Assembly (NCBI GenBank): GCA_947587085.1
Contig: CANPXX010000001.1
Span: 1 to 62,299 of the forward strand
Source of the DNA: an uncultured Clostridia bacterium
GTDB lineage: Bacteria; Bacillota; Clostridia; Christensenellales; Borkfalkiaceae
Direction of reading: 5' to 3'
Length of the DNA stretch: 62,299 bases
In this document: positions 1 through 62,299 of the stretch, piece after piece
Layout: each line of letters opens with the position of its first letter
Position numbering within the stretch: position 1 is the first letter of the stretch
Program-made: the position numbers and the translations under genes
Notes under the pieces: generated by a model
What the model saw: the letters and a program-made list of their open reading frames with translations, nothing else
What the model was told of the DNA's origin: nothing
Database searches by the model: none

Positions 1-65
1 GCTCCCCTGCTAAGGGAGTAGTACCGGTTACGGTAGCACGAGTTCGAATCTCGTCTTCTGCGCCA
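1..65 (+). tRNA. tRNA-Ser(GCU), 3' portion (5' end lies outside the window)
   Basis: Anticodon stem-loop ctccc/CTGCTAA/gggag gives anticodon GCT. Long variable arm, T-arm acgag-TTCGAAT-ctcgt, discriminator G and an encoded CCA ending at 65. Confidence 0.8.
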
Positions 66-106
66 AGAGCCGCCCGAGGATCTTTCCTCGGGCGGCTCTT
101 GGTTTT
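66..106 (+). terminator. Rho-independent terminator after tRNA-Ser
   Basis: Hairpin agagccgcccgagga / tcttt / cctcgggcggctct followed by TGGTTTT. Confidence 0.8.
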
Positions 107-162
107 CCATAAAAGTTTTGTCCCGCGCGTCATGCGACCGCAAAGGGAGACTGTTTGTTCTA

Positions 163-2724
163 TCAGGATTCCGTGGTGGGGTTCATGAGGTCGCACAGGC
201 GGATGAGGGCGTTCGAGACGGGGAATGCCGCGAGCAGGACGCAGATGATATACAGTATCTCCGTAAAGGTGAAGCGTACCGCGCCCCAAGCGTCAAAGAT
301 GATATTCCCGAGCGCGGGGATGGCAAGGACGATGACGCACGCGGCGATGGACATCGCATACACCGCGAGGCGCAACAGATTGAAGGGTTGCAGGATGCGG
401 AAGAGCATCACGAGTCCGCCGAAGGTCACGGCGAGCAAAAGGAGCGGGGCGCGGTTATAGAGCTGACCCGGCAGGAAGTGATTGCCGAGGTAGACGGCGA
501 GCACGCACAAAATGAGGGTGACGGCGCCCGGGATGGAGCGCGACATGACGTATGGGATAAATTTCCCCTTCACGCGGTCGGCGTTCGGCTGCAACGAGAT
601 GATGAAGGAGGGGAAGGCGGCGACGAAGATCTCGAAGAGCAGCATGTTGTTGGTCTTGAAGAAGTACGTTTCGTGCAGCGAGACGCAGAGGATGGCGAGG
701 AGGGTGATGAAGAGCGTCTTCATGAGATAGAGCGAGGCGCTCGACTTGATGTTGTTGATGACCCGTCTGCCCTCATAGACGACGTTGGGGAGATTGAGGA
801 AGTTGTTGTCCATGAGGACGAGGTGGGAGACGTTCCTCGCCGCCTCCGAACCGGACGCCACGGACACGGCGCAGTCCGCCTCTTTGAGGGCGAGGATGTC
901 GTTGACGCCGTCGCCCGTCATGGCGACGGTGCTCCCCTGCTTCTTGATCGCCTTGACGAGAATCGCCTTCTGCTCGGGGGTGACCCGCCCGAACACGGTG
1001 TATTGGTTCGCCACGTTCTCCACTTCGAGGTCGGTGAGCCCGTCGAGCGAGATGAACTTGCTCGCGTTGCGCACGCCCACGCGGCGCGCCACTTCGGACA
1101 CGGTGACGGGGTTGTCGCCCGAGATGATCTTGATGTCCACGTCGTTTTCGCGGAACCACTTGATGGTGTCCACGGCGTCCGAGCGGATGTTGTCGGCGAG
1201 GGTGATGATGGCGACGGGGCGGAGGAGGGCGGGGAGCCGCTCTCCCACGATGGGATTGCGGGAATGGGCGAGCACGAGCACGCGCAGACCTGCCTGTGCG
1301 TATTGCTTCACGATCTTTTCGACCTTGGGCGGCACGGGGCGCAGGACGAATTCGGGGGCGCCCATGCAGAAGGTGCCCGTCTCCCCGAAGGTCACCGCCG
1401 ACAGCTTGCGCTTGGAGGAGAAGGGGATGGTCGCCGTGGGCAGGAGCGCGCTCGAATGCCCGAAGCGGTTGTAGAGGGCGATGGAGGTCTGGTTGTTGTC
1501 GTCGAGGGCGGCGAGCATGCTCCCCATGATGTCGTCGAGGGAGTAGTCTGTCTCGTTGTTGAGGATGAGGCAGTCATTCACCGTCATTCTTCCGTCGGTG
1601 ATGGTGCCCGTCTTATCGAGGCAGAGCACGTTGACGCGCGCGAGCATTTCGAGGGAATAGAGGTCCTGCACCAGCGTCTGCTTCTTGGCGAGGCGGCGCA
1701 CGCCGATCGCCATGGCGAGGGAGGTGAGGAGGAGGAGCCCGGAGGGAATCATGCCGATGATGACGGCGCCCGTGAGCATGATGGACTGCGGGATGCGGTT
1801 GTGGACGGGTCCCAGCGCCTGCCAGTTGACCCAGAACATGAGGGCGGCGATGACCACGATGAACACGCCGATGAAGCGGATGAACACGCGGATGGAGTTC
1901 ATGATCTCCGACCGCGGCTTCTTATACTTCTTCGCCTTGGAGGTGAGCGAGTTGAGGTAGGTGTTCTTCCCCACCTTCTCGGCGCGGACGCGGCAGGAGC
2001 CGCTCGAAATGAAGGAGCCCGCGTAGAGGATCTCGCCCTCCTGCTTCTTGACGGGCACGCTCTCGCCCGTGAGGAGGGATTCGTTCACCTCCACGTTGCC
2101 GTCGGCGAGCTTGCAGTCGGCGGGGACCTGCTGTCCCGTTTCGAGGAGGACGACGTCGTCCACCACGATCTGTTTGATGGGAATCTCCGTCTTGACGCCG
2201 TCGCGCATCACCTTCGCCGAGGCGGAGATGAGCACGGAGAGCTTGTCGATCTGCTTCTTTGCGAGAATCTCCTGCACGATGCCGATCACGAGGTTGAGGG
2301 CGAAGATTCCCACGAAGAGGAATTGGGTGACGGACGCGCCCGCATAGATGAGCGCCGCCGCGACGGCAACGCACAGGAAGTTGAAGAAGGTGCAGATGTT
2401 GCCGAAGAAGATGCTCTTATACGACTTGGAATAGCGGCGGTTGACGTCGTTGAAGAGGAACTGTTCGAACCGCGTGCGCACCTGTTCGGAGGTGAGCCCC
2501 TTGTCGAGGGCGGGCGTGAAGCGCTCCACCTCGTCGGACGAGGGGATGTTCTTGGCGTGACGGAATTTCTTCATCAGCGCCTTGTTCTCCGCGGCGGCGT
2601 CCTTGCGGCTGTCTGTTTCGAGCACGCGGGAAGAGAAGCTCTGCCTGTGCGGCTCGGGCGTTTCGGGCTCGGCGGGCGCGGGGAGCGGAACTTCGTTCTC
2701 GGCGGGCTGTTCGTTCTTTTTCAA
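163..2724 (-). CDS. Cation-translocating P-type (E1-E2) ATPase
   Basis: 853-aa ORF with phosphorylation motif DKTGTIT, actuator motif LTGESVP and hinge motif TGDGVNDILALKEAD, plus multiple TM segments at both ends. TTG start lies 6 nt after GAGGTGA. Confidence 0.9.
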   Translation of the reverse strand: MKKNEQPAENEVPLPAPAEPETPEPHRQSFSSRVLETDSRKDAAAENKALMKKFRHAKNIPSSDEVERFTPALDKGLTSEQVRTRFEQFLFNDVNRRYSKSYKSIFFGNICTFFNFLCVAVAAALIYAGASVTQFLFVGIFALNLVIGIVQEILAKKQIDKLSVLISASAKVMRDGVKTEIPIKQIVVDDVVLLETGQQVPADCKLADGNVEVNESLLTGESVPVKKQEGEILYAGSFISSGSCRVRAEKVGKNTYLNSLTSKAKKYKKPRSEIMNSIRVFIRFIGVFIVVIAALMFWVNWQALGPVHNRIPQSIMLTGAVIIGMIPSGLLLLTSLAMAIGVRRLAKKQTLVQDLYSLEMLARVNVLCLDKTGTITDGRMTVNDCLILNNETDYSLDDIMGSMLAALDDNNQTSIALYNRFGHSSALLPTATIPFSSKRKLSAVTFGETGTFCMGAPEFVLRPVPPKVEKIVKQYAQAGLRVLVLAHSRNPIVGERLPALLRPVAIITLADNIRSDAVDTIKWFRENDVDIKIISGDNPVTVSEVARRVGVRNASKFISLDGLTDLEVENVANQYTVFGRVTPEQKAILVKAIKKQGSTVAMTGDGVNDILALKEADCAVSVASGSEAARNVSHLVLMDNNFLNLPNVVYEGRRVINNIKSSASLYLMKTLFITLLAILCVSLHETYFFKTNNMLLFEIFVAAFPSFIISLQPNADRVKGKFIPYVMSRSIPGAVTLILCVLAVYLGNHFLPGQLYNRAPLLLLAVTFGGLVMLFRILQPFNLLRLAVYAMSIAACVIVLAIPALGNIIFDAWGAVRFTFTEILYIICVLLAAFPVSNALIRLCDLMNPTTES

Positions 2725-2759
2725 AGGATATCACCTCTTCGAATCGTCTCTTGCCCTCT

Positions 2760-2788
2760 ATTATACACGACGGGAGCGGGCTTGTCAA
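2760..2788 (-). promoter_or_regulatory. SigmaA-type promoter for the P-type ATPase
   Basis: On the minus strand, TTGACA (2783-2788), a 17-nt spacer, then TATAAT (2760-2765). Confidence 0.6.
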
Positions 2789-2847
2789 TTTTTCTCGCCG
2801 TCTTTGAGAATTTTTCGGCGGAACGGACAAACGCGGCGGACAAAGCG

Positions 2848-2876
2848 TTGCGTTTTTGCGCGAAACGATGTATAAT
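2848..2876 (+). promoter_or_regulatory. SigmaA-type promoter for serS
   Basis: TTGCGT (2848-2853), a 17-nt spacer, then TATAAT (2871-2876). The leader to ATG 2902 is only about 20 nt, with GAGGT as RBS. Confidence 0.6.
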
Positions 2877-2901
2877 GGGGAAAAACGTACCGAGGTAAGA
2901 T

Positions 2902-4185
2902 ATGATCGACATCGCATTGCTTCGCGCACAGCCCGATCTCGTGCGCGGCAATCTCACCAAAAAATTTCAGGAACACAAGCTCCCGCTCGTGGACGAGGCG
3001 CTCTCCCTCGACGACAGGCGCCGCGCGCTCCAAACGGAGGGGGACGCCCTCCGCGCGTCACGCAACGCCCTCTCCAAGCAGATCGGGCAGCTCATGCGGG
3101 AGAAGAACACGGAGGAGGCGGCGCGCGTGAAGGCGCAGGTCGCCGAGGACGCCGAGCGGCTCGCCGCCATCGAGGCGGAGAGCGCGGAGGTCGCCGAGCG
3201 GTTGAAGGCGGTGATGATGCGCATCCCCAACATCATCTCTCCCGAGACGCCCATCGGGCGGGACGACAGCGAGAATGTGGAGCGTTGCCGCTTTCTGGAA
3301 CCCAAGGTGCCCGACTTCGAAGTGCCCTACCATCTCGACATCCTCGAGCGGCTCGCGGGCATCGACATCGACAGCGCCCGCCGCACGAGCGGGCAGGGCT
3401 TCTACTATCTGACGGGGGACGTGGCGCGCCTGCATTCCGCCGTGCTTACCTATGCGCGCGACTTCATGATCGATAAAGGCTTCACCTATTGCATCCCGCC
3501 CTTCATGATCCGCTCCGAGGTGGTCTCGGGCGTGATGAGCTTCGAGGAGATGGAGGGCATGATGTACAAGATCGAGGGGGAGGATCTCTACCTCATCGGC
3601 ACGAGCGAGCACTCCATGATCGGTCGGTTCATGAACACCACCCTCGAAGAGTCGCAGCTGCCGCTCACCCTTACGAGCTATTCGCCCTGCTTCCGCAAGG
3701 AGCGCGGCGCGCACGGCATCGAGGAGCGCGGCGTGTACCGCATCCACCAATTCGAGAAGCAGGAGATGATCGTCATCTGCAAGCCCGAGGAGAGCGAGGC
3801 GTGGTACGAGAAGATGTGGAACTACACGGTGGAGCTGTTCGTCTCCATGGGCATCCCCGTGCGCACCCTCGAATGCTGTTCGGGCGACCTTGCCGACCTC
3901 AAATACCGCAGTGTGGATGTGGAGGCGTGGTCTCCCCGCCAGAAGAAATATTTCGAGGTGGGCTCCTGCTCCAACCTCACCGACGCACAGGCGCGCCGCC
4001 TCGGGATCCGCTATAAGGGGAAGGACGGCAGTCACTTCGCGCACACCCTCAATAACACGGTGGTGGCGCCGCCGCGCATGCTCATCGCCTTCGTGGAGAA
4101 CCACCTCCGCGCCGACGGGAGCGTGGAGATCCCGCCCGTTCTGCAAAAGTATATGGGCGGCAAGACGGAGATCTCCGCCAAGTGA
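2902..4185 (+). CDS. serS: Seryl-tRNA synthetase
   Basis: 427 aa with an N-terminal coiled-coil arm (MIDIALLR...) and class II core motifs (FRKE..G...RG..R.HQFEK and SCSN.TD.QARR). Confidence 0.95.
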   Translation: MIDIALLRAQPDLVRGNLTKKFQEHKLPLVDEALSLDDRRRALQTEGDALRASRNALSKQIGQLMREKNTEEAARVKAQVAEDAERLAAIEAESAEVAERLKAVMMRIPNIISPETPIGRDDSENVERCRFLEPKVPDFEVPYHLDILERLAGIDIDSARRTSGQGFYYLTGDVARLHSAVLTYARDFMIDKGFTYCIPPFMIRSEVVSGVMSFEEMEGMMYKIEGEDLYLIGTSEHSMIGRFMNTTLEESQLPLTLTSYSPCFRKERGAHGIEERGVYRIHQFEKQEMIVICKPEESEAWYEKMWNYTVELFVSMGIPVRTLECCSGDLADLKYRSVDVEAWSPRQKKYFEVGSCSNLTDAQARRLGIRYKGKDGSHFAHTLNNTVVAPPRMLIAFVENHLRADGSVEIPPVLQKYMGGKTEISAK

Positions 4186-5138
4186 AGTATGTATTTTTCG
4201 ACATCGAATGCGCGTGCGTGTACAAGCATTGCGCGAAGATCTGCTCGTTCGGCTATGTGGTGACGGACGAGCGCTTCGCCGTGCTCGAACGGGAGGACAT
4301 CCTCATGAATCCCAAGGGGAAGTTCCACCTCACCGACCGCAAGGGGGGAGAGGGGCTGGTGCTCCCCTACGAATACGAGGATTTCAAGAAATATCCTCCC
4401 TTCCCCGCCCACTACCGCCGCATCAAAGAGCTCCTCGAGGGCGACGTCCTCGTGATGGGGCACGCCACGCTCAACGACGTGAACTACCTCAATTTAGAGA
4501 CCAAGCGGTATAAATTGCCCTCCTTCCGCTTCGAATTCCACGACACGCAGTTTTTGTACATGAACACCGAGCGGGACTTTTCTAAGCAGTCAGGGCTGGG
4601 GGCGATCGCGGAGGAGCTGGGCGTGCAGTTCACCCCCCACCGCGCGGTGGACGACGCCTATGCGACCATGCGCGTGTGCGAGGCGCTTTGCGCCCGCGAG
4701 GGCGTGGACGTGAAGGGGCTCATCGCACGCTACGGCGTGCGCGGCGGACGGATCGCCGACTACAAGATCGTGCCCCCCGTCTCGGCGGGGCTGAGGCAGT
4801 ACATCGCCGAGCGGGACGAACAGCGGGAGGCGCGGGCGCGCGCGCACGACGAGTTCTACCGCTTCGTCAACAAGAACATGAACCGCCGCAAGAAGGGCGG
4901 TTCGCTCGAAGGGAAGGTATTTTGCTTCGCGCGGGACGTGGAGCTCGACGTGGAGGTATCGGTGAAGCTGGTGTCCGTCATCTTCAATTCGGGCGGACGG
5001 TACACCTCCCATCCCGCCGAATGCAATGTGTACATCGCGCGCGGGCAGGGCGGACCGCGCTTCCAGAGCGCCATCCAGAGCGGTGCCGCCTACATCCCGC
5101 TCGAAAGCCTCCGCGTGGCGCTGGAGGGCGCGGAATGA
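4182..5138 (+). CDS. DEDDh-type 3'-5' exonuclease with BRCT-like C-terminal domain
   Basis: Exo I motif FFDIECA and Exo III motif HRAVDDAYAT. The C-terminal segment GKVFCFARDVE...VIFNSGGRYTS...NVYIA is BRCT-like. GTG start overlaps the serS stop (GTGA). Confidence 0.65.
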   Translation: MKYVFFDIECACVYKHCAKICSFGYVVTDERFAVLEREDILMNPKGKFHLTDRKGGEGLVLPYEYEDFKKYPPFPAHYRRIKELLEGDVLVMGHATLNDVNYLNLETKRYKLPSFRFEFHDTQFLYMNTERDFSKQSGLGAIAEELGVQFTPHRAVDDAYATMRVCEALCAREGVDVKGLIARYGVRGGRIADYKIVPPVSAGLRQYIAERDEQREARARAHDEFYRFVNKNMNRRKKGGSLEGKVFCFARDVELDVEVSVKLVSVIFNSGGRYTSHPAECNVYIARGQGGPRFQSAIQSGAAYIPLESLRVALEGAE

Positions 5139-6427
5139 ACCTTCCCTCACAATTTCTCGGACGCATGCGGGACAGTCTCAAAGGGGACTATCCCGCCTTT
5201 TTGCGCTCGTACGACGATCCGCCGCGGCGGGCGGTCCGCGTGAACACCCTCAAGCTCTCCGCGGAGGAGTTTGAGCGCATCGCGCCCTTCCCCCTCGGGG
5301 AGCGGGTGCCGTGGGAGCCGAGAGGGTTCTATATCGGGCAGGAGAAGGCGGGGGCGGACGTCTACCACTTTGCGGGGCTCTTCTATTCGCAGGAGCCCTC
5401 CGCGATGTGCGCCGCACCCATGCTCGGGGTGCGGGCGGGGGAACGCGTCCTCGACCTGTGCGCGGCGCCCGGGGGCAAGACGGGGCAGCTCGCCGCGGAC
5501 ATGGGCGGGTCGGGCGTGCTTGTCGCCAACGAACCGGACTTTGGCAGGGCGGAGATCTTGTCGCGCAATCTGGAGCGGCTGGGCGTGCGCAACTGCACGG
5601 TCACGGCGGCACGCCCCGAACAGCTCGCCGCGCGCTTCCCCGCCTATTTCGATAAGATTCTCGTGGACGCCCCCTGCTCGGGCGAGGGGATGTTCAAGAA
5701 GGAGGCGGAAGCCGTCCTCCATTGGAGCGAACGGAACGTGGCGCTGTGCGCCGCGCGGCAGAGGGAGATCCTCGACGAGGCGGCGAAGATGCTGGCGGGC
5801 GGCGGCAGATTGGTGTATTCCACCTGCACCTTTTCCGAGGAGGAGGACGAGCGGCAGGCGGAATCCTTTGCGGCGCGCCACGGGTTGAAGCTCATCGCCA
5901 TGAAGAAGCTGTTGCCGCACGAGGCGGCGGGGGAGGGGCATTTCGCCGCCCTCTTCGAGCGGGAGGACGGCGAGCGGCGCGCCTTTGAAGCGGGGCGAGC
6001 GGAGAGCGGCGGGAGCAAAGAGGGCGTCCGCGCCTACCGCGCCTTCGAGCGGGAGACGTTCGGCGCGGAGAGCGGGGAGAAGATCGTCGTGCGCGGCGGG
6101 CGGCTCTTCGCCGTCCCCGACGGGACGCCCCTCCTTTTTGGTCTCCCCCTGCGGGGGACGGGCGTGGAGCTCGGGACCTTCGACGGGCGGTTCAAGCCTT
6201 CGCACGCGCTGGCGATGGCGCGGGGCGGGGAAGCGGCGCGCTTTCTCTCCCTCACCCGCGCGGAGGCGGAGGTGTACCTCCGCGGCGAGACGCTCGCGGC
6301 GGACCTCCCCGACGGCTGGTGCGTCGTGGGGGTGGACGGCTTCCCCCTCGGCTGGGGGAAGGCGGTGCGCGGGACGGTGAAGAACCACCTCCCCAAGGGC
6401 GCAAGGAGAATGGCGCAGACGGGCTGA
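5135..6427 (+). CDS. RsmB/RsmF-family (NOL1/NOP2/Sun) RNA m5C methyltransferase
   Basis: SAM motif LDLCAAPGGKT and catalytic motifs DAPCSGEG and YSTCT. ATG 5135 overlaps the upstream stop (ATGA). The longer ORF starting at 4676 overlaps the exonuclease gene. Confidence 0.8.
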   Translation: MNLPSQFLGRMRDSLKGDYPAFLRSYDDPPRRAVRVNTLKLSAEEFERIAPFPLGERVPWEPRGFYIGQEKAGADVYHFAGLFYSQEPSAMCAAPMLGVRAGERVLDLCAAPGGKTGQLAADMGGSGVLVANEPDFGRAEILSRNLERLGVRNCTVTAARPEQLAARFPAYFDKILVDAPCSGEGMFKKEAEAVLHWSERNVALCAARQREILDEAAKMLAGGGRLVYSTCTFSEEEDERQAESFAARHGLKLIAMKKLLPHEAAGEGHFAALFEREDGERRAFEAGRAESGGSKEGVRAYRAFERETFGAESGEKIVVRGGRLFAVPDGTPLLFGLPLRGTGVELGTFDGRFKPSHALAMARGGEAARFLSLTRAEAEVYLRGETLAADLPDGWCVVGVDGFPLGWGKAVRGTVKNHLPKGARRMAQTG

Positions 6428-6450
6428 GATTCCGCCTGAAAGGCGGCGGA

Positions 6451-6499
6451 TAAAAAGAGACCCCGTCGGGCATATGCCCGACGGGGTCGTTTTCTTTTC
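6451..6499. terminator. Bidirectional intrinsic terminator between convergent genes
   Basis: 14-bp perfect stem gaccccgtcgggca/tgcccgacggggtc flanked by an A-run upstream and GTTTTCTTTT downstream. Confidence 0.8.
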
Positions 6500-6502
6500 A
6501 AA

Positions 6503-9500
6503 TCATTCGCGGTAGGGGTCGTTCTCGTCCGCGGGAGCCTCGGGTTCGGGTTCGGGCGCGGGAGCGGGAGCGGGAGCGGGCGCTTCCGCCTTGGGCGCCT
6601 TCTCCGCCGTCTTGCGCACCCGCTTCTTCGCGGGCTTGGAAGAATTCTTGTGCGTCCTCTTCCAGATGCGCCGTACGGCGACCGCAATGATGACGAACAC
6701 GAGCACGAAGGCGAGTACGCCGGAGGAGATGAGGAGCCAGACGTTCGGAGCGTTGGGATTGGTCTGCGTCGGCTCCGTCACGTCGGGCGTGTCGTCCCCT
6801 CCCAGCTCGTCGGGCGTCACCGTCTTTTCGTTCTCGGCGAAGCTCACGAACATCGTGTACGAGGGATTGGCTTTGAGCACCGAGCCGTCGGGATCGGCGC
6901 AGAAGAGATAGGCGATGCCCTCCTCATATGCCGACTGCACATAGGAGCCCCAAGGATCGCCGAGGTTGTCCTCGTCCGTCGTCTTGTCGTAGCGGAGATA
7001 GTCGGGCGAGTCGAAGAAGGTGAAGGTGTAGTAGAGCGCGAGCTCCTCTTTCAGCCTATCTTTGAGCGTCGCGGAGGGATCGGCGGGATCGGGCGCGCGG
7101 TTCGCCTCGTCTTTGAGGAGGGCGCTCTCTGCCGCCGAGAGGAGATCGGAATAGTTGTCCACGGTGGAGGTGGAGCAGCGGTCGAAGAACACATAGCCGC
7201 CCGCGGGGAGCCCTTCGGCGTCGTCGCGCGCGCCCGCCCACAGTTCGAGGCGGTAGCTCTTCGCTTCCGCGCCCGTGTTCACGAGGAAGGAGACCGTCAC
7301 CCAGCCATCCGAGCCCACGTCCGAACCCTGCACCGTGAGGACGGTCTCGGGAAGGGCGCTCGAATAGTTGTAGCGCACGCCCGCGTCGGCGGGAAGGTCT
7401 TTCACCTCCTGCGTGAGCGCGCCCGTCGTCTCATCCTTATAGGCGTAGTAGAGGGTGCCGCTCTCCGTCTGTTTGCCGTAGAAGGCGATGGTGCCGTCCG
7501 CGGTCGTCTTGTTGCCCTCGTCGTCCGTCTTGAAGTTTTTGAGGTTGGCGTAGTACACGTTGTCGTTCGCGCCCGCCTTGGTATAGAGCCCGTTCTCTTC
7601 GAGATAGTAGAGGATGTCCGTCTTGGCGTTGTAGTCGGAGGAAGAGGGGTCTTTCGCCGTGATGTTGCCCTCGTCGTCGTACCAATAGGTGACGGAGGGA
7701 AGGGTGGGGCTGAGGCGGTTGCCGAAGCCCTCTTCGAGGTCGGAGACGTCGGTGAGGTAGAGATACGCCTTGGCGTTCGCCGACAGCTTCACGCGGACGG
7801 TGATGCGGGTGGCGGTGTTCGCCGAGAAGGTCGCGTTGGAGGCGAAGAAGCCATAGGAGGGGCTCGCCTTATCGGAGGTGTTGAGGATGACGAGGGGCTG
7901 ATAGGCGGCGTCCGCCCTCGTCCCCTTGTTGCCGAACACTTCCGTCCACCATGCGTCGTCGGTCGCGTCCTCGGAGGCGAGCGCGTTCAGAGCGCCCATC
8001 CAGCGGGTCGTCTCGTCCTCGGGCGCCGCCTTATAGGCGTCGCGGTAGTTCTTCACATATTCGGAGGAGAGGAGCCCCGTGTACACGCCGAGGGTGCGCG
8101 CGAGCTCGCTCGCGCTGGGGTTGGGTGCGCCGTCGCGGTCGAGCACGCGGCTCCCCGCGAGAACGCCCATGTAGTTCGCGGGCCGCGCGAGACCGTCCTC
8201 GATTCTCGTGCCGCTCGCCGCGGCGGCGTCGAAGCTGCTCGAATCCTTCACGTTGGCGGTGAGGGAGACCTTCTGCATGTACGAGCCGGTCGCGGCATAG
8301 CCGTACAGCTTCTTGCTCATGGACGACGTCTCGAAGTTGGCGAAGGCGGCATAGCCGTCGCAGTAGTCGCCGCGGTCCGTCCCCTCGATGGCGGTGGGAC
8401 CGTAGGTGAGTTCGAGGTGGTACGTCTTGTCGTCGTTGGTGTCGTTCTCCACGAAGAAGATGCAGCGCACCCAGCCGTCATAGATGTCGGTGAGCTCCTC
8501 GTCGTCGAGGTCGATATCCACCTTCGCCACGGTGGTGGAATTGAAGGGGGAGATCGCCGTCTTGTTCTCGCCGTCCACGAGCACCGCGCCCGCGCCAGAG
8601 GCGCCCGAGCGCAGATCGCTCGTCTTTACGAAGAAGGAGACGAGCTCTCTCGTATGCGGCGCGAGCGTGCGGTCGGGAAGGACCGCCGTGTAGGCGGCGC
8701 CGTTGGTGGAGAGGAGGGTGAGGATGCCGTCCGTGTTGGCGAAGGGGAACTTCGCGAAGTCCTCCTCCACGATGTTTTTGAGGTAGCCGTTGTCCGTCGC
8801 CCTCAGCTGTGCGAGCGAGAACACGCCGAGCACGCTCCTGCGCGTCTCGGGGACCGTCTCGTCCGTGCGGTTGTCGCCGAGGGAGCTGTCGATGTAGGCG
8901 GAGTTGAACTTGCTGTCTGCGGAATCCGCGGTCAGCTTCAATTCGGTGGGCTCGGGCGTGAACGCCGAGAGGTCGGTTTTGAGGTCGAGCGCGAAGGTGC
9001 TTTCGCCGAAGGCGCCCGTCGTGCGGTCCACCGCGTCGAACTTTCTCGCGTCGCCGCGGTCCTCGATGCCGACGGTCGTCACGCCGTTGGTCTTTTCGGC
9101 GAACGCCGCGTCGGAAATGAGCTTGCAGGTCACGTCGTCGAAGAAGGCGTAGCCGTCCACCGCGTCATAGCGGTCGTCCGAGTTGCCCTGTCCGAGCCCG
9201 AGCACGATGCGGAAGGTGGTCGCGGCGAAGGTGTTGGCGCGCACGTACACCGTGTACTGCTTCCAACCGTTGTTCTCCGTCACGTTCTTCGTGTTGATGT
9301 TGCGGATCTGGAGCTGGTCGAGGGTGGTGCCGCCCACCGTGTTGGTCACGCCGATGTACGCGCCGCCCCGCTTCTCGACCTCCACGTCGTTGCCCGACGC
9401 ATAGTGGTAGAGGTTGGAGGTCTTGACCCAGACGGAGATCTCCGCCGCGCCGCCGGAGGGAACGGTTATAGTGGTGCCCGACGTATAGTACTGCGCGGTG

Positions 9501-10117
9501 CCGCGTACGCCGTCCGAGGAGCGGCGGTTGTGGATCATGAGCACGCTCGTGTCGCCGCTCTCCGTCTGCTTGTCCGCGTCATGCAGCCCCGGACCGCCTT
9601 CCACTTCGTGGAGGTATTGCACGTCCTCGAAGTCGATGGAGTAGGTATAGTCGGAGTACAGCGAGAAGTCGCTCGCGGAGGAGACGGAGCTCTCCTTGTA
9701 GAAGGAGAGACGGTCGTAGGCGGTGACCGCCTCGTCCGTCCAGTTGGCGAGGGCGTCCTCGGGCGAGGTGAGCGGACGTCCCGACTTGGAGAGATAGTCC
9801 CACTCGGTCACGTCCACGATGCCCGAGGCGGTGTCCGAAGAGGGGGAGCCTGAGGTGAACGACCAGCTCGTGGGGGAGTTGATGAGGTCGAGCTTCTTGG
9901 TGACGTCCTCCTCGTCCATCTCGTCGTAGAACTCGAAATTGCCGTTTTTGAGAAGTTGGGTATCGGTGGCGGAGGAGGTGGAGGACTCCGTCTCCTCTTC
10001 CTCCGCGGGCGCCTCGGCGCAGGCGGCGAACACGCCGAGCGTGAGGGCGGCGGAGAGTGCGGCGGCGACTGCGAGAGCGCGCCGCTTTCCCTTTCCCGTT
10101 CTGATAAATCTTGCCAT
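6503..10117 (-). CDS. Large acidic cell-surface protein with putative lipoprotein signal and C-terminal TM anchor
   Basis: Start MARFIRTGKGKRRALAVAAALSAALTLGVFAAC is a signal peptide with a lipobox-like FAAC. At least four strand-rich segments look like jelly-roll/CBM modules (LKNGNFEF..., ...VWVKTSNL, ...FFVKTSDL, ...RVKLSANAKAYLYL, ...SFLVNTGAEAKSYRLELWAG). C-terminal TM is VWLLISSGVLAFVLVFVIIAVAV, followed by a Lys- and Ala/Pro-rich tail. Confidence 0.75.
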   Translation of the reverse strand: MARFIRTGKGKRRALAVAAALSAALTLGVFAACAEAPAEEEETESSTSSATDTQLLKNGNFEFYDEMDEEDVTKKLDLINSPTSWSFTSGSPSSDTASGIVDVTEWDYLSKSGRPLTSPEDALANWTDEAVTAYDRLSFYKESSVSSASDFSLYSDYTYSIDFEDVQYLHEVEGGPGLHDADKQTESGDTSVLMIHNRRSSDGVRGTAQYYTSGTTITVPSGGAAEISVWVKTSNLYHYASGNDVEVEKRGGAYIGVTNTVGGTTLDQLQIRNINTKNVTENNGWKQYTVYVRANTFAATTFRIVLGLGQGNSDDRYDAVDGYAFFDDVTCKLISDAAFAEKTNGVTTVGIEDRGDARKFDAVDRTTGAFGESTFALDLKTDLSAFTPEPTELKLTADSADSKFNSAYIDSSLGDNRTDETVPETRRSVLGVFSLAQLRATDNGYLKNIVEEDFAKFPFANTDGILTLLSTNGAAYTAVLPDRTLAPHTRELVSFFVKTSDLRSGASGAGAVLVDGENKTAISPFNSTTVAKVDIDLDDEELTDIYDGWVRCIFFVENDTNDDKTYHLELTYGPTAIEGTDRGDYCDGYAAFANFETSSMSKKLYGYAATGSYMQKVSLTANVKDSSSFDAAAASGTRIEDGLARPANYMGVLAGSRVLDRDGAPNPSASELARTLGVYTGLLSSEYVKNYRDAYKAAPEDETTRWMGALNALASEDATDDAWWTEVFGNKGTRADAAYQPLVILNTSDKASPSYGFFASNATFSANTATRITVRVKLSANAKAYLYLTDVSDLEEGFGNRLSPTLPSVTYWYDDEGNITAKDPSSSDYNAKTDILYYLEENGLYTKAGANDNVYYANLKNFKTDDEGNKTTADGTIAFYGKQTESGTLYYAYKDETTGALTQEVKDLPADAGVRYNYSSALPETVLTVQGSDVGSDGWVTVSFLVNTGAEAKSYRLELWAGARDDAEGLPAGGYVFFDRCSTSTVDNYSDLLSAAESALLKDEANRAPDPADPSATLKDRLKEELALYYTFTFFDSPDYLRYDKTTDEDNLGDPWGSYVQSAYEEGIAYLFCADPDGSVLKANPSYTMFVSFAENEKTVTPDELGGDDTPDVTEPTQTNPNAPNVWLLISSGVLAFVLVFVIIAVAVRRIWKRTHKNSSKPAKKRVRKTAEKAPKAEAPAPAPAPAPEPEPEAPADENDPYRE

Positions 10118-10193
10118 ATAAACACCTTTTCGCGGAGATACGCGCGGCGCTTGCCGCGCATACCGTTCCTGATTTCGTTGGGATAGCTTCTCT

Positions 10194-10222
10194 ATTTTAA
10201 TATAAATCGACAGGAGAAGCAA
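10194..10222 (-). promoter_or_regulatory. Candidate promoter for the surface-protein gene
   Basis: On the minus strand, TTGCTT (10217-10222), a 17-nt spacer, then TAAAAT (10194-10199). It overlaps the ORF-track TTG start at 10222, which supports ATG 10117 as the real start. Confidence 0.5.
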
Positions 10223-10315
10223 GCTATTTCGCGTTCATTACGGAAAAAAAGGTAAATTTTTTTCAAAGCGGCACAAACTTTTCATGCAAAAGACGGAAAA
10301 GGAGGGAAGGACGGA

Positions 10316-10672
10316 ATGACGGGCGCGGAAAAAGCGAGGCGGATCGCGGGAGGGTGCGCCGTGGGCGCGGCGAACGGACTCTTCGGCGGGGGAGGCGGCA
10401 TGATCGCGGTGCCCGTCCTGCGCGCGGAGGGGATGGAGGCGCGGGCGGCGCACGCCACCGCCATCGCCGTCATTTTGCCCGTCTCGGCGGCGAGCGCCGC
10501 CGTCTATCTCTTTTTGGGGCTGGTGCCCCTCGCGGCGCTCATCCCCGTCGCGATCGGCGTCATGGCGGGCGGGGCGATCGGGGCGCGCCTCCTCGCCCGC
10601 GCGAGCGGGCGCGCCGCCACCTTCCTCTTCGCCTGTCTCATGCTCGCCGCGGGCGTGAGGATGCTCCTCTGA
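10316..10672 (+). CDS. TauE/SafE-family membrane protein, N-terminal half-size unit
   Basis: 118 aa with about 4 TM segments and a Gly-rich motif GLFGGGGGMIAVPVL typical of TauE/SafE repeats. RBS is AAGGAGGG. Confidence 0.7.
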   Translation: MTGAEKARRIAGGCAVGAANGLFGGGGGMIAVPVLRAEGMEARAAHATAIAVILPVSAASAAVYLFLGLVPLAALIPVAIGVMAGGAIGARLLARASGRAATFLFACLMLAAGVRMLL

Positions 10673-11061
10673 TGGCGTTCCTCCTCTACCTGCTCTCGGG
10701 CGTCGCGGGAGGGGTGCTCGGCGGCATGGGGATGGGCGGGGGGACGGCGCTCATCCCTCTCCTCACCCTGCTGTGCGGCATGGAGCAGACGGCGGCGCAG
10801 GGCGTCAACCTCCTCTCCTTCCTCCCCCTGTCGCTCGCGGCGCTCCCCGCGCACCGCCGCAACGGACTGCTGCGGTGCGGACCGCTTCCCTATCTCATCC
10901 CGTCCGCCCTGTGCTGTTCGGTGCTCTTCTCCCTCGCGGCGGCATATCTCCCCGCCGCGGCGCTCCGCCACGGCTTCGGCGTCTTTTTGACCGTCCTCTC
11001 CCTGTTCCAGTTCCGCGCCGCGCTCACGGAGGGGAGGGCACGCCGCCCCCGCGGAAGCTGA
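10672..11061 (+). CDS. TauE/SafE-family membrane protein, C-terminal half-size unit
   Basis: 129 aa with motif GVLGGMGMGGGTALIPLL. Its ATG overlaps the upstream TGA by 1 nt (TGATG). Confidence 0.7.
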   Translation: MAFLLYLLSGVAGGVLGGMGMGGGTALIPLLTLLCGMEQTAAQGVNLLSFLPLSLAALPAHRRNGLLRCGPLPYLIPSALCCSVLFSLAAAYLPAAALRHGFGVFLTVLSLFQFRAALTEGRARRPRGS

Positions 11062-11095
11062 CACGAAAATTTCAAAAATATTTTCAAAAAGGGTA

Positions 11096-11124
11096 TGGAC
11101 AAACCCGCAAAGCTGTGTTAGAAT
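11096..11124 (+). promoter_or_regulatory. Candidate extended -10 promoter for ppx-maf-mreB-like genes
   Basis: TGGACA, a 17-nt spacer, then TGtTAGAAT. An alternative TATAAT at 11134-11139 has a poor -35. Confidence 0.4.
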
Positions 11125-11210
11125 AGAGACGGTTATAATGTAAGATGGGGAATTTCGGTTGCCCCGTGCGGACGGAGGTCCGCAAATTTTTTCAAGGAGA
11201 GCGGGACGGT

Positions 11211-12725
11211 ATGGAAAAAATCGGAATCATCGATCTCGGTTCCAATTCCGCGCGGCTGGTCATCGTCGATCTGTTCGGCGAAGGACATTTTATGGTGACG
11301 GACGAGCTCAAAGAGAGCGTCCGCCTCGGACAGGACATGGACAGAGACGGCTTTTTGAAGCCGCAGCGGGTGGCGGAGACCATCAAGACGCTCAAAATGT
11401 TTAAGCGTCTGTGCGACGCGTCGGGCGTGGAGCGCATCATCGCCGTGGCGACGGCGGCGGTCCGCCGCGCCAAGAACCAGCGCTCCTTCCTCGACGAGAT
11501 TCAGGCGACGTGCGGCATCCGCGTGGACGTGCTCTCCGAGGACGAGGAGGCGGCGCTCGTCTACCGCGGGGTCATCAACTCGATGGACGTGCCCAAGGGC
11601 ATCATCCTCGAGATCGGCGGCGGGAGCACCAAGATCGTCTACTACAACCGCAGGGCGGTCCTGCACCATGTGACGCTCCCCTTCGGCGCGGTCACCCTGA
11701 CCGACCTCTTCTCGGACGACGGGCTCTCTCCCGAGCGGCAGACCGAACGCATCGAGGAATTCTTCACCGAGCAATTCAAGAAGATCGAATGGCTCGCCGA
11801 GGTGGAGCCCGACGCGCAGATGATCGGCGTGGGCGGCTCCTTCCGCAACCTCTACAAGATCAACCGCGTGGTGCGCAAGTATCCGCTCACCACCGTGCAC
11901 AACTACCAGTTCGCCTCGGAGGACTTCCGCGCCGTCTACGATATGGTGCGCGTGCTCGACGTGGAGAAGCGCAAGCGCATCCGCGGGCTCTCGCCCGCCC
12001 GTGCCGACATCATGCCCGCCGCGCTCGCCATCATCAAGGCGTTCACCGACTATCTGCACATCGAGAACTTTACCATCAGCGGGTGCGGACTGCGCGAGGG
12101 GATCATGTTCAACCAGGCGGTCCCCGTCACGCTGGAACGCCCCATAACCGACGTTCTGAGCTATTCGCTCTCCACCCTCGTGCGCTATTACGGGTGCAAT
12201 GCGAGCCATGTGGAGCATGTGGTGCATCTGAGCATCCAGCTCTTCAAACAGCTCCGCGTGCTGCATAAATTCCCGCGAATCTACCTCAAAGTGCTCAAGA
12301 TCGCGGCGAGCCTGCACGACTGCGGGCTGCGCGTGCGCTACTACAACAACCAGAAGCACAGCCGGTACATGATTCTCAATTCGGGCATATACGGCGCGAC
12401 GCACCGCGAGATCGTGCTCGCGGCGTTCGTGGCGGGGTGCCACCGCAAGGAGGACCTCGCGCCCGCCGAATGGGCTCGCTACAAGGACATCGTCAGCGAC
12501 GAAGATCTGGACATCGTGCGCAAACTCGGGGTGCTCCTGCGCATCGGCGAGAGCCTCGACAGGAGCGGGCTGGGCGTCGTCAAGGGCATCAATTGCGACG
12601 TGCTCGGCGATTCCGTCATCATGAAGACGGAGCTCGCGGGCGACGCGTCGCTCGAGATACGGCAGGCGATGGCGGCGAACGCGGAGTTCAAGCGCACCTT
12701 CAAAAAGAATTTGGAGATCCTTTGA
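11211..12725 (+). CDS. Ppx/GppA-family exopolyphosphatase with HD domain
   Basis: N-terminal IDLGSNSARLVI actin-fold phosphatase motif, EIGGGSTK, and a C-terminal HD-type region (LHDCG). RBS AAGGAGA lies 9 nt upstream. Confidence 0.85.
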   Translation: MEKIGIIDLGSNSARLVIVDLFGEGHFMVTDELKESVRLGQDMDRDGFLKPQRVAETIKTLKMFKRLCDASGVERIIAVATAAVRRAKNQRSFLDEIQATCGIRVDVLSEDEEAALVYRGVINSMDVPKGIILEIGGGSTKIVYYNRRAVLHHVTLPFGAVTLTDLFSDDGLSPERQTERIEEFFTEQFKKIEWLAEVEPDAQMIGVGGSFRNLYKINRVVRKYPLTTVHNYQFASEDFRAVYDMVRVLDVEKRKRIRGLSPARADIMPAALAIIKAFTDYLHIENFTISGCGLREGIMFNQAVPVTLERPITDVLSYSLSTLVRYYGCNASHVEHVVHLSIQLFKQLRVLHKFPRIYLKVLKIAASLHDCGLRVRYYNNQKHSRYMILNSGIYGATHREIVLAAFVAGCHRKEDLAPAEWARYKDIVSDEDLDIVRKLGVLLRIGESLDRSGLGVVKGINCDVLGDSVIMKTELAGDASLEIRQAMAANAEFKRTFKKNLEIL

Positions 12726-13288
12726 AAGGGCTGATTCTCGCGAGCGCCTCGCCGCGGCGGCGGGAACTGCTCGCCTCGCTCGGCGTTCCCTTCGAGGTCG
12801 CCGTCTCCCGCTTCGAGGAGCGGGCGGAGGGGCTAACGCCCGCGCAACAGGCGCTCGCCTTTGCGCGCGGCAAGGCGGCGGAGGTATTTTCCCGCTTTCC
12901 CGATCGCCTGGTGCTCGGCGCGGACACCGTCGTCGCCCTCGAGGGGCGGGCGTTCGGCAAACCCGCCGACGAAGAGGAGGCGAAGCGGTTTTTGCGCCTT
13001 CTCAGCGGCAGGACGCATGAAGTTATCACGGGCATCTGCCTGATGGGGTGCGGCAGTCCGCAGGAGGTGTGCGTCACCACCCGCGTGACCTTCCGCGTGC
13101 TCGGCGAAGAGCTCATCGGGCGGTATGTGGCGAGCGGGCTCCCCCTCGACAAGGCGGGCGCCTATGGGATACAGGACGGATATCCCCTCGCGGAGCGGTG
13201 CGAGGGGAGTTATTCCAACGTCGTCGGGCTTCCGCTCGACGAGACGCGCGCCCTGCTCGAACGGGCGCGAAAAGGAGAGATATGCTGA
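12722..13288 (+). CDS. maf: Maf-like nucleoside triphosphate pyrophosphatase
   Basis: LILASASPRRRELL...GADTVV...GKP...AGAYGIQ. TTG start overlaps the ppx stop. Confidence 0.85.
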   Translation: MKGLILASASPRRRELLASLGVPFEVAVSRFEERAEGLTPAQQALAFARGKAAEVFSRFPDRLVLGADTVVALEGRAFGKPADEEEAKRFLRLLSGRTHEVITGICLMGCGSPQEVCVTTRVTFRVLGEELIGRYVASGLPLDKAGAYGIQDGYPLAERCEGSYSNVVGLPLDETRALLERARKGEIC

Positions 13289-14265
13289 AACTTGCCATCG
13301 ATTTGGGGACTGCGGTCACGAAGATCTACCGCGTCGGGAGCGGCATCGTGCTCGCCGAGGCGACCTGCGTCACCGTGGATAAGACGACGCAGGAGATCCG
13401 CGCCTTCGGCGACGAGGCGAAGCGTCTCCTCGGAAAGACGGCGGACACCGAGGTGTCCTTCCCCGTCTGCGAGGGGGAGATCGTCAACGAGCGGCACGCG
13501 GGCGCCCTTCTCGAATATTTTCTCGCCAAGACGGCGCGCCGACGGTTCGGCGTGGAGGCGCTCTTCTGCGTGCCCTGCGGGTGCAGTACGGAGTCGCGGG
13601 AGCGGTACTACCGCGTGGCGAAGGCGGCGGGCATCTCCCGCGTGGACTTCGCCGAGACGCCCTATCTCGCCGCCCTCGGGCACGACGTCCCGCTCTCCGA
13701 GAGCAACCCCGTGTTCGCGATGGACGTGGGCGCGGGCAAGACGTCCGCCGCGACCTTCTCGCTGGACGGGGTGATCGCGGGGCTCAGCATGAATGTGGGC
13801 GGCAACAATATGGACATCCACATCATCGACCATATCGCGGATCTGTACAACCTCAAGATCGGCATGCTCACGAGCGAGAAGCTGAAAAATTCGGTGGGGA
13901 GCCTCATCGAGAACGACTACCAGAGCACCCTCGTCAACGGGCAGGACATCACGACGGGCAAGCCGCGCACGGTGACCGTCACGTCGGCGGACATTTTGTT
14001 CCCCATCCGCACCTATGTGGACAAAATTCTGGAGTATGCGGAACTCACGCTCCGCAAGTTGCCCGCGGAGGTGTCGGCGGCGATGTGCAAGAACGGCGTC
14101 TTTTTAGCGGGCGGGGTGTGCTCGATCGCGGGATTTGCCGACTACGTCTCCGATAAATTGCAGATGGAGGCGCATCTCGCGAAGGATTCTCTGACCGCCG
14201 TCGTGCTCGGCGGCGGAAGGGTGGTCGGCAACGCCGCGCTGATGAAGCGCATCTGCCTCGGATAG
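13282..14265 (+). CDS. Divergent MreB-like actin-fold protein
   Basis: 327 aa collinear with MreB (DLGTAVTKIY, FCVPCG.S..ER, MDVGAGKTS, LAGGVCSIAGF). The phosphate-binding motifs deviate from canonical DLGTANT and DIGGGTTE. Confidence 0.65.
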   Translation: MLKLAIDLGTAVTKIYRVGSGIVLAEATCVTVDKTTQEIRAFGDEAKRLLGKTADTEVSFPVCEGEIVNERHAGALLEYFLAKTARRRFGVEALFCVPCGCSTESRERYYRVAKAAGISRVDFAETPYLAALGHDVPLSESNPVFAMDVGAGKTSAATFSLDGVIAGLSMNVGGNNMDIHIIDHIADLYNLKIGMLTSEKLKNSVGSLIENDYQSTLVNGQDITTGKPRTVTVTSADILFPIRTYVDKILEYAELTLRKLPAEVSAAMCKNGVFLAGGVCSIAGFADYVSDKLQMEAHLAKDSLTAVVLGGGRVVGNAALMKRICLG

Positions 14266-14280
14266 ATCGCTCCTATAAGA

Positions 14281-14310
14281 CCCGCTTGCTGTTCGGCAGG
14301 CGGGTTTTTT
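14281..14310 (+). terminator. Intrinsic terminator after the MreB-like gene
   Basis: Stem cccgcttgc/gcaggcggg followed by TTTTTT. Confidence 0.7.
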
Positions 14311-14386
14311 CGCGCGCGCAAACGCGCGCAAAACGGTTAAACAGAACGAATTATTGAAATACATACCCTCGATTTATCAAAATTGC

Positions 14387-14417
14387 TTGACGTGCAGGGG
14401 GGGGGTCATGGTACAAT
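14387..14417 (+). promoter_or_regulatory. Candidate promoter of the 17-kb operon (extended -10, G9 tract in the spacer)
   Basis: TTGACG (14387-14392), a 19-nt spacer containing G9, then TGgTACAAT (-10 at 14412-14417). Confidence 0.5.
14397..14405 (+). repeat. G9 homopolymer tract
   Basis: gcaGGGGGGGGGtcatgg read directly from the sequence. It lies between the putative -35 and -10. Confidence 0.95.
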
Positions 14418-14424
14418 GCTGTAT

Positions 14425-15129
14425 ATGAGTCTCTGGATCATCTGGTTCGTCATGGGCATATGCTTTGTGGCGGTATTCGCGGTCATGGTATTCCCCAAGC
14501 TCATGCTCCGCACCTATGCGGCGACGCTCCCCGTCCGCGACCGCACCGTCGGCAGGGAGACGGACGGGCACGGCGAAGTCCTCGTCTGCGAGCCCTCCGC
14601 CCTGTCGCGGCGGTACATCCGTTCGTACCGCGTGGGGCGGGACAAGGAGGGCATGTATTTCCGCGGCGAGCGGGCGAAGCGCGCCGCCTTTCTCGCGTAC
14701 GATCTCATCGTGTTCGGCGCCTCCAATACCATCTTGCAGATTCTGCACGTCAAAGAGAAGTTCAATTCCGACCCCTTCACCGAGACGGTGCGCCTTCCCA
14801 AGCGCACCGACCTTGTGATTCTGCGGGTGGTGTGCGCGGACGACACGCCCTTCCCGCCCGAGCGCCGTCCCTTCAACGCGCGCTATGCGCTTTGGCTCAC
14901 CCTGCTCTCGCTCAGTCTCGCCTTTACGGTGGACCTCTTTCTTTGGCTGTGCGTCACCTTCGCATGCCGCATCCTTGACCGTTTCACCATGACGGTCTCG
15001 CTGCCCCTCTCTTCGTGGGCGGCGCTTCTCGGGGTGACCGCCCTCGCCGTCGTCGCGGTCTGCTGGGCGGTCTCGCTCGCGCGCTTTTTCCTGTTGCGCG
15101 GAAGGGGGAAGGATGAAAACGGTCGCTAA
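14425..15129 (+). CDS. Hypothetical membrane protein (first gene of the operon)
   Basis: N-terminal TM SLWIIWFVMGICFVAVFAVMVF, a soluble middle region, and C-terminal TM helices. The start is chosen downstream of the putative -10; the ORF track starts at TTG 14383. Confidence 0.55.
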   Translation: MSLWIIWFVMGICFVAVFAVMVFPKLMLRTYAATLPVRDRTVGRETDGHGEVLVCEPSALSRRYIRSYRVGRDKEGMYFRGERAKRAAFLAYDLIVFGASNTILQILHVKEKFNSDPFTETVRLPKRTDLVILRVVCADDTPFPPERRPFNARYALWLTLLSLSLAFTVDLFLWLCVTFACRILDRFTMTVSLPLSSWAALLGVTALAVVAVCWAVSLARFFLLRGRGKDENGR

Positions 15130-15688
15130 ACGGTTACCCTATCCGGGCGGGTTCCCCGTCTATCTCTCGCGGTACGTCCTCTTTCCCGAGGGGTGTCGGG
15201 TCGCCCTGCGCTTTTTCAACGCGAGCGAGACGGAGTTCACGGGCGTGCGCTTTCTGCTCGTGGAGAAGGGGGCGGACGGAAGCGAGATCGCCTCGCGCAC
15301 GGTGGAGCGGCGGGGGCTGTCCGCCGAGCGCGGGCGGGAGTTCTCCCTGCCCGACGAGCCCGTGAGCGAGGGCTGCGCCGAAGTGGAGGCGCGGCTCATC
15401 GCCGCCCTCTCCGACGGCTACGAATATTGCGTGGAGGGGAGCGAAGTCATTCTCCGCTACGGGGAGGAGGCGCCCCCCGCCGAGCGGGAGATTTCCTTCA
15501 CCGAGCCCCCCTCCCATTCCGTCTCCAAGCGGTACAAATGGGTGGTCCTGTTCTCGCTGTGCGCGGTGCTCGGGCTCGCCCTCGTGGCGGCGGGATCTGC
15601 ATGGTTTTTCGGTATTTTCGATTCTCTCCTGCCGCAGCCCGACGGCGCGGCGGAGACGGGAACGGTCACGGAATATGTTGAAGCATAG
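15113..15688 (+). CDS. Hypothetical protein with C-terminal TM anchor
   Basis: 191 aa with a C-terminal TM (WVVLFSLCAVLGLALVAAGSAWFF). It overlaps the upstream gene by 17 nt and the downstream gene by 14 nt. Confidence 0.55.
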   Translation: MKTVAKRLPYPGGFPVYLSRYVLFPEGCRVALRFFNASETEFTGVRFLLVEKGADGSEIASRTVERRGLSAERGREFSLPDEPVSEGCAEVEARLIAALSDGYEYCVEGSEVILRYGEEAPPAEREISFTEPPSHSVSKRYKWVVLFSLCAVLGLALVAAGSAWFFGIFDSLLPQPDGAAETGTVTEYVEA

Positions 15689-18600
15689 CGATATCATCGA
15701 AAAACTCGATTCGCTGCAAAAGGTGGCGCTCGTCGCCTCGGCGTTGGAGGACGAAGCCCTCGAACAGGCGGGGGTGCCCCCCGTCGGGCGGGCGGAGCTT
15801 GGCGCGCTCGCCGCAAAGGAGGGGTGCTCCTACCGCAGTGCGGCGTGCTCGTGGAACGCCGCGCTCATCGAGGAAATGACGCGGGAGCTTGCCGCGGAAG
15901 CGGGCGCGGACGGGGCGCGTCTCTTCGTCACGCCCGATCTGAAAGCGGCGGCGGGACCGTACGCGGAGGGGCTCACCGAGGACGCGGAGCTCAACGGCAT
16001 GTACGGCGCCGCGATGGCGCGCGGCGTGCACGCCGCGGGCGGTGCGGTGGGGCTCGGTCGCCTCTCGCTCGGCGCCGCCGAACTTGCCTGTCTCGACCGC
16101 CGCGAGGATCTCCGCGCCGTCCACGAGCTGGCGGTAAAGCCCTTCCTGCTCGCCGCAAAGGAGGGGTGCGACGCGGTGTTCCTGACGCCGAGCCGCGCGG
16201 GGGAGGGATATCCCGACACCAACCGCGCCCTCTTTTCGGACGTCTTGGCGGGGCGGTTCGGAAACGCCTTCGCCGTCGGAGAGGGGACGGCGCCCACGTC
16301 CGAGGCGGTCTTTCTGTTGCAGGGGAGGGCGACCTTGGGCGGCGCGGCGCTCCCGCTCGAGCGGGCGGCGCGGCGGTACGAACAGCTCGCCGCCTTCCGC
16401 GGGGAGGGAAGCGTCTCGGAGCGGGACGTGGAGGACGCGCTCCGCGAGGGGAGCGCGCTCTCCCGCGAACGGTTGGACGAGGCGGCGGACGAAGTCGCCG
16501 ACTTCGCCATCCGCCTGTCAGAGCTCACGTTGGAGCCGCCCGCGGGCGACGCGGCGAGGCGGGCGGTCGCGGAGGAGAGCATCGTGCTCCTCAAAAACAA
16601 CTCCGTCCTTCCCCTCGCGCAGGGGACGAAGATCGCCGTCGTGGGGGAGGCGTATCCCGACCTTTCCCCCCTTGCCTCGCGGTTCGAGGTAGCGGGGACG
16701 GCGCGCGGCTATGACCGCGCGACCGATCGGAGCGACGCCCTCATCCCCGAGGCGATGCGCGCGGCGAACGGCGCGGACGTCGTGCTCGCCTTTCTCCGTC
16801 CCGACCCGAACGGGCGCTCGCTCGCCCTTCCCGCCAACCGTCTCGCCCTGCTCGGGGCGCTCGAAAAGGCGGGGAAGAGGGTGGTGACGGTCCTTCTCGG
16901 CGACCTCGCGGCGGACATGCGCTTCGACCGCGATGCGGCGGCGTCGCTGTATGCGCCCGAGGGCGGGAAATATGCCGCCGAAGCGCTCGCGCGCGTGCTC
17001 GCGGGAGAGGTCTCCCCCTCGGGCAAGCTGGCGCGCACTCTGTACGACGGCGCGGACGAGCGGGTCCGCGCGCTGAGAGAGGAGCGCGATTCGGGGCTCA
17101 CCCGCGTGGGCGGGTTCACGGGCTATCTCCGCTACGATACGGCGGGGGAGACGGTGCGCTATCCCTTCGGGTACGGGCTCTCCTATACGAAATTCGTCTA
17201 TTCCTCCCTCTCGGTGGAGGGGGATACGGTGTCCTTTACGGTGAGAAACGCGGGCAAGCACGACGGCGCAGAGGTCGCCGAGGTGTATATCGGCGAGCCC
17301 GGCAAGTCGCACGTGGCGCCCTCCAAGCGGTTCAAAGCCGCCGCGAAGGTGTTCCTGCGCGCGGGGGAGAGCAAGAGGGTCTCCCTCACCCTCCCGCCCG
17401 AGCGGTATGCCACTTTCGACCGCCGCACCTTCGCGGAGAACGTGGAGGGGGGAACGTACCGCATCTTTGTGGGCGCCTCCTCGCAGGACATCCGTCTGCG
17501 CGGCAAGCGGACGCTCGCGGGCGTCGAACGGGAACGGGAGAAGGAGACGGCGGCGGACTACTTCCCGGGCGGAGACCGCGGCGACGTCGCCGAAGTGGGG
17601 CGGGAGAGCCGCCTTGCGAAGGAGGACGGGCGCGAACGGGTGCCGCGGCGCCTGCGCATCGCGCGGCGGACGGCGCTTTGCCTCCTCCCCGCCGTCTTGC
17701 TCCTCTTCTTTCTGATCGTCACCATGCTCATCTTTTCCTATGCGCTCGACTATGTCCTCCTCTTCACGGTGGACGAACAGGCGGCGGCGTGGGCGCTCTA
17801 TATCCTCGCGTCGGCGGTCGTCGCCTTCGTGCCGCTCTTCGGCTCGCTCAGCCGCAGGCGGATGGTGCGGATCAAAAAGGTCTGCATGACGGCGTGCCCC
17901 ATCCTCCTCCTTGCCGATCTCTTCCTCGGGCACTTCCTCGGAACGGACGGGACGGGGGCGGTCGAAGCCGTGTTTACGGCGGTCACCTGTCTCGCCGTGG
18001 GGACGGTGCTCGCCCTCCTTCTCGGCTTCGTGCTCGAACGCGAGCTCGTGCGCACGGAGAGCGGGGCGAACCGCTGGGCGCGCTTCTATTTCGAACCCGA
18101 AAAGCAGGAGACGACGACGCCCGATACGCAGTTCGAGGAGGCGTTCCGCGCGGCGGACGAGGCGCGCGCCAAAACAAAGGGCAAGCAGGAGGAGCCTCGC
18201 GCGCCCATCGCCGAGGTCCCCCAATTTTACGATCGGCATCTCACCTTCGAGGTGCTCTTCCGCGACTGCAAGCGGTTCGCGGCGGAGCGCGGCGTGCTCT
18301 TCGAGGACGGGGACCTTCGCGACCTCCTCGCCGCGTTCACGGCTTCCCGCCTCATCATCGTGCCTTCGGGCGGCGCCGTGAAGGGGTGCTCCGCCGTCGC
18401 GGAATATCTCGGCGGCAAGCCCTATGTGGACAATGCCGAACAATACATGCGGTGCGACGACCTCTTCTCGGAGTGGCGGAGCGGGGAGCGGCTCTATCTT
18501 CCCACCGCCCTGAGCGAGGCGTTCGCCGAGGCGGGGAGAAAGAGCGCCGTCCTCCATACGGCGATCATCCGCCATGCCGACGTCAACCGCCTCGCCGAGG

Positions 18601-19172
18601 TGTTCGGTCCCGTCGCGGAGGTGCTTTCCCGCAGGCGGACCGCGATTCCCTCGCAGGAGGGCGATCGGCTCCTGCCGCCCAACCTGCAATTGGTGGTGGA
18701 GCTGGACTCCGACGGGACGGACATCCCCGAGAAGATCGCGGAGGTCGCGGCGGTGCTGTCGCCGCAGTGCAAGGAGGGCGCGCCCGCGCAGAGAAAGACG
18801 GTGGTGCACGCGGTCGGCTTCGAGCGCTTCTCGGCGCTCCGCAACGCCGTGCGCGACGAATTCCCCGTCGGCGAGGCGCTGTGGAAGGACGTGGACCGTC
18901 TCGACGCGCAGTGCCGCGCGGCGCACATCGGCAACCTCGCGTGGGTGAGGCTGGAACTGCACGCCTCCGCCGTCATCGCCTGCGGCGGAAAGGAGCGGGA
19001 GGCGCTGGACGGCGCCCTCGCCGCGGAGCTCGTCCCGTGGCTGAACGCGACGTGGGACGACGAGGCGGGCGGGCTTTTTGAGACGTTGCGGGAGATCTTC
19101 GGGAGAGATTTCGCCCGCGCGGCGCAGGCGGCGAAGAGGGCGGCTACGAAAGAGAAGGGGGCGCGCGGATGA
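15675..19172 (+). CDS. Fusion protein: GH3-like domains + Fn3-like domain + four TM helices + degenerate McrB-like AAA+ domain
   Basis: GH3 hallmarks are IVLLKNNSVLPL..KIAVVGE, SPSGKLARTLY and RYPFGYGLSYTKF. There is no N-terminal signal peptide. Four hydrophobic helices fall at roughly aa 660-790. The C-terminal 330 aa are collinear with the two downstream GTPases but lack the Walker motifs. Confidence 0.8.
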   Translation: MLKHSDIIEKLDSLQKVALVASALEDEALEQAGVPPVGRAELGALAAKEGCSYRSAACSWNAALIEEMTRELAAEAGADGARLFVTPDLKAAAGPYAEGLTEDAELNGMYGAAMARGVHAAGGAVGLGRLSLGAAELACLDRREDLRAVHELAVKPFLLAAKEGCDAVFLTPSRAGEGYPDTNRALFSDVLAGRFGNAFAVGEGTAPTSEAVFLLQGRATLGGAALPLERAARRYEQLAAFRGEGSVSERDVEDALREGSALSRERLDEAADEVADFAIRLSELTLEPPAGDAARRAVAEESIVLLKNNSVLPLAQGTKIAVVGEAYPDLSPLASRFEVAGTARGYDRATDRSDALIPEAMRAANGADVVLAFLRPDPNGRSLALPANRLALLGALEKAGKRVVTVLLGDLAADMRFDRDAAASLYAPEGGKYAAEALARVLAGEVSPSGKLARTLYDGADERVRALREERDSGLTRVGGFTGYLRYDTAGETVRYPFGYGLSYTKFVYSSLSVEGDTVSFTVRNAGKHDGAEVAEVYIGEPGKSHVAPSKRFKAAAKVFLRAGESKRVSLTLPPERYATFDRRTFAENVEGGTYRIFVGASSQDIRLRGKRTLAGVEREREKETAADYFPGGDRGDVAEVGRESRLAKEDGRERVPRRLRIARRTALCLLPAVLLLFFLIVTMLIFSYALDYVLLFTVDEQAAAWALYILASAVVAFVPLFGSLSRRRMVRIKKVCMTACPILLLADLFLGHFLGTDGTGAVEAVFTAVTCLAVGTVLALLLGFVLERELVRTESGANRWARFYFEPEKQETTTPDTQFEEAFRAADEARAKTKGKQEEPRAPIAEVPQFYDRHLTFEVLFRDCKRFAAERGVLFEDGDLRDLLAAFTASRLIIVPSGGAVKGCSAVAEYLGGKPYVDNAEQYMRCDDLFSEWRSGERLYLPTALSEAFAEAGRKSAVLHTAIIRHADVNRLAEVFGPVAEVLSRRRTAIPSQEGDRLLPPNLQLVVELDSDGTDIPEKIAEVAAVLSPQCKEGAPAQRKTVVHAVGFERFSALRNAVRDEFPVGEALWKDVDRLDAQCRAAHIGNLAWVRLELHASAVIACGGKEREALDGALAAELVPWLNATWDDEAGGLFETLREIFGRDFARAAQAAKRAATKEKGARG

Positions 19173-20443
19173 ATCTTCTCATCGATATGCAGACCATCTG
19201 GGATACGCTCACCTCTCCCGTCTTTGTCATCGTCTACATCGTGGCGGTGGCGCTCCTCATGCTCGCCATCGTCATCTCGGTCATGGTCAACGAGCACCGC
19301 TTCACCGCCTTCGGCGACCGCCTCGGCAAGAGCGCGGAGATGGCGGAGCGCGGGGAGGAGCGCAGCGGTTCGCGCTTCGATATGCTGAAAAAATTGGACG
19401 GGGAGAAGAAAACGCGGCAGGAGACCGCGTTCGAGGACATCTCCTTGAAGGAGCTGTGCGAGAGCTTCCGCAGCTTTTCGGCGGGGAAGCTCGGGCTGTA
19501 CTATTCCATCGACGTCATCCGCGAGTTCATCGCGGGGCTCGCCGTTTCGCACATCATCATCCTGCAGGGCATGTCGGGCACGGGCAAGACGTCGCTCGCC
19601 TACGCCTTCGGGGAATTCCTCGGCAATCCCTCCACCGTCATTCCCGTCCAGCCCATGTGGAAGGAGCGGAGCGACCTCCTCGGCTATTACAACGAATTCA
19701 CCAAGCGGTTCAACGAGACCCTTCTTCTGCAAAAGATCTACGAGGCGAACGGGCGCGGGGACATCTTCATCACCATCCTCGACGAGATGAATATCGCCCG
19801 CGTGGAGTACTACTTCGCGGAGTTTTTGTCCCTGCTCGAAATTCCAAACCCCGAGGCGCGCTACCTCGAAGTGGTGTCCGACCGATGGGCGGACGACCCC
19901 GAGGAGCTCAAAAACGGGCGGGTGAAACTGCCCGAGAACATGTGGTTCTTGGGGACGGCGAACAACGACGACAGCACCTTCGCCATCTCGGACAAGGTGT
20001 ACGACCGCGCCATGATTCTGAACATGGACCAGCGGTGCGAGCCCTTCGAGGCGAAGGCGTACCGCTCCGTGCCCGTCGCCGCCGCCCGCTTCGAGCGCCT
20101 TGCGGCGGAGGCGGTCAAAGAGATCGGGGTGTCCTTGGAGACGCTTGACAAGCTCAAAAAGGTGGACGCCTATCTCGCGGAGACCTATCAGATCTCCTTC
20201 GGGAACCGCATCCTGCGGCAGATCGTCACCTATCTGCCCGTCTACGTCGCCTGCGGCGGGGATGAGATCGACGCTCTCGACGACATCCTCGCGAAGAAGG
20301 TGCTCAGAAAACTCGAAACGCAGAACATGACCTACCGTGCCTCCGACATGGAGGCGCTGTGCGAGGTCCTCAACGAACTGTTCGGCGCGGAGCGCATGGC
20401 GCGCTGTCTCAAAACGGTGCGGCGCATCGCGCGGAACGGATAG
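19169..20443 (+). CDS. Membrane-anchored McrB-family AAA+ GTPase (paralogue 1)
   Basis: N-terminal TM VFVIVYIVAVALLMLAIVISVMV, Walker A GMSGTGKTS, Walker B ILDEMNIARVEYYFAEFLSLLE, and McrB-type LGTANNDDSTFAISDKVYDRA (NxxD). The ATG overlaps the upstream stop (ATGA). Confidence 0.8.
   Translation: MNLLIDMQTIWDTLTSPVFVIVYIVAVALLMLAIVISVMVNEHRFTAFGDRLGKSAEMAERGEERSGSRFDMLKKLDGEKKTRQETAFEDISLKELCESFRSFSAGKLGLYYSIDVIREFIAGLAVSHIIILQGMSGTGKTSLAYAFGEFLGNPSTVIPVQPMWKERSDLLGYYNEFTKRFNETLLLQKIYEANGRGDIFITILDEMNIARVEYYFAEFLSLLEIPNPEARYLEVVSDRWADDPEELKNGRVKLPENMWFLGTANNDDSTFAISDKVYDRAMILNMDQRCEPFEAKAYRSVPVAAARFERLAAEAVKEIGVSLETLDKLKKVDAYLAETYQISFGNRILRQIVTYLPVYVACGGDEIDALDDILAKKVLRKLETQNMTYRASDMEALCEVLNELFGAERMARCLKTVRRIARNG
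19550..20016 (+). repeat. About 467-bp near-identical tract shared with 22823-23289
   Basis: By eye, roughly nine-tenths nucleotide identity across the AAA+ core of the two GTPase genes. The flanking gene parts are much more diverged. Confidence 0.8.
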
Positions 20444-20454
20444 GGGAAGGGCGC

Positions 20455-22287
20455 ATGAATCAGACCGATCACATCTATCGCGCCTTCACGGAGCTCAAAA
20501 GGGCGCTGGAAGAGAACCGCTCCGTCCTCTCCTTCTCCCGCGCGCTCGCAGAGGCGGCGGAGCAGGACCGCATCACCGTCACGCACAACCTCTGCTATGT
20601 CGAGGAGGATTGGGTGGCGGCGATCGAGCGCGGACTGCCCTTCATCGCCAAGGCGATCGAGGAGGACAGACAGTTCATCCGTTCGGACGGCGAGGTACAG
20701 CCCATCGAGAAGGTGCGGCACATCTCGCGGGAGTCCGTCCAGCACCTCTCCCGCCACAGCGACTACATCACGCGGGAGCCAAAGGAGGACGACATCATCC
20801 CCGACAAGCTCTACACGGTGGAGCGTCTCAACGACTATGCCGTGTACGAGAACCGCTTCCTCTATCTTCTGCTTTGCAAGATCCGCGACTTCGTCTCCCT
20901 GCGCTACGACGCCATCCTCCGCGCCTTCAAGCTGTACCGCGGCGAGCTCTCCGTCCGCAAGAAGGTCGCCCTGCCGACGCGGCGCATGGAGCTCTCGGTG
21001 TCCATGACGGACGAGCAGGACGACGCGCTCGCCGCCTCCGCCGACCCCGTCTGCCTCAGCTATCTCGGGCGCATGGAGAAGATCCAGAGCAGCGTCGCCT
21101 TCTTCCTGCGCACCCCGCTCATGGTGGAGGTGTCCCGCGTAGACAAGATCAAGTCCAAGATCACCAAGACCAACGTCCTGCGCATGGACAAAAATTTCAA
21201 GGAGGCGGTCTCGCTGTACGAGTTCCTCCTCGCCTATGAGGGGGACGGCTACACGGTGGAGCGGAACGTCACCGCGCTCGATCCCGTCTCGGCGGAGATC
21301 GCGTCGGAGCTGGCGGCTCCCTCCGTTCTCTTGTCCTTCCTCGTGTACGAGCACGGGCTGGGGATGGAGGAGCTTCTCCGCGAGGCGTACGAGCGGGAGG
21401 AGGCGCTTCGCGCCGAGCGCGCCCAAAGCGCCCTCGTGGAGGCGATCAAGGAGCTCAAAAAGCGCGTTGCAGAGACGGGGGAGGACATGGAGCGCTATAT
21501 GCTCCTCCTCGAAGAGCGCAACGCGTGGCTCGAAAAGGAACACCTCCTCTACCTCGAAGCGCAGAAGAAGATCGAAGCGCTCGAGGGCACGGTCGGGGAA
21601 TTGCGCGCCGAGAGAGAACGCCTCATGGGGGAGATCGGCGAGCTCACTGCCGAGAACGAGGCGCTCGGGGCGAAGATAGAGGAAATGGCGGAGACGCACA
21701 GACAGCAGCTCGCGGCGCTCAAAGAGGAGCACGCGCGGGAGACGGCGGCGCTCAAAGAGGAGCAGGAAAAGGAGTTGGAGCGCGCCGAACGCAAGCACCG
21801 CGAGGAGATTGCACGCGTCCGCGCGGAGGGCGAGAAGAAGTTGAAGGAGGAGCGGGAGCGCACCGCCGAGCGGATGCGCGAGACGGAGGAGGCGCGCCGC
21901 GAGACGGACGCCGTGCAAAAGGTGCTCGAAAGCGCCGAGGAGGAGTGCGCCATGCTCCGCGCGCGGTACACGGCGCTTCGGAGCGAACACGGGCTCCGCG
22001 GCGACGCGGATTTCACCACCGAGGAGGGATTCAACGAGCTCGAACGCGAGTTCGAGGCGCTCGGCAGATTGGTCCGCAGGGAATGGACGGACGTCAAGCG
22101 CATGTTGCGCAAGGAATTTTACGGGTCGCTCCGCACCGTCATGCGCGGGAAGAAGGGAGAGAAGAGCGCGGCGTACGAGGCGCTCGTTTCCTCCGCGCAG
22201 GCGCGCCGCGCGCAGGGCGAAGAGCCGCCCATAGGGGAAGGCACAAAGGACAGCGAAGAGGCGTCGGATGAAGACGGAAGAGCATAA
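20455..22287 (+). CDS. McrC/DUF2357-like N-terminal domain fused to a long coiled coil (no nuclease motif seen)
   Basis: The N-terminal part (IRSDGEVQPIEKVRHISRESVQHLSRHSDYI ... YAVYENRFLYLLLCKIRDF ... TNVLRMDKNFKEAVSLYEFLL) resembles the McrB-binding part of McrC/DUF2357. From about aa 300 it is E/K/R/A/L-rich heptad-like sequence for about 270 aa. Confidence 0.6.
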   Translation: MNQTDHIYRAFTELKRALEENRSVLSFSRALAEAAEQDRITVTHNLCYVEEDWVAAIERGLPFIAKAIEEDRQFIRSDGEVQPIEKVRHISRESVQHLSRHSDYITREPKEDDIIPDKLYTVERLNDYAVYENRFLYLLLCKIRDFVSLRYDAILRAFKLYRGELSVRKKVALPTRRMELSVSMTDEQDDALAASADPVCLSYLGRMEKIQSSVAFFLRTPLMVEVSRVDKIKSKITKTNVLRMDKNFKEAVSLYEFLLAYEGDGYTVERNVTALDPVSAEIASELAAPSVLLSFLVYEHGLGMEELLREAYEREEALRAERAQSALVEAIKELKKRVAETGEDMERYMLLLEERNAWLEKEHLLYLEAQKKIEALEGTVGELRAERERLMGEIGELTAENEALGAKIEEMAETHRQQLAALKEEHARETAALKEEQEKELERAERKHREEIARVRAEGEKKLKEERERTAERMRETEEARRETDAVQKVLESAEEECAMLRARYTALRSEHGLRGDADFTTEEGFNELEREFEALGRLVRREWTDVKRMLRKEFYGSLRTVMRGKKGEKSAAYEALVSSAQARRAQGEEPPIGEGTKDSEEASDEDGRA

Positions 22288-23716
22288 ACGGAAAAAGATC
22301 AGGCGGAGGGGGAGACGGCGTTTCGTCCTCTCCGTCATGCTGCTCACCGCGGTCGCGCTCGTCGCGGGGTCCTTGGTCGCGGTCCTTTTCTATCTCATGT
22401 CCAACGGCACGTTGGAGACCATGCTCGCCCTCCTTCGCGACGTGTTCCTCGCGCAGGAGATCAACAGCGCGCTCATCATCTTCTGGGCGCTCGTCATCCC
22501 GTTTCTTCTCGCCGCCCTTCTCATCCTCAACACCGTGCGGCGGCGCAAGTTCAAGTACTACCGCCGTACGTGGGAGGACACCGTCCAGCTCGCGGTGGAG
22601 GCGGAACAGCGCGCGAGCGAGAAGGAGCGCGAAAAGGCGGGGCGCGGGCATCGGTTCAGCGCGCTCTACGATATCCCCGTCCGCACGCCGCCCGAGAGGG
22701 AGAGCGGGATCTCCTCGCTCGCCGAGCTTTGCAGGCGCTTCCGCCTGTACGCCGCCGCCGAACTTCATCTCTACTATACCGAAGCGCAGGTGCGGGAATT
22801 CGTGGCGAGCCTCGCCGTCTCGCGCATCATCATCTTGCAGGGCATGTCGGGCACGGGCAAGACGTCGCTCGCCTATGCCTTCGGGGAATTCCTCGGCAAT
22901 CCCTCCACCATCATCCCCGTCCAGCCCATGTGGAAGGAGCGGAGCGATCTTCTCGGCTACTACAACGAGTTCACCAAGAAGTACAACGAGACGGCGCTCC
23001 TGCGCAAGATGTACGAGGCGAACGGGCAGGACAAGATCTATCTCGCCGTCCTCGACGAGATGAACATCGCCCGCGTGGAGTACTACTTCGCGGAGTTTTT
23101 GTCCCTGCTCGAAATACCCGATCCCGAGCTCCGTTACCTCGAAGTGGTTTCGGATTCGTGGGAGGAGGACCCCGACGGGCTCAAAGACGGGCGCATCAAA
23201 TTGCCCGAAAACATGTGGTTCTTGGGGACGGCGAACAACGACGACAGCACCTTCGCCATCTCGGACAAGGTATACGACCGCGCCATGATCGTCGATCTCG
23301 ACAGCCGCGCCGCGCCCTTCGGAGGGGAGGGGGAACAACAGAAGGTGCCCGTCACCTTCCCCGAGTTCACCCGCCTTGCGGAGAGCGCCCGCCGCGGCTA
23401 CGAGCTCACGCGGCGCAACGAGCGTCGGCTCAAAGCGCTCGACGACTACCTCATCGAAACCTTTCAGATAACCTTCGGAAACCGCATCCTGCGGCAGATC
23501 CGCGCGTATATTTCGGTGTATGTGAGCTGCGGGGGCGAGGAGCTCGAAGCGCTCGACGACATCCTCGCGAAAAAGGTGCTCCGAAAGCTCGCCAATAAAG
23601 ATCTGTCTCTTCTTCGCGGCGAGCTCGAAGAGGCGTCCAAATTTTTCGAAACTCTGTTCGGCGACGGCAAGATGCCGCGGTGCCGCGAAACGCTCCTGCG
23701 CGCGGCGAAGCTCTGA
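22268..23716 (+). CDS. Membrane-anchored McrB-family AAA+ GTPase (paralogue 2)
   Basis: Basic N-terminus (KRKKIRRRGRRR) plus two TM helices, then the same GMSGTGKTS, LDEMNIARVEYYFAEFLSLLE and LGTANNDDSTFAISDKVYDRA motifs. It overlaps the upstream gene by 20 nt. Confidence 0.8.
   Translation: MKTEEHKRKKIRRRGRRRFVLSVMLLTAVALVAGSLVAVLFYLMSNGTLETMLALLRDVFLAQEINSALIIFWALVIPFLLAALLILNTVRRRKFKYYRRTWEDTVQLAVEAEQRASEKEREKAGRGHRFSALYDIPVRTPPERESGISSLAELCRRFRLYAAAELHLYYTEAQVREFVASLAVSRIIILQGMSGTGKTSLAYAFGEFLGNPSTIIPVQPMWKERSDLLGYYNEFTKKYNETALLRKMYEANGQDKIYLAVLDEMNIARVEYYFAEFLSLLEIPDPELRYLEVVSDSWEEDPDGLKDGRIKLPENMWFLGTANNDDSTFAISDKVYDRAMIVDLDSRAAPFGGEGEQQKVPVTFPEFTRLAESARRGYELTRRNERRLKALDDYLIETFQITFGNRILRQIRAYISVYVSCGGEELEALDDILAKKVLRKLANKDLSLLRGELEEASKFFETLFGDGKMPRCRETLLRAAKL
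22823..23289 (+). repeat. Partner copy of the 19550-20016 tract
   Basis: See 19550-20016. Confidence 0.8.
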
Positions 23717-23725
23717 GGAGGGACT

Positions 23726-26125
23726 ATGAGACGTTCGAAACCGCTCTATCTCTTCGGAATGATCATCGTGATGAGCCTCATCTTTCTCGGTGGGGTCTGT
23801 TTTGCCGCGGGCTACGGGAGATTCGGGCTCTTGCGGGGGGAGGAAGTCGAGGATCCCAACACGCTGTGGGAGGACATCGTCGAGAACTTCGATTGGAACG
23901 ACTTCCCGTGGGACGACTTCCCCTTCGAGGAGTACGACGACTTCCCTTGGAGCGAGCTCCCTTGGGACGACATGCCCGCCGACTTCGATTGGAACAAGCT
24001 CCCGTGGGAGACGTTGCCCGACGACTTCCCTTGGGACAATCTTCCCTTCGACGATCCGCCCGCTGACTTCCCGTGGGACGATCTCCCGTGGGATTCCCTC
24101 CCCGAGGACTTCCCCATCGACGACGTGCCGTGGGGCGACATCCCCATCGAGGATATGCCTTGGGAGAACCTGCCCGAAGATTTCCCGTGGGGGGATATTC
24201 CCCTCGGCGACGCGGAGGAGTTCCCGTGGGAGAACATTCCGTGGACCGACCTTCCCGAGGACTTCCCGTGGGAGGACGTCCCTTGGGAGAGCGCACCCGA
24301 CGATTTCCCTTGGAACGACGTGCCTTGGGAGGATGTCCCGATGGAGACGCTTCCCGAGGACTTCCCGTGGGAAAATCTTCCTTGGAATGACTTGCCCGAC
24401 GACTTCCCTTGGAACGATGTGCCGTGGGAGGACGTCCCTATGGAGACGTTGCCCGAGGACTTCCCTTGGGAAAACCTGCCGTGGAACGACTTACCAGAAG
24501 AATTCCCTTGGGAAGATGTCCCGTGGGAGGATGTCCCGATGGAGACGCTCCCCGAGGATTTCCCTTGGGAAAATCTTCCTTGGAACGATTTACCCGACGA
24601 TTTCCCTTGGAACGACGTCCCTTGGGAGGACGTGCCGATGGACACCCTCCCCGAGGACTTCCCTTGGGAAAACCTGCCTTGGAACGATTTACCCGAAGAA
24701 TTCCCGTGGGAAGATGTCCCTTGGGAGGACGTCCCGCTCGATACGCTTCCCGAGGACTTCCCGTGGGAGAATCTTCCTTGGAACGACTTGCCCGAAGAAT
24801 TCCCGTGGGAAGATGTCCCTTGGGAGGACGTCCCGCTCGACACCCTCCCCGAGGATTTCCCGTGGGAAAACCTGCCGTGGAATGACTTGCCCGAAGAATT
24901 CCCTTGGAACGACGTGCCTTGGTCGGATGTCCCGATGGAGACGCTCCCCGAGGATTTCCCGTGGGAGAATCTTCCTTGGAATGAGCTTCCCGACGACTTC
25001 CCTTGGAACGATGTGCCTTGGTCGGACGTCCCGCTCGACACCCTCCCCGAGGATTTCCCGTGGGAAAACCTGCCTTGGAACGATTTACCCGACGACTTCC
25101 CTTGGAACGATGTGCCTTGGTCGGATGTTCCGCTCGATACGCTGCCCGAGGACTTCCCTTGGGAAAAGTTGCCGTGGAACGATCTCCCCGAGGACTTCCC
25201 GTGGGATCAGGTCCCGTGGGCAGACCTGCCGTGGGAGGAGATGCCGCTCGACTTCCCGTGGGATAAAGTTCCTTGGAACGACCTCCCCGACGACTTCCCT
25301 TGGCAGAAACTGCCGTGGCCGCTCTTGGCGGCGGGCGGCTTGTTGCTCGGGCTGGGGCTGCCGTGGGATAAGATCCCGCAGGACGCCATCCCCGAAGGCA
25401 TATTCCCCGAGGGCTTCTCGCCGTGGTGCCAACATGTCTTTACCGAATGGCGGGAGGAGCCCCCGCCCACCTGCGGCGCACCGGGCGTCAGACAAGAGCA
25501 CTGCGTGCTCTGCGGCGAGGTGGTCGGAAGGGAGGACATCCCCGCGACGGGCGCGCACGTCTATGGAGAGGACGGCGTCTGCACGGGGTGCGGACGGAGG
25601 AAGGTGTGCTTTGTGAGCGCCTCCAAAGAGACGGAATACGGCGGCGCGCTTCGGTGCGAAAACGAGGACATCTCGCTCGTGCGGGAGACGGGCTTCGCCG
25701 CGCTCGCGGAGGGGCACTCCTTCGAGGGGATAGATTTTGCCTCGCACAACACCATCGGCGAATGCCCCAACGTCTTTCACGTCCGCATCAAAGACGCGGC
25801 GGGGAACGACGTGACGGATACATACGAAGTGGAGTACCGCTACGGGACTCTCACGCTCACCGCGCGGAGGCTCGTCCTCGTCACGGAGAGCCATGCGTTC
25901 TCCCTCTCCGAATTCACGGGCGAGCCCCTCAAATGGGAGAAGTATTCTTTCGGAGACGGCACGTCGCTCGCCGAGGGCGACCGCATCGTGCTCACCTTCG
26001 AGAGCATCTCGCGCCCGGGCAGAAAGGAAAACATAGCTACTTACCGCATCGAGAATGCGGACGGGGAGGACGTGACGGGGAATTATGCCGTGACCTCCCA
26101 ATGGGGAGAGCTGACGCTCAAATAG
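23726..26125 (+). CDS. DFPW acidic Trp/Pro repeat protein with N-terminal TM anchor, Cys-rich segment and MBG-like C-terminal domains
   Basis: 799 aa with strong RBS GAGGAGGG. The TM is LYLFGMIIVMSLIFLGGVCFAAG. About 480 aa of (F/L/V)PW(E/N/D)D-type units follow. Then comes CGAPGVRQEHCVLCG...CTGCG, and it ends with ...VTGNYAVTSQWGELTLK. Confidence 0.85.
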   Translation: MRRSKPLYLFGMIIVMSLIFLGGVCFAAGYGRFGLLRGEEVEDPNTLWEDIVENFDWNDFPWDDFPFEEYDDFPWSELPWDDMPADFDWNKLPWETLPDDFPWDNLPFDDPPADFPWDDLPWDSLPEDFPIDDVPWGDIPIEDMPWENLPEDFPWGDIPLGDAEEFPWENIPWTDLPEDFPWEDVPWESAPDDFPWNDVPWEDVPMETLPEDFPWENLPWNDLPDDFPWNDVPWEDVPMETLPEDFPWENLPWNDLPEEFPWEDVPWEDVPMETLPEDFPWENLPWNDLPDDFPWNDVPWEDVPMDTLPEDFPWENLPWNDLPEEFPWEDVPWEDVPLDTLPEDFPWENLPWNDLPEEFPWEDVPWEDVPLDTLPEDFPWENLPWNDLPEEFPWNDVPWSDVPMETLPEDFPWENLPWNELPDDFPWNDVPWSDVPLDTLPEDFPWENLPWNDLPDDFPWNDVPWSDVPLDTLPEDFPWEKLPWNDLPEDFPWDQVPWADLPWEEMPLDFPWDKVPWNDLPDDFPWQKLPWPLLAAGGLLLGLGLPWDKIPQDAIPEGIFPEGFSPWCQHVFTEWREEPPPTCGAPGVRQEHCVLCGEVVGREDIPATGAHVYGEDGVCTGCGRRKVCFVSASKETEYGGALRCENEDISLVRETGFAALAEGHSFEGIDFASHNTIGECPNVFHVRIKDAAGNDVTDTYEVEYRYGTLTLTARRLVLVTESHAFSLSEFTGEPLKWEKYSFGDGTSLAEGDRIVLTFESISRPGRKENIATYRIENADGEDVTGNYAVTSQWGELTLK
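24341..25231 (+). repeat. In-frame 99-bp (33-aa) tandem repeat, about 9 units
   Basis: The unit is (M/L)(E/D)TLPEDFPWENLPWNDLP(D/E)(D/E)FPW(N/E)DVPW(E/S)DVP. Consecutive units are highly similar at the DNA level. Confidence 0.9.
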
Positions 26126-26137
26126 GACGGAGGGAAC

Positions 26138-29100
26138 ATGCTCTATCGGTCGTACCAAGAGAGGCTTGCAAAGCTGGCGCGCGCGTTCGAGCGCGTCTGG
26201 CGGTTCCGTCTGCTCTTTTTGGCGGGCTTTGCGCTTCTGCTTGCGGCGGCGGCGACCCTTCTCGGCGTCACGGGGACGGTGTACGGCGAAGAGTTCGCCT
26301 CGGAGGTGGTGTACGGGCAGTCCCTCTCCCCCTCGGCATCGGCGCTCTTTCGCACGGCGTCCTTCGAATACCGTGCGGCGGGCGGCGAATGGACGGAGGA
26401 GGAGCCCCGTCTCGTGGGCGAATACGAGGTCCGCGCCGTCGGAAAGTCGGTGGCGGGCACGCGGTACGCGGGGGAGGCGCATTCCTATCGGATCGTGCCC
26501 CGCGAAACGGAGGTGCGCGCCGCGGCGAGCTCGCTCGTCTATGGGGATGAGCTCGCCTTCTCTGCCTCTCTGTGCTATGGCGATACCCTCACCGTCTCCT
26601 CCTATTCCGCCCGTCCGCTCGGCGGGCGGCTCTTCGTCACGCCCGACGGGGAGAGCATCTCCGCAAGGAGCGAGAGCGGGGAGGACGTCTCTTCCTGCTA
26701 TCTGTTCGTGCCCGTGGAGCGCACGATCGAGGATGTCCCCCGCCCCGTCGTCTTTGAGACGCCCACCCTCACCTTCGGGTACGACGGCAACGTCCACACG
26801 GGCGGCACGGTGGAGGTAGCGGAGGGGAACCTCCTTTCGGGGCACACCGTCGAGGCGGTCATGCCCTCCCTCACTTCGGTAGGGTCTGTCCCCAACAGCG
26901 TGCGCGAACTGCACATCTATGACGAGGCGGGCGAGGAGGTCACCGAGCACTATTCGATCGCCTTTCGGGCGGTGGGAACGCTCACGGTGACGCCGCGCGC
27001 CCTCTCGGTCACGACGCGCTCGGACTCCTTCGTCTATGACGGGACGGCGCATCGGTACGAGGACTTTTCCGTCGCGGAGGGGTCGCTTGCGGAGGGCGAA
27101 ACGCTTCGCCGCCTCTCGGCAGTCTCCCCGACGGAGGCGGGCGAATATCCGAACTACTCCTCCTTCGCCGTCTATGCGGACGGGGAGGACGTCACATCCA
27201 ACTATGCGCTCACCGCCTCGTTCGGGACGGTGACGGTGGAAAAGCGCATCCTTTCGGTCACAACGCGCTCGGACTCCTTCGTCTATGACGGAACGGCGCA
27301 TCGGTATGAGGACGGCGCCGTCTCGGATGGGTCCCTCGCGGAGGGGCAGGAGCTTCGTCGCCTCTCGGCGATCTTCCCGACGGAGGCGGGCGAGTATCGG
27401 AACTATTCCTCCTTCGCCGTCTATGCGGACGGGAAGGAGGTCACATCCAACTATGTCCTCTCCCTCTTCTTCGGGACGGTCACGGTGGAGAGGATACGGC
27501 TTACGGTGGAAGCCATGTCCGACTCCTTCTTATACGACGGGGCATACCATGTCTATGATACGCCATCGAGCGTGACGCGGCATGAAAAGGACGGGACGTA
27601 CCATGTCTACCGTTCGTTTGAGGACGCCGAGGGCATGCTCGCCCGCGGGCAGACGCTCGTCCTCTCGGCGGTCCGCGTCAGGGACAGGGGCGTCCATCCC
27701 AATGCGCCCTCCGCCGCCGTTTATGCGGGGGAGACGGACGTGTCGGCGAACTATGAAATAGAGCTGCGGGCGGGGGAGCTTACGGTCACGCCCCGCCCCG
27801 TCTCCCTCCTCAGCGCTTCGCTAAAAGGCATCGTCTATGACGGCGCGCCGCACGCCGCCGAGGGATACGAGGAGGAAAACCTCGTCGCGGGGCACCGCGT
27901 GGAGGCGACCTACCGTACGTTCACGGAGGCGGGCACGCACACAAATGATTTCGAGAAAGACCCCGTCATCTTGGACGGGGCGGGGAACGACGTCACTTCC
28001 AATTATGAAATTGATTGGAAGTTCGGCACGGTGACGATCGATCGGCGCCCCGTTACGCTCGTCTCGGACAGCGAGCGGTTCGTCTATGACGGTATACCTC
28101 ACGCCGTCAGAAATTATTCTCATATGGGCGAATACGACCTCGTCAAAGGGCATTTCGTCTCTCCCGAATATCCGAGCTATACGGAGGCGGGGGAGCATCC
28201 GAACGAGTTCTCCACGCCGCTCGACGTGTACGACGGCGAGCGCAACGTCTCTTCCGATTATGAAATACAATGGCAGTTCGGCACGGTGACGATCGACCCT
28301 CGCCCCATCGCCTTTGTCACGGGCACGAAGGAGGACTTCGTCTACAACGGGGCGGCGAACGTTTGGCATACGGTCGGGCTCGCCGCGGGCTACACGCTCG
28401 CCGCGGGGGAGAGCTTCGCGGTGACGGTGACGAAGGACGTCTCGGTCACAGGCGTGTGCAAAGGGGTGAGGAACGAGCTCGAATTCGAGTGGAGGGTGTA
28501 CCGCGACGGACGGGAGACCACCTCCAATTACGCGCAGGACGAAACGGAGTACGGCACGCTCGGCGTCCTGCCCCGCCCCGTCGTCCTCACTTCCTCCTCC
28601 GTTACCGTCGTCTATGACGCCGCTGCGCACGCCGCCGCAGGATACGAGGAGGACAACCTCGTCGCGGGGCACCGCGTGGAGGCGGACTATCGTACGTTCA
28701 CGGAGGCGGGCACGCACACCAACGACTTTGAAAAGGAGCCCTCCATCTTGGACGGGGGCGGGAACGACGTCACCGCGAATTATGATATCACATGGGAATA
28801 CGGTAAAGTGGTCATCCAACGGAGGAAGGCGACCGTCGAGACGGGCTCGGGGAATACGATGTACGACGGAACGTCGCACACCTTCGGGGAATTTTCCGTC
28901 TCCGTCGAGGGCGGCGCGCTCGAGGGGCACACCTTCGAGCCCGTCTTTCACGTTTTCAAGGATGTCTGCGAGCAGCCGAATAAGCCCGACGCCATCACTG
29001 TGCGAGGCGGAGAAGCCGACGTCACCGCGAATTACGATATAACTTGGCAATGCGGTACGGTGACGATCGCGCCCCGTCCCGTCACGGTGACCGCGCCGAG

Positions 29101-31468
29101 CGAGACGCGGATGTACGACGGAAAGGCGTACCCCGCGGGGGGAGAGTCCACGGTCTCCTATCCCGAGGGCGGGCTCGGGCACGACGTCTCTCCCGAGTAT
29201 CGCGTGACGCCTGAGATGGCGAACGTGGGGGAGCACGAGAACGAAATCCAAAGCGTCCGCATTACGGCGGAGGGTGAGGACGTCACGGGCAACTATCAAA
29301 TTACGACCGTCTCTGGGACGCTCACCGTTACCGCCCGCCCCGTCTCCCTCCTCAGCGCTTCGCTAAAAGGCATCATCTATGACGGCGAACCGCACGCCGC
29401 CGAGGGATATACGGATACGGGAATGGACCCCGTCACGGGGGAAACCGTGCAAAAGCTCGTCGAGGGGCACCGCGTGGAGGCGACCTACCGTACGTTCACC
29501 GAGGCGGGCACGCACACAAATGATTTCGAAAGAGACCCCGTCATCTTGGACGGGACGGGGAACGACGTCACTTCCAATTATGAAATCGATTGGAAGTTCG
29601 GCACGGTGTCGATCGATCGGCGCCCCGTTACGCTCGTCTCGGACAGCGAGCGGTTCGTCTATGACGGCGCGCCGCACGATGTCCGCAGGTATTTCCATAC
29701 GGGCGAATACGACCTCGTCGAAGGGCATTTCGTCTCTCCCGAATATCCGAGCTTCACGGAGGCGGGGGAGCATCCGAACGAGTTCCCCACGCCGCTCGAC
29801 GTGTATGACGGCGAGCGAAACGTCTCTTCCAATTATGAAATACAATGGCAGTTCGGCACGGTGACGATCGACCCTCGCCCCGTCGTCCTCCTCAGCGATT
29901 CGCTGGAAGGCATCGTCTATGACGGCATTGCGCACGCCGCCGCGGGGTATGAAGATACGGGAATGGACCCCGTCACGGGGGAAGCCGTGCAAAAGCTCGT
30001 CGATGGGCACTATGTGGAGGCGACCTATCCCTCCTTCACCGACGTGAAAGAGGGGTACGACAAGGTGGACAAGGCGACGCAGGCGTACGAGAATGTCCCG
30101 ACGAATGTCGTCGTGCGCGACAAGGAGGGGAACGACGTCACAAGGAACTATCAGGTCGAATGGCAATACGGCACGGTGACGATCGACCCCCGTCCCCTCC
30201 ATGTCGAAACCCTTTCGGGCGAGTGGGTCTACGACGGAAAGCCGCATACGATGCCGGAATACGTCGTAACGGAAGAGGACCTCGTCGCGGGGCAGACCTT
30301 TCACAAAGGGGAGGTCACAGACGCTCCGTCGATCGCCTTTTTCACGCAAAGCGGTAAGGAGAACAAATTTGGGATCGAGTTCCGCATTCGGAACGAGCGG
30401 GACGCGGAGATTCCCGCACGGAACTATGAACTCATCTGGACGTACGGCACGCTCACCATAGAACAGCGCCCCATTAAAGTTACCTCGCAATCGTACACAT
30501 GGGTGTATGACGGAACAGCCCACAGACCGGCGACGGAGGGAGAATGGACGTTGGAGATGGCTTCGGAGACGACGGCTGACCGAGGGTTCTTGGGCAAAAA
30601 GGAGCGTGCTCGCCTGTCCTATCAATCTTTCACCGATATCACCGACATTTGGAACGCGGCGAAACGCGAATACGAAGTGGGGACCGTCGAAAACGAATTG
30701 ACTGTACTTCTCTATGATGACGACTATGGTGGCTCGCTCACCGGTCCTAAGGATACAGCCTCAAACTATCTCTTTGAATGCGAATGGGGAAAGATCCGCA
30801 TCAAATCGCCCATCGTCGTGGACCTCTTCGCCATCGAAGCGGAGTACGACGGCAAGGAGCACGCCCTCCGCGCGGACGACTACTTCATCGCGCGCAAGCC
30901 GCCCGAGGTGAAGAGCGAGTGGATCCGCGTCGAACTCAACGTTGAACACAACGAGAAGCTCATTTCGGTGGGCGGGCTCACCGCGACGGAAGTGTCGGGC
31001 GCGTCCGTCTGTTCGGTATGGGACGGGGAGAACGACCTCACGGGCGAAAACCGCTTCGTATTCGTCTGCTCGGGCGGGCTGGGCTGCGCGGGCGGCGAAG
31101 GGTGCAATGGAGCGCACTGCAAGGGATGCGAGGAGAAGTGCGTCTCCCTCGGGGGCTGGGAGGGCTGTCCCAATTGCTACGCGCTCAAAATCAGTCCGCG
31201 CCGCATCACCCTCCGTACGGCTTCCATCAAGCGCGTCAAGGGGAGCGAACCGCTCCTCGGGTCAGATCCTGCGAATCGGTGGTGGATCTCGTACGGCAAT
31301 CTGGTCGAGGGACACGAGATCCGTTGCACGTTCACGGGAAGATTGGAGCTCGACGAAGAGAGAGCTTTGAACACGGCGGAGTTCTCCGTCTGGAACGGCG
31401 AGGAGGACGTCACGGCTTGTTATGAGGTGACGACGATTTTGGGCGAGCTCGCATGGTACGGAGGATAG
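26138..31468 (+). CDS. Giant membrane-anchored MBG-domain repeat protein
   Basis: 1776 aa with N-terminal TM FRLLFLAGFALLLAAAATLLGV. More than 15 units match the MBG pattern (...LTVTPRP(V/L)...FVYDG.AH......G..L..GH........EAG.H.N........G.DVT.NY.I....GT(V/L)TI). There is a Cys-rich segment near the C-terminus (CSGGLGCAGGEGCNGAHCKGCEEKC...CPNC). Confidence 0.85.
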   Translation: MLYRSYQERLAKLARAFERVWRFRLLFLAGFALLLAAAATLLGVTGTVYGEEFASEVVYGQSLSPSASALFRTASFEYRAAGGEWTEEEPRLVGEYEVRAVGKSVAGTRYAGEAHSYRIVPRETEVRAAASSLVYGDELAFSASLCYGDTLTVSSYSARPLGGRLFVTPDGESISARSESGEDVSSCYLFVPVERTIEDVPRPVVFETPTLTFGYDGNVHTGGTVEVAEGNLLSGHTVEAVMPSLTSVGSVPNSVRELHIYDEAGEEVTEHYSIAFRAVGTLTVTPRALSVTTRSDSFVYDGTAHRYEDFSVAEGSLAEGETLRRLSAVSPTEAGEYPNYSSFAVYADGEDVTSNYALTASFGTVTVEKRILSVTTRSDSFVYDGTAHRYEDGAVSDGSLAEGQELRRLSAIFPTEAGEYRNYSSFAVYADGKEVTSNYVLSLFFGTVTVERIRLTVEAMSDSFLYDGAYHVYDTPSSVTRHEKDGTYHVYRSFEDAEGMLARGQTLVLSAVRVRDRGVHPNAPSAAVYAGETDVSANYEIELRAGELTVTPRPVSLLSASLKGIVYDGAPHAAEGYEEENLVAGHRVEATYRTFTEAGTHTNDFEKDPVILDGAGNDVTSNYEIDWKFGTVTIDRRPVTLVSDSERFVYDGIPHAVRNYSHMGEYDLVKGHFVSPEYPSYTEAGEHPNEFSTPLDVYDGERNVSSDYEIQWQFGTVTIDPRPIAFVTGTKEDFVYNGAANVWHTVGLAAGYTLAAGESFAVTVTKDVSVTGVCKGVRNELEFEWRVYRDGRETTSNYAQDETEYGTLGVLPRPVVLTSSSVTVVYDAAAHAAAGYEEDNLVAGHRVEADYRTFTEAGTHTNDFEKEPSILDGGGNDVTANYDITWEYGKVVIQRRKATVETGSGNTMYDGTSHTFGEFSVSVEGGALEGHTFEPVFHVFKDVCEQPNKPDAITVRGGEADVTANYDITWQCGTVTIAPRPVTVTAPSETRMYDGKAYPAGGESTVSYPEGGLGHDVSPEYRVTPEMANVGEHENEIQSVRITAEGEDVTGNYQITTVSGTLTVTARPVSLLSASLKGIIYDGEPHAAEGYTDTGMDPVTGETVQKLVEGHRVEATYRTFTEAGTHTNDFERDPVILDGTGNDVTSNYEIDWKFGTVSIDRRPVTLVSDSERFVYDGAPHDVRRYFHTGEYDLVEGHFVSPEYPSFTEAGEHPNEFPTPLDVYDGERNVSSNYEIQWQFGTVTIDPRPVVLLSDSLEGIVYDGIAHAAAGYEDTGMDPVTGEAVQKLVDGHYVEATYPSFTDVKEGYDKVDKATQAYENVPTNVVVRDKEGNDVTRNYQVEWQYGTVTIDPRPLHVETLSGEWVYDGKPHTMPEYVVTEEDLVAGQTFHKGEVTDAPSIAFFTQSGKENKFGIEFRIRNERDAEIPARNYELIWTYGTLTIEQRPIKVTSQSYTWVYDGTAHRPATEGEWTLEMASETTADRGFLGKKERARLSYQSFTDITDIWNAAKREYEVGTVENELTVLLYDDDYGGSLTGPKDTASNYLFECEWGKIRIKSPIVVDLFAIEAEYDGKEHALRADDYFIARKPPEVKSEWIRVELNVEHNEKLISVGGLTATEVSGASVCSVWDGENDLTGENRFVFVCSGGLGCAGGEGCNGAHCKGCEEKCVSLGGWEGCPNCYALKISPRRITLRTASIKRVKGSEPLLGSDPANRWWISYGNLVEGHEIRCTFTGRLELDEERALNTAEFSVWNGEEDVTACYEVTTILGELAWYGG
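27001..27498 (+). repeat. Tandem 249-bp (83-aa) duplication inside the giant gene
   Basis: LSVTTRSDSFVYDGTAHRYED...FGTVTVE(K/R)RI occurs twice in tandem with high DNA identity. Confidence 0.85.
27788..28306 (+). repeat. About 520-bp dispersed direct repeat, copy 1 (partner 29333-29881)
   Basis: Near-identical DNA encoding PRPVSLLSASLKGI(V/I)YDG...QWQFGTVTIDPRP. The copies differ by one roughly 30-nt indel. Confidence 0.85.
29333..29881 (+). repeat. About 550-bp dispersed direct repeat, copy 2
   Basis: See 27788-28306. A shorter related segment lies at about 28560-28800. Confidence 0.85.
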
Positions 31469-31490
31469 AGGGAATTTTGAAAGTTACCAT

Positions 31491-31519
31491 GCGGCGGGCG
31501 AATTGGTCTCGCCCGCCGC
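31491..31519. terminator. Hairpin between convergent genes (probable operon terminator)
   Basis: Perfect 11-bp GC stem gcggcgggcga/tcgcccgccgc with a 7-nt loop. The U-tract is weak on both strands. Confidence 0.5.
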
Positions 31520-31530
31520 TTATCGGTCGG

Positions 31531-32292
31531 TCAGTATGCCGTCGTGAGGGTGCTCACCGTGAGGGCGAGCAGTTTGTTGTGCCGCCGTGCGGCGGAGAGC
31601 ACGGCGGGGGTCACCCGCTCTCCCGCGAGGGCGATGGGCTCGCCGTTCGCGCCGTACACGCTCCGCTTCACCCTCCGTCCGAGGAGGTTGGTCCTGTCGA
31701 GGAAGCGGATGGCGTTGGGCTCTTTTTGCATGGGCGCATTCTCGGGCATGGGTGTATCCTCGGGCATGGGCGCTTTCTCGGACATGGTAGGCGGCTCGGC
31801 GGGCTCTTGGGCGGGCATGGGCGCCTTTTGCGGCGCGGACACGGTCCGCTTTTTTGTACCCCGCTTCGCGGTGCGGGCGGCGGCCTCGCGGGAGGCGGGG
31901 TCGGGATAGACGACGACGGTCGCCCCCGCCTGCATGAGCGGGACGGGCACGGCGGTCTTGGCGCCGTCCTTGGAGACGATGAGCTCAGGCGCGTCCTGCA
32001 AGAAGAGCTCGCTCGCCGTGCCGAGGTATTCCCCCGTGTGGGCGTAGACGGCGCTCCCGAGGGGATTGGGCACGCCGACGGGGGAGGCGAGGCGGGCGCG
32101 TCCCGCCACGACGGCGTCCGCGAACGAGAGCACGGCGCGCGCGGGGAGGCAGAATTCCTCCTCCTCTTCGTCCGTGCAGAGGAGGCAGGAGAGCTTGCGA
32201 TAGTCGCGGGTGAGGCGGGCGTCCGTCACATAGCCGCACCGCTCGCCCGACGGGGTGATGACGGGGCTTCCGATGATGTTGGAAAGTTGCAT
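31531..32292 (-). CDS. PRC-barrel-like domain protein with Pro/Met-rich linker
   Basis: 254 aa starting at MQLSNIIGSPVITPSGERCGYVTD, with RBS AGAGAGG. The linker reads KAPMPAQEPAEPP..KAPMPEDTPMPENAPM. The C-terminal part is LLGRRVKRSVYGANGEPIALAGERVT. The upstream part of the 431-aa track ORF is implausible low-complexity basic sequence. Confidence 0.6.
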   Translation of the reverse strand: MQLSNIIGSPVITPSGERCGYVTDARLTRDYRKLSCLLCTDEEEEEFCLPARAVLSFADAVVAGRARLASPVGVPNPLGSAVYAHTGEYLGTASELFLQDAPELIVSKDGAKTAVPVPLMQAGATVVVYPDPASREAAARTAKRGTKKRTVSAPQKAPMPAQEPAEPPTMSEKAPMPEDTPMPENAPMQKEPNAIRFLDRTNLLGRRVKRSVYGANGEPIALAGERVTPAVLSAARRHNKLLALTVSTLTTAY

Positions 32293-32391
32293 GTCGATTA
32301 CCTCTCTTTGCCCTATCGTACGCCCGTGTGCTACAAAGGATTCGGGCACACTTTGAAAGTTCGGTACGATTTTTGTCGAGCGCCGTCCCGC

Positions 32392-32420
32392 TTGACAAAT
32401 GCGGACGGGAATGGTATCAT
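32392..32420 (+). promoter_or_regulatory. SigmaA-type promoter for comEC-holA
   Basis: TTGACA, a 17-nt spacer, then TATCAT. This places the first usable start at ATG 32444, preceded by GGAGA. Confidence 0.65.
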
Positions 32421-32443
32421 TTTCCAAAGCATGGAGAAATGAG

Positions 32444-34393
32444 ATGGAACCGCCTTCCGGGAAAAAGTGTATCGTCAACCTGCGTCCCCTCCTCGTGTGT
32501 GCCGCGGGGTTTTGTCTCGGATTCTTTTTGTATGAGCGCATCCGCTTCGGAGGGGGCTCGCCCGCCGATTGGCTTTTGCCGCTCCTGCTCTTTCTTGTAT
32601 TGCCGCCCTTCTCGCGGCGGCGCACGCTCGCCCTCCTTCTTCCCCTCGTCCTCTTTCTCGGCGCGGGCGTTCTCATGCTACATCTTGCGACCGAGCGCTT
32701 CCTCGGCGGTGCGGAGGCGGGCGAATACGAGGTGACGGGGGTGGTCGTCGAACTCTCGGCGCAGAGTGGATATGCGTCCGTTCTTTTGGACGAGCTCTCC
32801 TTCGACGGCGAGCGGCAGGAGGGCAAGCTCGCCGCGCGGCTCTCGGGCTCTCCCGAGATCGGGGACAGGGTGCGCTTTCATGCTTTGGTGGAGCGGACGG
32901 AGCTCTCGGCGGAGCGCGCCCTTTCCACCCGCTTTGCGGAGGACGCGCGCTATTGGGTGCAGAGCGCCTCGTACGAGCGGGCGGGCAAGACGGACGACCT
33001 CTTTGCGCGCCTCAGGGCGCAACTGCACATGCGGCTCGCGGCGGCGATGGGAGGCGAGGAGGCGGAGATCGCCTTTGCCCTTCTCACGGGCAATTCGGGC
33101 GGGATAGACGACGGGTTGGAGGAGGAGATCCGCACGGGCGGCATCGCGCACATCTTCGCGGTGTCGGGATTGCACATCGGAATTTTGTACGGCGCCCTCC
33201 TGTTCGCCTTCCGCCCCGCGGGACGGGCGGCGGCTCTGCCCGCGCTGGCGGGCGCCGCGGTGTATGCGGCGCTGTGCGGCTTTCCCGTCTCCACGGTGCG
33301 CGCCCTCCTCATGTGCGCCGCCCTCGCCGTCTACCGCCTCCTCGGGCGCAAGTACGATCTTCTGCAATCGCTTTCCTTTGCCGCGATCGCCGCCCTTTTG
33401 CTCTTTCCCGCGCAGTGGATGGGGCTCGGGTTCAAACTCTCGTTCGCGGCGTGTTGCGGGCTCGCCCTCTTTCAGCCCGTCTTTTTTCGTCTGTTCTCGG
33501 GCATACCCCTCTTCGGAGGTACCCTCGCCTCGTCGCTCGCGGCGCAGATCGCCGTCGCGCCCATCCTTCTCGAAGCGTTCGGGTTCGTGTCGGTGTGGGG
33601 GACGGCGCTCAACCTGCTCATCCTTCCCTTCCTGCCCGCTCTCTTTCTGCTTCTCTTCGGAACGGCTTCCTTCGCCCTCGCCTTTCCCGCCGCGGCGGGA
33701 GTCCTTATCCTGCCGCAGGGCGCCCTGTCCCTCCTCGTCTGGCTCTTCGCCGTGTGCGACTTCTCCCTCGTGATCTCGGGCTTCTCGCTCGGCGCGGGCG
33801 GCGCGGTGTACGCCGCGGGATGCGCACTGCTTTCCTGCCGCGTCCGCATGACGGGGAAGGTACGCGCCGCCGTCGCGGCGGCGCTCGCGGCGCTCTTCTG
33901 CTTCGCGGTGGCGGCGGAGAACGTGGTGATAGCGGGCTGTAAGATCGTCGCCTATACGCAGGGCGACGGGGACGCCGTCCTGTTCCGCACCAGCGGAGCC
34001 GCCGTGCTCGTCATCGACGGCGATCTCTCCCTTTCCGCCTGCGAGGACTTCCTCGCCCGCCGCTACGGGGGAGAGCTCACGGCGGTGCTCGTGCTCGCCG
34101 ACGACCCGGTGGAGGGGATCAACCGTGCGGCGTTCCTGCCCGCCCGCATGGTCTGCGCCAAGGAATATGCGGAGACGGGGCTCCATCACCCGCCCGTCTT
34201 TGGCGATAGTTTTTCCTTCGACGGCATGCTCTTCCGTTTCGAGAGCAGGGAGAAGCTGAGCGTACAGGCGGAGGACGCCGTCGTGGAAGTGGACTTCTCG
34301 CACGGAGAGGGGCTCGGCGCCGACCTCTTCCTGCAAAAGGGCGGCGGGGGCTTGAAATTTTATCTGAGGCGTGGTATAATCGTATCGCTATGA
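32444..34393 (+). CDS. comEC: ComEC/Rec2-family DNA internalisation channel protein
   Basis: Polytopic membrane protein with the competence-domain motif GIAHIFAVSGLHIGILYG and a C-terminal MBL-like domain beginning YTQGDGDAVLF...VIDGD. Confidence 0.85.
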   Translation: MEPPSGKKCIVNLRPLLVCAAGFCLGFFLYERIRFGGGSPADWLLPLLLFLVLPPFSRRRTLALLLPLVLFLGAGVLMLHLATERFLGGAEAGEYEVTGVVVELSAQSGYASVLLDELSFDGERQEGKLAARLSGSPEIGDRVRFHALVERTELSAERALSTRFAEDARYWVQSASYERAGKTDDLFARLRAQLHMRLAAAMGGEEAEIAFALLTGNSGGIDDGLEEEIRTGGIAHIFAVSGLHIGILYGALLFAFRPAGRAAALPALAGAAVYAALCGFPVSTVRALLMCAALAVYRLLGRKYDLLQSLSFAAIAALLLFPAQWMGLGFKLSFAACCGLALFQPVFFRLFSGIPLFGGTLASSLAAQIAVAPILLEAFGFVSVWGTALNLLILPFLPALFLLLFGTASFALAFPAAAGVLILPQGALSLLVWLFAVCDFSLVISGFSLGAGGAVYAAGCALLSCRVRMTGKVRAAVAAALAALFCFAVAAENVVIAGCKIVAYTQGDGDAVLFRTSGAAVLVIDGDLSLSACEDFLARRYGGELTAVLVLADDPVEGINRAAFLPARMVCAKEYAETGLHHPPVFGDSFSFDGMLFRFESREKLSVQAEDAVVEVDFSHGEGLGADLFLQKGGGGLKFYLRRGIIVSL

Positions 34394-35370
34394 AATTCAT
34401 ACAGCTTGCGGGGAGTCTGAAAGAGAACATCGCGCCCGTCTATCTGGCGGAGGGCGAGGAGGCGTACTTCCGCGACCATACCGTCGCGCAGGTGCGGGAC
34501 GCCTGTGCGCTCCGCATGCCCGCGCTCAACGACGTGCGCTACGAGGGCGAGACGCTCAAAGGCGACAGGCTCGCCGCCTTCGGGGCGGAACTGCGCACGG
34601 CGCCCTTTCTCGACGGGAGGCGGCTGGTGCGCGTCTATGAATGGTATCCGACCGAGCGGGAGTGGGAGAGCGCGCTCGCGCCCTATCTCGCCGCGCCCTG
34701 TCCCACGACGGCGCTCGTCGTCTCCAACGCGGGCAAGAAGGGCGCGTTCGATTGGAAGCGCCGCGCGGGCGTGACCTTCGTGGACTGCGGGCGGGAGAGC
34801 GAGGAGACGCTCTGCCGCTGGCTCCTCGGCGTCGCGCGGAAGCTCGGAATGACTTTGGACGGCGACGCGGCGCCCCTCTTCGTGCGCTATTGCAACCGCG
34901 ACGCGGCGCGGCTCCGCCTCGAAGCGGAGAAGCTGCAAAGGCTGCTCGGCGAGGGCGGGCGCATCACCCGCGCCGCGGTGGAGGAGAACGTCGCCAAGGA
35001 CACCGAGTACAAGGTGTACGAGCTCACGCAGGCGGCTTCGCGGGGCAATCATGCGGCGTTTTGCGAAATTTTGCACGATCTCACCGAGAAGGGGTTCGAC
35101 GAGACGGCGGCGCTCTCGGCGCTCGTCTCGCACTATCGCTCTCTCCTCGAAGTCTCTCAGATGCGGGGGAGCGACGCGGAGGTCGCAAAGGCGCTCGGCG
35201 TGAAGCCGTATGCGGTGCAGAAGAACCGCGAGGCGGCGGCGCGGCTCGGGAAGGACAAGGTGCGGCGGCTCTACTTGGATCTGTACGGATTGGGCGCGGA
35301 CGTGCGCGGCGGGAATCTCTCCAAATCGGGCGCGCTTTCCGCCGCCATCGCGAAAATATTTTTCGGATAG
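34390..35370 (+). CDS. holA: DNA polymerase III delta subunit
   Basis: 326 aa starting PVYLAEGEEAYF... Its position directly after comEC (ATGA overlap) matches the arrangement in Bacillus and Clostridia. Confidence 0.8.
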   Translation: MKFIQLAGSLKENIAPVYLAEGEEAYFRDHTVAQVRDACALRMPALNDVRYEGETLKGDRLAAFGAELRTAPFLDGRRLVRVYEWYPTEREWESALAPYLAAPCPTTALVVSNAGKKGAFDWKRRAGVTFVDCGRESEETLCRWLLGVARKLGMTLDGDAAPLFVRYCNRDAARLRLEAEKLQRLLGEGGRITRAAVEENVAKDTEYKVYELTQAASRGNHAAFCEILHDLTEKGFDETAALSALVSHYRSLLEVSQMRGSDAEVAKALGVKPYAVQKNREAAARLGKDKVRRLYLDLYGLGADVRGGNLSKSGALSAAIAKIFFG

Positions 35371-35391
35371 CGCAAAATAAGGGGAAAAGGT

Positions 35392-35419
35392 TTGCATTTT
35401 TCCGCAAATTCGCTATAAT
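35392..35419 (+). promoter_or_regulatory. Candidate promoter for the cdaA operon
   Basis: TTGCAT, a 16-nt spacer, then TATAAT. The leader contains the hairpin gcgcgc-ttcg-gcgcgc just before RBS AGGAGG. Confidence 0.5.
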
Positions 35420-35461
35420 GAAGTTGAAACACGCGCGCTTCGGCGCGCAAGAGGAGGAATC

Positions 35462-36295
35462 ATGCGTACGCCTGCCGAAGTGTGGGAGGGGATCGAGTCC
35501 GTTTTTTTGGATTTCCATTGGATCATCGTCCTCGAAGCGCTCTTCATCTGCATCATCGCATATGTCGTCTTGAAAACGCTGTGGGATAACAACGCCAAGC
35601 GCTTTATTCCCGTATATATCTTTCTCATCCTGCTCACGGGGACCATCGCCCTCTTCTCCGAGAAGGTGGACTCGGGGATGTTCTACATGTTCCTCATGCT
35701 GCTCTCCCTCTTCTTTCTCTTCCTGTTCAGCGTGGAGATCAAGCGCGGCATCTGGAACGCGGGCAAGCGCGTCCCCAAGACGTCGTCCTCTGCGAGCGCC
35801 GCCCGCTCCACCGCCGTCGCCGCCCGCGCCGACGAGTATGTGACGGGCATCGTGAAGGCGGTGCAGAGCCTCTCCAAGAACAACACGGGGGCGCTCATCG
35901 TGCTCTCCAACGGCAACCTGCCCAAGGAGATCATCGACAGCGGCGTCACCCTCAACGCCAAGATCTCCAACCAGCTTATCGAGGGAATCTTCATCCCCAA
36001 GGCGCCTTTGCATGACGGCGCCATGATCATCTACGGCGACAAGATTCAGGCGGCGGGGTGCTTCTTGCCCCTCACCCAGAAGGACTTCCCCAAGGACTAC
36101 GGCACCCGCCACCGCGCGGGCATCGGCGTGACCGAGGTGGCGGACGTATCCACCATCATCGTGTCGGAGGAGACGGGCATCGTCTCCGTCGTCAAGCACG
36201 GCGAGATCACGCGGTATGTGGACTCCGAGAGCTTGAAACGCTTCTTGAAGGAATATTATTGGAAAGAATTTAACGCGGAGGGCAAGAAGGCATGA
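35462..36295 (+). CDS. cdaA: Diadenylate cyclase CdaA (DisA_N domain, three N-terminal TM helices)
   Basis: TGALIVL....LHDGAMII......AGCFLPL......YGTRHRAGIGVTE..D...IIVSEETG.VS. Confidence 0.9.
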   Translation: MRTPAEVWEGIESVFLDFHWIIVLEALFICIIAYVVLKTLWDNNAKRFIPVYIFLILLTGTIALFSEKVDSGMFYMFLMLLSLFFLFLFSVEIKRGIWNAGKRVPKTSSSASAARSTAVAARADEYVTGIVKAVQSLSKNNTGALIVLSNGNLPKEIIDSGVTLNAKISNQLIEGIFIPKAPLHDGAMIIYGDKIQAAGCFLPLTQKDFPKDYGTRHRAGIGVTEVADVSTIIVSEETGIVSVVKHGEITRYVDSESLKRFLKEYYWKEFNAEGKKA

Positions 36296-36402
36296 AATTT
36301 CTCGAGACGCTCAAAAAGGTATTTCTGCAAAACATCCCCCTCAAATTGCTCGCCGCCGTGCTTGCGGTCGTCTGCGTCGTCATCCTCAACGCGGTATCAT
36401 GA
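36292..36402 (+). CDS. 36-codon ORF resembling only the N-terminal TM helix of CdaR/YbbR (possible remnant or micro-protein)
   Basis: The sequence is MKFLETLKKVFLQNIPLKLLAAVLAVVCVVILNAVS. It has ATGA overlaps with both cdaA (36292) and the next gene (36399). It is too short for the ORF track. Confidence 0.4.
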   Translation: MKFLETLKKVFLQNIPLKLLAAVLAVVCVVILNAVS

Positions 36403-37565
36403 AGAACTGTTTGAAGATCCCGCGCATTCTCATTCCGCGCGGCGATATCTCGCTGTGGCCGGTGATCGCATGCGACCAGCATACCTCCGACCGAGCCTAT
36501 TGGGAGCGCGTGGAGCGTCTCGTGGGGGACGCGCCATCGACGCTTCGTTTCATCTTGCCCGAAGTCTATCTCGGGGAGGACAACGCGGAGCGCATCGAAG
36601 AGATCCACGAGGCGATGTACCGTGCGCTCGAAGAGGATCAGGTGGAGAAGCTCACGCGCGGGTTCATCTATGTGGAGCGGAGCACCTCCTCGGGCGTGCG
36701 GCGCGGCATCGTCGCCGCCATCGACCTCGAACAGTACACCTGTGAGAAGGGGGTCACCTCGCCCATCCGTTCCTCGGAGGAGGTAGTGCCCTCCCGCCTG
36801 CCCGCCCGCGTGGAGGTGCGCAGGGGAGCCCCCCTCGAATTCCCGCACGCCATCCTCTTTTACCGCGACAAGAAGGGGAAGATCGACCATGCGCTCCGCC
36901 GTCAGGGGCTCGAACCGCTGTATGAGACGGAACTCATGGAGGGCGGCGGGCATGTGAAGGGGTCCTTCATCCCCGAGGACCTCGCGGAGGAGATCGCCGA
37001 GGAGCTCCATACCCGCGGCGAGCCCTGTTTCGCGGTCGCCGACGGCAACCATTCGGTGGCGGCGGCGAAGGCGTATTGGGAGGAGATCAAGCCCACGTTA
37101 AAGCGCGGGGAGCTCGCCTCCCACCCGGCGCGGTTCACCCTCGTGGAGCTCGTCAATCTATACGACGGCGCCGTCGTGTTCCGCCCCATCCACCGCCTCG
37201 CGAAGGGGGTGGATACCGAGGCGCTCATCGGGGAATTCATGCGCGCCGTGCGGTGCAAGCGCGTGGGCAACGTGCTGTATCCCGCCTTTTCGCACTGTGC
37301 GGAGGGCGTCGCGCGGACGGACGCGCTCTTGGAGGACCTCGTGCGGCGCCGCGGCGGGACGATCGACTATATCCACGGCGACGATACCCTTCTCCGCCTC
37401 GCGCAGGAGAGCGGCAACGTGGGCATTTTCCTGCCCGCGCTCGACAAGGACGACTTTTTCCCCGCGCTCAAAGGGGGCGCCAATCTGCCCAAAAAGACGT
37501 TCTCCCTCGGCGAGGCGCAGGAGAAACGATACTACATCGAAGGCAGGGAGATCTGCTATGATTAA
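36399..37565 (+). CDS. DUF1015-like protein
   Basis: 388 aa. The central motif AVADGNHSVAAAKAYW resembles the ADGHHR signature of DUF1015. The assignment is tentative. Confidence 0.55.
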   Translation: MKNCLKIPRILIPRGDISLWPVIACDQHTSDRAYWERVERLVGDAPSTLRFILPEVYLGEDNAERIEEIHEAMYRALEEDQVEKLTRGFIYVERSTSSGVRRGIVAAIDLEQYTCEKGVTSPIRSSEEVVPSRLPARVEVRRGAPLEFPHAILFYRDKKGKIDHALRRQGLEPLYETELMEGGGHVKGSFIPEDLAEEIAEELHTRGEPCFAVADGNHSVAAAKAYWEEIKPTLKRGELASHPARFTLVELVNLYDGAVVFRPIHRLAKGVDTEALIGEFMRAVRCKRVGNVLYPAFSHCAEGVARTDALLEDLVRRRGGTIDYIHGDDTLLRLAQESGNVGIFLPALDKDDFFPALKGGANLPKKTFSLGEAQEKRYYIEGREICYD

Positions 37566-38874
37566 AGTGTGTAAATTCGGCGGGACGTCGATGGCGGACG
37601 GGAACACCATGCTCCGCGTGAAGGCGATCGTCGAGGGCGATCCCGCCCGCCGCTACATCGTCGTCTCCGCCCCCGGAAAGCGGTACGGCGGCGACGAGAA
37701 GGTGACCGATCTTCTCTATGCCGTGCATGAAGAGGTCGCAGAGAGCGGTCACGTCGGCGAACGGTACGAAAGAGTGCGCGCCCGCTTTTCGGGCGTGGCG
37801 CGCGAGCTGGGGCTCTCCCTCGACATCGAGGGCATCCTCGACGAGACGGCGAAAGAGATCGAGGCGGAGAACACGCCCGATTTCGTCGCGTCCCGCGGGG
37901 AATATCTCTCCGCGCGCATGATGGCGGCATTGCTCGGCGTGCCCTTCGTGGACGCGCGCGACGTCGTCAAGTTCGACGCGGAGGGGAGGTTGGACGAGCG
38001 GACCTATCCGCTTCTTCGGGAGGCGTTGAAGGGCAAGCGGCGCGCCGTCGTCGCGGGCTTTTACGGCGAGGGGGCGGACGGCAAGATCCGCACCTTCTCC
38101 CGCGGCGGGAGCGACATCTCGGGCGCCGTCGTTGCGCGGGCGGCGGGCGCGGACGTCTATGAGAATTGGACGGACGTGAGCGGCTTCATGGCGTGCGATC
38201 CGCGCATCGTGGAGAATCCCGTGCTCATCCGCTCGCTCTCCTATAAGGAGCTCCGCGAGCTCTCGTATATGGGCGCCAACGTGCTGCACAGCGAATCTAT
38301 CTTCCCCGTGCGCGAGGCGAATATCCCCATCCGCATCAAGAATACCTTCCGCCCCGAGGACGAGGGCACGCTCATCCTTCCCACGTCGCGCTATACCTTC
38401 GGCGGGCGCACCGTCACGGGCATTGCGGGGAAGAAGAATTTCACCGTCATCTTTATCGAGAAGTCGCTCATGAACGCCGAAGTGGGCTTCGCCTACCGCG
38501 TGCTCGCCCTCCTCGTGAAGCACAACATCACCTTCGAACACATGCCCTCGGGAATCGATACCATGTCGTTCGTGATCGACAGCTCGGTGCTCGGGCACGG
38601 CGTCCTCGAACAGCTGTGCGAGGAGATCCGCGAGGAGGTGCACCCGGGCGTGCTCCGCGTGTTCGACAACATCAGCCTCATCGCCGTCGTGGGACACGGC
38701 ATGAGCCGCGCCGTGGGTACCGCCTCCCGCATCTTCCGCGCCATCGCGGACGCGGGCGTCAACGTCCGCATGATCGATCAGGGCTCCTCCGAGATCAACG
38801 TCATCGTCGGCGTGGACAACGAGAATTACGAGCGCACCCTTCGCGCCGTGTACAACGAATTTTTCCGCGAGTGA
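37558..38874 (+). CDS. lysC: Aspartate kinase
   Basis: Opens with MIKVCKFGGTSMAD and contains VVSA.G..T..L and SRGGSD.S. The C-terminus has ACT-like repeats. It overlaps the upstream stop by 8 nt. Confidence 0.9.
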   Translation: MIKVCKFGGTSMADGNTMLRVKAIVEGDPARRYIVVSAPGKRYGGDEKVTDLLYAVHEEVAESGHVGERYERVRARFSGVARELGLSLDIEGILDETAKEIEAENTPDFVASRGEYLSARMMAALLGVPFVDARDVVKFDAEGRLDERTYPLLREALKGKRRAVVAGFYGEGADGKIRTFSRGGSDISGAVVARAAGADVYENWTDVSGFMACDPRIVENPVLIRSLSYKELRELSYMGANVLHSESIFPVREANIPIRIKNTFRPEDEGTLILPTSRYTFGGRTVTGIAGKKNFTVIFIEKSLMNAEVGFAYRVLALLVKHNITFEHMPSGIDTMSFVIDSSVLGHGVLEQLCEEIREEVHPGVLRVFDNISLIAVVGHGMSRAVGTASRIFRAIADAGVNVRMIDQGSSEINVIVGVDNENYERTLRAVYNEFFRE

Positions 38875-38880
38875 TCGACC

Positions 38881-39390
38881 TGTCGCAGGGGAAGGTTTCG
38901 CGAAATTCTTCATCGAATAGCCACGCGCGGTGCACAGGCGCCGCGCGTGTTCTTATAATAAGGGCAAAGAATTTCGCGACGGAAATTAGCGGGGATGGGT
39001 AACGTGGTTTTGTCTCTCCATCGCTTGCTCCGACAACAAGCGCGTACGAGCCGCGCAAATTGAGGCGCGCTCCGCAAAATGCGATTTTGCTCCGCGCGAC
39101 AAGAATTTGAATGGAAGGGCGCTTCTCTTATGTCATGCCGCCCGACGCGAGGTTTCTATTGTAGACCAAGCGCGGGAGCATTCTTTCATGTCATTTTGAG
39201 CGGAGGCGAAGCCGAAGTCGAAAAATCTCTACCTTATGATAGTAATGCGGTAGAGATGTTTCGACTCGAGAGCCCACGTCCAGCGGACGTGGGCTCTCGG
39301 CTCAACATGACAAATTGGAATGTACCGCGCGTGTTCTTATAATAAGGGCAAAGAATTTCGCGAAACTAACAATTTCTCGAAATATTTATA
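38881..39390. repeat. Mosaic intergenic repeat island 1 (modules R1, R2, R3)
   Basis: R1 (ccgcgcgtgttcttataataagggcaaagaatttcgcga) is at 38941-38980 and 39325-39363. R2 is at 39021-39100. R3, a long imperfect palindrome with an embedded GC hairpin gagcccacgtcc...ggacgtgggctc, is at 39190-39311. All three recur at 44941-45400. Confidence 0.85.
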
Positions 39391-39394
39391 TCGC

Positions 39395-40033
39395 TTATTT
39401 TGTGCCGAACAGTCTGTCGCCCGCGTCGCCGAGACCGGGCAGGATGTACCCGTGTTCGTTGAGACAGCGGTCCAGCGTGGATACATAGACGGACACGTCG
39501 GGGTGCGCTTTGGCGACCCGCTCCACGCCCTCGGGCGCGCCGATGACCGACATGAAGATGATCTTGGTCGCCCCGCGCTTTTTGAGCGCGTCGATGGCGT
39601 CGCAGGCGGAGCCGCCCGTCGCGAGCATGGGGTCCACGAGGAACACCGTCTTGGAGCCGATGTCGGGGGGGAGCTTGCAGTAATATTCCTGCGGTTCGAG
39701 CGTCTCCTCGTCCCGATACATGCCGATGTGACCGACCGCCGCCGTCGGGAACACGCGGTGTACGCCGTTCACCATCCCGAGCCCCGCCCGCAGGATGGGC
39801 ACGATGACTACGCTCTCCGATTGGATGCGGTAGCCCGTCGTCACCTCGAGAGGGGTCTCCACCTGCACGGGGACGAGCTCCACGTCCCGCATGCTCTCGT
39901 ACGTCATGACCATGGCGATCTCTTCGACGAGCTCGCGGAATTCCTTGGTGCCCGTGCGCTTGTCGCGCAGGATGCCGATCTTGTGCTTGATGAGGGGGTG
40001 ATCGAACAGAAATACGTTGGGGTATTGTTTCAT
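39395..40033 (-). CDS. upp: Uracil phosphoribosyltransferase
   Basis: Opens with [19 protein letters not shown] and contains the PRPP motif [13 protein letters not shown]. Confidence 0.95.
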
Positions 40034-40061
40034 GATTCCTTTCTCCTCGGCGATGTGCCGT

Positions 40062-40652
40062 TTATTCCGTGCGCTCCACGATCTTTGAGATCGTCGAAAG
40101 AAGCTCGTCCTTCCCCTCTCCCGTGAGCGCGGAGGTGCAGACGACGTTTCCCTCTCCCAGCCCGTAGGCGTTCGCGATCGCCCGCACGCGCTCCCGACGC
40201 TTCATGCGGGAGAGCTTGTCGCTCTTCGTCGCGACGACGGTGAAGGGGAGGATGTGATAGTTCAAAAATTCCGCCATCTGCAAGTCCTCCGCGGAGGGGT
40301 CGCGGCGGAGATCGGCGAGCAGAAAGACGTGGGAGATGTGCTCCTTCGCGGCAAAGAAGGCGTCCAGCGTCTGCGCCCATCTCCGCTTCTCCTCCTTGGA
40401 GACCGCCGCATAGCCGTAGCCGGGGAGGTCGGCGAGGAGAAATTCCCCGAAGTCGAAGTAGTTCACAAGGCGGGTCCTGCCGGGCGCGGCGCTCGTCTTG
40501 GCGAGCCGCTTCTGCCCCGCGAGCAGGTTGATGAGCGAGCTCTTGCCGGAGTTGCTCCTCCCGCACATGACGAGCATGGGCTTTTGGGGGACGAGGAACT
40601 GTGCCGCCGTCGCCGCCGAGAGGAGGAATCTCGCCTCCTTAATGCGCAGCAT
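40062..40652 (-). CDS. engB: Ribosome biogenesis GTPase YihA/YsxC
   Basis: G1 motif [13 protein letters not shown]2 motif PGRT and G3 motif DLPGYG. It sits directly downstream of lon, as in Bacillus. Confidence 0.9.
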
Positions 40653-42963
40653 AGCCCCCTCCCGCGACGGCGCGCGAGAACACCTCGTCGATCTCGCTCA
40701 CGCAGATGAAGTTGAGATTCTTTCGCACCGATTCGGGAATCTCCTCCACGTCCTTGCGGTTCTCCTCGGGGATGATGATGTCGTGGATTCCGATGCGCGA
40801 GGCGGCGAGCGCCTTCTCTTTGAGCCCGCCGATGGGGAGCACCTTGCCGCGCAGGGTGATCTCGCCCGTCATGGCGACGTCCTTTTTCACGGGCTGTCCC
40901 GTGAAGGCGGAGAGGATGGCGGTCGCGATGGTGATGCCCGCCGACGGACCGTCCTTGGGCGTGGCGCCCTCGGGGACGTGGATATGGATGTCCTTCTTGC
41001 CGAATTCCGCCTCGTCGATGCCGTACTTTTCGGCATGGGCGCGGATGTAACTGATGGCGGCGCGGGCGCTCTCCTTCATGACGTCGCCCAGCTTTCCCGT
41101 GAGCAGGATGTCGCCCTTGCCCTGCATCGCGGACACCTCGATGGTGAGCGTGGTGCCGCCCACCGCCGTCCATGCGAGTCCCGTCGCGGCGCCCACTTCG
41201 TCCTCCGCGGGCGCGTCGTCGCGCAAGAAGCGCTTGGCACCGAGGAATTTTTCCAAATTCAGTTTGTTGACGGAGATCTTGCTCTCCTCGCCCTTGGCGA
41301 TGCGCACCGCCGCCTTGCGGCAGACGGCGCCGATGGCGCGCTCCAGACTGCGCACGCCCGCCTCCATCGTGTAGCCGTCGATGATCTCCCCGAGCGCGCC
41401 GTCCGAGATGCGGAGGGCGTCCTCCGCGAGCCCGTTCTCCGCGCGCTTCTTGGGCAGGAGGTACCGCCGCGCGATCTCCTCCTTTTCCTGCGGCGTATAG
41501 CCCGTGAGCTCGATGATCTCCATCCTGTCGCGCAAGGGCGCGGGAATGGTGTCGAGCGTGTTGGCGGTGGCGATGAACATCACCTTGGAGAGGTCGTACT
41601 CCACTTCGAGATAGCGGTCGCGGAAGGTGGAATTCTGTTCGGGGTCGAGCACTTCGAGGAGGGCGCTCGCAGGGTCTCCCCTGAGGTCCGCGGAGATCTT
41701 GTCCACCTCGTCGAGCAAGAATACGGGATTGCGGGAACCCGCGTTCTTCATCTCATAGAGGATGCGCCCGGGCATCGCGCCGATATAGGTGCGCCTGTGC
41801 CCGCGGATCTCCGCCTCGTCCTTGACGCCGCCGAGGCTCATGCGCACGAACTTGCGCCCGAGCGCGCGCGCGATGGACTTCGCGATGCTCGTCTTGCCCA
41901 CGCCGGGAGGACCGACGAGGCAGAGGATGGGCGCCTTCAGCTCGCCCGTGAGTTTGAGGACGGCGAGGTACTCCACCACGCGCTCCTTGATCTTTTCCAG
42001 CCCGTAGTGGTCCTCTTCGAGCACCCGCTCCACGTCCGAAAGCGAGCCCGTATCCTCCGTCTCCTCCCTCCACGGGAGGTCCAAAAGCCAATCCGCATAG
42101 TTGCGGAGCACGGTGTATTCGGGGGAGGAGGGGGGCATCTTGTCCATGCGGTTGAGTTCGGCGATCGCCTTCTCCTCCACCGCCGCGGGGAGCCCCTTGG
42201 CGAGCAGACGCTCGCGCAGGCGGTCGTTCTCCGCGACGTCGTCGCCAAGCTCGGCGTGGATCACCTTGAGCTGTTCGCGCAGATAGTATTCCTTTTGGGA
42301 GCGCTCGATGCTCTTCCTGACCTCTCCCGAGATCTTGCGTTCGAGCCGCGCGATCTCCACCTCGGTGACGAGGGCGCTCTCGAAGAGACGGAGGCGCACC
42401 ACCAGATCGTCCTGTTCCAGAATCTGCTGTTTCGCGTCGTCTTTGAGGTGCAGATAGTTGGTGCAACGGTTGAGATAGGTCTCGATGTCGGCGACGCCCG
42501 TCGTCGCGAGGTCGAGCTCCTTGGCGTTCGCGGAATCGCCCGAGACGATCTCGCGGACCAGCTCTTTCGCCGTGCGGAAGTACGCCTCTTCGAGGTTGGG
42601 GTCGCCGCGGTAGGTGGGAAGGGGATCGACGACGGCGCTTATATAGCCGTTCGCGGGTTCGAAGCTGCGCGCACGGGCGCGGTACAGCCCGCGAACGAGC
42701 ACCCGCTCGCGGTCGCGGCCGAGGGGGGAACGGCGCATGACGTGCACGACCGTGCCCACCATGCTCAGATCGCGCTCCCCGGGATCCTCCTGTTCGGGGA
42801 CGAGCTGACGGGTGACGAAGGCATAGCTGTCGTTTTCCCCCGCGCGGTCGAGGGCGGCGAGAGAGCAACCTCTCCCGACGTCGAAGGAGACCGTCGTATC
42901 CGGGAACAACACCTGCGAACGCATGGGGATGACGGATAAAATTTTGGTGGATATCTCGTCCAT
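40639..42963 (-). CDS. lon: ATP-dependent Lon protease
   Basis: LON N-domain, Walker A GPPGVGKTS, and protease motif PKDGPSAGIT. Start ATG 42963 is preceded by GGAGG. The track start at 43011 falls inside the promoter. Confidence 0.95.
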   Translation of the reverse strand: MDEISTKILSVIPMRSQVLFPDTTVSFDVGRGCSLAALDRAGENDSYAFVTRQLVPEQEDPGERDLSMVGTVVHVMRRSPLGRDRERVLVRGLYRARARSFEPANGYISAVVDPLPTYRGDPNLEEAYFRTAKELVREIVSGDSANAKELDLATTGVADIETYLNRCTNYLHLKDDAKQQILEQDDLVVRLRLFESALVTEVEIARLERKISGEVRKSIERSQKEYYLREQLKVIHAELGDDVAENDRLRERLLAKGLPAAVEEKAIAELNRMDKMPPSSPEYTVLRNYADWLLDLPWREETEDTGSLSDVERVLEEDHYGLEKIKERVVEYLAVLKLTGELKAPILCLVGPPGVGKTSIAKSIARALGRKFVRMSLGGVKDEAEIRGHRRTYIGAMPGRILYEMKNAGSRNPVFLLDEVDKISADLRGDPASALLEVLDPEQNSTFRDRYLEVEYDLSKVMFIATANTLDTIPAPLRDRMEIIELTGYTPQEKEEIARRYLLPKKRAENGLAEDALRISDGALGEIIDGYTMEAGVRSLERAIGAVCRKAAVRIAKGEESKISVNKLNLEKFLGAKRFLRDDAPAEDEVGAATGLAWTAVGGTTLTIEVSAMQGKGDILLTGKLGDVMKESARAAISYIRAHAEKYGIDEAEFGKKDIHIHVPEGATPKDGPSAGITIATAILSAFTGQPVKKDVAMTGEITLRGKVLPIGGLKEKALAASRIGIHDIIIPEENRKDVEEIPESVRKNLNFICVSEIDEVFSRAVAGGGYAAH

Positions 42964-42982
42964 GGGAACCTCCGTAGATACT

Positions 42983-43011
42983 ATTATATCACACATTTTG
43001 CGCAAGTTCAA
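42983..43011 (-). promoter_or_regulatory. SigmaA-type promoter for lon
   Basis: On the minus strand, TTGAAC, a 17-nt spacer, then TATAAT. Confidence 0.6.
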
Positions 43012-43122
43012 ACATTTTACGGCAGTTCAAAAAAGGAAAGGGGCGCGCGTGGGGAAAAGCCGCGCGCCTATGGGACGCATCGCGGAATTTTCGGAAAAAT
43101 TTTGAAAGCCGTGCAAAACGAG

Positions 43123-43151
43123 TTGCAAAAAAGTTTTCCCTATGGTATAAT
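43123..43151 (+). promoter_or_regulatory. Extended -10 promoter for rpsB-tsf
   Basis: TTGCAA, a 17-nt spacer, then TGgTATAAT. The leader is about 115 nt. Confidence 0.65.
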
Positions 43152-43270
43152 CGGAAGGCTCGCAAGGGCAAATCCGCACCCCGTGCTGCGCCGCTCGCCG
43201 TGTCCCGTAAATCTTTTCTGCGGGAAAGGAGCGGAACTGCCGCGGACGGGGGAGGAAAAACGGAGGAATT

Positions 43271-44017
43271 ATGGCAGTTATCACCATGAAGCAGCTTCTC
43301 GAAGCGGGCGTCCATTTCGGACACCAGACGAGAAAGTGGAACCCGAAGATGAAGAAGTACATCTTCGCCGCCCGCCACGACATCCACATCATCGACCTCG
43401 AAAAGACCGCCGCTCTCATCGAAGAGGCGTATTCGTTCGTCGTCGAGAGCGTGAAGCAGGGCAAGAGCGTGCTGTTCGTCGGCACCAAGAAGCAGGCACA
43501 GGACGCCATCAAGGAGGAGGCGACCCGTTGCGGACAGTTCTATGTGAACTCCCGCTGGCTGGGCGGCACCCTCACCAACTTCAAGACCATCCGCTCCCGC
43601 ATCGACTATCTCGAAAAGCTCGAGCGCATGGAGCAGAGCGGCGAGTTCGACCTTCTCCCCAAGAAGGAAGTGCTCGGGCTCAAAAAGGAGATGGCGAAGC
43701 TCGAGGAGAACCTCGGCGGCATCAAGAAGCTCCGCGGCATGCCCGGCGTGATGTTCGTCGTCGATCCCCATAACGAGGACATCGCCGTCGCCGAAGCGCG
43801 CAAGATGCACGTTCCCGTCGTCGCGATCACCGATACCAACTGCGATCCCGACCTCATCGACTATGTCATCCCCGGGAACGACGACGCCATCCGCGCCATC
43901 AAACTCATCTCGTCCGTGATCGCGAACGCGGTCATCGAGGCGAACCAGGGCGAGACCCCTGTCCCCGAGACGGAGAGCGCGGAGGAAGAGCCCGCGGAGA
44001 CCGCAGAGGCGGAGTAA
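43271..44017 (+). CDS. rpsB: 30S ribosomal protein S2
   Basis: Opens with [22 protein letters not shown]. Confidence 0.97.
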
Positions 44018-44027
44018 GGAGGGAGAT

Positions 44028-44939
44028 ATGGCTGAATTTACCGCAAAGGACGTAATGAAGCTCCGCGAACAGACGGGCGCGGGCATGATGGACTGCAAGA
44101 AGGCGCTGACGGACGCCGACGGCGACTTCGAGAAGGCGGGCGAACTGCTGCGCGAGCGCGGGATCGCCAAGGCGGCGAAGCGCGCCTCCAAGATCGCGGC
44201 GGAGGGCATCGTCGCCGCCGCCGTCGAGGGGAAGCGCGGCGTGCTCGTCGAAGTCAACTGCGAGAGCGACTTCGTCGCAAAGGGCGAGAAGTTCCACGCC
44301 CTCGTTGACGTCGTCGCGAAACAGATTCTCGCCGTCTCCCCCAAGAGCGTGGAGGAGCTCCTTGCCTCCGACCTCGGCGGCAAGACGGTGGAGACCTTCA
44401 TCGGGGAGCAGGTGGGCGTCATCGGCGAGAAGATCTCGGTGCGCCGCTTCACCCTCTTCGAGACGAACGGCATTCTCGAAACCTATATCCACATGGGCGG
44501 AACGATGGGCGTCATGCTCGACTTCGACTGCCCCGAGAACGAGGTCACCCGCGAGCTCGCCCACAACGTGGCGCTCCATACGGCGTTCTCCAAGCCCGCC
44601 TACCTCAGCGCCGCCGACGTGCCCGCAGAGGCGGTCGAGAAGGAGAAGGAGATCCTCAAACAGGAGGTCCTCAACGAGGGCAAGCCCGAGGCGATCGCCG
44701 AGAAGATCGTGCTCGGCAGAATCAAGAAGTTCTACGAGGAGAACTGCCTTCTCGAGCAGAAGTTCGTAAAGGACGACAAGGTGACCGTCTCCCAGCTCAT
44801 CGCCGAGGCGAGCAAGAAGGCGGGCGCGCCCGTCGCGCTCAAAGCGTTCGTGTTCTATGTGATGGGACAGGGACTCGAAAAGAAGACCGAGGACCTCGGC
44901 GAAGAGGTCGCAAAACAGGTCGAAGCGATGAAGAAGTAA
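44028..44939 (+). CDS. tsf: Elongation factor Ts
   Basis: Contains VMKLREQTGAGMMDCKKAL (UBA-like N-terminus). It lies directly after rpsB. Confidence 0.97.
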   Translation: MAEFTAKDVMKLREQTGAGMMDCKKALTDADGDFEKAGELLRERGIAKAAKRASKIAAEGIVAAAVEGKRGVLVEVNCESDFVAKGEKFHALVDVVAKQILAVSPKSVEELLASDLGGKTVETFIGEQVGVIGEKISVRRFTLFETNGILETYIHMGGTMGVMLDFDCPENEVTRELAHNVALHTAFSKPAYLSAADVPAEAVEKEKEILKQEVLNEGKPEAIAEKIVLGRIKKFYEENCLLEQKFVKDDKVTVSQLIAEASKKAGAPVALKAFVFYVMGQGLEKKTEDLGEEVAKQVEAMKK

Positions 44940-44940
44940 A

Positions 44941-45400
44941 GCGACTTTCGTGAAATTCTTCATTGAAACATCTCGCGAAATTCTTCATGGAATAGACACG
45001 CGCGGCGTAAGTATGCCGCGCGTGTTCTTATAATGAGGGCAAAGAATTTCGCGACGGAAAGATTTCGCGAAATTCTTCCAAAGAGAAGCTCCCTGCGGGG
45101 CAAGCATAAGGGCAAAGAATTTCGCGACGGAAAGAGGCTATTATGGGAAACAGGTTTAGGGCTCTTTGTCGCTTGCACAAGTAACAAGCGCGGACGAGCC
45201 GCGCAAATTGAGGCGCGCTCCGCAAAATGCGATTTTGCTCCGCGCGAGTCATTAAGAATGGAGGCGAAGCCGCTTCTTTTATGTCATGTTGAGCCGCGAG
45301 CCCACGTCCGTTGGACGTGGGCTCGCGAGTCGAAACATCTCTACCGCATTTTAATAAGGTAGAGATGCCTCGACAAGCTCGGCATGACATTTAAGAATGC
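44941..45400. repeat. Mosaic intergenic repeat island 2 (R1, R2, and R3 in inverted orientation)
   Basis: R1 is at 45016-45055, with a partial copy at about 45105-45135. R2 is at 45169-45247. R3 at 45283-45388 is the reverse complement of 39190-39311 with close similarity by eye. Confidence 0.85.
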
Positions 45401-45606
45401 TCCGCTACTTCGTCTACGGCTACTTCGGCGCAAAGCGCTTGTACCGCCCTTCGACAATAAAGAACGTGCGGGCAGGGCGTGTGCCGCTACGTGCGAGTCA
45501 TGACAAGAAACGCCCTTTGATTGATTCGTCTGCGGCGAGGAAAGTTCTATAAGAATTACTTATAGTTTTCATAAAAAAACGATATATTTGCCGCGAGACA
45601 AAAGAT

Positions 45607-45635
45607 TTGACGGGCGAAACAAAAGCGGATATACT
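45607..45635 (+). promoter_or_regulatory. Candidate promoter for the glutamate synthase cluster
   Basis: TTGACG, a 17-nt spacer, then TATACT. Confidence 0.55.
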
Positions 45636-45717
45636 GAAAGGACCCGCGCAAAGCCGCGCCATCCTGCGGCAGATACGCATCCGCGCGGGCGCCCGCCGCG
45701 GCGGGAAGGGAGGGACC

Positions 45718-46806
45718 ATGATCGAAGGCGAATTTCGCGATCCGTCGGGATGTGCGATCTCGGGCGTGATCGACCGCACGGGGCGCCGCATGAGCGGCGC
45801 GTGCATGATTCGCTCCATCGCCACCATGCACGACCGTTCCAACGGGCTTGGGGGCGGCTTTGCGGGATACGGCATCTACCCCGAATTCAAGGAATATTAC
45901 GCCTTCCATCTCTTCTATGACGATGTGGTCGCCAAGAAGGAGGGGGAGGATTTCATCCAGCGCCACTTCGATATCGCCTTCCAGTCGGCGATTCCCACGC
46001 GCAAGACGGAGGGCTTCGGCGACGCGCCCATCATCTTCCGCTATTTCGTTCTGCCCGACGCGCGCAAGTTGGAGACGAGAAGGCTGGACGAGGAGGAGTA
46101 CGTCGTTCGGTGCGTCAACCGCATCAACACCGAGATAAAGGGGGCGTACGTCTTTTCCTGCGGGAAGAACATGGGCATCTTCAAGGCGGTGGGCTATCCC
46201 GAGGATGTGGGCGAATTTTACCGCCTCGACGAGTACGAGGGCTATGCGTGGACGTGCCACGGCAGATACCCCACCAATACGCCCGGCTGGTGGGGCGGGG
46301 CGCACCCCTTCGGGCTCCTCGACTATTCGGTGGTGCACAACGGCGAGATCTCGAGTTACGACGCCAACCGCCGCTACATCGAGATGTTCGGATATAAATG
46401 CAATTTGCAGACGGATACGGAGGTCATCACCTACATCGTGGACTTCCTCCTCCGCAAACAGAAGCTCACGCTCAGGGAGGTTGCGAAGGTGATCGCCGCG
46501 TCCTTCTGGACGACCATCGCGGACAAGAGCGAGGAGGAGCGGCGGGAGGAGACCTATCTTCGCAAGGCGTTTCCCTCCCTGCTCATCAACGGACCGTTCT
46601 CCATCATCTTCGGCTATACGGGCGGGCTCATGGCGCTCAACGACCGCCTCAAACTCCGCTCCATGGTGGTGGCGGAGCGGGGAGACAGGGCGTACATCGC
46701 CTCCGAGGAGTGCGCCATCCGCGCCATCCAGCCCGAGCTCGACTATGTGCGCGCGCCGCGCGGCGGGGAGCCCGTCATCTTCGAACTCAAAGGAGGCGCG
46801 CCGTGA
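45718..46806 (+). CDS. Class II glutamine amidotransferase (glutamate synthase domain 1-like)
   Basis: Has an N-terminal nucleophile context (...PSGCAISGV) and HDRSNGLGGGFAGYG. RBS is GGAGGG. Confidence 0.8.
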   Translation: MIEGEFRDPSGCAISGVIDRTGRRMSGACMIRSIATMHDRSNGLGGGFAGYGIYPEFKEYYAFHLFYDDVVAKKEGEDFIQRHFDIAFQSAIPTRKTEGFGDAPIIFRYFVLPDARKLETRRLDEEEYVVRCVNRINTEIKGAYVFSCGKNMGIFKAVGYPEDVGEFYRLDEYEGYAWTCHGRYPTNTPGWWGGAHPFGLLDYSVVHNGEISSYDANRRYIEMFGYKCNLQTDTEVITYIVDFLLRKQKLTLREVAKVIAASFWTTIADKSEEERREETYLRKAFPSLLINGPFSIIFGYTGGLMALNDRLKLRSMVVAERGDRAYIASEECAIRAIQPELDYVRAPRGGEPVIFELKGGAP

Positions 46807-48308
46807 AGCCGCTCTTCGTCTATCCCGAATATGAGATCGTGCGCGACCGCGACCTCTGCGTCGCCTGCCGCGTGTGCGAACGGCAGTGCGCCAACGGGGC
46901 GCACCGCTTCGACGAGCGGGCGGGCAAGATGATCGCCGACAGCACCAAGTGCGTCAATTGCCACCGTTGCGTATGCCTGTGCCCCACACACGCCCTCAAG
47001 ATCGTGCGGTCGGGGGACACCTACCGCGACAACGCCAATTGGGGGAACGACCTGATGAATGATGCGTACCGTCAGGCGGGGACGGGCGGCGTGCTCCTCT
47101 CGTCCATGGGCAATCCCAAGCCCTATCCCGTCTATTGGGACAGGATCCTCGTGAACGCCTCGCAGGTGACCAACCCCTCCATCGACCCGTTGCGCGAGCC
47201 GATGGAGACGACGGTGTTCCTCGGTCCCAAGGCGGTCAAGCCCGAGCGCGACGAGCGGGGACGGCTCAAAGACAATCTGCCGCCCCAGCTCAGATTGGAG
47301 ACCCCCATCCTCTTTTCCGCGATGAGTTACGGCTCCATCTCCTACAACGCGCACGCGAGCCTTGCGCGCGCCGCCGAGGAGCTCGGCATCTGCTACAACA
47401 CGGGCGAAGGCGGACTGCACCGCGACTTCTACCGGTATGGGAAGAACACCATCGTGCAGGTGGCGAGCGGCAGGTTCGGCGTGCACCGCGAATACCTCGA
47501 AGCGGCGGCGGCCATCGAGATCAAGATGGGGCAGGGCGCCAAGCCCGGCATCGGCGGGCATCTGCCCGGGGAGAAGATCACCGACGCCGTCTCCAACACC
47601 CGCATGATCCCGAAGGGGGTGGACGCCATCTCTCCCGCCCCCCATCACGACATCTATTCCATCGAGGACCTGCGCCAGCTCATCTATTCGTTGAAGGAGG
47701 CGACGGGGTACAAGAAGCCCGTCATCGTGAAGATCGCCGCGGTGCACAACGTGGCGGCGATCGCGAGCGGCATCGCGCGGAGCGGGGCGGACATCATCGC
47801 CATCGACGGCTTCCGCGGCGGGACGGGCGCGGCGCCCACCCGCATCCGCGACAACGTGGGCATCCCCATCGAGCTCGCCCTCGCGGCGGTGGACAGCCGT
47901 CTGCGGGAGGAGGGCATCCGCGACAACGTCTCCATCATCGCGGCGGGCTCCATCCGTTCGAGCGGCGACCTCGTGAAGGCGATCGCCCTCGGCGCAGATG
48001 CGTGCTATATCGGCACGGCGGCGCTCCTCGCCCTCGGGTGCCATCTGTGCAGGAGCTGTCATACGGGCAAGTGCAATTGGGGAATCGCGACCCAGCGCCC
48101 CGAGCTCGTCAAGCGGCTCAATCCCGACATCGGCGCCGAACGGCTCGTCGCTCTGGTCCGCGCATGGAACCGCGAATTGCAGGAGATGATGGGCGGGATG
48201 GGGCTCAACTCCATCGAGGCGCTGCGCGGCAACCGTCTGATGTTGCGCGGCGTGGGACTCACGGAGAAGGAACTCTCCGTTCTCGGCATCCGCCACGCGG
48301 GGGAATAG
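46803..48308 (+). CDS. Glutamate synthase FMN-binding domain protein with N-terminal 2x[4Fe-4S] ferredoxin module
   Basis: Cys clusters are CVACRVCERQC and CVNCHRCVCLCP. The FMN-domain motifs are GEGG...QVASGRFGV...KMGQGAKPG.GGHLPG...GG(T)GA(AP). GTG start overlaps the upstream stop (GTGA). Confidence 0.85.
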   Translation: MKPLFVYPEYEIVRDRDLCVACRVCERQCANGAHRFDERAGKMIADSTKCVNCHRCVCLCPTHALKIVRSGDTYRDNANWGNDLMNDAYRQAGTGGVLLSSMGNPKPYPVYWDRILVNASQVTNPSIDPLREPMETTVFLGPKAVKPERDERGRLKDNLPPQLRLETPILFSAMSYGSISYNAHASLARAAEELGICYNTGEGGLHRDFYRYGKNTIVQVASGRFGVHREYLEAAAAIEIKMGQGAKPGIGGHLPGEKITDAVSNTRMIPKGVDAISPAPHHDIYSIEDLRQLIYSLKEATGYKKPVIVKIAAVHNVAAIASGIARSGADIIAIDGFRGGTGAAPTRIRDNVGIPIELALAAVDSRLREEGIRDNVSIIAAGSIRSSGDLVKAIALGADACYIGTAALLALGCHLCRSCHTGKCNWGIATQRPELVKRLNPDIGAERLVALVRAWNRELQEMMGGMGLNSIEALRGNRLMLRGVGLTEKELSVLGIRHAGE

Positions 48309-48309
48309 C

Positions 48310-48747
48310 ATGAAAGCGATCTATGTGAACGAGGCATGGTGCCTCGGGTGCCATCTTTGCGAATACATGTGCGCGTTCGCCAACTCGGGAGAGACGGACA
48401 TGGTACGCGCGCTCAAAGGACCCATCCATCCGCGCATCCGCGTAGAGGACGGGGAGAACGACGTGCATTTCGCCGTCAACTGCCGCCATTGCAGGGACGC
48501 GGTGTGCGTGAAGGGTTGCATCGCTGGCGCCCTGCGGCGGGAGGGGAACGGCGTAGTCGTCATCGACAGGGAGAAGTGCGTGGGCTGTTTCACCTGCGTG
48601 GCGCTGTGCCCGTACGGGGCGATCATGCCGGACGGGGAGGGCAAGGCGGCGCAGAAGTGCGCGCTGTGCACCGACAACCTCGCGGGCGAGCCGAGCTGTG
48701 CGGCGAACTGCCCCAACCGCGCCATCGTATTCGAGGACAGGGGGTAA
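48310..48747 (+). CDS. 4Fe-4S dicluster ferredoxin-type protein
   Basis: Several Cys cluster motifs: CLGCHLCEYMC, CRHCRDAVC, CVGCFTCVALCP and CALC....PSCAANCP. Confidence 0.85.
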   Translation: MKAIYVNEAWCLGCHLCEYMCAFANSGETDMVRALKGPIHPRIRVEDGENDVHFAVNCRHCRDAVCVKGCIAGALRREGNGVVVIDREKCVGCFTCVALCPYGAIMPDGEGKAAQKCALCTDNLAGEPSCAANCPNRAIVFEDRG

Positions 48748-48751
48748 CGGC

Positions 48752-49978
48752 ATGCGGTATGTACTGATCGGAAATTCCACGGCGGCGACCTTCGCGCTCG
48801 AAGGCATCCGCGCCGTCGATCGGGAGGGGAGCGTGGTCATCGTCTCCAAGGAGGAGCGTCCCGCCTACGGCAGACCGCTCATCTCCTATGTGCTCGGCGG
48901 GAAGATCTCTCCCGAGCGCGCCGCCTACCGCCCCGCGGACTTCTACGAGCGGATGAACGCCGAGGTGTTGCTCGGCGACCCCGCAATCAGGCTGGATCCC
49001 GCGGCGCGGGAGGTGCACCTTGCGAGCGGCAAGGTTTTACCCTATGATAAACTGCTCGTCGCGACGGGCTCCCATCCCGCCATCCCTCCCATCAAGGGAT
49101 TGGAGACGGTGGAGAAGAAGTTCACCTTCATGACGATGGAGGACGCCCTCGCCCTCGGCAGAGAGGCTGCGGGGAAGCGCGTCCTCGTGGTGGGCGCGGG
49201 GCTCATCGGGCTCAAATGCGCGGAGGGACTCACGGGGACGGCGAAGAGCATCACCGTCGCCGACCTTTGCGACCGCGTCCTCCCCAACGTGCTTGACGCC
49301 CCCGCCGCCGCCATCGTGCGGCGTGTCGCGGAGGCGCACGGCGTCTCCTTCCGCCTCGGCGACGGGACGGAGCGCTTCGAAGGCAACACGGCATATTTCA
49401 AGAGCGGGGCGCGGACGGAGTTCGACCTCGCCGTGATCGCGGCGGGCGTGCGTCCCGCCACCGAGCTCGTGCGGGAGGCGGGGGGAGCTACGGACCGCGG
49501 CATCCTCGTCAACGAACGGCAGGAGACCTCCCTTCCCGATGTCTATGCGGCGGGCGACGTCTGCGAGAGCTTCGATATCTGTACCAAGCGGAGCCGCGTG
49601 CTCGCCATCCTGCCCAATGCGGCGATGCAGGGCGACTGCGCGGGGCGCAACATGGCGGGCGGGAAGGCGTCCTTTCTGAACGCGATGCCCGTCAACGCCG
49701 TGGGGCTGTTCGGCTCGCACATCGTCACGGCGGGCGCATACGAGGGAGAGAGCTATACCGAGGGGGAGGGAGACCGCTACAAGCGGCTGTTCTATGCGGA
49801 CAATGCCCTGAGGGGCTTCATCCTCGTCAACTGCATCGAGGGAGCGGGAATCTATACCTCCCTGCTCCGCGACGGCGTTCCCCTCGACGAGGTGGACTTC
49901 GAGCGGTTGAAGCACGGTCCGTCGCTCGCGGCGTTCCCCCGCCTTGTGCGGGAGCGCAAGCTCACGAGGAGGCAATAG
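48752..49978 (+). CDS. FAD/NAD(P)-dependent pyridine nucleotide-disulfide oxidoreductase
   Basis: 408 aa with Rossmann motifs VLIGNSTAA and VLVVGAGLIGLK, and AAGDV near the C-terminal FAD site. Confidence 0.8.
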   Translation: MRYVLIGNSTAATFALEGIRAVDREGSVVIVSKEERPAYGRPLISYVLGGKISPERAAYRPADFYERMNAEVLLGDPAIRLDPAAREVHLASGKVLPYDKLLVATGSHPAIPPIKGLETVEKKFTFMTMEDALALGREAAGKRVLVVGAGLIGLKCAEGLTGTAKSITVADLCDRVLPNVLDAPAAAIVRRVAEAHGVSFRLGDGTERFEGNTAYFKSGARTEFDLAVIAAGVRPATELVREAGGATDRGILVNERQETSLPDVYAAGDVCESFDICTKRSRVLAILPNAAMQGDCAGRNMAGGKASFLNAMPVNAVGLFGSHIVTAGAYEGESYTEGEGDRYKRLFYADNALRGFILVNCIEGAGIYTSLLRDGVPLDEVDFERLKHGPSLAAFPRLVRERKLTRRQ

Positions 49979-50701
49979 ATGAAATTTTCGGCGCAGGGGA
50001 TGGACCACAGAACGCTCAACGAGCGGGTGCGCGCCTCGGGCGACTCCCTCGCGGAGATCGCGGACTGCTTGGGTCAGAGATACATCGCGGCGGGGCTGAG
50101 CGGCAAGACGCTCCGCCTTTGGGGCACGCCCGGGAACGCGCTCGGCGCCTATCTGGACGGGTGCTCCATCGAGGTGTTCGGCAACGTGCAGGACGCGGTG
50201 GGCGACACGATGAACGACGGCACCATCGTGGTGCACGGGAACGCGGGCGACGCGCTCGGCTATGCCATGCGCGGCGGGAAGATCTTCGTCCGCGGGGACG
50301 TGGGCTACCGCGCGGGCATCCACATGAAGGCGTACAAGGACCACCGCCCCGTCATCGTGGTGGGGGGCGTCGCGGGCTCCTTCCTCGGCGAATATCAGGC
50401 GGGCGGCGTGCTCGTCGTGCTCGATCTCGATCGCGACCCCGCGGGCATCGTGGGGAACTTCTGCGGCACGGGCATGCACGGCGGGGAGATGTATCTGAGG
50501 TGCGCCGCCCTCCCGCACGCCCTTCCCGCACAGGTGCGGGCGGAGAGATTGGAGCGCGTGGAGGACCCCGAGATCTTGCAGATTCTCTCGGAATATGCCG
50601 CGGCGTTCGGCATCCCGTCCGCAGGGCTCGCCGAGGGACCGTATTTCCGTCTCACCCCGAATACCGAAAATCCCTATCGGCTTCTGTACACGAACAACTG
50701 A
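49979..50701 (+). CDS. GXGXG-motif protein (glutamate synthase domain 3-like)
   Basis: Beta-helix repeats: G.PGNALGAYL.G..I.V.GN..D.VG..M..G.IVVHGNAGD..G..M.GG.I.V.GD.G. Confidence 0.8.
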   Translation: MKFSAQGMDHRTLNERVRASGDSLAEIADCLGQRYIAAGLSGKTLRLWGTPGNALGAYLDGCSIEVFGNVQDAVGDTMNDGTIVVHGNAGDALGYAMRGGKIFVRGDVGYRAGIHMKAYKDHRPVIVVGGVAGSFLGEYQAGGVLVVLDLDRDPAGIVGNFCGTGMHGGEMYLRCAALPHALPAQVRAERLERVEDPEILQILSEYAAAFGIPSAGLAEGPYFRLTPNTENPYRLLYTNN

Positions 50702-50718
50702 AAAGTCTTTGAAAACGT

Positions 50719-50747
50719 TTGACAACCGCGGCGGAATCGCCTATAAT
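50719..50747 (+). promoter_or_regulatory. Consensus sigmaA promoter for T-box-pheST
   Basis: TTGACA, a 17-nt spacer, then TATAAT. Confidence 0.7.
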
Positions 50748-50754
50748 AGCGGGG

Positions 50755-50987
50755 AAAGGCAGAGAAGCGGAAGAGACGCGCGCAGGCCGCGGCACAGAGA
50801 GAGGGGCAGGCTGAGAACCCTTGCGTGGCGCGCACGGTATTCCCCCGCCAGCCGCCCCGCCGAACAGAACTTCAAGCGGAGCCGCGACCCGCGTTAAGGG
50901 AGAATGAGGCGCGCTTCGGCGCGCAAAGACGGGTGGTACCGCGAATCGCAACGCCCCGCCGAATCGGCGGGCGCGTTTTATTATTTT
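50755..50987 (+). promoter_or_regulatory. T-box riboswitch leader, Phe specifier (UUC)
   Basis: AGAGA-type stem I elements are present. The specifier UUC at 50871-50873 is followed by A. The conserved T-box AAAGACGGGTGGTACCGCG is at 50925-50943. A terminator hairpin cgccccgcc/ggcgggcg plus a T-run lies at 50951-50987. Confidence 0.85.
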
Positions 50988-51014
50988 GCCGCGGAAGCGG
51001 AACGGGAGGTCGGA

Positions 51015-52031
51015 ATGGAGACGGAAAACATCGAAGAAGAGGCACAGCGGGAGGCGGAAGAGGCGAGCTCCTCGCGCGCGCTGTACGAAGTGAAGATGAA
51101 GTTTTTGGGGCGCACGGGCAAGGTGACAGCGCTCCTCAAAGGCATGCGCGAGATCGCGGCGGAGCACCGCCCCGCCTTCGGCAAGCGCGTGAACGAGCTC
51201 AGGGAAAAGCTCGAGGGGATGTTCTCTTCCCTCGAAGAGCGCATGCGGCGGCGGGAAATGGAGGAGAAGCTCGCGGGCGAGCGCATCGACGTCACCATGC
51301 CGGGCCGGCGGCGGCAGCGCGGCGCGCTCCATCCCGTCACCCGCACCGCGTACGAGCTCATCGACATCTTCTCGGGCATGGGCTTCGAGGTGTTCGAGGG
51401 ACCCGAGGTCGAGACCGACCACTACAACTTTACCGCCCTCAACACGCCCGCCGACCATCCCGCGCGGGACATGCAGGACACCTTCTATATCACGGACAGC
51501 ATCCTGCTCCGCACGCAGACGAGCGCGGGACAGATAAGACTCATGGAGAAGAAGAGCCCGCCCATCAAGATGCTCTCGCCCGGGCGGGTGTTCCGTTCGG
51601 ACGACGACGCGACGCATTCCCCCATGTTCCACCAGATGGAGGGGCTCGTCGTGGACAGGCACATCACGCTGTGCGACCTCAAAGGGATGCTCGACGAATT
51701 CGCCCGCGCGGAATTCTCCTCCTCGTCCAAGACGAGGCTCCGCCCCTCCTACTTCCCCTTCACCGAACCCTCGGTCGAGGTGGACGTGAGCTGCCATATC
51801 TGCGGGGGCAAGGGATGCCCTCTGTGCAAGGGGACGGGCTGGATCGAGGTGCTCGGCGCGGGGATGGTGAACAGGCGGGTGCTCGAAAACTGCGGCGTGG
51901 ACCCCGACGCATATTCGGGCTTCGCGTTCGGCATGGGCATCGAGCGCATCGCCATGCTCAAATACGGCATCAACAACATCAAACTGCTCACCGAGAACGA
52001 CACCCGTTTTCTCGAACAGTTCGAAGATTGA
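51015..52031 (+). CDS. pheS: Phenylalanyl-tRNA synthetase alpha subunit
   Basis: Class II motifs: HP......D.F, FR.D..D.TH...FHQ.EG, and [18 protein letters not shown]. Confidence 0.95.
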
Positions 52032-52043
52032 GGAGGGACGGAG

Positions 52044-54449
52044 ATGAAAGTACCTTATTCGTGGCTGAAAGACTATGTGGATCTCGACATCCCGCCCGAA
52101 GCGCTCGAAGAGAAGCTCTTCTCCTGCGGCTTCGAGGTGGAGGAGCTCGTCTATCTCGGGAAGGACGTCGTGAACGTCGCCGTCGGGCGCATCGTCAAGT
52201 GCGAGAAGCATCCCGACGCAGACAGGCTCACCGTGTGCACGACGGACTGCGGCGTGCACGGGGTAAAGCAGATCGTCACCGCCGCGACCAACGTGTCCGA
52301 GGGGGCGCTCGTCCCCGTCGCGCTGGACGGCGCGACCGTCCTGCATGAGGGCGGCGTCGAGAAGATCAAGGCGGGGAAACTGCGCGGCGTGCTCTCGGAG
52401 GGCATGTTCTGTTCGGGCGAAGAGCTCGGCATCAACGACGATTTCTATGAGGGCGCCGAGGTGAACGGCATCCTCCTCCTCGATCCCGCCGACGCGAAGC
52501 CCGGGGACGACATCCGCCCCGTCGTCGGCATCGACGACTACATCTTCGATATCGCGGTGACGGCGAACCGTCCCGATTGCCAGAGCGTGCTCGGCATCGC
52601 GCGCGAAGTCGCCGCCGTGCTCAAAAAGCCCTTCCGCTATCCCGCGTTCGGCTTCGAGGGCGCGTGCGGGGAGGGAGACGTGACCGTCACGGTGGAGGAG
52701 CCCAAGCTCTGCCCGCGGTACATCGGGCACGCCGTGAAGAACGTCAAGATCGCGCCCTCCCCCCGCTGGATGCGCCGCCGCCTCGCCCTTCTCGGCATCC
52801 GCGGCATCTCTAACATCGTGGACATCACGAATTACGTCCTGCTCGAGATCGGCCAGCCGATGCACGCCTTCGACAGGCGTTCGCTGAGGGGCGGGAAGAT
52901 CGTCGTGCGGCGCGCCGCAGCGGGGGAGAAGATCGTCACCCTCGACGAAAAGGAATTCACGCTCACGCCCGAAAACCTTCTCATCTGCGACGGCGAGCGG
53001 CCCGTCGCGCTCGCGGGCGTGATGGGCGGGCTGGACAGCGAGATCGAACAGGACACCTCCGAAGTGTTCTTCGAGGCGGCGAGCTTCGCGCGCGACAGCG
53101 TGAGAAAGACCTCCCGCGCCCTCGGGCAGAGGAGCGATTCCTCCGCCCGCTTCGAGAAGGGCGTCGATGCCCTCTGGACGCCCGACGCGGGCATGCGCCG
53201 CGCCCTCCGTCTCGTGCAGGAGCTCGGCTGCGGCACCCCCGTCGCGCACGGTGTGGACGCGCTCTCCGTCCCCGTCCGCAAGAGGACGGTCCGCACCTCG
53301 TACGCCGCCATCGACGGAGTGCTCGGCATCCGCGTCCCCAAGGAGGAGACCGACGATATTCTAAGGCGCCTCTTCTTCGAGATCGAGGGCGACGGCGAGA
53401 CGTTCACCGCCACCGTCCCCCCGTGGAGGGAGGATGTGGACGGCTATCCCGACCTCGCGGAGGAGGTCATCCGCATGTACGGCTACGACCACATCGAGCC
53501 CACCTTTCTGGAACGGGCGACGGTCACGCACGGGGGGCTCACCGAGGCGCAGAGGACGGAGCGCAAATTCAAGGACGTGCTCCGCTATGAGGGGTACTGC
53601 GAGGCGTGCACCTATTCCTTCGGCTCGCCCAAGGATTTCGATCTCCTGCGCCTTCCCGCGGACGCGCCCGAGCGGCACGCCGTCTCCCTCCTCAATCCCA
53701 TCGGGGAGGACCTCTCGGTGATGCGCACCCTCCTCACGCCCGCCATGCTGCAAAACGTCGTGCGCAACGTGCGGCGCGGCAACGAATCGGGCAAGCTGTT
53801 CGAGCTCGCCAACGTGTATCTCCCGCAAGAGCTTCCCTTGAAGGAGCTCCCCGAGGAGCGCAGACACCTCGCGCTCGCGCTGTGGGGGGAGGGCGACCTC
53901 TTCGACCTCAAAGGCGCGGTGGAGGCGATCGGGGAGACCTTCCGCGTGAAGTTCACCTTCGAACGCGGCGAACGCCCCTATCTGCACCCCGGCGTCACGG
54001 CGGTCGTCAAGGCGGGGGAGAGGGAGATCGGCACGATCGGCGAATTGCACCCCGCCGTGGCGGAGGCGCTCGCGCTCGAAAAGCGGGTCGTCCTCGGCGA
54101 GCTCGATTACGCCGCGCTCTGCCCGCTCTTCTCCTCCGAGACGGGCTACCGCAACCCGCCCGCTTTCCCCGCCATCTCGCGCGATCTCGCCGTGGTGGTG
54201 GACGAGGAAAAGACGTGCGCTGAGCTCGAAGCGTGCATCCTGCACGCGTGCAAGGCGGTGAAGCGCGCAGAACTCTTCGACGTCTACCGCGACGCGCGCA
54301 TCGGCAGGGGAAAGAAGAGCATGGCGTTCCGCCTCCTGTTCGAGGCGGACGAGCGGGCGGAGAAGCCGCTCTCCCCCGAGACGGTGGACGGCTTCTTCAA
54401 GAAGATCGTGGGCAATCTTTCCCGCCTGTTGGGCGCCGAACTGCGCTGA
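52044..54449 (+). CDS. pheT: Phenylalanyl-tRNA synthetase beta subunit
   Basis: 801 aa opening MKVPYSWLKDYVDL, with tRNA-binding, B3/4, B5 and FDX-ACB regions collinear with PheT. Confidence 0.95.
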   Translation: MKVPYSWLKDYVDLDIPPEALEEKLFSCGFEVEELVYLGKDVVNVAVGRIVKCEKHPDADRLTVCTTDCGVHGVKQIVTAATNVSEGALVPVALDGATVLHEGGVEKIKAGKLRGVLSEGMFCSGEELGINDDFYEGAEVNGILLLDPADAKPGDDIRPVVGIDDYIFDIAVTANRPDCQSVLGIAREVAAVLKKPFRYPAFGFEGACGEGDVTVTVEEPKLCPRYIGHAVKNVKIAPSPRWMRRRLALLGIRGISNIVDITNYVLLEIGQPMHAFDRRSLRGGKIVVRRAAAGEKIVTLDEKEFTLTPENLLICDGERPVALAGVMGGLDSEIEQDTSEVFFEAASFARDSVRKTSRALGQRSDSSARFEKGVDALWTPDAGMRRALRLVQELGCGTPVAHGVDALSVPVRKRTVRTSYAAIDGVLGIRVPKEETDDILRRLFFEIEGDGETFTATVPPWREDVDGYPDLAEEVIRMYGYDHIEPTFLERATVTHGGLTEAQRTERKFKDVLRYEGYCEACTYSFGSPKDFDLLRLPADAPERHAVSLLNPIGEDLSVMRTLLTPAMLQNVVRNVRRGNESGKLFELANVYLPQELPLKELPEERRHLALALWGEGDLFDLKGAVEAIGETFRVKFTFERGERPYLHPGVTAVVKAGEREIGTIGELHPAVAEALALEKRVVLGELDYAALCPLFSSETGYRNPPAFPAISRDLAVVVDEEKTCAELEACILHACKAVKRAELFDVYRDARIGRGKKSMAFRLLFEADERAEKPLSPETVDGFFKKIVGNLSRLLGAELR

Positions 54450-54477
54450 GCAATTTCGCAAAAAGGGAGAAAAAGGA

Positions 54478-54505
54478 TTGACAATCGTGTCGGTTTGTGT
54501 ATAAT
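54478..54505 (+). promoter_or_regulatory. Candidate promoter for the first Wzz-like gene
   Basis: TTGACA, a 16-nt spacer, then TATAAT. It is followed by an 11-bp perfect hairpin at 54510-54534. Confidence 0.55.
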
Positions 54506-54565
54506 GATAGGCGGACGAAATATTTTCGTCCGCCGTTTCATACTGATGAACAGAGGGAGAACATC

Positions 54566-55939
54566 ATGCAGGAAGAAGAGCAGGAAGTGAAAGAGGGAGG
54601 CGTCACCTTCGGGGAGATCGTCCGCGTCGTCTTGAAAAAGATATGGTACGTCCTCGGCGCCTCGGCGCTGTGCACCATCATCGCCGTCCTCCTCGTGCAC
54701 TTCGTCATCAACCCGGGCGCAGTCACCTACGCCACCACCTTCACGGTCCAATATCCCAACCGCGAGACGTTGCAGTATCCCGACGGGACCGAGTTCAACT
54801 ATCAGGACTTCATCTCGGAGGAATTCCTCCTCGCCGCCAAGCAGTCGGACGAGAAATTCGCCGACCTCGACGTGGAGGGGATGATCGCCAAGGACGCATT
54901 CTCGGTCGGCATCGCCTCGCTCGAAAAGGTGCAGGACGGGGAGAAGCTCGAGGACACGGGCACCTACACCATCAGCGTGAAGGGCGGAAAATTCGAGAGC
55001 AAACAGCTCGCCTCGCAGTATCTTCGCGCGGTGGGCGAGCAGATCATCCTCCGCGTCAACGAATCCGTCGCCAAATTCGACAACGGGGTCAACCTCACGG
55101 CGTACGAGAACGCGCGCACCTTCTCCGAGAAGATCGACCGTCTCGTCGCCCAGAAGGACTACCTTTTGAGCCGCTACGATAACTTCATCACGGCGTACGG
55201 CGAGAACTACGAGGTCACGCTCGCGCAGACGGGCAGGACCATCCGCAGTTACCGCTCCGAGGTGGAGCTCGCGATGGATTCGCTCACCGAGCAGGTGCTC
55301 CGCTCCGACCTCGCAAACAACGGCTACCGCGGACCGACGGAGGGGGAGGACCTCGTCAGAATCACCATTCAGGAGCTCAAAGAGGAGCGCTCCGAGAACA
55401 GGCGCATCATTGCGGCGCTCCAATCCCGTCTCGACGATCTCTATACGATCTATAAGGCGGACTCTTCGAGCAGTTCCACCCTCGTGCCGCAGTTCGAGGC
55501 GTTCCACACGCAGATCGCGACGCTCACCACCCGCAACGAGCAGATCAATACCGAGCTCATCATCCGCTATGCCTCCATCGGGCAGGACTACCGTTACGAT
55601 GCCGTCACCGATACCGAGGAGCTCTCGGAGCTCACGGAGGAACGCGGCGACCAAGCCGCCTTCGAGAAGCGGCTCAAAGAGCAGTACGATCTTTTGGCGG
55701 AACTCACCGAGACCTATCATTCGGTGGCGGTCAAGCTGTATGCGACGGAGTCGCAGGTGCGCTTCACCACCATGCAGGCGGTCACGGAGAGCGCGGGCGT
55801 GAGCGTGGCGCTCGTCGCCGTCGCGACCTTCGTCGTCGTGTTCCTGCTCGGCAGCGTCGTGGTGTACGCGGTGGATTGCTCCAAGCGGAACAAGGCGGCA
55901 TCTCAGCCGCCGCAGGATACGGAGGGCCCCGAGGCATAA
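54566..55939 (+). CDS. Wzz-like polysaccharide chain-length determinant family protein
   Basis: An N-terminal TM follows VTFGEIVRVVLKKIWYVLGASALCTIIAVLLV. There is a long helical extracytoplasmic region and a C-terminal TM (VALVAVATFVVVFLLGSVVVYAV). Confidence 0.55.
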   Translation: MQEEEQEVKEGGVTFGEIVRVVLKKIWYVLGASALCTIIAVLLVHFVINPGAVTYATTFTVQYPNRETLQYPDGTEFNYQDFISEEFLLAAKQSDEKFADLDVEGMIAKDAFSVGIASLEKVQDGEKLEDTGTYTISVKGGKFESKQLASQYLRAVGEQIILRVNESVAKFDNGVNLTAYENARTFSEKIDRLVAQKDYLLSRYDNFITAYGENYEVTLAQTGRTIRSYRSEVELAMDSLTEQVLRSDLANNGYRGPTEGEDLVRITIQELKEERSENRRIIAALQSRLDDLYTIYKADSSSSSTLVPQFEAFHTQIATLTTRNEQINTELIIRYASIGQDYRYDAVTDTEELSELTEERGDQAAFEKRLKEQYDLLAELTETYHSVAVKLYATESQVRFTTMQAVTESAGVSVALVAVATFVVVFLLGSVVVYAVDCSKRNKAASQPPQDTEGPEA

Positions 55940-55996
55940 TCGACGGGATTCGACCGAAAAACAGCAAACAGGATAGTCAATTGACCTCGCCGTCGG

Positions 55997-56025
55997 TTGA
56001 CTATTTGTTTATCGCGAAGTATAAT
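55997..56025 (+). promoter_or_regulatory. Candidate promoter for the second Wzz-like gene
   Basis: TTGACT, a 17-nt spacer, then TATAAT. Confidence 0.6.
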
Positions 56026-56053
56026 CGGGGGAAGAAAGCATCGGAGCGTTGGC

Positions 56054-57106
56054 ATGCAGGAAGAGCAGACGGGCGTCTCCCTCTCGGAGATCGGGCGCGT
56101 TTTACGGAAGAGATCGGTCTTGATCGTGCTCCTTTCGATGATCGCGGCGGTCGTGGCGGCGGTCATCTTCGCGTTCTGGATCGACCCTGCGCGCGAGGAC
56201 TTCGTCTTTGTTCTGCGGAACGGATATTCCCCTCCCGCGGACCTTGTCACGGGGGAGAACGTGCGCGCGGCGGCGTCCGACGCCCGCTTTGCCTCGCTCG
56301 ATGTCGGCAAGATCGAGAAGGGCGCGACGTTCGGGCGCACCGAGACGGGCGGGACGCTCTCCCTCCCCGGCAGAGAGTTCCCCGACTTCGAGACGGCTTG
56401 GCGGTTCGCGGACGCGCTGGCGGAGGCGGCGGCGGAGCGTCAGGCGGCGGCGGAGGCGGCGGGCGGCACCTTCTTGCCCGACCGCGTCTATGGGGAAGTC
56501 CCCTTCGAGGAACAGCTGCTCCTTCTCTCCGAGGAGAAGGAGGCGCTTTTAAGCCGCGTGGACGAGTGGATCCGCCTGCTTGGCGGGAGCTACGTCGCGG
56601 GCGGGAGCACGCTTGCGGCGGTGCGCGCGGAGCTTCTCGTCACCTATGCGGACAGCGTCGCGCGGTCGCTCTCGGAGGAGCTCGCGGAGAGCTGTTACGC
56701 CCCCGTGAAGTTTCTGGCGGAGCGCAGGGCGCGCCTTACCGCCGAATACGAACAGAACACGCGCGCCGCGGCGGCGGTCGGCGTGGCGGGAGAGACGCTC
56801 GCGGGACTTCTCGCCCGCAATGCGTACATCGACTATTATTTGGAGAACACCCTCACCGAGGACGCCTCGCGGGCATTCGCCGCGCGGATCGAGACGGAGC
56901 GCGCCTCGCTCGCGGCGGCGGAGGAGCGCGTTTCCGCGCTCGCGTCCGAGCTGTACGGGGAAGAGCTCGCGCGCTACACCGTTGAGAGCGGCGAGCGCAA
57001 GGGGGGGATCTCCCCCGTGCTCGCGGCGGCGGGCGCCTTCCTCCTCACGGCGGTAGTCTGCGTCGTCGCCTTTACGGCGGCGGAGCGCAGGCGGGAGGGC
57101 GGTTGA
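56054..57106 (+). CDS. Second Wzz-like bitopic membrane protein
   Basis: Same architecture as the first Wzz-like protein. It starts VSLSEIGRVLRKRSVLIVLLSMIAAVVAAVIF and ends with TM LAAAGAFLLTAVVCVVAF. Confidence 0.5.
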   Translation: MQEEQTGVSLSEIGRVLRKRSVLIVLLSMIAAVVAAVIFAFWIDPAREDFVFVLRNGYSPPADLVTGENVRAAASDARFASLDVGKIEKGATFGRTETGGTLSLPGREFPDFETAWRFADALAEAAAERQAAAEAAGGTFLPDRVYGEVPFEEQLLLLSEEKEALLSRVDEWIRLLGGSYVAGGSTLAAVRAELLVTYADSVARSLSEELAESCYAPVKFLAERRARLTAEYEQNTRAAAAVGVAGETLAGLLARNAYIDYYLENTLTEDASRAFAARIETERASLAAAEERVSALASELYGEELARYTVESGERKGGISPVLAAAGAFLLTAVVCVVAFTAAERRREGG

Positions 57107-57121
57107 TACGGAGGGAGAAGA

Positions 57122-57715
57122 ATGATCGCTTTTGCGGCGCTGCGCTTTACGGAGGACGAGAATCTGCGCGACCGCGTGTATTGGTACCTCGGCGAGGGCT
57201 TGAAGGAGGGGGAGCGGGTGCTCGCCCCCGTCGGTCCGCATGACAGGCTCCAACGGGCGCGGGTGGAGCGCACCCTCCTCGCGGAGGCGGAAAACGCCCC
57301 CTATGACATCCGCCTCATGAAGAAGGTGGCGGCGCGGGACGGGGCGCGCGTCCTCGCGGCGGGGGGAGTGCGCTGTGTGGAGCTGGGCGGCGTGCGGTAC
57401 GACGACCGCCACTATACGCGGTTCGGGCGGGTGCTGTACGCGGAGGAGGAGCCCGAGGGGGAAGAACTTGCCGCCTACGGCGTGAAGAGGACGGTGCGGA
57501 CGGACCGCCCCGACGGGGAGACGATGCGCCGCATCCTCGGCGCGCCCTGCGTGCTCGTCACGGGGGCGGGAGCGGCGGAGGTCTGTTCCCTTCTCCTCGC
57601 GCTCGCGCGGCGGGAGGAGGACGCCGCGGAGAGGGCACGCGCGCTCGGATTGGAGGAGAAAGAGATCGAAGGATTGCGGCAGCGTCTCATCGGGCCGCAG
57701 GGGAGAGACCAATGA
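57122..57715 (+). CDS. Hypothetical protein
   Basis: 197-aa ORF with coding-like composition and an ATGA overlap with ansA. I recognise no family. Confidence 0.5.
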   Translation: MIAFAALRFTEDENLRDRVYWYLGEGLKEGERVLAPVGPHDRLQRARVERTLLAEAENAPYDIRLMKKVAARDGARVLAAGGVRCVELGGVRYDDRHYTRFGRVLYAEEEPEGEELAAYGVKRTVRTDRPDGETMRRILGAPCVLVTGAGAAEVCSLLLALARREEDAAERARALGLEEKEIEGLRQRLIGPQGRDQ

Positions 57716-58698
57716 AGAAAATTTTGATGATCGCGACGGGCGGGACCATCGCGTCCCGTCCCACCGAAGCGGGGCTGGCGCCCGCCATTTCCCCCGAGGA
57801 GCTCGTCGCCTATGTGCCCGAGATCGCAGGGTGCGCCGAGGTGCATACCATACAGCCCTTCTGCCTCGACAGCACCAACCTCTCGCCCGCCCATTGGCTG
57901 ACGCTCGAGCGGGCGATCGAGGAGAACTATGCCGCCTTCGACGGCTTCGTCATCACGCACGGGACGGACACCCTCGCCTATACGGCGGCGGCGCTCGGCT
58001 ATCTCGTGCAGAACAGCCCCAAGCCCATCGTTTTGACGGGTTCGCAGAAGTCGGTGTACCTGCGCGATACCGACGCGCGCAGAAATCTCGCCGACGCCTT
58101 CTTCTACTGCGCGGACGGCGGCGCATGCGGTGTGAAGGTGGTGTTCGACGGCAACGTCATCCTCGGCTCCCGCGCCCGCAAGACGCGCACGCGGAGCTTC
58201 AACGCCTTTTCGAGCGTGGACTATCCCCCCGTCGCCGTCATGCGGGACGGCGCGCCGTACTACTTCATTCCCCCTTCGCCCGCGGGCGGGGCGCCCTCGT
58301 TCTACCGCGCGCTCGACCGCAACGTGTTCGTGCTCAAACTCATCCCGGGCATCCGCGCGGACGTATTCGACTATCTCGACCGCGCTTGCAACGCCCTCAT
58401 CGTGGAATCCTTCGGCGCGGGCGGACTCCCCGATTACGGGGACGGCGAGCTCTTGGCGCGCGTGAAAGCGTTCGCGGCGGAAAAGCCCGTCGTGTTCGCC
58501 ACGCAGGTGGAGCGGGAGGGGAGCTCGCTCGATACCTATGAAGTGGGGCGCAAGCTCCGCTCGATCGGGCGGGTGCTCGAAGCGCGCACCATGACGTTGG
58601 AGGCGACGCTCTCCAAGCTCATGTGGCTGCTCCCGCAGGCGCGGGGGGAGGAGCTCGAACGCAGATTTTACGAGCCCGTCGATCACGACCTTCTGTGA
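57712..58698 (+). CDS. ansA: L-asparaginase, type I
   Basis: Contains ILMIATGGTIAS and HGTDTLAYTAAAL, with ...PIVLTGSQ. Confidence 0.9.
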   Translation: MKKILMIATGGTIASRPTEAGLAPAISPEELVAYVPEIAGCAEVHTIQPFCLDSTNLSPAHWLTLERAIEENYAAFDGFVITHGTDTLAYTAAALGYLVQNSPKPIVLTGSQKSVYLRDTDARRNLADAFFYCADGGACGVKVVFDGNVILGSRARKTRTRSFNAFSSVDYPPVAVMRDGAPYYFIPPSPAGGAPSFYRALDRNVFVLKLIPGIRADVFDYLDRACNALIVESFGAGGLPDYGDGELLARVKAFAAEKPVVFATQVEREGSSLDTYEVGRKLRSIGRVLEARTMTLEATLSKLMWLLPQARGEELERRFYEPVDHDLL

Positions 58699-58718
58699 GG
58701 CGGAGCTTGGAAAGACCC

Positions 58719-58764
58719 ATGCGGGCGCGCCGCGGCAAATGCCGCGGCGCGCCCGCATTTTTGT
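58719..58764 (+). terminator. Intrinsic terminator after ansA
   Basis: 18-bp perfect stem atgcgggcgcgccgcggc/gccgcggcgcgcccgcat followed by TTTTTG. Confidence 0.85.
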
Positions 58765-58872
58765 GCGTCCGCTGTGTGCGTCCCGACCCCTCCGAGAGGG
58801 GGCGGCGGGAGAAATCTGCGAAAAAACACATAGAAATTTCCGTCTTGCGCACATTGTGCATAGGAGGAAATT

Positions 58873-59610
58873 ATGAAGAAGATTTTGGCAATCGGCGCGC
58901 TGGCGATTGCGCTCACCGCAACCGCCGCCACGGGCGTCACGGCGTACGTCGCCCGCCCGCGGGAAGCCGAAACAGCGCAGACCGCCGTTCTTCCCGCCGC
59001 GGTGCTCCGTCAGGGGAGTACGGGCGGCGAGGTGAAAGAGGTACAGCGCAGACTGAAACAATGGGGCTACTACACGGGCGCGGTGGACGGCGTGTTCGGC
59101 GCGGCGACGCGTCGCGCGGTCATCGCCTTCCAAAAGAAGAACGGGCTCACCGCCGACGGCGTCGTGGGCAAGGCGACCTTCAAGGCGCTCGGCATGAACG
59201 AGTCCTATCAGGCGCTCGACGGAAAGAGTCCGTCGTCGGGCGCTTCGTCGCAGTACACCTCGTCCGACCTCTATCTCATGGCGAAGGCGATCTACGCCGA
59301 GGGAAGAGGGGAGAGCTACACGGGACAGGTTGCGATCGGCGCGGTCATCATGAACCGCGTGCGGAACGCTTCCTTCCCCAACACCGTTGCGGGCGTCATC
59401 TATCAGAAGGGCGCGTTCACGGCGGTCGCCGACGGGCAGATCAACCTCGAACCCGACCAGACGGCGTATAACGCCGCCCGCGACGCGATGAACGGTTGGG
59501 ATCCCACATACGGGTGCATCTATTACTACAATCCCGCCGTCGCGACGAGCGCGTGGATCTTCAACCGTCAGACGGTCACGGTCATCGGCAAGCATGTCTT
59601 TGCCATATAA
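58873..59610 (+). CDS. sleB: Spore cortex-lytic enzyme SleB (PG-binding domain + hydrolase_2 domain)
   Basis: Signal peptide, PG_binding_1 motif (VKEVQRRLKQWGYYTGAVDGVFG..T..AV..FQ) and the catalytic domain AIYAEGRGE...GQVAIGAVIMNRV. Confidence 0.9.
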   Translation: MKKILAIGALAIALTATAATGVTAYVARPREAETAQTAVLPAAVLRQGSTGGEVKEVQRRLKQWGYYTGAVDGVFGAATRRAVIAFQKKNGLTADGVVGKATFKALGMNESYQALDGKSPSSGASSQYTSSDLYLMAKAIYAEGRGESYTGQVAIGAVIMNRVRNASFPNTVAGVIYQKGAFTAVADGQINLEPDQTAYNAARDAMNGWDPTYGCIYYYNPAVATSAWIFNRQTVTVIGKHVFAI

Positions 59611-59619
59611 GGAGGAGAG

Positions 59620-61578
59620 ATGAAAAAGAATATCGGAACCAACGTATCGAGCGGCGCGAAGAAGGTGGAACGCGTGGAAGAGCTTACGCCGCAGGACGCG
59701 AACGCCAAGAGCGCTCCCGCGCCCGCGCCCAAGAAGAAGCGCACGTCGTCCAAGCGGCAAGCCGCCGTCAAACGGGAGAAAAAGGCAGCCGACCGCCGCG
59801 TGGAAGCCGCCCGCGCCCGCGCGGGGAAGAAGGAGCAGAAGCTCGAAAAGAAGGCGGAATTGAAGGCGAAGAAGCTGGAAAAGAAGGCGGCTCTCAAAGA
59901 GCAGAAGCTCGAAAAGAAGCGCGCCCTCGCGGAGCGCAAGCTCGCTAAAAAGGAAGCCCTTCAAAGGAAGAAGACGGAGCGCGCCGAGAAGAAGGCGGAG
60001 AGAAAGGCGGCGCTCAAAGAACGCCGCGTGGAGCGCCGCGCCGAGAAGATCGCCCGCAGGGAGCTCTTGAAAAACGAGACGAAGGCGGAGAAGGAGAAGC
60101 GCATCGCCCGCGAGAAGCGGGAGCACGCCGCCCTCCGCCGCAGAAAGGCGGAGGCGCGGGAGAAGGCGCGCGCCGACAGACGGCAGGCGCGGGAGAATGC
60201 GCACGCGAGAAAGGCGGAGGAGAGGAAGCACAAGCGCGAACAGAGGACGGAGCGCAGACGGCACGCGCCCGGGTTCGGCGGCTGGCTCGCCGCGGTCATC
60301 TCGCTCGGCACGGCATGCCTCGCCCTCGCGACGGTGGTCACGGCGGGCGCCATCCGCATGAACGACATCACCGTGGACGTGGAGGGCGGCTACCGCTCCA
60401 CCCTGTATGAGATGGTGTCCGTCTCCGAACAGCTCGACGACGATCTGTCCAAGCTCCGCGTCTCCTCGGGCTCCAACGAGCAGAGGAAGCTCCTCACCGA
60501 CATTCTGGTGGACGCGGCGCTCATGGAGAGCGCGCTCGAGCGCATCCCCGTGGACAACGCGACGTCCACCGACATCTCTGCGTTCGTGAACGGAACGGGC
60601 TCGTATGCGCGCACCCTCCTCGGAAGGATCGCCGCGGGCGGCACGCTCACGCCCGCCGAAAAGGAGCGCGTCGCACAGCTCTATGAGATCAACGATAAGC
60701 TCTACAACGAGCTCAACACGCTCGCGACGACCATGACGGCGGGAGAGCTCCGCGCCTTCCTCGGCGGCAACGGGCCCATCGCGGACCGCTTCGGCGAGCT
60801 GGCGCAGGGCACCAAGGAAGAACCCCGCGAGACGGAGGAAGCCCCCTTCGCGGATGAGGGGAACGTCGGCGAGAACGCGCTTTCTTCCCTTCCCGAGATC
60901 GCGCAGTCGGAGGCGGAGGAGCTCGCGCGGAAGTACTTCGAGGCGTATCACATGGCCGAGGTGCGCTTCGCGGGCGAGACGGTGGCGGCGGCGTCCTGCT
61001 ACAACTTCACCCTCATCGATGAGAACGGGTTGGAGATCTACGCCCAGATCACCAAAAACGGCGGGAAGCTCGCCTTCTTCGACACCTATGAGGCGTGCAC
61101 GCAGAAGAATTTCGACCTCGAAACGTGCGACGCGATCGCCCGCGAATATCTCGCGGGGCTGGGCATCGCCGACGTGGAGGCGGTATGGCTGTCCGACGGC
61201 GGCATGGTCGCCAACCTCACCTATACCACCGTGCGGGAGGGCGTGCGCGTCTATCCCGAGATCATCCGGATCCGCGTCTGCGAAGAGAAGGGACGCGTGG
61301 TCGGCATGGACGCGCGCGGATACCTTCTCAACGCGCGGGAACGCTCCTTCGGGGCGGCGATGGACGAGAGCGAGGCGCGCGCCCGCCTCTCGGAGGGATT
61401 ACAGCCGTACGCCGTGCATCTCGCGCTCATCCCCGTGGACGGCAGAGAGGTGCTCGCCTATGAGTACGGTTGCACCTACGGCGAGGACGAATATATCGTC
61501 TATCTCGACGCGCAAACGGGCGAAGAGGTGCAGGTGTTCCGCGTCCGTACGAGCGCAAGGGGCAGCTATCTGAGATAA
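59620..61578 (+). CDS. ypeB: Germination protein YpeB with long charged N-terminal extension
   Basis: It lies directly after sleB. TM is WLAAVISLGTACLALATVVTAGAI, followed by a YpeB-type region and C-terminal PepSY-like repeats. The first roughly 215 aa are K/E/R/A-rich. Confidence 0.8.
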   Translation: MKKNIGTNVSSGAKKVERVEELTPQDANAKSAPAPAPKKKRTSSKRQAAVKREKKAADRRVEAARARAGKKEQKLEKKAELKAKKLEKKAALKEQKLEKKRALAERKLAKKEALQRKKTERAEKKAERKAALKERRVERRAEKIARRELLKNETKAEKEKRIAREKREHAALRRRKAEAREKARADRRQARENAHARKAEERKHKREQRTERRRHAPGFGGWLAAVISLGTACLALATVVTAGAIRMNDITVDVEGGYRSTLYEMVSVSEQLDDDLSKLRVSSGSNEQRKLLTDILVDAALMESALERIPVDNATSTDISAFVNGTGSYARTLLGRIAAGGTLTPAEKERVAQLYEINDKLYNELNTLATTMTAGELRAFLGGNGPIADRFGELAQGTKEEPRETEEAPFADEGNVGENALSSLPEIAQSEAEELARKYFEAYHMAEVRFAGETVAAASCYNFTLIDENGLEIYAQITKNGGKLAFFDTYEACTQKNFDLETCDAIAREYLAGLGIADVEAVWLSDGGMVANLTYTTVREGVRVYPEIIRIRVCEEKGRVVGMDARGYLLNARERSFGAAMDESEARARLSEGLQPYAVHLALIPVDGREVLAYEYGCTYGEDEYIVYLDAQTGEEVQVFRVRTSARGSYLR

Positions 61579-61600
61579 CGCCCGATCGACAAACAGAAAG

Positions 61601-61644
61601 GGGACCCCGCCCGCGCTGATGCGCGGACGGGGTCCTGCGTTTTG
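61601..61644 (+). terminator. Intrinsic terminator after ypeB
   Basis: Stem ggaccccgcccgcgc/gcgcggacggggtcc with one mismatch, followed by TGCGTTTTGG. Confidence 0.8.
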
Positions 61645-61676
61645 GGAGGGATTTTTGCGGAGTTCGGCGCAAACGC

Positions 61677-61705
61677 TTGTCAAAAACGGGCATTTGTATT
61701 ACAAT
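61677..61705 (+). promoter_or_regulatory. Candidate promoter for trmL
   Basis: TTGTCA, a 17-nt spacer, then TACAAT. Confidence 0.55.
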
Positions 61706-61727
61706 ATCGGTGTGACGGAGGGGACCG

Positions 61728-62299
61728 ATGTTTCATGTCGTACTCGTAGAGCCCGAGATTCCGCAGAACGCGGGCAACATCGCGCGGACGTGCGCGGCGA
61801 CGGGGTGCGTACTGCATCTCGTGCGCCCGCTCGGCTTCGAGCTCTCGGATAAATACCTCAAACGGGCGGGATTGGACTATTGGAGGTATGCGGACGTGCG
61901 CGTGCACGACGACCTCCCCGCGGCGCTCGCCTCCCTCGGCGGGGCGCCCATCCGCCTCTTCACCACCAAGGCGCCCCGCGTCTACACCGAGGCGGACTAC
62001 CCCGAGGGCTGTGCCCTCCTCTTCGGCAAGGAGACGGCGGGTCTGCCTGAGGAATTGCTCGTCGCGCATGCGGAGGACTGCGTCCGAATCCCCATGCGCG
62101 AGGGACTGCGCTCGCTCAACCTCTCCAACACCGTCGCGATCGCGGTGTACGAGGGCTTGCGCCGCCACGACTTCGGCGGTCTCGCCCGCGCGGGCGCATT
62201 GCACCGCCTGTCATGGGAGGGGAGAGGCGGCTCGCCGTCCTCCTCTGCGCGGCGTTCTTCGTGCTCTATGCCGCCGCCCTGTTCCCGCCGCTCGCGGCG
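61728..62299 (+). CDS. trmL: SpoU-class tRNA 2'-O-methyltransferase TrmL (ORF open to the window end)
   Basis: The sequence is MFHVVLVEPEIPQNAGNIARTCAATGCVLHLVRPLGFELSDKYLKRAGLDYW...LLFGKETAGLP...IPM....RSLNLSNTVAIAVYE. It is absent from the ORF track because no stop codon occurs before position 62299. Confidence 0.8.
   Translation, partial: MFHVVLVEPEIPQNAGNIARTCAATGCVLHLVRPLGFELSDKYLKRAGLDYWRYADVRVHDDLPAALASLGGAPIRLFTTKAPRVYTEADYPEGCALLFGKETAGLPEELLVAHAEDCVRIPMREGLRSLNLSNTVAIAVYEGLRRHDFGGLARAGALHRLSWEGRGGSPSSSARRSSCSMPPPCSRRSR
62213..62299 (+). CDS. Possible start of a membrane or secreted protein overlapping the trmL tail (partial)
   Basis: ATG 62213 in another frame encodes MGGERRLAVLLCAAFFVLYAAALFPPLAA, which is signal- or TM-like. 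Confidence 0.25.
   Translation, partial: MGGERRLAVLLCAAFFVLYAAALFPPLAA

Follow-up and report, generated by a model that had tools for sequence, protein, structure and literature searches.

A chromosomal operon predicted to encode a nuclease-less, membrane-tethered McrBC-type GTPase complex and giant surface proteins

In Escherichia coli McrBC, GTP hydrolysis is stimulated by McrC, which reaches into the pore. Among characterised or predicted systems, those closest to the GTPases described here serve in defence, namely McrBC, CoCoNuT-like loci and PADLOC PDC-M26A. All McrBC systems of the NxD type were set in a defence framework by Bell et al. 2024 (PMC11090510), according to whom the loss of the McrC nuclease in CoCoNuTs is "always" made good by an adjacent nuclease. 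The same paper gives the name CoCoPALM to an extensive clade in which McrB GTPases of the NxD type are fused to a transmembrane (TM)/coiled-coil module; their McrC homologues have coiled coils, and the clade is linked to the assembly of surface structures. CoCoPALM is named there in one paragraph, its description deferred, without sequences or architecture. The present GTPases come closest, among annotated relatives, to plasmid-borne coiled-coil McrB/DUF2357 pairs, one of which adjoins an integrase and a PD-(D/E)xK McrC.

Our results describe an operon in a 62,299-nt window of the genome of an uncultured Clostridia bacterium (GCA_947587085.1, contig CANPXX010000001.1). On plasmids, soluble relatives of the GTPases have retained a nuclease and lie beside an integrase or type I R fragments, whereas none of these was found in or beside the cassette. 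The gene set had been called a candidate undescribed system in the first-pass annotation of the window; it is indeed absent from the searched literature, but the mention of CoCoPALM by Bell et al. 2024 (PMC11090510) anticipates it in part.

Organisation of the operon

Eight genes on the + strand (14416/14425-31468) are predicted to form a chromosomal operon for a nuclease-less, membrane-tethered McrBC-type GTPase complex and giant surface proteins (Table 1). All eight frames and junctions of the first-pass annotation were found again, on one strand, neighbours overlapping (17, 14, 4 and 20 nt) or lying at most 12 nt apart (11, 9 and 12 nt). The frame of ORF1 opens at 14383 (14383-15129), its likely start being an ATG at 14416 or 14425; ORF5 starts at ATG 20455, with the ribosome-binding site GGGGAAGGG. 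ORF7 and ORF8 each have a strong ribosome-binding site of their own, and no terminator-like structure of note was found in the ORF6/ORF7/ORF8 intervals. GC content at third codon positions (GC3) is 0.79-0.88 vs 0.39-0.49 at second positions (GC2) in seven of the eight ORFs, the flanking housekeeping genes being alike; ORF4 is missing from this comparison because an overlap filter removed it.

Table 1. Features of the operon and its boundaries
Feature	Coordinates	Strand	Basis and details
Intrinsic terminator, left boundary	14277..14314	+	14-bp stem then U6, z = -2.8
Candidate promoter	14387..14417	+	TTGACG 14387-14392, 19-nt spacer, extended -10 TGnTACAAT (-10 at 14412-17); read from sequence
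ORF1, 3-TM membrane protein	14416..15129	+	Hydropathy; ~135-aa predicted cytoplasmic domain between TM1 and TM2
ORF2, tail-anchored protein	15113..15688	+	140-aa N-terminal domain, C-terminal TM helix
ORF3, whole frame	15675..19172	+	
ORF3 N-terminal part, GH3 beta-glucosidase-like (N domain, GH3_C, Fn3-like)	15675..17534	+	phmmer, Pfam
ORF3 central part, four TM helices	17667..18044	+	Hydropathy peaks aa 668, 704, 733, 769 (aa 668-787)
ORF3 C-terminal part, degenerate McrB-like AAA+ domain	18228..19151	+	hhalign, tblastn
ORF4, McrB-like GTPase	19169..20443	+	1 N-terminal TM (aa 18-36); GTPase domain ~aa 93 to 424
ORF5, whole frame	20359/20455..22287	+	
ORF5 N-terminal part, McrC N-terminal (DUF2357)-like domain	20455..21474	+	Sequence profiles
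ORF5 C-terminal part, long coiled coil	21487..22143	+	AF2 secondary structure: single helix aa 345-511, then aa 523-563, short conserved tail
ORF6, McrB-like GTPase	22268..23716	+	2 N-terminal TM (aa 23-41, 69-87); GTPase domain ~aa 150 to 482
ORF7, surface protein	23726..26125	+	N-terminal signal or anchor, xPW repeats, Cys cluster, two 87-aa YDG/MBG-like domains
ORF8, 1776-aa surface protein	26138..31468	+	Repeat HMM
GC hairpin, right boundary	31491..31519	.	11-bp GC stem, z = -2.6

Both hairpins proposed as boundaries were recovered. The left one belongs to an upstream mreB-like gene (13048-14265, MreB_Mbl); the right one, flanked by ORF8 and by a PRC-barrel gene converging on it from the minus strand (31531-32292), is probably a bidirectional terminator. 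The candidate promoter is plausible, though its spacer is long; a promoter scan preferred another candidate, TTGAAA-18-CAAAAT at 14354-14383. Hydropathy placed the TM helices where they had been claimed: three in ORF1, one C-terminal in ORF2, four in ORF3, one in ORF4, two in ORF6, and one N-terminal each in ORF7 and ORF8. Likewise, Pfam, NCBIfam and PADLOC revealed no nuclease, methyltransferase, DNA-binding or other nucleic-acid-binding domain in any of the eight proteins.

The encoded proteins

ORF4 and ORF6 are McrB-like AAA+ GTPases that belong to the NxD branch, both of them predicted to be active. Both match AAA_5 in Pfam and the PADLOC candidate-defence profile PDC-M26A (2e-48 and 3e-51, respectively), ORF4 matches McrB PRK11331 as well, and ORF6 aligns with E. 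coli McrB (6hz4; phmmer 1.7e-5) over Walker A, Walker B and the signature motif. Their placement in the McrB clade is upheld by McrB as the best PDB and NCBIfam match and by the adjoining DUF2357 partner. The catalytic motifs do not vary among 61 homologues: Walker A is GMSGTGKTS, Walker B is LDEMN, and GTANNDDS is likewise fixed. The invariant N-x-D-D fits the "NxD" (CoCoNuT/CoCoPALM) branch, and the alignment is gap-free with a coiled-coil-fused GTPase having N-H-D-E, giving the signature NxD-[D/E]; ORF4 and ORF6 themselves nearly lack a coiled coil. The order 1-TM GTPase, McrC-like protein, 2-TM GTPase recurs in ~45 loci. The gene upstream of the McrC-like gene encodes one TM helix in essentially all loci and at almost every locus the downstream gene encodes two or more hydrophobic segments, so that membrane anchoring is predicted as a trait of the whole family. 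In at least 19 lineages the GTPase domains of the two paralogues are 100% identical in protein sequence, and in a cultured isolate 16 of 16 DNA differences between them are synonymous. Such identity is expected if both GTPases hold equivalent positions in one ring.

A third McrB-like module, claimed by the first-pass annotation as a pseudo-McrB, is present at the C-terminus of ORF3: it aligns with the ORF6 family (hhalign probability 99.7%, E = 2.1e-26, 315 columns) and cross-matches the GTPase genes in tblastn. Its Walker A (PSGGAV-KGC) and Walker B (IRHAD) motifs are degenerate and unconserved, and the domain is predicted to be inactive. The GH3-like domain was found again as well, aa 54-612 matching BglB (7ms2; phmmer E = 7.7e-43) together with Pfam GH3_C and Fn3-like. 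By its sequence this domain is catalytically dead: GEG stands in place of the SDW nucleophile motif, KH is gone, the acid/base segment is deleted, and the catalytic columns are unconserved across 44 homologues. No signal peptide was found in ORF3, basic residues flank its TM block, and the GH3-like domain is predicted to be cytoplasmic.

ORF5 is, as judged from its sequence, an McrC N-domain protein with a coiled coil in place of the nuclease, in agreement with the first-pass annotation. DUF2357 is matched by ORF5 itself at E = 0.0014 and by 12 of 28 homologues (best 5.6e-7), with many precomputed PF09823 matches besides. Foldseek did not recover the McrC fold with ORF5, and the assignment therefore rests on sequence profiles and gene adjacency. 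The most conserved segment, aa 73-125, holds clustered invariant residues and is a putative pore-inserting finger; pLDDT is below 50 over aa 73-126 in AF2 models. The coiled coil has roughly 170 residues and is ~25 nm long. Searches of the C-terminal part for a nuclease domain in PDB, Pfam and PADLOC gave coiled-coil matches only, and no D...(D/E)xK pattern is conserved among the invariant residues of the family.

ORF7 and ORF8 are predicted to be N-terminally membrane-anchored, adhesin-like repeat proteins sharing an 87-aa YDG/MBG-like repeat. ORF7 contains an acidic Trp/Pro-rich region (aa 40-545) with 58 xPW motifs and 150 D/E vs 4 K/R in 495 aa, followed by a Cys cluster (aa 568-628) and the YDG/MBG-like domains within aa 623-799 (repeat HMM matches aa 623-714 and 712-799). 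In ORF8, a conserved basic N-terminal tail (MLYxxYxxK...RFR) and TM helix (aa 1-46) precede ~16 tandem ~87-aa domains (aa 97-1557); beyond these lie a Cys cluster and, at aa 1686-1774, a last domain. Its description as an MBG-repeat protein holds as to the tandem repeats but not as an outright Pfam MBG call, single repeats giving weak matches only (YDG 1.5e-5, MBG_2 0.003, MBG 0.03). ORF1 and ORF2 matched no known family in Pfam, NCBIfam or PADLOC.

Conservation and genomic context

The genes of the set are co-inherited in hundreds of gut Clostridia species, the cassette being present in more than 583 species genomes; its carriers include the cultivable Anaerocaecibacter muris CLA-AA-M11 (locus L043). 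Among the 43 species-representative loci with adequate flanks, all contain ORF8-type proteins and the orthologous N-terminal tail-plus-TM module, and 33 the full core. The tail/TM module is kept in 52 loci, including Anaeroplasma-labelled MAGs, and the tail motif occurs on the ORF8-type protein alone within each locus. ORF8-type repeat proteins directly follow the GTPase genes in 55/55 loci with at least 3 kb downstream. On the two sequence-based grounds for refutation that the first-pass annotation had named, the outcome was in its favour: the AAA+ genes lie within the McrB clade, and the gene set is strongly co-conserved in relatives.

Gene adjacency and order are kept across Clostridia orders and Anaeroplasma-labelled MAGs with unrelated flanks, and the GTPases are 50-80% identical across orders. 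Flanking genes are of the housekeeping kind, MreB, Ppx, ComEC, HolA and CdaA here, purA, metK, truB and others elsewhere; no integrases, restriction-modification or other defence genes, or mobile elements were found in the flanks. No McrC-like gene was present in 72,556 plasmids, and a phage collection gave two weak GTPase-domain matches only. The position of the cassette varies between relatives, and some mobility or rearrangement has therefore occurred. Three kinds of neighbour alone recur: ORF1-like proteins, encoded 5' of the cassette in 32 loci, ORF2-like proteins (18 loci) and LRR_5 proteins; in locus L050 an ORF1-like protein is fused to a BspA-type LRR. Cassettes of other lineages hold, as extra members, BspA-type LRR proteins and surface proteins with a transglutaminase core.

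Proposed function

The evidence favours an envelope machine, as yet uncharacterised, over a defence enzyme that cuts DNA. A GTP-driven membrane complex serving the co-encoded adhesin-like proteins is the likeliest reading of these sequences, with about an even chance of being right. The three AAA+ modules would form a ring or paired rings, with their N-terminal face turned to the membrane's inner side. In the manner of McrC in E. coli, the conserved finger of ORF5 would enter the pore and promote GTP hydrolysis, and its coiled coil may dimerise or extend into the cytoplasm. The GTP-driven conformational change could pass via the TM helices to the anchored surface proteins, or to the cytoplasmic N-terminal tail of ORF8; relayed in this manner, it would let the complex serve insertion, anchoring, turnover or mechanical/conformational control of adhesin-like envelope proteins. 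The dead GH3 domain of ORF3 could be a scaffold or ligand sensor, and the complex would not act in DNA or RNA restriction.

The first-pass annotation had offered defence and the surface proteins as alternatives, and the data lean towards the latter. In the main rival, possible but rather improbable, a membrane-tethered McrBC derivative would sense phage at the envelope via the surface proteins or membrane perturbation, pass the signal on through the GTPase ring and then the extended coiled coil, in concept akin to the ZorAB tail of Zorya, and trigger growth arrest or membrane damage through ORF1 and ORF2 as a defence or abortive-infection system. The PDC-M26A matches of both GTPases (about 1e-48 to 1e-51), the plasmid-borne relatives, one of them near an integrase and a PD-(D/E)xK McrC, the variable location and the coiled-coil likeness of ORF5 homologues to ZorA, JetC and LmuB, which is compositional only, all agree with this, as does the framing of NxD McrBC systems by Bell et al. 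2024 (PMC11090510). However, no nuclease, HEPN, protease, NADase or other effector was found in the eight proteins, whereas CoCoNuTs "always" compensate for McrC nuclease loss (Bell et al. 2024, PMC11090510), and no second PDC-M26 component was matched in PADLOC. Housekeeping neighbours instead of defence islands or mobile elements, and the identity of the GTPases together with the spread of the cassette, judged atypical of patchy defence genes, also argue against it. To our knowledge, no defence system has 600-2,700-aa adhesin-like surface proteins as invariant components. Against the surface-protein reading count the defence-system kinship of the GTPase, the varying chromosomal position, and the failure to find a recognisable secretion, sortase, glycosyltransferase or peptidase component among the eight proteins; fast-evolving surface repeat proteins would equally suit a phage-receptor arms race.

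That the cassette is CoCoPALM (Bell et al. 2024, PMC11090510), with ORF7 and ORF8 as fibre or pilus-like substrates, is unlikely. The NxD-[D/E] signature and gap-free alignment, the N-terminal TM helices, the long coiled coil on the McrC homologue, the large clade in Bacillota and the tie to surface structures are all in accord with it, but the likeness is judged by description only, and by that description the cassette fails two stated features: a DivIC/FtsB-type domain does not recur among the 61 GTPase homologues (E <= 0.1, among the best 25 of 81 matched families), nor does a signal-peptidase family recur in 138 neighbouring genes of ~70 loci or occur among the window proteins. The near lack of a coiled coil on the GTPases speaks against it too. 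A merely shared operon of functionally unrelated McrBC-like and surface-protein genes, to which the separate ribosome-binding sites of ORF7 and ORF8 might point, is very improbable given the gaps of 9-12 nt devoid of any terminator-like structure of note and the adjacency and order kept in every one of the 55 loci.

Layout and boundaries of the operon

All eight genes that the first-pass annotation had joined into one operon are present on the forward strand, and their junctions are as tight as it claimed (overlaps of 17, 14, 4 and 20 nt, gaps of 11, 9 and 12 nt). The start of ORF1 is better placed at one of two ATG codons, and ORF5 starts with the ATG at 20455, preceded by the ribosome-binding site GGGGAAGGG. 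Codon-position composition of seven of the eight ORFs (GC3 0.79-0.88, GC2 0.39-0.49) is like that of the adjoining housekeeping genes; ORF4 is missing from this comparison solely through an overlap filter. GC content of the window is 61-70%, and no tRNA genes were found in it.

Both proposed boundaries were confirmed: a canonical intrinsic terminator ends the MreB-like gene upstream, and a GC-rich hairpin lies between ORF8 and the convergent PRC-barrel gene downstream. A candidate promoter before ORF1 (TTGACG, 19-nt spacer, TGnTACAAT), read from the sequence, is plausible; it is absent from a consensus promoter scan because its spacer is long, and the scan returned another match instead. The -10 hexamer TACAAT runs into the first in-frame ATG (14416), and its end lies 7 nt ahead of the following one (14425), so that ORF1 mRNA would be leaderless or nearly so if this candidate is used.

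The neighbourhood in the window is purely housekeeping. In a relative with 70% ORF6 identity (L003/L004), the mreB-like gene is not found at the position it occupies here. Comparison of the flanking genes of the window with 77 related loci gave no synteny match, the 10-kb flanks being nearly filled by the cassette. An ORF of 1239 codons with correct codon bias, 4 kb upstream of the operon, has no Pfam match; its lipoprotein-like signal (...LTLGVFAAC), C-terminal TM helix and basic, Pro/Ala-rich tail suggest another large uncharacterised envelope protein.

Coordinates and features of the operon, its surroundings and related loci (L0nn, numbered loci in other genomes)
Feature	Location	Strand	Description
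1239-aa ORF	6503-10222	-	predicted envelope protein
MreB/Mbl gene	13048-14265	+	directly upstream of operon
Terminator	14277-14314		14-bp stem, U6
Promoter scan match	14354-14383		9/12 consensus positions
Candidate -10 hexamer	14412-14417		TACAAT
ORF1	14416/14425-15129	+	small membrane protein
ORF2	15113-15688	+	small membrane protein
ORF3	15675-19172	+	GH3/4-TM/pseudo-McrB fusion
ORF4	19169-20443	+	McrB-like GTPase
ORF5	20455-22287	+	McrC-like protein
ORF6	22268-23716	+	McrB-like GTPase
ORF4/ORF6 repeat	19520-19819 vs 22793-23092		best 300-nt stretch, 87% identical
ORF7	23726-26125	+	surface protein
ORF7 N-terminus			signal or anchor sequence
ORF7 500-aa region			58 xPW motifs; 30% Asp/Glu, 20% Pro, 12% Trp
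ORF7 C-terminal part			Cys cluster, then two copies of ORF8-type 87-aa domain
ORF8	26138-31468	+	surface protein
ORF8 N-terminus (aa 1-46)	26138-26275	+	motif in 25-aa basic tail, then TM helix
ORF8 body			~16 tandem ~87-aa domains, xPRPV...YDG..H...NY.I...GTLT
ORF8 C-terminal part			Cys cluster, then one last ~87-aa domain of the same kind
Downstream hairpin	31491-31519		11-bp GC stem
PRC-barrel gene	31531-32292	-	next to operon
ComEC, HolA (DNA polymerase III delta), DAC-domain (CdaA-like) genes	32399-36295		beyond PRC-barrel gene
Identical GTPase domains	L030, L036, L041-L043, L046, L048, L051, L055, L063, L065, L068-L071, L074, L079		
Example repeat pair	L055:6324-7519 vs 10137-11332		
BspA-type LRR (LRR_5)	L043:5-2998, L053:1414-4572, L055:38-2236, L050:7326-8534, L085:477-5195		upstream of cassette
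Transglutaminase core (PF01841)	L084:13236-15137, L085:13298-21839		ORF7/ORF8-position proteins
No pseudo-GH3/pseudo-McrB gene; ~280-aa protein instead	L020 (e.g. L020:6465-7307), L024, L029, L037		

McrB-like modules and the McrC-like protein

ORF4 (424 aa) and ORF6 (482 aa) both match Pfam AAA_5. Their AAA+ domains fall inside the McrB clade, as the first-pass annotation had placed them: the best NCBIfam match is McrB (PRK11331), far below the model cut-off; the top three PDB matches are McrB chains (1.7e-5 to 3.7e-5, E. coli McrB being the best), ahead of midasin; and ORF5, from a DUF2357-positive family, sits between the two genes. The motifs GMSGTGKTS, LDEMN and GTANNDDS align gaplessly with Walker A, Walker B and signature of E. 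coli McrB (GPPGVGKT, IDEIN, LMNTADRS) and are invariant in sets of 13 and 61 homologues. Because the three motifs are invariant in the larger set, both of these putative GTPases, ORF4 and ORF6, are predicted to be active. The PADLOC profile PDC-M26A matches both over the GTPase core at 1e-48 to 1e-51.

The signature reads N-N-D-D, with N323, D325 and D326 invariant. Its gapless counterpart is N-H-D-E in a GTPase of 800 aa, fused to a coiled coil and encoded on a Deinococcus plasmid; the GTPase domains share ~38% identity, and a DUF2357 protein is encoded next to the plasmid gene. An N-x-D-[D/E] signature defines the "NxD" branch, which includes the CoCoNuT and CoCoPALM clades (Bell et al. 2024, PMC11090510). 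ORF4 and ORF6 are consistent with membership in this branch, N-N-D-D being formally readable as NxxD too.

Anchoring of both GTPases in the membrane was likewise recovered, by one N-terminal TM helix in ORF4 and two in ORF6. The same asymmetry is seen in ~45 related loci, where the gene upstream of the McrC-like gene encodes one TM helix and the gene downstream two. Across all loci the N-termini consist of one or two TM helices and a short charged linker; only ~60-100 aa separate the helices from the GTPase domain, with little coiled coil on the GTPases, and no N-terminal DNA-binding specificity domain was found on ORF4, ORF6 or in related loci.

A third McrB-like module is carried by ORF3. 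Its C-terminal 310 aa are homologous to the GTPase domain of ORF4 and ORF6 (hhalign 99.7%, E = 2e-26) and contain degenerate Walker A and B motifs, in agreement with the pseudo-McrB assignment made before; the operon thus holds three McrB-like modules tethered to the membrane, of which two are live and the third is dead. The segment aa 54-612 of ORF3 aligns from one end to the other with the GH3 beta-glucosidase BglB (7ms2, 7.7e-43), comprising the N domain, GH3_C and Fn3-like domain; the latter two are matched by Pfam, and PF00933 is also called on the homologue in L085. The catalytic features are gone: GEG stands in place of the SDW nucleophile motif, the KH substrate motif has disappeared and a deletion removes the acid/base segment. 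In 44 homologues the catalytic columns are variable (E, D, K, Q, R or C at the nucleophile; acid/base deleted or variable), and the structural SEDP motif is kept. Since ORF3 has no signal peptide and basic residues flank its four-helix TM block, we take the GH3 domain to be a cytoplasmic pseudo-glycosidase. A weak MFS_1 match on the TM block, below cut-off, was treated as a hydrophobicity artefact.

The small membrane proteins ORF1 and ORF2 have no family match even at E <= 10, and a homologue search with ORF1 returned 5 proteins only. A SipA-like signal-peptidase homologue was considered for ORF1 and rejected: the soluble domain is cytoplasmic by the positive-inside rule and S26 motifs are absent.

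The 610-aa ORF5 product matches DUF2357 at E = 0.0014, below the Pfam gathering score. The McrC/DUF2357-like assignment is upheld by its family: 12 of 28 locus-derived homologues match DUF2357 (best 5.6e-7), and dozens of database homologues have a precomputed PF09823 match. The family comprises 298 clusters (50% identity) at E <= 1e-30. AF2 models (mean pLDDT 76 for the full length, 79 for the N-domain) contain a compact alpha/beta N-domain, a single helix 345-511 and then 523-563. The C-terminal half is coiled coil plus ~50 aa, so that the earlier reading of a coiled coil in place of a nuclease stands. ORF5 has no nuclease family match and no space for such a domain, and no conserved acidic/Lys triad of the PD-(D/E)xK type was found among its invariant residues. 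A few SPARDA/DREN chains matched at E ~0.5-3 with TM below 0.1, too weakly for an inactivated PD-(D/E)xK fold to be proposed. A PDB profile search with the family retrieved coiled-coil proteins only.

The most conserved segment of ORF5 is aa 73-126 (ERQFIRS.GEV.PIEKVKHVS...), modelled with pLDDT below 50. Conserved yet disordered alone, it has the appearance expected of a pore-inserting finger in a monomer model, and we regard it as a putative finger of this kind. Foldseek comparison of both AF2 models with PDB gave nothing below E = 0.08, McrC included, the putative finger being poorly modelled.

Distribution and variation of the cassette

When a single genome from each GTDB species was scanned, at least 583 contained a relative. 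Among the matches listed, the closest are uncultured Clostridia MAGs from rabbit gut (ORF6 identity 61-73%); the matches listed also include, by record title, Christensenellales-type taxa (Gallimonas, Borkfalkia, Christensenella), Oscillospiraceae, Lachnospiraceae, Anaerovoracaceae, the cultured mouse-gut isolate Anaerocaecibacter muris CLA-AA-M11 (L043) and Anaeroplasma- or Bacilli-labelled MAGs. The McrC-like gene was not found in the plasmid collection, and the GTPase has two weak matches only in the phage collection.

Co-conservation of the gene set is strong. Among 43 loci with adequate flanks, an ORF8-type protein with its N-terminal module lies immediately downstream in all 43, the McrC-like gene is present in 40, the pseudo-GH3/pseudo-McrB gene in 38 and two GTPase genes in 37, and 33 retain all core components in the same order. 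ORF8-type repeats occur in 55/55 loci with at least 3 kb of downstream sequence. Independent gene calls and precomputed Pfam matches agree with this picture. Recurring families among 138 neighbouring ORFs of ~70 loci are ORF1-like (32 loci), ORF2-like (18), a 280-aa family (4) and LRR_5 (4), the remainder being unrelated housekeeping genes; no recurring signal peptidase, sortase, integrase, nuclease or defence gene was found among them. In a sub-group of four loci that lack the pseudo-GH3/pseudo-McrB gene, a conserved ~280-aa protein without known family is encoded directly upstream of the first GTPase gene.

Neither MBG, MBG_2 nor YDG is called in whole-protein Pfam scans of ORF7 and ORF8. 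The MBG-repeat designation of ORF8 is tentative: one of 12 single repeats matches weakly (YDG 1.5e-5, MBG_2 0.003, MBG 0.03); a faint MBG_2 match is recorded on one homologue. The N-terminal module of ORF8 (MLYxxYxxK..K.A....RFR, TM helix, ..YGE..) is recognisable in 52 loci, including Anaeroplasma-labelled MAGs, and is confined to one protein per locus, the last giant protein of the cassette. Exceptional conservation of the cytoplasmic tail was rejected (mean pairwise identity 35%, against 29-38% over the rest of the first 400 aa), which leaves the motif and its restriction to this one protein as the distinctive features. Elsewhere, BspA-type LRR proteins and transglutaminase-core domains are found as well in the slots for surface proteins; the surface cargo varies and the GTPase core is constant. 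In L050, one BspA-type LRR protein is fused to an ORF1-like membrane module.

The GTPase domains of the two paralogues are 100% identical in protein sequence in at least 19 of the loci more distant from the window. Their DNA forms direct repeats of 1.1-1.2 kb, 98.5-100% identical and 3.0-3.8 kb apart, and the TM N-termini differ. The isolate genome L043 has 16 differences in 1,097 nt, all synonymous, which argues against an assembly artefact. The pattern looks like concerted evolution and points to gene conversion with selection for identical subunits. In the window lineage, divergence has brought the two proteins down to 65% identity. Three flank-complete loci (L023, L061, L076) have one GTPase gene and lack the McrC-like gene; recombination between such repeats, possibly acting as an on/off switch, would leave exactly this arrangement, and a collapse in short-read assembly would do so equally. 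L031, L040 and L072, with contig ends close by, likewise carry a single GTPase gene without the McrC-like one. In single-GTPase loci, the surface-protein genes follow the GTPase gene directly.

Related systems and possible function

The first-pass annotation had proposed a candidate undescribed system. No published description of the gene set was found in the literature searched, and to this extent the proposal holds; the CoCoPALM clade, however, has already been named and shares the NxD GTPase, the TM fusion and the coiled-coil McrC (Bell et al. 2024). The name appears there in one paragraph, with description deferred to a future paper (eLife 13:RP94800, PMC11090510), and no follow-up or further detail was found in the literature or in preprint versions and supplements of that work. 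Compared with this published description, the cassette is alike in the NxD-type McrB-like GTPase fused to a TM module in a large clade, in the coiled coil on the McrC (DUF2357) homologue (here the long ORF5 helix), and in the absence of McrBC nuclease logic with a proposed link to surface-structure assembly. It differs in that signal-peptidase-family genes are absent from the window operon and do not recur among the neighbouring ORFs of related loci, and in that the GTPases carry little coiled coil. Of the FtsB-homologous TM plus coiled-coil module ascribed to CoCoPALM GTPases, TM helices are present here; the DivIC/FtsB family was not found among the most recurrent families listed for 61 GTPase homologues (Pfam, E <= 0.1). 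Not mentioned for CoCoPALM are the third, inactive McrB module with four TM helices and a dead GH3 domain, the two small membrane proteins and the giant YDG/MBG-like repeat proteins. The inspected plasmid relatives comprised only CoCoNuT-like pairs and no true CoCoPALM example, and no signal-peptidase family was found on scanning their flanking genes. The cassette may be identical with the undescribed CoCoPALM clade or sister to it.

With CoCoNuT (CnuB/CnuC), the cassette shares the N-x-D-[D/E] signature and an McrC homologue with coiled coil and without PD-(D/E)xK nuclease. CoCoNuT GTPases are, however, soluble with long N-terminal coiled coils, in contrast to the N-terminal TM helices here. 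In CoCoNuTs without a nuclease on McrC, HEPN or some other nuclease is always present (Bell et al. 2024, PMC11090510), whereas neither the eight proteins nor recurring neighbours include an associated nuclease (McrC PD-(D/E)xK, HEPN or other). Two defining CoCoNuT features, the coiled coil on the GTPase and the associated nuclease, are thus missing. One inspected plasmid relative has for neighbours an integrase gene and part of a type I restriction enzyme, unlike the cassette, which stands among housekeeping genes. E. coli McrBC (PDB 6hz4/6ut6/7vsr) shares the gaplessly aligned AAA+ GTPase core motifs and the DUF2357 region of the partner. The cassette differs from it in lacking the DNA-reading McrB N-terminal domain and the McrC PD-(D/E)xK nuclease, in membrane tethering, in three McrB-like modules against one and in its coupling to surface proteins. 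PDC-M26, itself only a candidate system with no mention found in the literature searched, resembles the cassette in its A subunit, whose 724-position profile is matched by ORF4 and ORF6 in the central GTPase part alone; its other components have no match in ORF5 or its homologues. In view of the features shared with NxD systems and the added components, we class the cassette as a variant of NxD-branch McrBC-like systems.

The composition of the cassette and the membrane tethering of all three AAA+ modules are established; its linkage to giant N-terminally anchored surface proteins is obligatory, in a housekeeping context, and the absence of nuclease or nucleic-acid-binding domains from the eight proteins agrees with the first-pass annotation. 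From the solved E. coli McrBC, where the McrC stalk enters the pore of a hexameric ring, we infer that the three McrB-like modules could assemble into a ring at the cytoplasmic side of the membrane, in which ORF5 would activate GTP hydrolysis and project a stalk of ~25 nm. The output would act on partners in the membrane or envelope, of which the surface proteins of the same operon are the most plausible, by their insertion, anchoring, turnover or mechanical control, possibly via the ORF8 tail motif. We give this reading about even chances. Its main rival is a system for defence or abortive infection that is coupled to the envelope, a reading suggested by the defence roles of the relatives of the GTPase. 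We consider it rather unlikely, as no effector was found, the genes around the cassette do not form a defence island, the sequences are highly conserved and the surface proteins are invariably present. If true, it would represent a nuclease-free, envelope-coupled type with no described counterpart.

Far less probable still is that McrBC gave rise here to a new class of mechanical motor, spanning the membrane and driven by GTP. Giant surface "legs" or adhesins with TM anchors would be moved or put under tension in cycles by a hetero-oligomeric McrB ring, itself tethered to the membrane and fitted with an McrC stalk like a gamma subunit, resulting in gliding, adhesion dynamics or surface-protein conveyance. 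The F1-like gliding motor of Mycoplasma mobile would be an analogue of independent origin. Anaeroplasma is a wall-less genus, and the presence of the cassette in MAGs labelled as such would be in keeping with a function independent of a cell wall.

The accepted role of McrBC-type GTPases is that of motors for nucleic-acid restriction. On the reading we prefer, action on envelope partners, the cassette would show the McrBC motor and its activator put to a second use at the membrane, where they have no nuclease and are linked to adhesin-like proteins, and the proposed ring of two active modules and one dead would be a natural heteromeric McrB ring. A dead glycosidase domain as a cytoplasmic module would be an unusual case of pseudoenzyme recruitment. 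Being present in hundreds of gut Clostridia species, the cassette probably contributes to building or regulation of the surface of these abundant commensals.

Three other systems may offer functional analogies, with no known sequence homology. Zorya ZorAB is a membrane motor with a cytoplasmic coiled-coil tail, and is like the complex proposed here in combining a membrane-embedded NTP- or ion-driven motor with a long cytoplasmic coiled coil. In the gliding of M. mobile, a ring ATPase in the cytoplasm, with a stalk at its centre, drives giant surface proteins that are anchored by TM helices, comparable to the TM-anchored giant surface proteins and ring NTPase proposed here. The accessory Sec system is dedicated to handling of giant adhesins with a special N-terminal motif and includes the pseudo-glycoenzyme Asp proteins; the N-terminal adhesin motif and an inert carbohydrate-enzyme fold are its points of likeness to the cassette. 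Its substrates bear the specialised export signal KxYKxGKxW, and the N-terminal motif of ORF8 appears to resemble specialised export or sorting signals of this sort.

What the first reader, a model, noticed from the sequence alone, without database searches (positions are those of the whole stretch)
18045..19172. Third, catalytically degenerate McrB paralogue fused to the GH3-like membrane protein
The cytoplasmic C-terminal roughly 370 aa of the 1165-aa protein are collinear with the two downstream GTPases. Compare DLRDLLAAFTASRLIIVPSGGAVKGCSAVAEYLGG with VIREFIAGLAVSHIIILQGMSGTGKTSLAYAFGEFLGN. Compare LPPNLQLVVELDSDG..IPEKIAEVAAVL with LPENMWFLGTANNDDSTFAISDKVYDRAMIL. Compare IGNLAWVRLELHASAVIACGGKEREALDGALAAELVPWL with FGNRILRQIVTYLPVYVACGGDEIDALDDILAKKVLRKL. 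The Walker A lysine context is lost (GxxGxGKT becomes PSGGAVKG). Walker B DE is also lost (ILDEMN becomes AIIRHAD). Since McrB works as a hexameric ring, three paralogues with one inactive suggest a heteromeric ring with a regulatory pseudo-GTPase subunit. This is inference.
Basis: partly seen in the sequence, partly recalled or inferred. Interest (0 to 1): 0.7.

Follow-up and report, generated by a model that had tools for sequence, protein, structure and literature searches.

The report
Dead McrB-like domain on membrane protein
The tail of a 1165-residue membrane protein is a conserved, catalytically dead copy of the two McrB-like NTPase motors encoded next to it, and together with a nuclease-less McrC-like coiled-coil protein it forms an undescribed membrane-tethered relative of the McrBC restriction machine in uncultured gut Clostridia.

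Summary
Window 18045-19172 (about residues 791-1165 of the protein encoded at 15675-19172) is collinear with both downstream AAA+ proteins: BLASTP E 4e-13 and 1e-11, and profile-profile probability 99.9%, E 4e-33 over 319 columns. An AlphaFold2 model (pLDDT 86) matches only AAA+ folds of the McrB/MoxR/MCM group.

Walker A, Walker B, the McrB signature Asn and the trans-acting Arg are all replaced. The Walker losses were checked in every fused orthologue recovered; the active paralogues keep all four motifs at 90% or more.

The McrB label is supported. The active family matches E. coli McrB (96%) but not the MoxR protein RavA (4%). The gene between the two NTPases carries DUF2357, the McrC N-terminal domain, plus a long coiled coil and no nuclease.

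The fusion lies directly upstream in 57 of 64 informative loci, and 285 cluster representatives match the domain. Seven loci keep the core without it.

The GH3 part also lacks catalytic residues. All three AAA+ modules are predicted to be cytoplasmic and membrane-anchored.

The mixed-ring idea remains untested inference. The closest described system is CoCoPALM. I rate this a new variant of a known kind.

The parts
15675..19172 (+). Whole fusion gene (1165 aa): pseudo-GH3 region, Fn3-like domain, 4 TM helices, linker, pseudo-McrB AAA+ domain
   Evidence: One uninterrupted ORF. Full-length orthologues of 1049-1311 aa are P0001-P0027. Single ORFs of about 1050-1360 aa were recovered in 54 loci, two of them cut by a contig end.
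15675..17600 (+). GH3-like region that lacks catalytic residues (predicted cytoplasmic). Glyco_hydro_3_C covers aa 303-504 and Fn3-like covers aa 533-603.
   Evidence: Pfam finds PF01915 and PF14310 only, with no PF00933. The region is collinear with a genuine GH3, P0030, at E 2e-67. However, the K-H pair, the nucleophile context (ITDW becomes VGEG) and the acid/base Glu segment are lost.
17676..18035 (+). Four predicted TM helices (aa 668-686, 704-722, 733-751, 769-787), topology N-in/C-in
   Evidence: Kyte-Doolittle scan. Basic flanks precede TM1 (RERVPRRLRIARR) and fill the TM2-TM3 loop (SRRRMVRIKK). The topology is inferred from the positive-inside rule.
18246..19163 (+). Pseudo-McrB AAA+ domain (alpha/beta core plus helical lid): the finding proper
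   Evidence: BLASTP E 4e-13 and 1e-11. HHalign 99.9%, E 4.3e-33. AF2 pLDDT 86.4. Foldseek returns only AAA+ folds: MCM, NorQ, McrB 6hz4/6ut6, BchI, RavA and dynein.
18363..18386 (+). Degenerate Walker A position (PSGGAVKG in place of GMSGTGKT)
   Evidence: None of the 54 fused ORFs, nor the four more divergent ones read separately, has GxxxxGK[ST] in this domain.
18564..18581 (+). Degenerate Walker B position (IIRHAD; R176-H177 in place of D-E)
18705..18746 (+). Lost signature/sensor-1 motif (DSDG in place of NNDD) and lost trans-acting Arg (V234 in place of R)
   Evidence: The roles of these positions are taken from PMC7680126.
18927..19043 (+). Lid motif shared with the active paralogues (IGN..W...E.......ACGG....ALD.A.A.ELVPWL)
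   Evidence: N297, W300, E304, A312 and G314 are invariant in the fused family. G-N, C-G and A-L-D are conserved in both families.
19169..20443 (+). McrB-like NTPase 1 (424 aa): 1 TM plus an active AAA+ module. Its start codon overlaps the stop of the fusion gene (ATGA).
   Evidence: Pfam AAA_5 above cut-off. Weak McrB hits in PDB and NCBIfam. PADLOC PDC-M26A E 2e-48. HHalign to E. coli McrB 96.3%. TM prediction.
20455..22287 (+). McrC-like protein without nuclease: DUF2357 N-terminal domain (best match aa 76-150, window 20680-20904) plus a long coiled coil
   Evidence: DUF2357 is hit by 43 of 43 orthologues, best E 8.8e-11. The window copy scores E 4.2e-4, 20.1 bits, below the 23.3 cut-off. 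Some database homologues are named DUF2357. Only coiled-coil-type hits appear in the C-terminal half.
22268..23716 (+). McrB-like NTPase 2 (482 aa): 2 TM plus an active AAA+ module, 57% identical to NTPase 1
14383..15688 (+). Two small membrane proteins (248 and 191 aa) that begin the conserved cluster
   Evidence: Syntenic upstream of the fusion gene in many loci. No Pfam hit. TM helices.
23726..31468 (+). Two large membrane-anchored repeat proteins (799 and 1776 aa) that follow the cluster
   Evidence: Relatives of the 799-aa protein lie downstream of McrB-like 2 in most loci. The 1776-aa N-terminus has matches in 58 loci. A 99-bp repeat occurs 10.6 times.

Best explanation
Window 18246-19163 encodes an ancient, conserved, catalytically dead paralogue of the two adjacent McrB-like AAA+ NTPases. 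It is welded to the cytoplasmic C-terminus of a four-TM protein whose cytoplasmic N-terminal GH3 module also lacks its catalytic residues.

It belongs to a tightly packed operon. The fusion gene is followed by TM-anchored McrB-like 1, a DUF2357 (McrC N-terminal domain) protein with a coiled coil and no nuclease, and TM-anchored McrB-like 2. These are flanked by small membrane proteins and large surface-repeat proteins.

Most likely mechanism (inferred): the dead domain keeps the AAA+ protomer shape and the family-specific lid motifs but hydrolyses nothing. It serves as a non-catalytic adaptor. It joins the pseudo-GH3 membrane protein to the active McrB1/McrB2-McrC' assembly at the inner face of the membrane through AAA+-type protomer contacts. 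It could either occupy a fixed, non-catalytic 'seam' position in a mixed ring or dock onto the ring.

The assembly as a whole looks like a McrBC-derived mechanochemical module working at the membrane, not a DNA-cutting restriction enzyme.

Shown: homology, fold, loss of all four catalytic elements, conservation of the fusion, and the McrB/DUF2357 affinities. Inferred: topology, physical association, role and cellular function.
For: Homology and fold:
- BLASTP E 4e-13 and 1e-11.
- HHalign 99.9%, E 4.3e-33, with equal distance to both active paralogues.
- AF2 pLDDT 86.4, pTM 0.79; Foldseek finds AAA+ folds only, including McrB.

Dead but maintained:
- Walker A and Walker B are absent in all 55 aligned domains.
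- The signature Asn and the Arg are absent from the fused-family consensus.
- No P-loop in the domain in any fused ORF.
- Eleven columns are invariant across 27 full-length orthologues.
- 285 representatives match at E <= 1e-3, and most listed ones are 1050-1280 aa with the match at the C-terminus.

Residues shared with the active family lie outside the catalytic motifs: LPxN, GN, CG, ALD and FG.

McrBC affinity:
- Active profile against McrB 96.3%, against RavA 3.6%.
- Pseudo profile against McrB 84%, against RavA 0.1%.
- DUF2357 in 43 of 43 orthologues of the intervening gene.

Coupling:
- The fusion gene lies directly upstream of McrB-like 1 in 57 of 64 informative loci.
- The ATGA stop/start overlap and further overlapping gene junctions.
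- All three AAA+ modules are predicted cytoplasmic and membrane-anchored.

Cell-physiological rather than restriction role:
- No nuclease domain was found.
- Flanking genes in the window are housekeeping: serS, rsmF, ppx, an MreB/Mbl-family gene, comEC, holA and a DAC-domain (diadenylate cyclase) gene.
- The same gene order recurs across many species-level MAGs at 53-77% identity.
Against: - No physical interaction was tested or predicted.
- Seven loci keep McrB1-McrC'-McrB2 with only a polytopic membrane protein upstream, so the dead domain is not needed by the core.
- It evolves far faster than its paralogues (29% against 65-68% mean pairwise identity).
- It lacks the trans-acting Arg, and about 12-15 residues are missing between Walker B and the sensor-1 strand. 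That segment would correspond to a pore-facing hairpin (inference). An in-ring position would therefore silence two sites and leave a gap in the pore.
- The McrC link rests on a Pfam profile only. The window copy is below the gathering score, Foldseek found no McrC-like structure, and HHalign against E. coli McrC was negative.
- Flanking genes are not syntenic between genomes. Together with the strong PADLOC PDC-M26A hit, this leaves a defence role open.
Confidence: 0.55

Rival explanations
1. The dead domain is a bona fide protomer of a mixed hexameric ring with McrB-like 1 and 2. It acts as a fixed regulatory seam subunit.
For: Both the large and lid AAA+ subdomains are kept collinear. Family-specific lid motifs are shared with the active paralogues. 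The genes overlap at ATGA, and all three modules are membrane-anchored on the same side. McrC-bound McrB hexamers are intrinsically asymmetric, with two loose non-catalytic interfaces (PMC7680126), so one dead protomer could be tolerated.
Against: It has lost both cis and trans catalytic residues and part of the segment between Walker B and the sensor-1 strand. It is absent from 7 of 64 informative loci with an intact core. It has low sequence constraint.
Confidence: 0.3
2. The dead domains form their own inactive oligomer that stacks on, or scaffolds, a ring of active paralogues. This would resemble the degenerate AAA+ module of Mg-chelatase BchD with BchI (the comparison is from background knowledge).
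For: BchI and MoxR-type AAA+ proteins are among the structural matches. As in BchD, the dead AAA+ module is fused to another large domain in the same polypeptide.
Against: There is no evidence for self-association. A four-TM anchor plus a 650-aa N-terminal domain on every protomer would crowd a stacked ring. The Foldseek matches do not discriminate between AAA+ clades.
Confidence: 0.15
3. The locus is an anti-phage or conflict system: a membrane-anchored, nuclease-less McrBC relative such as a CoCoPALM or PDC-type candidate. The dead domain would act as a sensor, decoy or brake, and membrane proteins would be the effectors.
For: McrBC is a defence family. The active paralogues match the PADLOC candidate PDC-M26A at E 2e-48 and 3e-51. 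Flanking genes differ between genomes. Nuclease-less McrC homologues and TM-fused McrB GTPases are described among McrBC relatives (PMC11090510).
Against: Only the NTPase domain matches PDC-M26A; no other PADLOC component matches. No nuclease or known effector domain was found. The same multi-gene order recurs across many species with graded divergence, and the window context is housekeeping. Defence systems are usually patchier than this.
Confidence: 0.15
4. The similarity is a relic without function: a decaying duplicated gene fragment fused by accident.
For: All catalytic motifs are gone and divergence is fast.
Against: The reading frame is intact in every fused orthologue recovered, apart from two ORFs cut by a contig end. 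There are invariant residues and a confident fold. 285 cluster representatives match, and most listed ones have the same architecture.
Confidence: 0.02

Closest known systems
Canonical McrBC type IV restriction enzyme (E. coli, Thermococcus gammatolerans)
   Same: An AAA+ NTPase with Walker A and B, an N-x-x-D signature in place of sensor 1, and a basic residue 15 positions downstream. The partner protein carries the McrC N-terminal (DUF2357) domain. A profile match to E. coli McrB was found.
   Different: The N-terminus has TM helices and no DNA-binding domain. No PD-(D/E)xK nuclease is present. There are two active paralogues plus one dead one. Only one of the two trans Arg residues is kept, and no aromatic residue follows the Walker A threonine. 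There is no detectable similarity to E. coli McrC itself.
CoCoNuT and CoCoPALM systems (Bell et al., eLife 2024, PMC11090510)
   Same: McrB-like GTPases paired with DUF2357 proteins that carry long coiled coils and often lack the nuclease. In CoCoPALM the GTPase is fused to a TM-containing (FtsB-like) segment and linked to envelope or pilus genes.
   Different: Those clades are defined by a shortened NxD signature. Here NNDD aligns without a gap to NTAD of E. coli McrB. In the window copies the coiled coil is on the McrC-like protein; none was noted on the NTPases, and they were not scanned for one. No signal-peptidase or pilus gene was detected. My term searches of that paper found no mention of a dead McrB paralogue or a GH3 fusion, and CoCoPALM is only named there, not analysed.
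E. coli McrB-S, the N-terminally truncated McrB isoform that modulates McrBC (background knowledge; annotated)
   Same: A second McrB-type polypeptide without a DNA-binding domain that tunes the complex rather than driving it.
   Different: McrB-S keeps a fully active GTPase domain and comes from the same gene. The domain here is a separate, catalytically dead paralogue fused to a membrane protein.
Degenerate AAA+ subunits partnered with active paralogues, such as Mg-chelatase BchD with BchI and clamp-loader delta/delta' (background knowledge)
   Same: A paralogous AAA+ module that has lost its nucleotide motifs is retained as a structural or regulatory partner of active subunits. BchI is among the fold matches.
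   Different: These are different AAA+ clades and different biology. None is McrB-like, membrane-anchored, or fused to a dead glycosidase.
PADLOC candidate PDC-M26 (component A)
   Same: The NTPase domains of both active paralogues match PDC-M26A at E 2e-48 and 3e-51.
   Different: Only part of the 724-position profile matches (best stretch 312-430). No other gene of the locus matches a PADLOC model. No paper on PDC-M26 was found.

Membership tests
AAA+ superfamily (fold) | An alpha/beta Rossmann-like core followed by a helical lid | tested here: met
   The AF2 model (pLDDT 86.4) has alternating strands and helices at residues 84-244 and a helical lid at 259-373. All significant Foldseek PDB hits are AAA+ proteins.
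AAA+ superfamily (active enzyme) | Walker A GxxGxGK[ST] and Walker B hhhhDE | tested here: not met
   The sequence reads PSGGAVKG and IIRH in the window. Both motifs are absent from all 55 aligned orthologous domains, and no P-loop occurs in the domain in any fused ORF. The domain has the fold but is not an enzyme.
McrB family (applied to the two active paralogues and, by descent, to the dead domain) | Sequence relationship to McrB that is closer than to other AAA_5/MoxR proteins | tested here: met
   Active profile against E. coli McrB: 96.3%, E 1.9e-9, 158 columns. Against E. coli RavA: 3.6%, P-loop only. Pseudo profile against McrB: 84%, E 7.6e-6, 177 columns. Against RavA: 0.1%. This is only one representative of each family. 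The NCBIfam McrB hit is far below its cut-off.
McrB family | MNxxDRS-type signature (NxxD) replacing sensor 1 | tested here: met
   The active paralogues have ANNDDST aligned without a gap to MNTADRS, and it is 90% or more conserved. In the dead domain the signature is replaced by LDSDG, so it is not met there.
McrB family | A pair of trans-acting Arg residues (sensor II-like and arginine finger) at signature N+15 and N+16 (PMC7680126) | tested here: inconclusive
   The active paralogues keep Arg at N+15 only (YDRAM). The dead domain has none (AEVAA).
McrB family | GTP specificity, including an aromatic residue after Walker A that stacks on guanine (PMC7680126) | tested here: not met
   The residue after GKT is Ser (GMSGTGKTS). 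Actual nucleotide preference cannot be tested with these tools. 'NTPase' is the safer word.
McrB family | An N-terminal DNA-binding domain | tested here: not met
   The N-termini carry 1 or 2 TM helices plus a short charged linker, with no DNA-binding domain in Pfam.
McrBC system | An adjacent McrC partner with a DUF2357-type N-terminal domain | tested here: met
   PF09823 is hit by 43 of 43 orthologues, best E 8.8e-11. The window copy scores 20.1 bits against a 23.3 cut-off. Database homologues are pre-annotated or named DUF2357. This was not confirmed by structure or by comparison with E. coli McrC.
McrBC system | A PD-(D/E)xK or other nuclease on McrC | tested here: not met
   The C-terminal half gives only coiled-coil-type hits such as SMC and JetC, with no nuclease family. 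The locus is therefore not filed as a restriction enzyme.
CoCoPALM / NxD clade (PMC11090510) | A shortened NxD signature, an FtsB-like TM plus coiled coil on the GTPase, and signal-peptidase or pilus genes | tested here: inconclusive
   NNDD can be read as NxxD or as NxD followed by D. The gap-free alignment to McrB favours NxxD. A TM anchor is present. No signal-peptidase or pilus family was found in the neighbours. The published description is too brief to test further.
Glycoside hydrolase family 3 (N-terminal part of the same protein) | The catalytic N-terminal domain (PF00933) with an Asp nucleophile, the K-H substrate pair and an acid/base Glu | tested here: not met
   PF00933 is not detected in the window protein or in P0001-P0027, but it is detected in true GH3 hits. 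In the alignment to P0030, KH becomes GR, ITDW becomes VGEG, and the Glu segment is deleted.

The most novel reading that the evidence does not exclude
Many uncultured gut Clostridia may carry a vertically inherited, non-defensive descendant of McrBC. The nuclease has been discarded and the motor is bolted to the membrane. A subunit that is dead twice over (pseudo-glycosidase plus pseudo-McrB) would act as the fixed seam or gate of a three-paralogue ring. This would couple a cytoplasmic cue to work on the large surface-repeat proteins encoded downstream. It would be a restriction motor exapted for envelope biology.
Probability: 0.2. Interest if true: 0.8.

Novelty: new variant of a known kind. 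Interest (0 to 1): 0.6.

Why it matters
McrB is the only AAA+ clade known to prefer GTP, and it is studied almost entirely as a restriction motor.

This locus is a widespread, conserved derivative with three unusual features. It has no nuclease. All of its McrB-like modules are membrane-anchored. One paralogue has been kept for a long evolutionary time after losing every catalytic residue, while fused to a glycosidase that also lacks its catalytic residues.

If the dead domain does assemble with the active ones, it would be a natural experiment on two questions: how many live sites a McrB ring needs, and how ring asymmetry is fixed. It would also point to a non-defence job for McrBC-type motors in abundant but uncultured gut Clostridia. 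In addition, it gives a concrete, testable example of the barely described membrane-linked McrBC relatives (CoCoPALM-like).

Tried and rejected
- **Word-indexed protein search with the C-terminal domain alone** found nothing. This was a limit of the index, because the exhaustive HMMER search found 285 relatives.
- **Pfam and PDB sequence searches with the domain alone** gave nothing. Homology needed pairwise, profile and fold comparisons.
- **Foldseek** cannot single out McrB. MCM, NorQ and McrB score alike, with E values of 3e-6 to 5.5e-6 for the best hit of each and TM-scores up to about 0.44. I separated McrB from MoxR with HHalign against E. coli McrB and RavA.
- **Structural confirmation of the McrC link failed.**
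  - The AF2 model of the DUF2357 region (pLDDT 78.5) is disordered exactly over its most conserved stretch (aa 73-125).
  - Foldseek gave no hit below E 0.1.
  - A profile search of PDB sequences and HHalign against E. coli McrC were both negative.
- **Conserved chromosomal position was rejected.** None of the window's flanking housekeeping genes lies next to the cluster in other loci.
- **An active ancestor-like fused copy was sought and not found.** No fused orthologue keeps a P-loop in this domain.
- **Descent from one particular active paralogue was not resolved.** The dead domain is equidistant from both.
- **A literature search for PDC-M26** found nothing. A keyword search combining McrB, transmembrane, pseudo, AAA+ and inactive returned nothing relevant among the ten papers listed.
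- **Complex prediction was not possible.** The structure tool takes one chain, and paired alignments from the loci are not accepted.

Full report
**1. What is at the coordinates**

- The + strand ORF 15675-19172 encodes a 1165-aa protein.
- Pfam finds only Glyco_hydro_3_C (aa 303-504) and Fn3-like (aa 533-603) above their cut-offs. There is also a sub-threshold MFS_1 hit over the hydrophobic stretch. Nothing is found in the last 375 aa.
- A hydropathy scan gives four TM helices at aa 668-787. Strongly basic flanks precede TM1 and fill the TM2-TM3 loop. By the positive-inside rule, both the N-terminal GH3-like part and the C-terminal part are cytoplasmic (topology is inference).
- The finding covers the part after the last TM helix.

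**2. Check of the observation**

- BLASTP of 18045-19169 against the next protein (19169-20443, 424 aa) gives 27% identity over 333 columns, E 4e-13.
- Against the 482-aa protein (22268-23716) it gives E 1e-11.
- The two downstream proteins are 57% identical to each other.
- I fetched 76 related loci from species-representative genomes. All are uncultured gut Clostridia MAGs from rabbit, chicken, ruminants, horse and other hosts. Labels include 'Candidatus Gallimonas', Christensenellaceae and Pumilibacteraceae. One contig is labelled Acidiphilium.
- I recovered the fused ORF in 54 of these loci.
- A profile of the 55 C-terminal domains against a profile of 127 active copies gives HHalign probability 99.9%, E 4.3e-33, 319 columns.
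- The dead domain is equally distant from both active paralogue lineages (E 1.5e-31 and 2.3e-32).
- An AlphaFold2 model built with 26 full-length orthologues has pLDDT 86.4 and pTM 0.79. It shows an alpha/beta core and a helical lid over residues 68-373 of the segment; residues 1-67 are a linker.
- The top 50 listed Foldseek PDB matches (173 at E <= 0.001) are all AAA+ proteins of the McrB/MoxR/MCM/BchI/dynein group, including McrB chains 6hz4 and 6ut6.

**3. Degeneracy**

| Element | Active family (127 copies, each >=90% conserved) | Window dead domain |
|---|---|---|
| Walker A | GMSGTGKTS | PSGGAVKG |
| Walker B | LDEMN | D-E replaced by R-H |
| Signature | NNDD | DSDG |
| Trans-acting Arg | YDRAM | Arg replaced by Val |

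- The Walker A and Walker B positions are degenerate in all 55 aligned orthologous domains. The signature Asn and the Arg are absent from the fused-family consensus.
- No fused ORF, including the four most divergent, has a P-loop in this domain.
- According to Niu et al. 2020 (PMC7680126), the signature Asn replaces sensor 1, and the arginines 15-16 residues downstream act in trans. The domain has therefore lost both its cis and its trans catalytic parts.
- About 12-15 residues between Walker B and the sensor-1 strand are also missing.
- What the two families share lies outside catalysis: LPxN, G-N, C-G and A-L-D in the lid, and a C-terminal F-G.
- Eleven columns are invariant across 27 full-length orthologues.
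- Mean pairwise identity among orthologues is 29% for the dead domain, against 68% and 65% for the active ones. Constraint is relaxed but real.

**4. Is it McrB?**

- The active proteins pass Pfam AAA_5. They hit McrB and midasin weakly in PDB sequences and the NCBIfam McrB model far below its cut-off.
- The active-family profile matches E. coli McrB residues 176-348 at 96.3%, E 1.9e-9. ANNDDST aligns to MNTADRS without a gap.
- The same profile matches the MoxR protein RavA only over the P-loop (3.6%).
- The dead-domain profile itself matches McrB 259-448 (84%, E 7.6e-6) and not RavA.
- The gene between the two NTPases (20455-22287) decides the context. Its N-terminal 335 aa hit DUF2357, which Bell et al. 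2024 equate with the McrC N-terminal domain (PMC11090510).
  - All 43 orthologues tested hit it, best E 8.8e-11.
  - The window copy scores E 4.2e-4, 20.1 bits, just under the 23.3 cut-off.
  - Among 705 database homologues, some are pre-annotated or named DUF2357.
- Its C-terminal half gives only coiled-coil-type matches, and no nuclease family is found.
- Structural confirmation failed.
  - The model is disordered over its most conserved stretch.
  - Foldseek found nothing.
  - E. coli McrC is not detectably similar.
- GTP specificity is not supported by sequence. The aromatic residue that stacks on guanine is Ser here. Non-canonical McrB homologues are reported to be non-specific (abstract of bioRxiv 10.64898/2026.08.31.748284).
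- I therefore describe the locus as McrBC-like, nuclease-less and membrane-tethered, and the proteins as NTPases.

**5. Conservation and context**

- tblastn shows the same gene order in most loci: a 248-aa membrane protein, a 191-aa protein, the fusion gene, McrB-like 1, the DUF2357 coiled-coil protein, McrB-like 2, and an acidic-repeat protein.
- The fusion gene lies directly upstream of McrB-like 1 in 57 of 64 loci with enough upstream sequence. Seven loci have only a 270-330-aa polytopic membrane protein there.
- An exhaustive HMMER search with the dead domain finds 285 cluster representatives at E <= 1e-3 and 121 at E <= 1e-10. Most of those listed are 1050-1280 aa with the match at the C-terminus.
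- Gene junctions overlap: ATGA between the fusion gene and McrB-like 1, and 20 bases between the DUF2357 gene and McrB-like 2. This suggests translational coupling (inference).
- Flanking genes in the window are housekeeping: serS, rsmF, ppx, an MreB/Mbl-family gene, comEC, holA and a DAC-domain (diadenylate cyclase) gene. They are not neighbours of the cluster elsewhere.
- Both active paralogues match the PADLOC candidate PDC-M26A strongly, through the NTPase domain only.

**6. The GH3 part**

- It is collinear with a genuine GH3 (P0030) over 650 aa, E 2e-67.
- It lacks the K-H pair. It has VGEG where the nucleophile motif ITDW sits. It lacks the segment carrying the acid/base Glu.
- PF00933 is absent from all 27 full-length orthologues and present in true GH3 hits.
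- With no signal peptide noted at its N-terminus (not formally tested) and an N-in topology, this looks like a cytoplasmic pseudo-glycosidase. The protein therefore carries two dead enzyme modules.

**7. Mechanism**

- Shown: a conserved, folded McrB-type protomer with no catalytic residues, encoded next to two active paralogues and a McrC-type partner.
- Inferred: all of these are tethered at the cytoplasmic face of the membrane.
- My best reading is that the dead domain is a non-catalytic adaptor. It would couple the pseudo-GH3 membrane protein to the active assembly through AAA+-type protomer contacts.
- For an in-ring seam:
  - Both subdomains and the lid motifs are retained.
  - McrC-bound McrB rings are already asymmetric, with two loose non-catalytic interfaces (PMC7680126).
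- Against an in-ring seam:
  - The trans Arg and part of the segment between Walker B and the sensor-1 strand are lost.
  - It evolves fast.
  - Seven loci do without it.
- A defence role is possible but not favoured. No nuclease or known effector was found, and the conserved multi-gene order across many species looks more like vertical inheritance.

**8. Comparison and novelty**

- The closest described systems are the coiled-coil McrBC relatives of Bell et al. 2024, especially CoCoPALM. There a TM-containing segment is fused to the GTPase and coiled coils sit on McrC. That paper only names CoCoPALM.
- My term searches of that paper found no mention of a dead McrB paralogue or a GH3 fusion. 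Keyword searches of the library found no other relevant paper.
- I rate this a new variant of a known kind.

Noticed in passing
window 15675-17600: The GH3-like N-terminal 640 aa is collinear with real GH3 enzymes. It has lost the K-H pair, the Asp-nucleophile motif (ITDW becomes VGEG) and the acid/base Glu segment, and it is predicted to be cytoplasmic. The protein therefore carries two dead enzyme modules.
   Followed up: partly
window 20455-22287: The protein between the two NTPases has a DUF2357 (McrC N-terminal) domain followed by roughly 250 aa of coiled coil and no nuclease. In the AF2 model its most conserved stretch (aa 73-125) is disordered. This would fit a segment that folds only when inserted into a McrB-type ring.
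   Followed up: yes
window 23726-26125 (repeat array 24254-25303): A 799-aa protein has an N-terminal TM or signal anchor. It contains a 99-bp (33-aa) acidic Trp/Pro-rich repeat (DFPWE...LPWNDLP...) in 10.6 copies. It has no Pfam hit, and relatives lie downstream of McrB-like 2 in most loci.
   Followed up: partly
window 26138-31468: A 1776-aa membrane-anchored protein is built of many copies of a module of roughly 90 aa (estimated by eye, not measured). The same module ends the 799-aa protein. Its only Pfam hit is a weak match to a cell-surface antigen I/II domain. Its N-terminal part has matches in 58 related loci.
   Followed up: no
L028, L029, L031, L032, L035, L037, L043 (upstream of position 10001 or its equivalent): A lower-GC subgroup keeps McrB1-McrC'-McrB2 and the repeat protein, but lacks the fusion gene and the 191-aa gene. 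In the four loci read (L028, L029, L035, L037), a 270-330-aa polytopic membrane protein sits directly upstream. It has a weak N-terminal resemblance to the window's 248-aa protein.
   Followed up: partly
window 14383-32442: Genes from the 248-aa membrane protein through the 329-aa ORF are all on the + strand. Their junctions overlap or are nearly abutting (for example ATGA at 19169-19172 and a 20-base overlap at 22268-22287). This suggests one long, translationally coupled operon.
   Followed up: no
window 118-2898 and 6650-9853: Two long + strand ORFs (926 and 1067 aa) have no Pfam hit. For the second, a longer ORF on the - strand (6503-10222) overlaps it, and AT skew is negative there, so the coding strand is uncertain.
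   Followed up: no
L042 (contig CAZHGN010000024.1): This contig carries the Clostridia-type cluster but is labelled 'uncultured Acidiphilium sp.'. That is probably a binning or labelling error in the source MAG.
   Followed up: no

Follow-up and report, generated by a model that had tools for sequence, protein, structure and literature searches.

The closest annotated relatives of the GTPases described here are coiled-coil-fused GTPases from CoCoNuT-type operons (37–40% identity), such as the CnuB-like proteins of the Deinococcus p96k and Polaromonas pPNAP01 operons, which lie on plasmids beside a DUF2357 protein and a UPF1-like helicase. Nuclease-less CnuC/McrC homologues have already been reported, as has a clade termed CoCoPALM, whose GTPase is fused to an FtsB-like transmembrane (TM) and coiled-coil segment (Bell et al. 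2024, eLife 13:RP94800, PMC11090510). CoCoPALM is named there without detailed description, with a proposed tie to surface structure and not to restriction. An earlier, sequence-only reading of the present locus had held that McrBC relatives with coiled coils keep their nucleases and lack membrane tethers; the published cases contradict both statements.

The window analysed is a 62,299-nucleotide stretch of DNA from an uncultured Clostridia bacterium. The three genes at 19169–23716 that had been singled out as a unit are real open reading frames, all on the + strand, but they make up three of eight co-conserved genes in an operon spanning 14383–31468 (Table 1). Two McrB-like GTPases, paralogues A and B, flank a middle protein with a DUF2357-like domain.

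The cluster shares with CoCoNuTs the motif N-x-D followed by D or E and a partner with DUF2357 and coiled-coil sequence, and the McrC-type nuclease can be missing there too (PMC11090510). Unlike in CoCoNuTs, the coiled coil is confined to the McrC homologue, the GTPases bear TM helices where CnuB has a ~480-residue coiled coil, the GTPase gene is duplicated around its partner with a third, dead copy, and the cluster is chromosomal, with no HEPN, other nuclease or UPF1-like helicase detected. CoCoPALM is similar in joining an NxD-branch GTPase to a TM-containing N-terminal segment and in placing a coiled coil on the McrC homologue. It differs in that no signal-peptidase-family gene was detected in our cluster or its orthologues, the GTPase anchors have no FtsB/DivIC Pfam match and their helical linker is only ~30–60 residues long; a GH3-like pseudo-GTPase fusion and giant Ig-repeat/transglutaminase-like proteins are unmentioned for CoCoPALM, a comparison made with its description and not with its sequences. 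Judged by gene content, the cluster thus appears to lack the defining companions of both systems. E. coli McrBC (Type IV; PDB 6hz4, 6ut6) aligns in the AAA+ core over Walker A, Walker B (DExN), the N..D signature and the lid, and likewise has an adjoining activator-type partner of the DUF2357/McrC lineage, but the proteins here are membrane-tethered and devoid of a DNA-binding domain or PD-(D/E)xK nuclease.

Table 1 Features of the eight-gene cluster and its proteins (window coordinates).
Feature	Position (nt)	Strand	Basis
Small membrane protein, 248 aa, three predicted TM segments; first cluster gene	14383–15129	+	Hydropathy scan
Small protein, 191 aa, C-terminal TM segment; overlaps both adjoining genes	15113–15688	+	
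Pseudo-GH3/Fn3-like, four-TM, degenerate McrB-like pseudo-GTPase protein, 1165 aa	15675–19172	+	
Predicted cytoplasmic pseudo-GH3 domain and Fn3-like domain	15675–17534	+	Pfam
Four TM segments	17676–18035	+	
Degenerate McrB-like pseudo-GTPase domain	18210–19145	+	BLASTP
Paralogue A, 424 aa: one TM helix, short helical linker, McrB-like AAA+ core	19169–20443	+	
A, TM helix (aa 18–36)	19220–19276	+	Hydropathy scan
A, McrB-like AAA+ core	19451–20440	+	
McrC-like partner without nuclease, 610 aa	20455–22287	+	DUF2357 in orthologues, AF2 model
DUF2357-like N-domain	20455–21357	+	
Helical rod, ~260 residues	21367–22152	+	AF2 model
Rod, heptad segment (aa 323–420)	21421–21714	+	Heptad analysis
Rod, E/R/K-rich segment (aa 421–490)	21715–21924	+	
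Paralogue B, 482 aa: basic N-terminus, two TM helices, McrB-like AAA+ core	22268–23716	+	
B, TM helices (aa 23–41 and 69–87)	22334–22390, 22472–22528	+	Hydropathy scan
B, McrB-like AAA+ core	22721–23713	+	
Direct repeat formed by the two GTPase cores	19520–20315 and 22793–23591	+	Self-BLASTN, repeat search
Walker A, GMSGTGKT	19568–19591 (A), 22841–22864 (B)	+	
Walker B, (I/V)LDEMN	19775–19792 (A), 23048–23065 (B)	+	
NNDD within LPENMWFLGTANNDDSTFAISDKVYDRA	19961–19972 (A), 23234–23245 (B)	+	
Surface protein, 799 aa: N-terminal membrane anchor, acidic DFPW/PW tandem repeats, Cys-rich Ig-like C-terminal part	23726–26125	+	
Giant surface protein, 1776 aa: N-terminal membrane anchor, many Ig-like YDG...NY...GTLTV repeats	26138–31468	+	

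The flanking GTPase paralogues

Paralogues A and B share 57% identity over 411 aa (E 5e-162), and their cores form a direct repeat of 80.6% nucleotide identity over ~800 nt. In several species the two cores are 97.7–100% identical at the nucleotide level, with mostly synonymous differences, an indication that an interchangeable ring subunit is under strong selection. The start codon of A overlaps the stop codon of the 15675 gene (ATGA), and the last 20 nt of the middle gene lie within the B gene.

Walker A, Walker B and LPENMWFLGTANNDDSTFAISDKVYDRA are present in both proteins, as the sequence-only reading had it, and G[MI]SGTGKT, LDE[ML]N and GT[AV]NNDD are invariant across 92 A and B sequences. 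The N-termini are TM anchors and not DNA-binding domains, again in line with that reading, and the pattern of one helix in A and a basic stretch with two helices in B is kept in 28 of 34 family members. Helix continues beyond the second TM segment of B to ~aa 125. Motifs and hydropathy together show two active-looking GTPases of McrB type, predicted to be tethered to the membrane through one or two TM helices.

Family membership was judged by several routes. Both proteins pass Pfam AAA_5 (24.5 and 27.6 bits; cut-off 22), and among solved structures E. coli McrB (6hz4, E 1.7e-5) is the closest by sequence, with GTANNDDS set opposite GLMNTADRS without gaps, the pairing that had been proposed by eye. 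A family profile aligns with E. coli McrB over 230 columns (hhalign 96%, E 4e-9) versus 2% for the MoxR-type RavA, where Walker A alone is matched; searched against the PDB, it finds only McrB chains at E < 0.01. Foldseek with the GTPase model does not single out McrB (rank 43), placing MCM, NorQ, dynein, BrxL and RavA at the top, so the McrB assignment is drawn from sequence profiles, motifs and the adjacent DUF2357 protein. These support placing A and B in the McrB family and not with MoxR. Read at first as the NxxD signature, NNDD is better described as NxD then D: CoCoNuT-type relatives carry GTANHDET at the same ungapped position, which assigns A and B to the NxD branch (Bell et al. 2024, PMC11090510, section 7) and not the classical NxxD group.

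The middle protein and a degenerate third paralogue

Alignment with 39 orthologues confirms the start of the middle protein, in which a hydropathy scan finds no TM segment. The DUF2357 (McrC N-terminal domain) gathering score is passed by 21 of 40 orthologues over aa ~55–185, the most conserved segment, and its motif (Y/D)x(V/I)YENR aligns with the Deinococcus DUF2357 protein adjoining a CnuB-like GTPase. The window's own protein has no Pfam DUF2357 match by itself, so the likeness first claimed for its N-terminal region holds for the family. Similarity to E. coli McrC is undetectable by hhalign, and no PDB chain, McrC included, matches the fold of the AF2 model (pLDDT 76) significantly. The model has few strands and no α/β nuclease core; Pfam, PADLOC and NCBIfam find no nuclease either, and a PD-(D/E)xK Pfam match is seen in none of 40 family members. 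The earlier reading, which saw no nuclease core, is thereby borne out, and the data support a partner that is DUF2357-like at family level, with no detectable nuclease.

The ~270 residues of heptad-like sequence proposed for the remainder correspond to a modelled rod (helices 305–341, 345–511 and 523–566), but clear heptads are limited to aa 323–420. The adjoining aa 421–490 are 60–70% charged with weak a/d hydrophobicity, and resemble a single stable helix more closely than they do a classical coiled coil. The C-terminal half is poorly conserved in sequence; a conserved C-terminal helix follows the rod.

Upstream, the 15675 gene encodes a third, degenerate paralogue, missed in the sequence-only reading along with the eight-gene context. 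Its C-terminal part matches paralogue B (BLASTP E 5e-12); 21 of 21 orthologues have lost Walker A, Walker B and the NxD motif and retain the lid motifs GNR and CGG..ALD. The N-terminal part matches Pfam Glyco_hydro_3_C (3e-24) and Fn3-like (2e-14) and aligns with the GH3 β-glucosidase 7ms2 (E 7.5e-43). The nucleophile Asp is replaced by Glu, at a position that varies among orthologues, the KH motif is lost and there is no signal peptide; together these show a GH3-like domain that is predicted to be cytoplasmic and non-catalytic.

Operon conservation and surface proteins

The eight-gene order recurs in >50 long loci, drawn from 220 matching species, with differing flanking genes; the GTPase, pseudo-GTPase and DUF2357 genes are invariably accompanied by those for the two small membrane proteins and the two surface proteins. 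Start and stop codons along the cluster overlap or lie ≤13 nt apart, and its GC content (0.61–0.70) is within or near the window range (0.58–0.70). Housekeeping genes adjoin the cluster: in the window these are Ppx, MreB, ComEC and HolA, and at other loci RNase Y, RNase H, MutS2 and a racemase. The window contains no tRNA genes. Neither 72,556 plasmids nor 50,697 phages yielded a match to the N-domain of the middle protein. The 14383 gene keeps its position in most long related loci (tblastn), its product and 12 orthologues having no Pfam or PDB sequence match; nine orthologues of the 15113 protein likewise have no credible match in either.

Downstream, the Cys-rich Ig-like C-terminal part of the 23726 protein is common to orthologues, and aa ~660–799 match the same-position gene in other loci (tblastn). 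Two sampled orthologues at this position carry Transglut_core (loci L001–L003, including L001:13105–14934), as do the 1300–1670-aa orthologues of the 26138 protein in these loci; Pfam finds no such domain in the window's own surface proteins, of which the 26138 protein matches AgI_II_C2 (2.6e-6). The surface proteins diverge much faster than the GTPases (26–44% versus 50–81% identity), and their head modules are exchanged among species, some having a transglutaminase core where the window protein has acidic repeats. What links them to the GTPases is gene order alone.

A proposed role for restriction-type machinery at the cell envelope

We lean, with moderate confidence, towards a nuclease-free membrane machine with a job at the cell envelope, rebuilt from an NxD-branch (CoCoNuT/CoCoPALM-related) McrB/McrC pair. 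This preferred explanation has the operon as chromosomal and vertically inherited in a gut Clostridia lineage.

A role in anti-phage defence or conflict, within the CoCoNuT/CoCoPALM lineage, is possible, if rather unlikely. Surface proteins or the pseudo-GH3 domain would sense infection, and the GTPase/DUF2357 pair would drive abortive infection through membrane proteins, for example by membrane disruption and not by a nuclease. The plasmid-borne relatives fit such a role, as do the fast-diverging surface proteins with their swapped heads. Both GTPases also match the PADLOC defence candidate PDC-M26A strongly (E 2e-48 and 3e-51), but only the GTPase portion of that 724-position profile is matched, other PDC-M26 components are undetected and we found no literature on PDC-M26. 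Against defence, gene order and content are constant across the long loci, and Pfam, PADLOC and NCBIfam detect no nuclease, HEPN, helicase or known toxin domain in the cluster proteins or their orthologues. The housekeeping neighbours and the missing plasmid and phage matches favour an envelope function over defence.

We consider it improbable that A and B are a MoxR/NorQ-like AAA+ chaperone that matures or inserts transglutaminase-like surface proteins, their McrB likeness reflecting general AAA_5 similarity. Such a system would parallel the MoxR–DUF58–TgpA operons of Pseudomonas, and NorQ hexamers and RavA rank high in Foldseek while Transglut_core proteins lie downstream in orthologous loci; but the profile comparisons select McrB, the NxD[D] and DExN motifs are present, the partner is DUF2357 and not VWA or DUF58, and the window's surface proteins lack the transglutaminase core. 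Least probable is a conventional Type IV McrBC whose nuclease, in the middle protein or another part of the cluster, has diverged beyond detection: the GTPase/DUF2357 gene pair is shared, and aa 73–125 of the middle protein are conserved, modelled with low confidence and structurally unexplained, yet the tethered GTPases lack a DNA-binding N-domain, the C-terminal half of the middle protein is a poorly conserved rod and neither model nor profiles reveal a nuclease.

For the envelope machine, we envisage a McrB-like hexameric ring built from the GTPase domains, probably together with the pseudo-subunit, on the cytoplasmic side of the membrane. The DUF2357 domain would enter this ring and stimulate GTP hydrolysis, as McrC does for McrB, and the helical rod may replace the dimerizing or bridging role of the nuclease domain or act as a spacer. 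The TM helices would transmit the output, a conformational or mechanical signal and not nucleic-acid cleavage, which would assemble, hold or regulate the surface proteins; the pseudo-GH3 domain may sense a sugar or cell-wall precursor in the cytoplasm. The cluster looks like restriction machinery reused at the cell envelope.

Conserved gene cluster and its genomic context

The eight-gene cluster containing GTPase A, the middle protein and GTPase B is real, well conserved and belongs to the NxD branch of McrBC systems. Its genes are tightly packed, with start and stop codons overlapping or lying within 13 nt throughout, and they are co-inherited: the same order is kept in every sufficiently long related locus (>50 loci). 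These loci come from 220 matching species of uncultured gut Clostridia—Candidatus Gallimonas, Borkfalkia, Scatosoma, Coproplasma and Christensenellaceae-type MAGs—and the cultured isolate Anaerocaecibacter muris (CLA-AA-M11) also carries the cluster. The three central ORFs were recovered exactly where the sequence-only reading had placed them.

Features of the cluster, its surroundings and related loci from other species
Feature	Location	Strand	Length	Remarks
Unassigned ORF	6503–10222	−	1239 aa	No Pfam match (E ≤ 0.01); either a genuine gene or a high-GC artefact
MreB/Mbl gene	13285–14265			Pfam E 4e-70; directly upstream of cluster
Cluster	14383–31468	+		Eight genes
Gene 1		+	248 aa	Small membrane protein
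Gene 2		+	191 aa	Small membrane protein
Gene 3	15675–19172	+	1165 aa	Pseudo-GH3/4-TM/pseudo-GTPase protein
GH3-like domain of gene 3	15675–17534	+
Gene 4, GTPase A	19169–20443	+	424 aa
Gene 5, middle protein	20455–22287	+	610 aa	DUF2357 helical-rod protein
Gene 6, GTPase B	22268–23716	+	482 aa
Gene 7		+	799 aa	Anchored surface protein
Tandem repeat in gene 7	24254–25303		99-nt unit	83% matches
Gene 8		+	1776 aa	Anchored surface protein
Tandem duplication in gene 8	27001–27489		249-nt unit	2 copies, 85% matches
ORF overlapping end of gene 8	31453–32442		329 aa	No Pfam match
Membrane protein before cluster, L001	L001:2007–3779		510–590 aa	Weak Colicin_V-like match only; no window equivalent
Membrane protein before cluster, L003	L003:2365–3903		510–590 aa	As for L001
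Direct repeats of GTPase core, L069	8821–9920 and 12586–13685

The flanks vary between loci and are housekeeping genes: Ppx/GppA, MreB, ComEC and HolA in the window, and RNase Y, RNase H, MutS2, a racemase and others elsewhere. GC content is 0.61–0.70 in the cluster, inside or close to the 0.58–0.70 spanned by the remaining window, the window has no tRNA genes and tblastn with the N-domain of the middle protein matches nothing in plasmid and phage collections. A mobile defence island would not show this pattern. The MreB gene was considered as a functional link and rejected, as MreB, Ppx and ComEC lie near the cluster in no other locus; being absent from all related loci, the adjacency is probably coincidental. 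The 329-aa ORF that begins within the last part of gene 8 likewise has no counterpart in related loci and thus falls outside the conserved cluster.

Both surface proteins carry Transglut_core in two sampled orthologues (L001–L003, loci from other species). In the window, the first surface protein has 10.6 copies of the 99-nt repeat instead, encoding acidic 33-aa DFPW/PW units rich in DFPW, LPW and VPW and occupying the position of the transglutaminase-like core in the L001 orthologue. The duplication in the second represents recently duplicated Ig-like modules (YDGTAH...NY...GTVTV). No credible Pfam or PDB match was obtained for the products of genes 1 and 2 or for their orthologues, on which ground a signal-peptidase identity was rejected; no peptidase S24/S26 match was found in the cluster genes, in 13 + 9 small-protein sequences (window and orthologues) or in the called neighbours.

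No HEPN, PD-(D/E)xK or PLD nuclease and no CnuH helicase was found in the eight cluster genes or their orthologues. The main rival to the membrane-tethered ring that we favour is a defence system of CoCoNuT/CoCoPALM lineage that acts at the membrane. The ancestry of the GTPase/DUF2357 module, a PADLOC match to PDC-M26A (E 1e-48 to 1e-51) and the fast-evolving, module-swapping surface proteins all speak for such a system, which we regard as unlikely overall.

Paired GTPases and the upstream pseudo-GTPase

GTPases A and B share 57% identity (E 5e-162) and the motifs GMSGTGKT, (I/V)LDEMNIARVEYYFAEFLSLLE and LPENMWFLGTANNDDSTFAISDKVYDRA. The Walker A (GMSGTGKT) and Walker B ((I/V)LDEMN) sequences noticed at the outset match GxxGxGK[TS] and hhhDExN in both proteins, with G[MI]SGTGKT, LDE[ML]N and GT[AV]NNDD invariant across 92 orthologous A and B sequences; N323, D325 and D326 are invariant. 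Both proteins exceed the Pfam AAA_5 cut-off of 22 bits (A 24.5, B 27.6). A hydropathy scan gives a single TM segment in A (aa 18–36) and, in B, a basic N-terminus followed by two (aa 23–41 and 69–87), agreeing with the topology first proposed; this one-TM/two-TM pattern is found in 28/34 family members. The N-termini comprise these TM helices and a helical linker of ≤60 residues, with no nucleic-acid-binding specificity domain, as the sequence-only reading had it.

By sequence, the closest solved structure is E. coli McrB (6hz4, E 1.7e-5), the alignment having no gaps between the PEN motif and the conserved D and R downstream of N..D. Searched against the PDB, a profile built from 34 members of the family reaches E < 0.01 for McrB chains only. 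In hhalign, the family profile matches E. coli McrB with 96% probability (E 4e-9, 230 columns, lid included) versus 2% for the MoxR-type E. coli RavA, where Walker A alone is covered. McrB is also the best NCBIfam match, far under that model's cut-off. The AF2 model (pLDDT 78.6) has MCM, NorQ, dynein, BrxL and RavA as its top Foldseek matches, with McrB (6ut3) ranked 43rd (E 2.9e-4); the predicted fold confirms just a generic AAA+ protein of this superclade and does not separate McrB from other clades, so it is profiles, motifs and the neighbouring gene that support the McrB assignment, rather than fold rank. Taken together, the sequence evidence makes A and B McrB-like, and the earlier placement in this family was sound. 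A MoxR-like chaperone, a fellow AAA+ protein, is quite improbable given the RavA result and the lack of any VWA or DUF58 partner, typical of MoxR-type proteins, in the cluster.

The nearest relatives in annotated plasmids share 37–40% identity over 83–91% of the core (tblastn, E 1e-50 to 1e-58). Those in Deinococcus p96k and Polaromonas pPNAP01 are ~800 aa long with a long N-terminal coiled coil, and their gene order—UPF1-like SF1 helicase, GTPase relative, DUF2357 protein—is the one that Bell et al. 2024 (PMC11090510) give for CoCoNuT. In the NxD branch of that study, the motif is "usually followed by a glutamate or a second aspartate" (PMC11090510), a definition that NNDD fits. The sequence-only reading had instead seen an NxxD signature aligned with GLMNTADRS of E. 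coli McrB. That alignment with GTANNDDS stands, ungapped and giving an N-x(1-2)-D signature after the sensor-1 strand, and NxxD is formally possible, but the motif also fits NxD plus D, as in the GTANHDET of CnuB-like relatives, which aligns ungapped with GTANNDDS.

Window A and B cores are 64% identical in protein and 80.6% in DNA over ~800 nt. In several more distant species, 1.1-kb core-encoding direct repeats flank the middle gene at 97.7–100% nucleotide identity (L001, L003, L044, L058, L062 and L069), and a high-identity repeat is present in the A. muris isolate too. The few differences between A and B cores in such loci are mostly synonymous (16 nt and 1 aa in L069, 25 nt and 3 aa in L062, 17 nt and 5 aa in L044). 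These counts indicate gene conversion with purifying selection, the former seemingly ongoing in some lineages and escaped in others, the window clade among them. They also suggest that the A and B GTPase domains are functionally interchangeable, the paralogues differing chiefly in their membrane anchors.

At its C-terminus the gene 3 product carries a third paralogue, a domain with homology to the GTPases (BLASTP E 5e-12). In 21/21 orthologues this domain lacks the Walker A, Walker B and NxD motifs and retains the lid motifs GNR and CGG..ALD; it is a conserved pseudo-GTPase. The N-terminal 620 residues align with GH3 β-glucosidases (7ms2, E 7.5e-43), and GH3_C and Fn3-like domains are present, with no PF00933 match. 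Two features of GH3 glycoside hydrolases, the catalytic Asp and the KH substrate-binding motif, have been lost in the family: the nucleophile of the 7ms2 alignment is Glu in the window and E/D/K/S/A/C among 46 orthologues. Four TM segments separate the GH3-like domain from the pseudo-GTPase and there is no signal peptide, so both domains should be cytoplasmic. The GH3-like domain thus appears to be a cytoplasmic pseudo-glycosidase, possibly serving as a ligand sensor.

The middle protein

Alignment with 39 orthologues confirms the start of the middle protein at 20455, and no TM segment is present. Conservation is strong over the N-terminal 300 residues, where the orthologue alignment has 51 invariant columns, including those of ERQFI..G.V.PIEKV..S...V.HL..H, DYAVYENRFLY and TPLM...KTNVL.M..NFK. 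The PF09823 (DUF2357) gathering score is passed by 21/40 orthologues (24–29 bits versus 23.3, aa ~55–185), to which the window protein is 35–44% identical overall and 45–63% identical over the N-terminal domain. The same segment aligns weakly with the DUF2357 protein of the Deinococcus operon (E 0.003), having a (Y/D)x(V/I)YENR motif in common. Profile scores therefore assign the N-terminal domain to DUF2357 at the family level. The proposed DUF2357/McrC resemblance is upheld to that extent, but the window protein searched singly has no DUF2357 match and hhalign against E. coli McrC is null (probability 0.1%). The family profile retrieved coiled-coil noise only from PDB sequences.

An AF2 model (pLDDT 76) predicts a helical bundle with a long β-hairpin (aa 160–189); aa 73–125 are conserved, yet modelled with low confidence. 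Foldseek found no PDB match below E 0.1 for the full-length model, which therefore offers no structural proof of McrC-likeness. Past aa 305 the model is all helical (305–341, 345–511 and 523–566). The sequence-only reading had described ~270 aa of heptad-like sequence from about aa 300; a helical rod (aa 305–566) with clear heptads at aa 323–420 bears this out in part. Residues 421–490 (60–70% E/K/R/D/Q, weak a/d hydrophobicity) resemble a single stable α-helix, and the period-3.5 hydrophobic signal over helix 345–511 is not significant (z = −0.6), so the rod is not a uniform canonical coiled coil.

As first noticed, the middle protein has no detectable nuclease: no nuclease family was matched in Pfam, PADLOC or NCBIfam, and the model holds nothing similar to an α/β nuclease core. 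An exhaustive search of 1.84 billion representatives gave 1242 clusters at E ≤ 1e-3; the best 150 of these all have the N-domain at residues 1–320, in totals of ~350–1330 aa, and are same-architecture family members only, so that any nuclease-bearing relatives would begin further down the ranking. A restriction enzyme with a cryptic nuclease is very improbable.

Known McrBC systems and proposed function

McrBC is a GTP-dependent restriction motor, and the C-terminal PD-(D/E)xK nuclease of McrC was not found in the middle protein. To our knowledge, the NxD branch, with CoCoNuT and CoCoPALM, has so far been a matter of computational prediction only. CoCoNuT has the GTPase branch and DUF2357 partner in common with the cluster, but possesses a GTPase-fused long coiled coil, a helicase and a nuclease, all three of which the cluster lacks; the cluster motif is of the NxD[D] type, yet the coiled-coil N-terminus is replaced by TM helices and a short linker. 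CoCoPALM, named without description in Bell et al. 2024 (PMC11090510), resembles the cluster in the general concept of combining a GTPase that bears TM helices with a coiled-coil homologue of McrC; in the cluster the rod of the middle protein provides the coiled coil. CoCoPALM GTPases are fused to an FtsB-like TM plus coiled-coil segment; those of the cluster have TM helices and a continuing helix, with no FtsB/DivIC Pfam match at E ≤ 0.1. The signal-peptidase-family (pilus assembly) genes associated with CoCoPALM are missing from the cluster. Given these two systems, it was too strong to state initially that nucleases are kept, and membrane links never seen, among coiled-coil relatives of McrBC.

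A literature search found no follow-up paper on CoCoPALM, no PDC-M26 paper and nothing relevant on membrane-anchored McrBC with transglutaminase. We found no published description of tandem GTPase paralogues around a partner, of a fusion between a conserved pseudo-GTPase and a pseudo-GH3 domain, of a link to giant surface proteins of the Ig-repeat and transglutaminase-like kinds, or of lineage-wide chromosomal fixation of such a cluster.

McrC contacts the McrB hexamer through its DUF2357 domain, and this domain stimulates hydrolysis of GTP (PMC11090510). By analogy, the tethered GTPase domains, perhaps with the pseudo-subunit, would form a ring under the membrane that the N-domain of the middle protein would activate. 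The helical rod would substitute for the nuclease as a dimerising or spacing element, and the output would be directed to the co-encoded membrane and surface proteins, not to nucleic acid. We lean towards this membrane-tethered, middle-protein-activated GTPase ring as the probable arrangement. More tentatively, a McrB/McrC-lineage pair may have been domesticated as a core envelope machine throughout a whole lineage of gut Clostridia. A, B and the dead paralogue/pseudo-glycosidase sensor would then sit in a heteromeric ring gated by the nuclease-less McrC homologue, with GTP driving inside-out assembly, anchoring or release of giant surface adhesins.

The cluster joins a GTPase and DUF2357 pair that is membrane-bound, has no detectable nuclease or DNA-binding domain and is fixed with surface proteins in at least 220 species, the hosts being abundant, poorly studied gut Clostridia. 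The cultured carrier A. muris CLA-AA-M11 makes the system testable. Were domestication for the envelope true, the McrBC architecture would here serve for the first time, as far as the literature found goes, in a membrane-transducing role outside defence. If the proposed function holds, the cluster would provide a tractable ring of active subunits, gene-converted copies and pseudo-subunits, and an immune-type AAA+ switch would prove repurposable for envelope biology.
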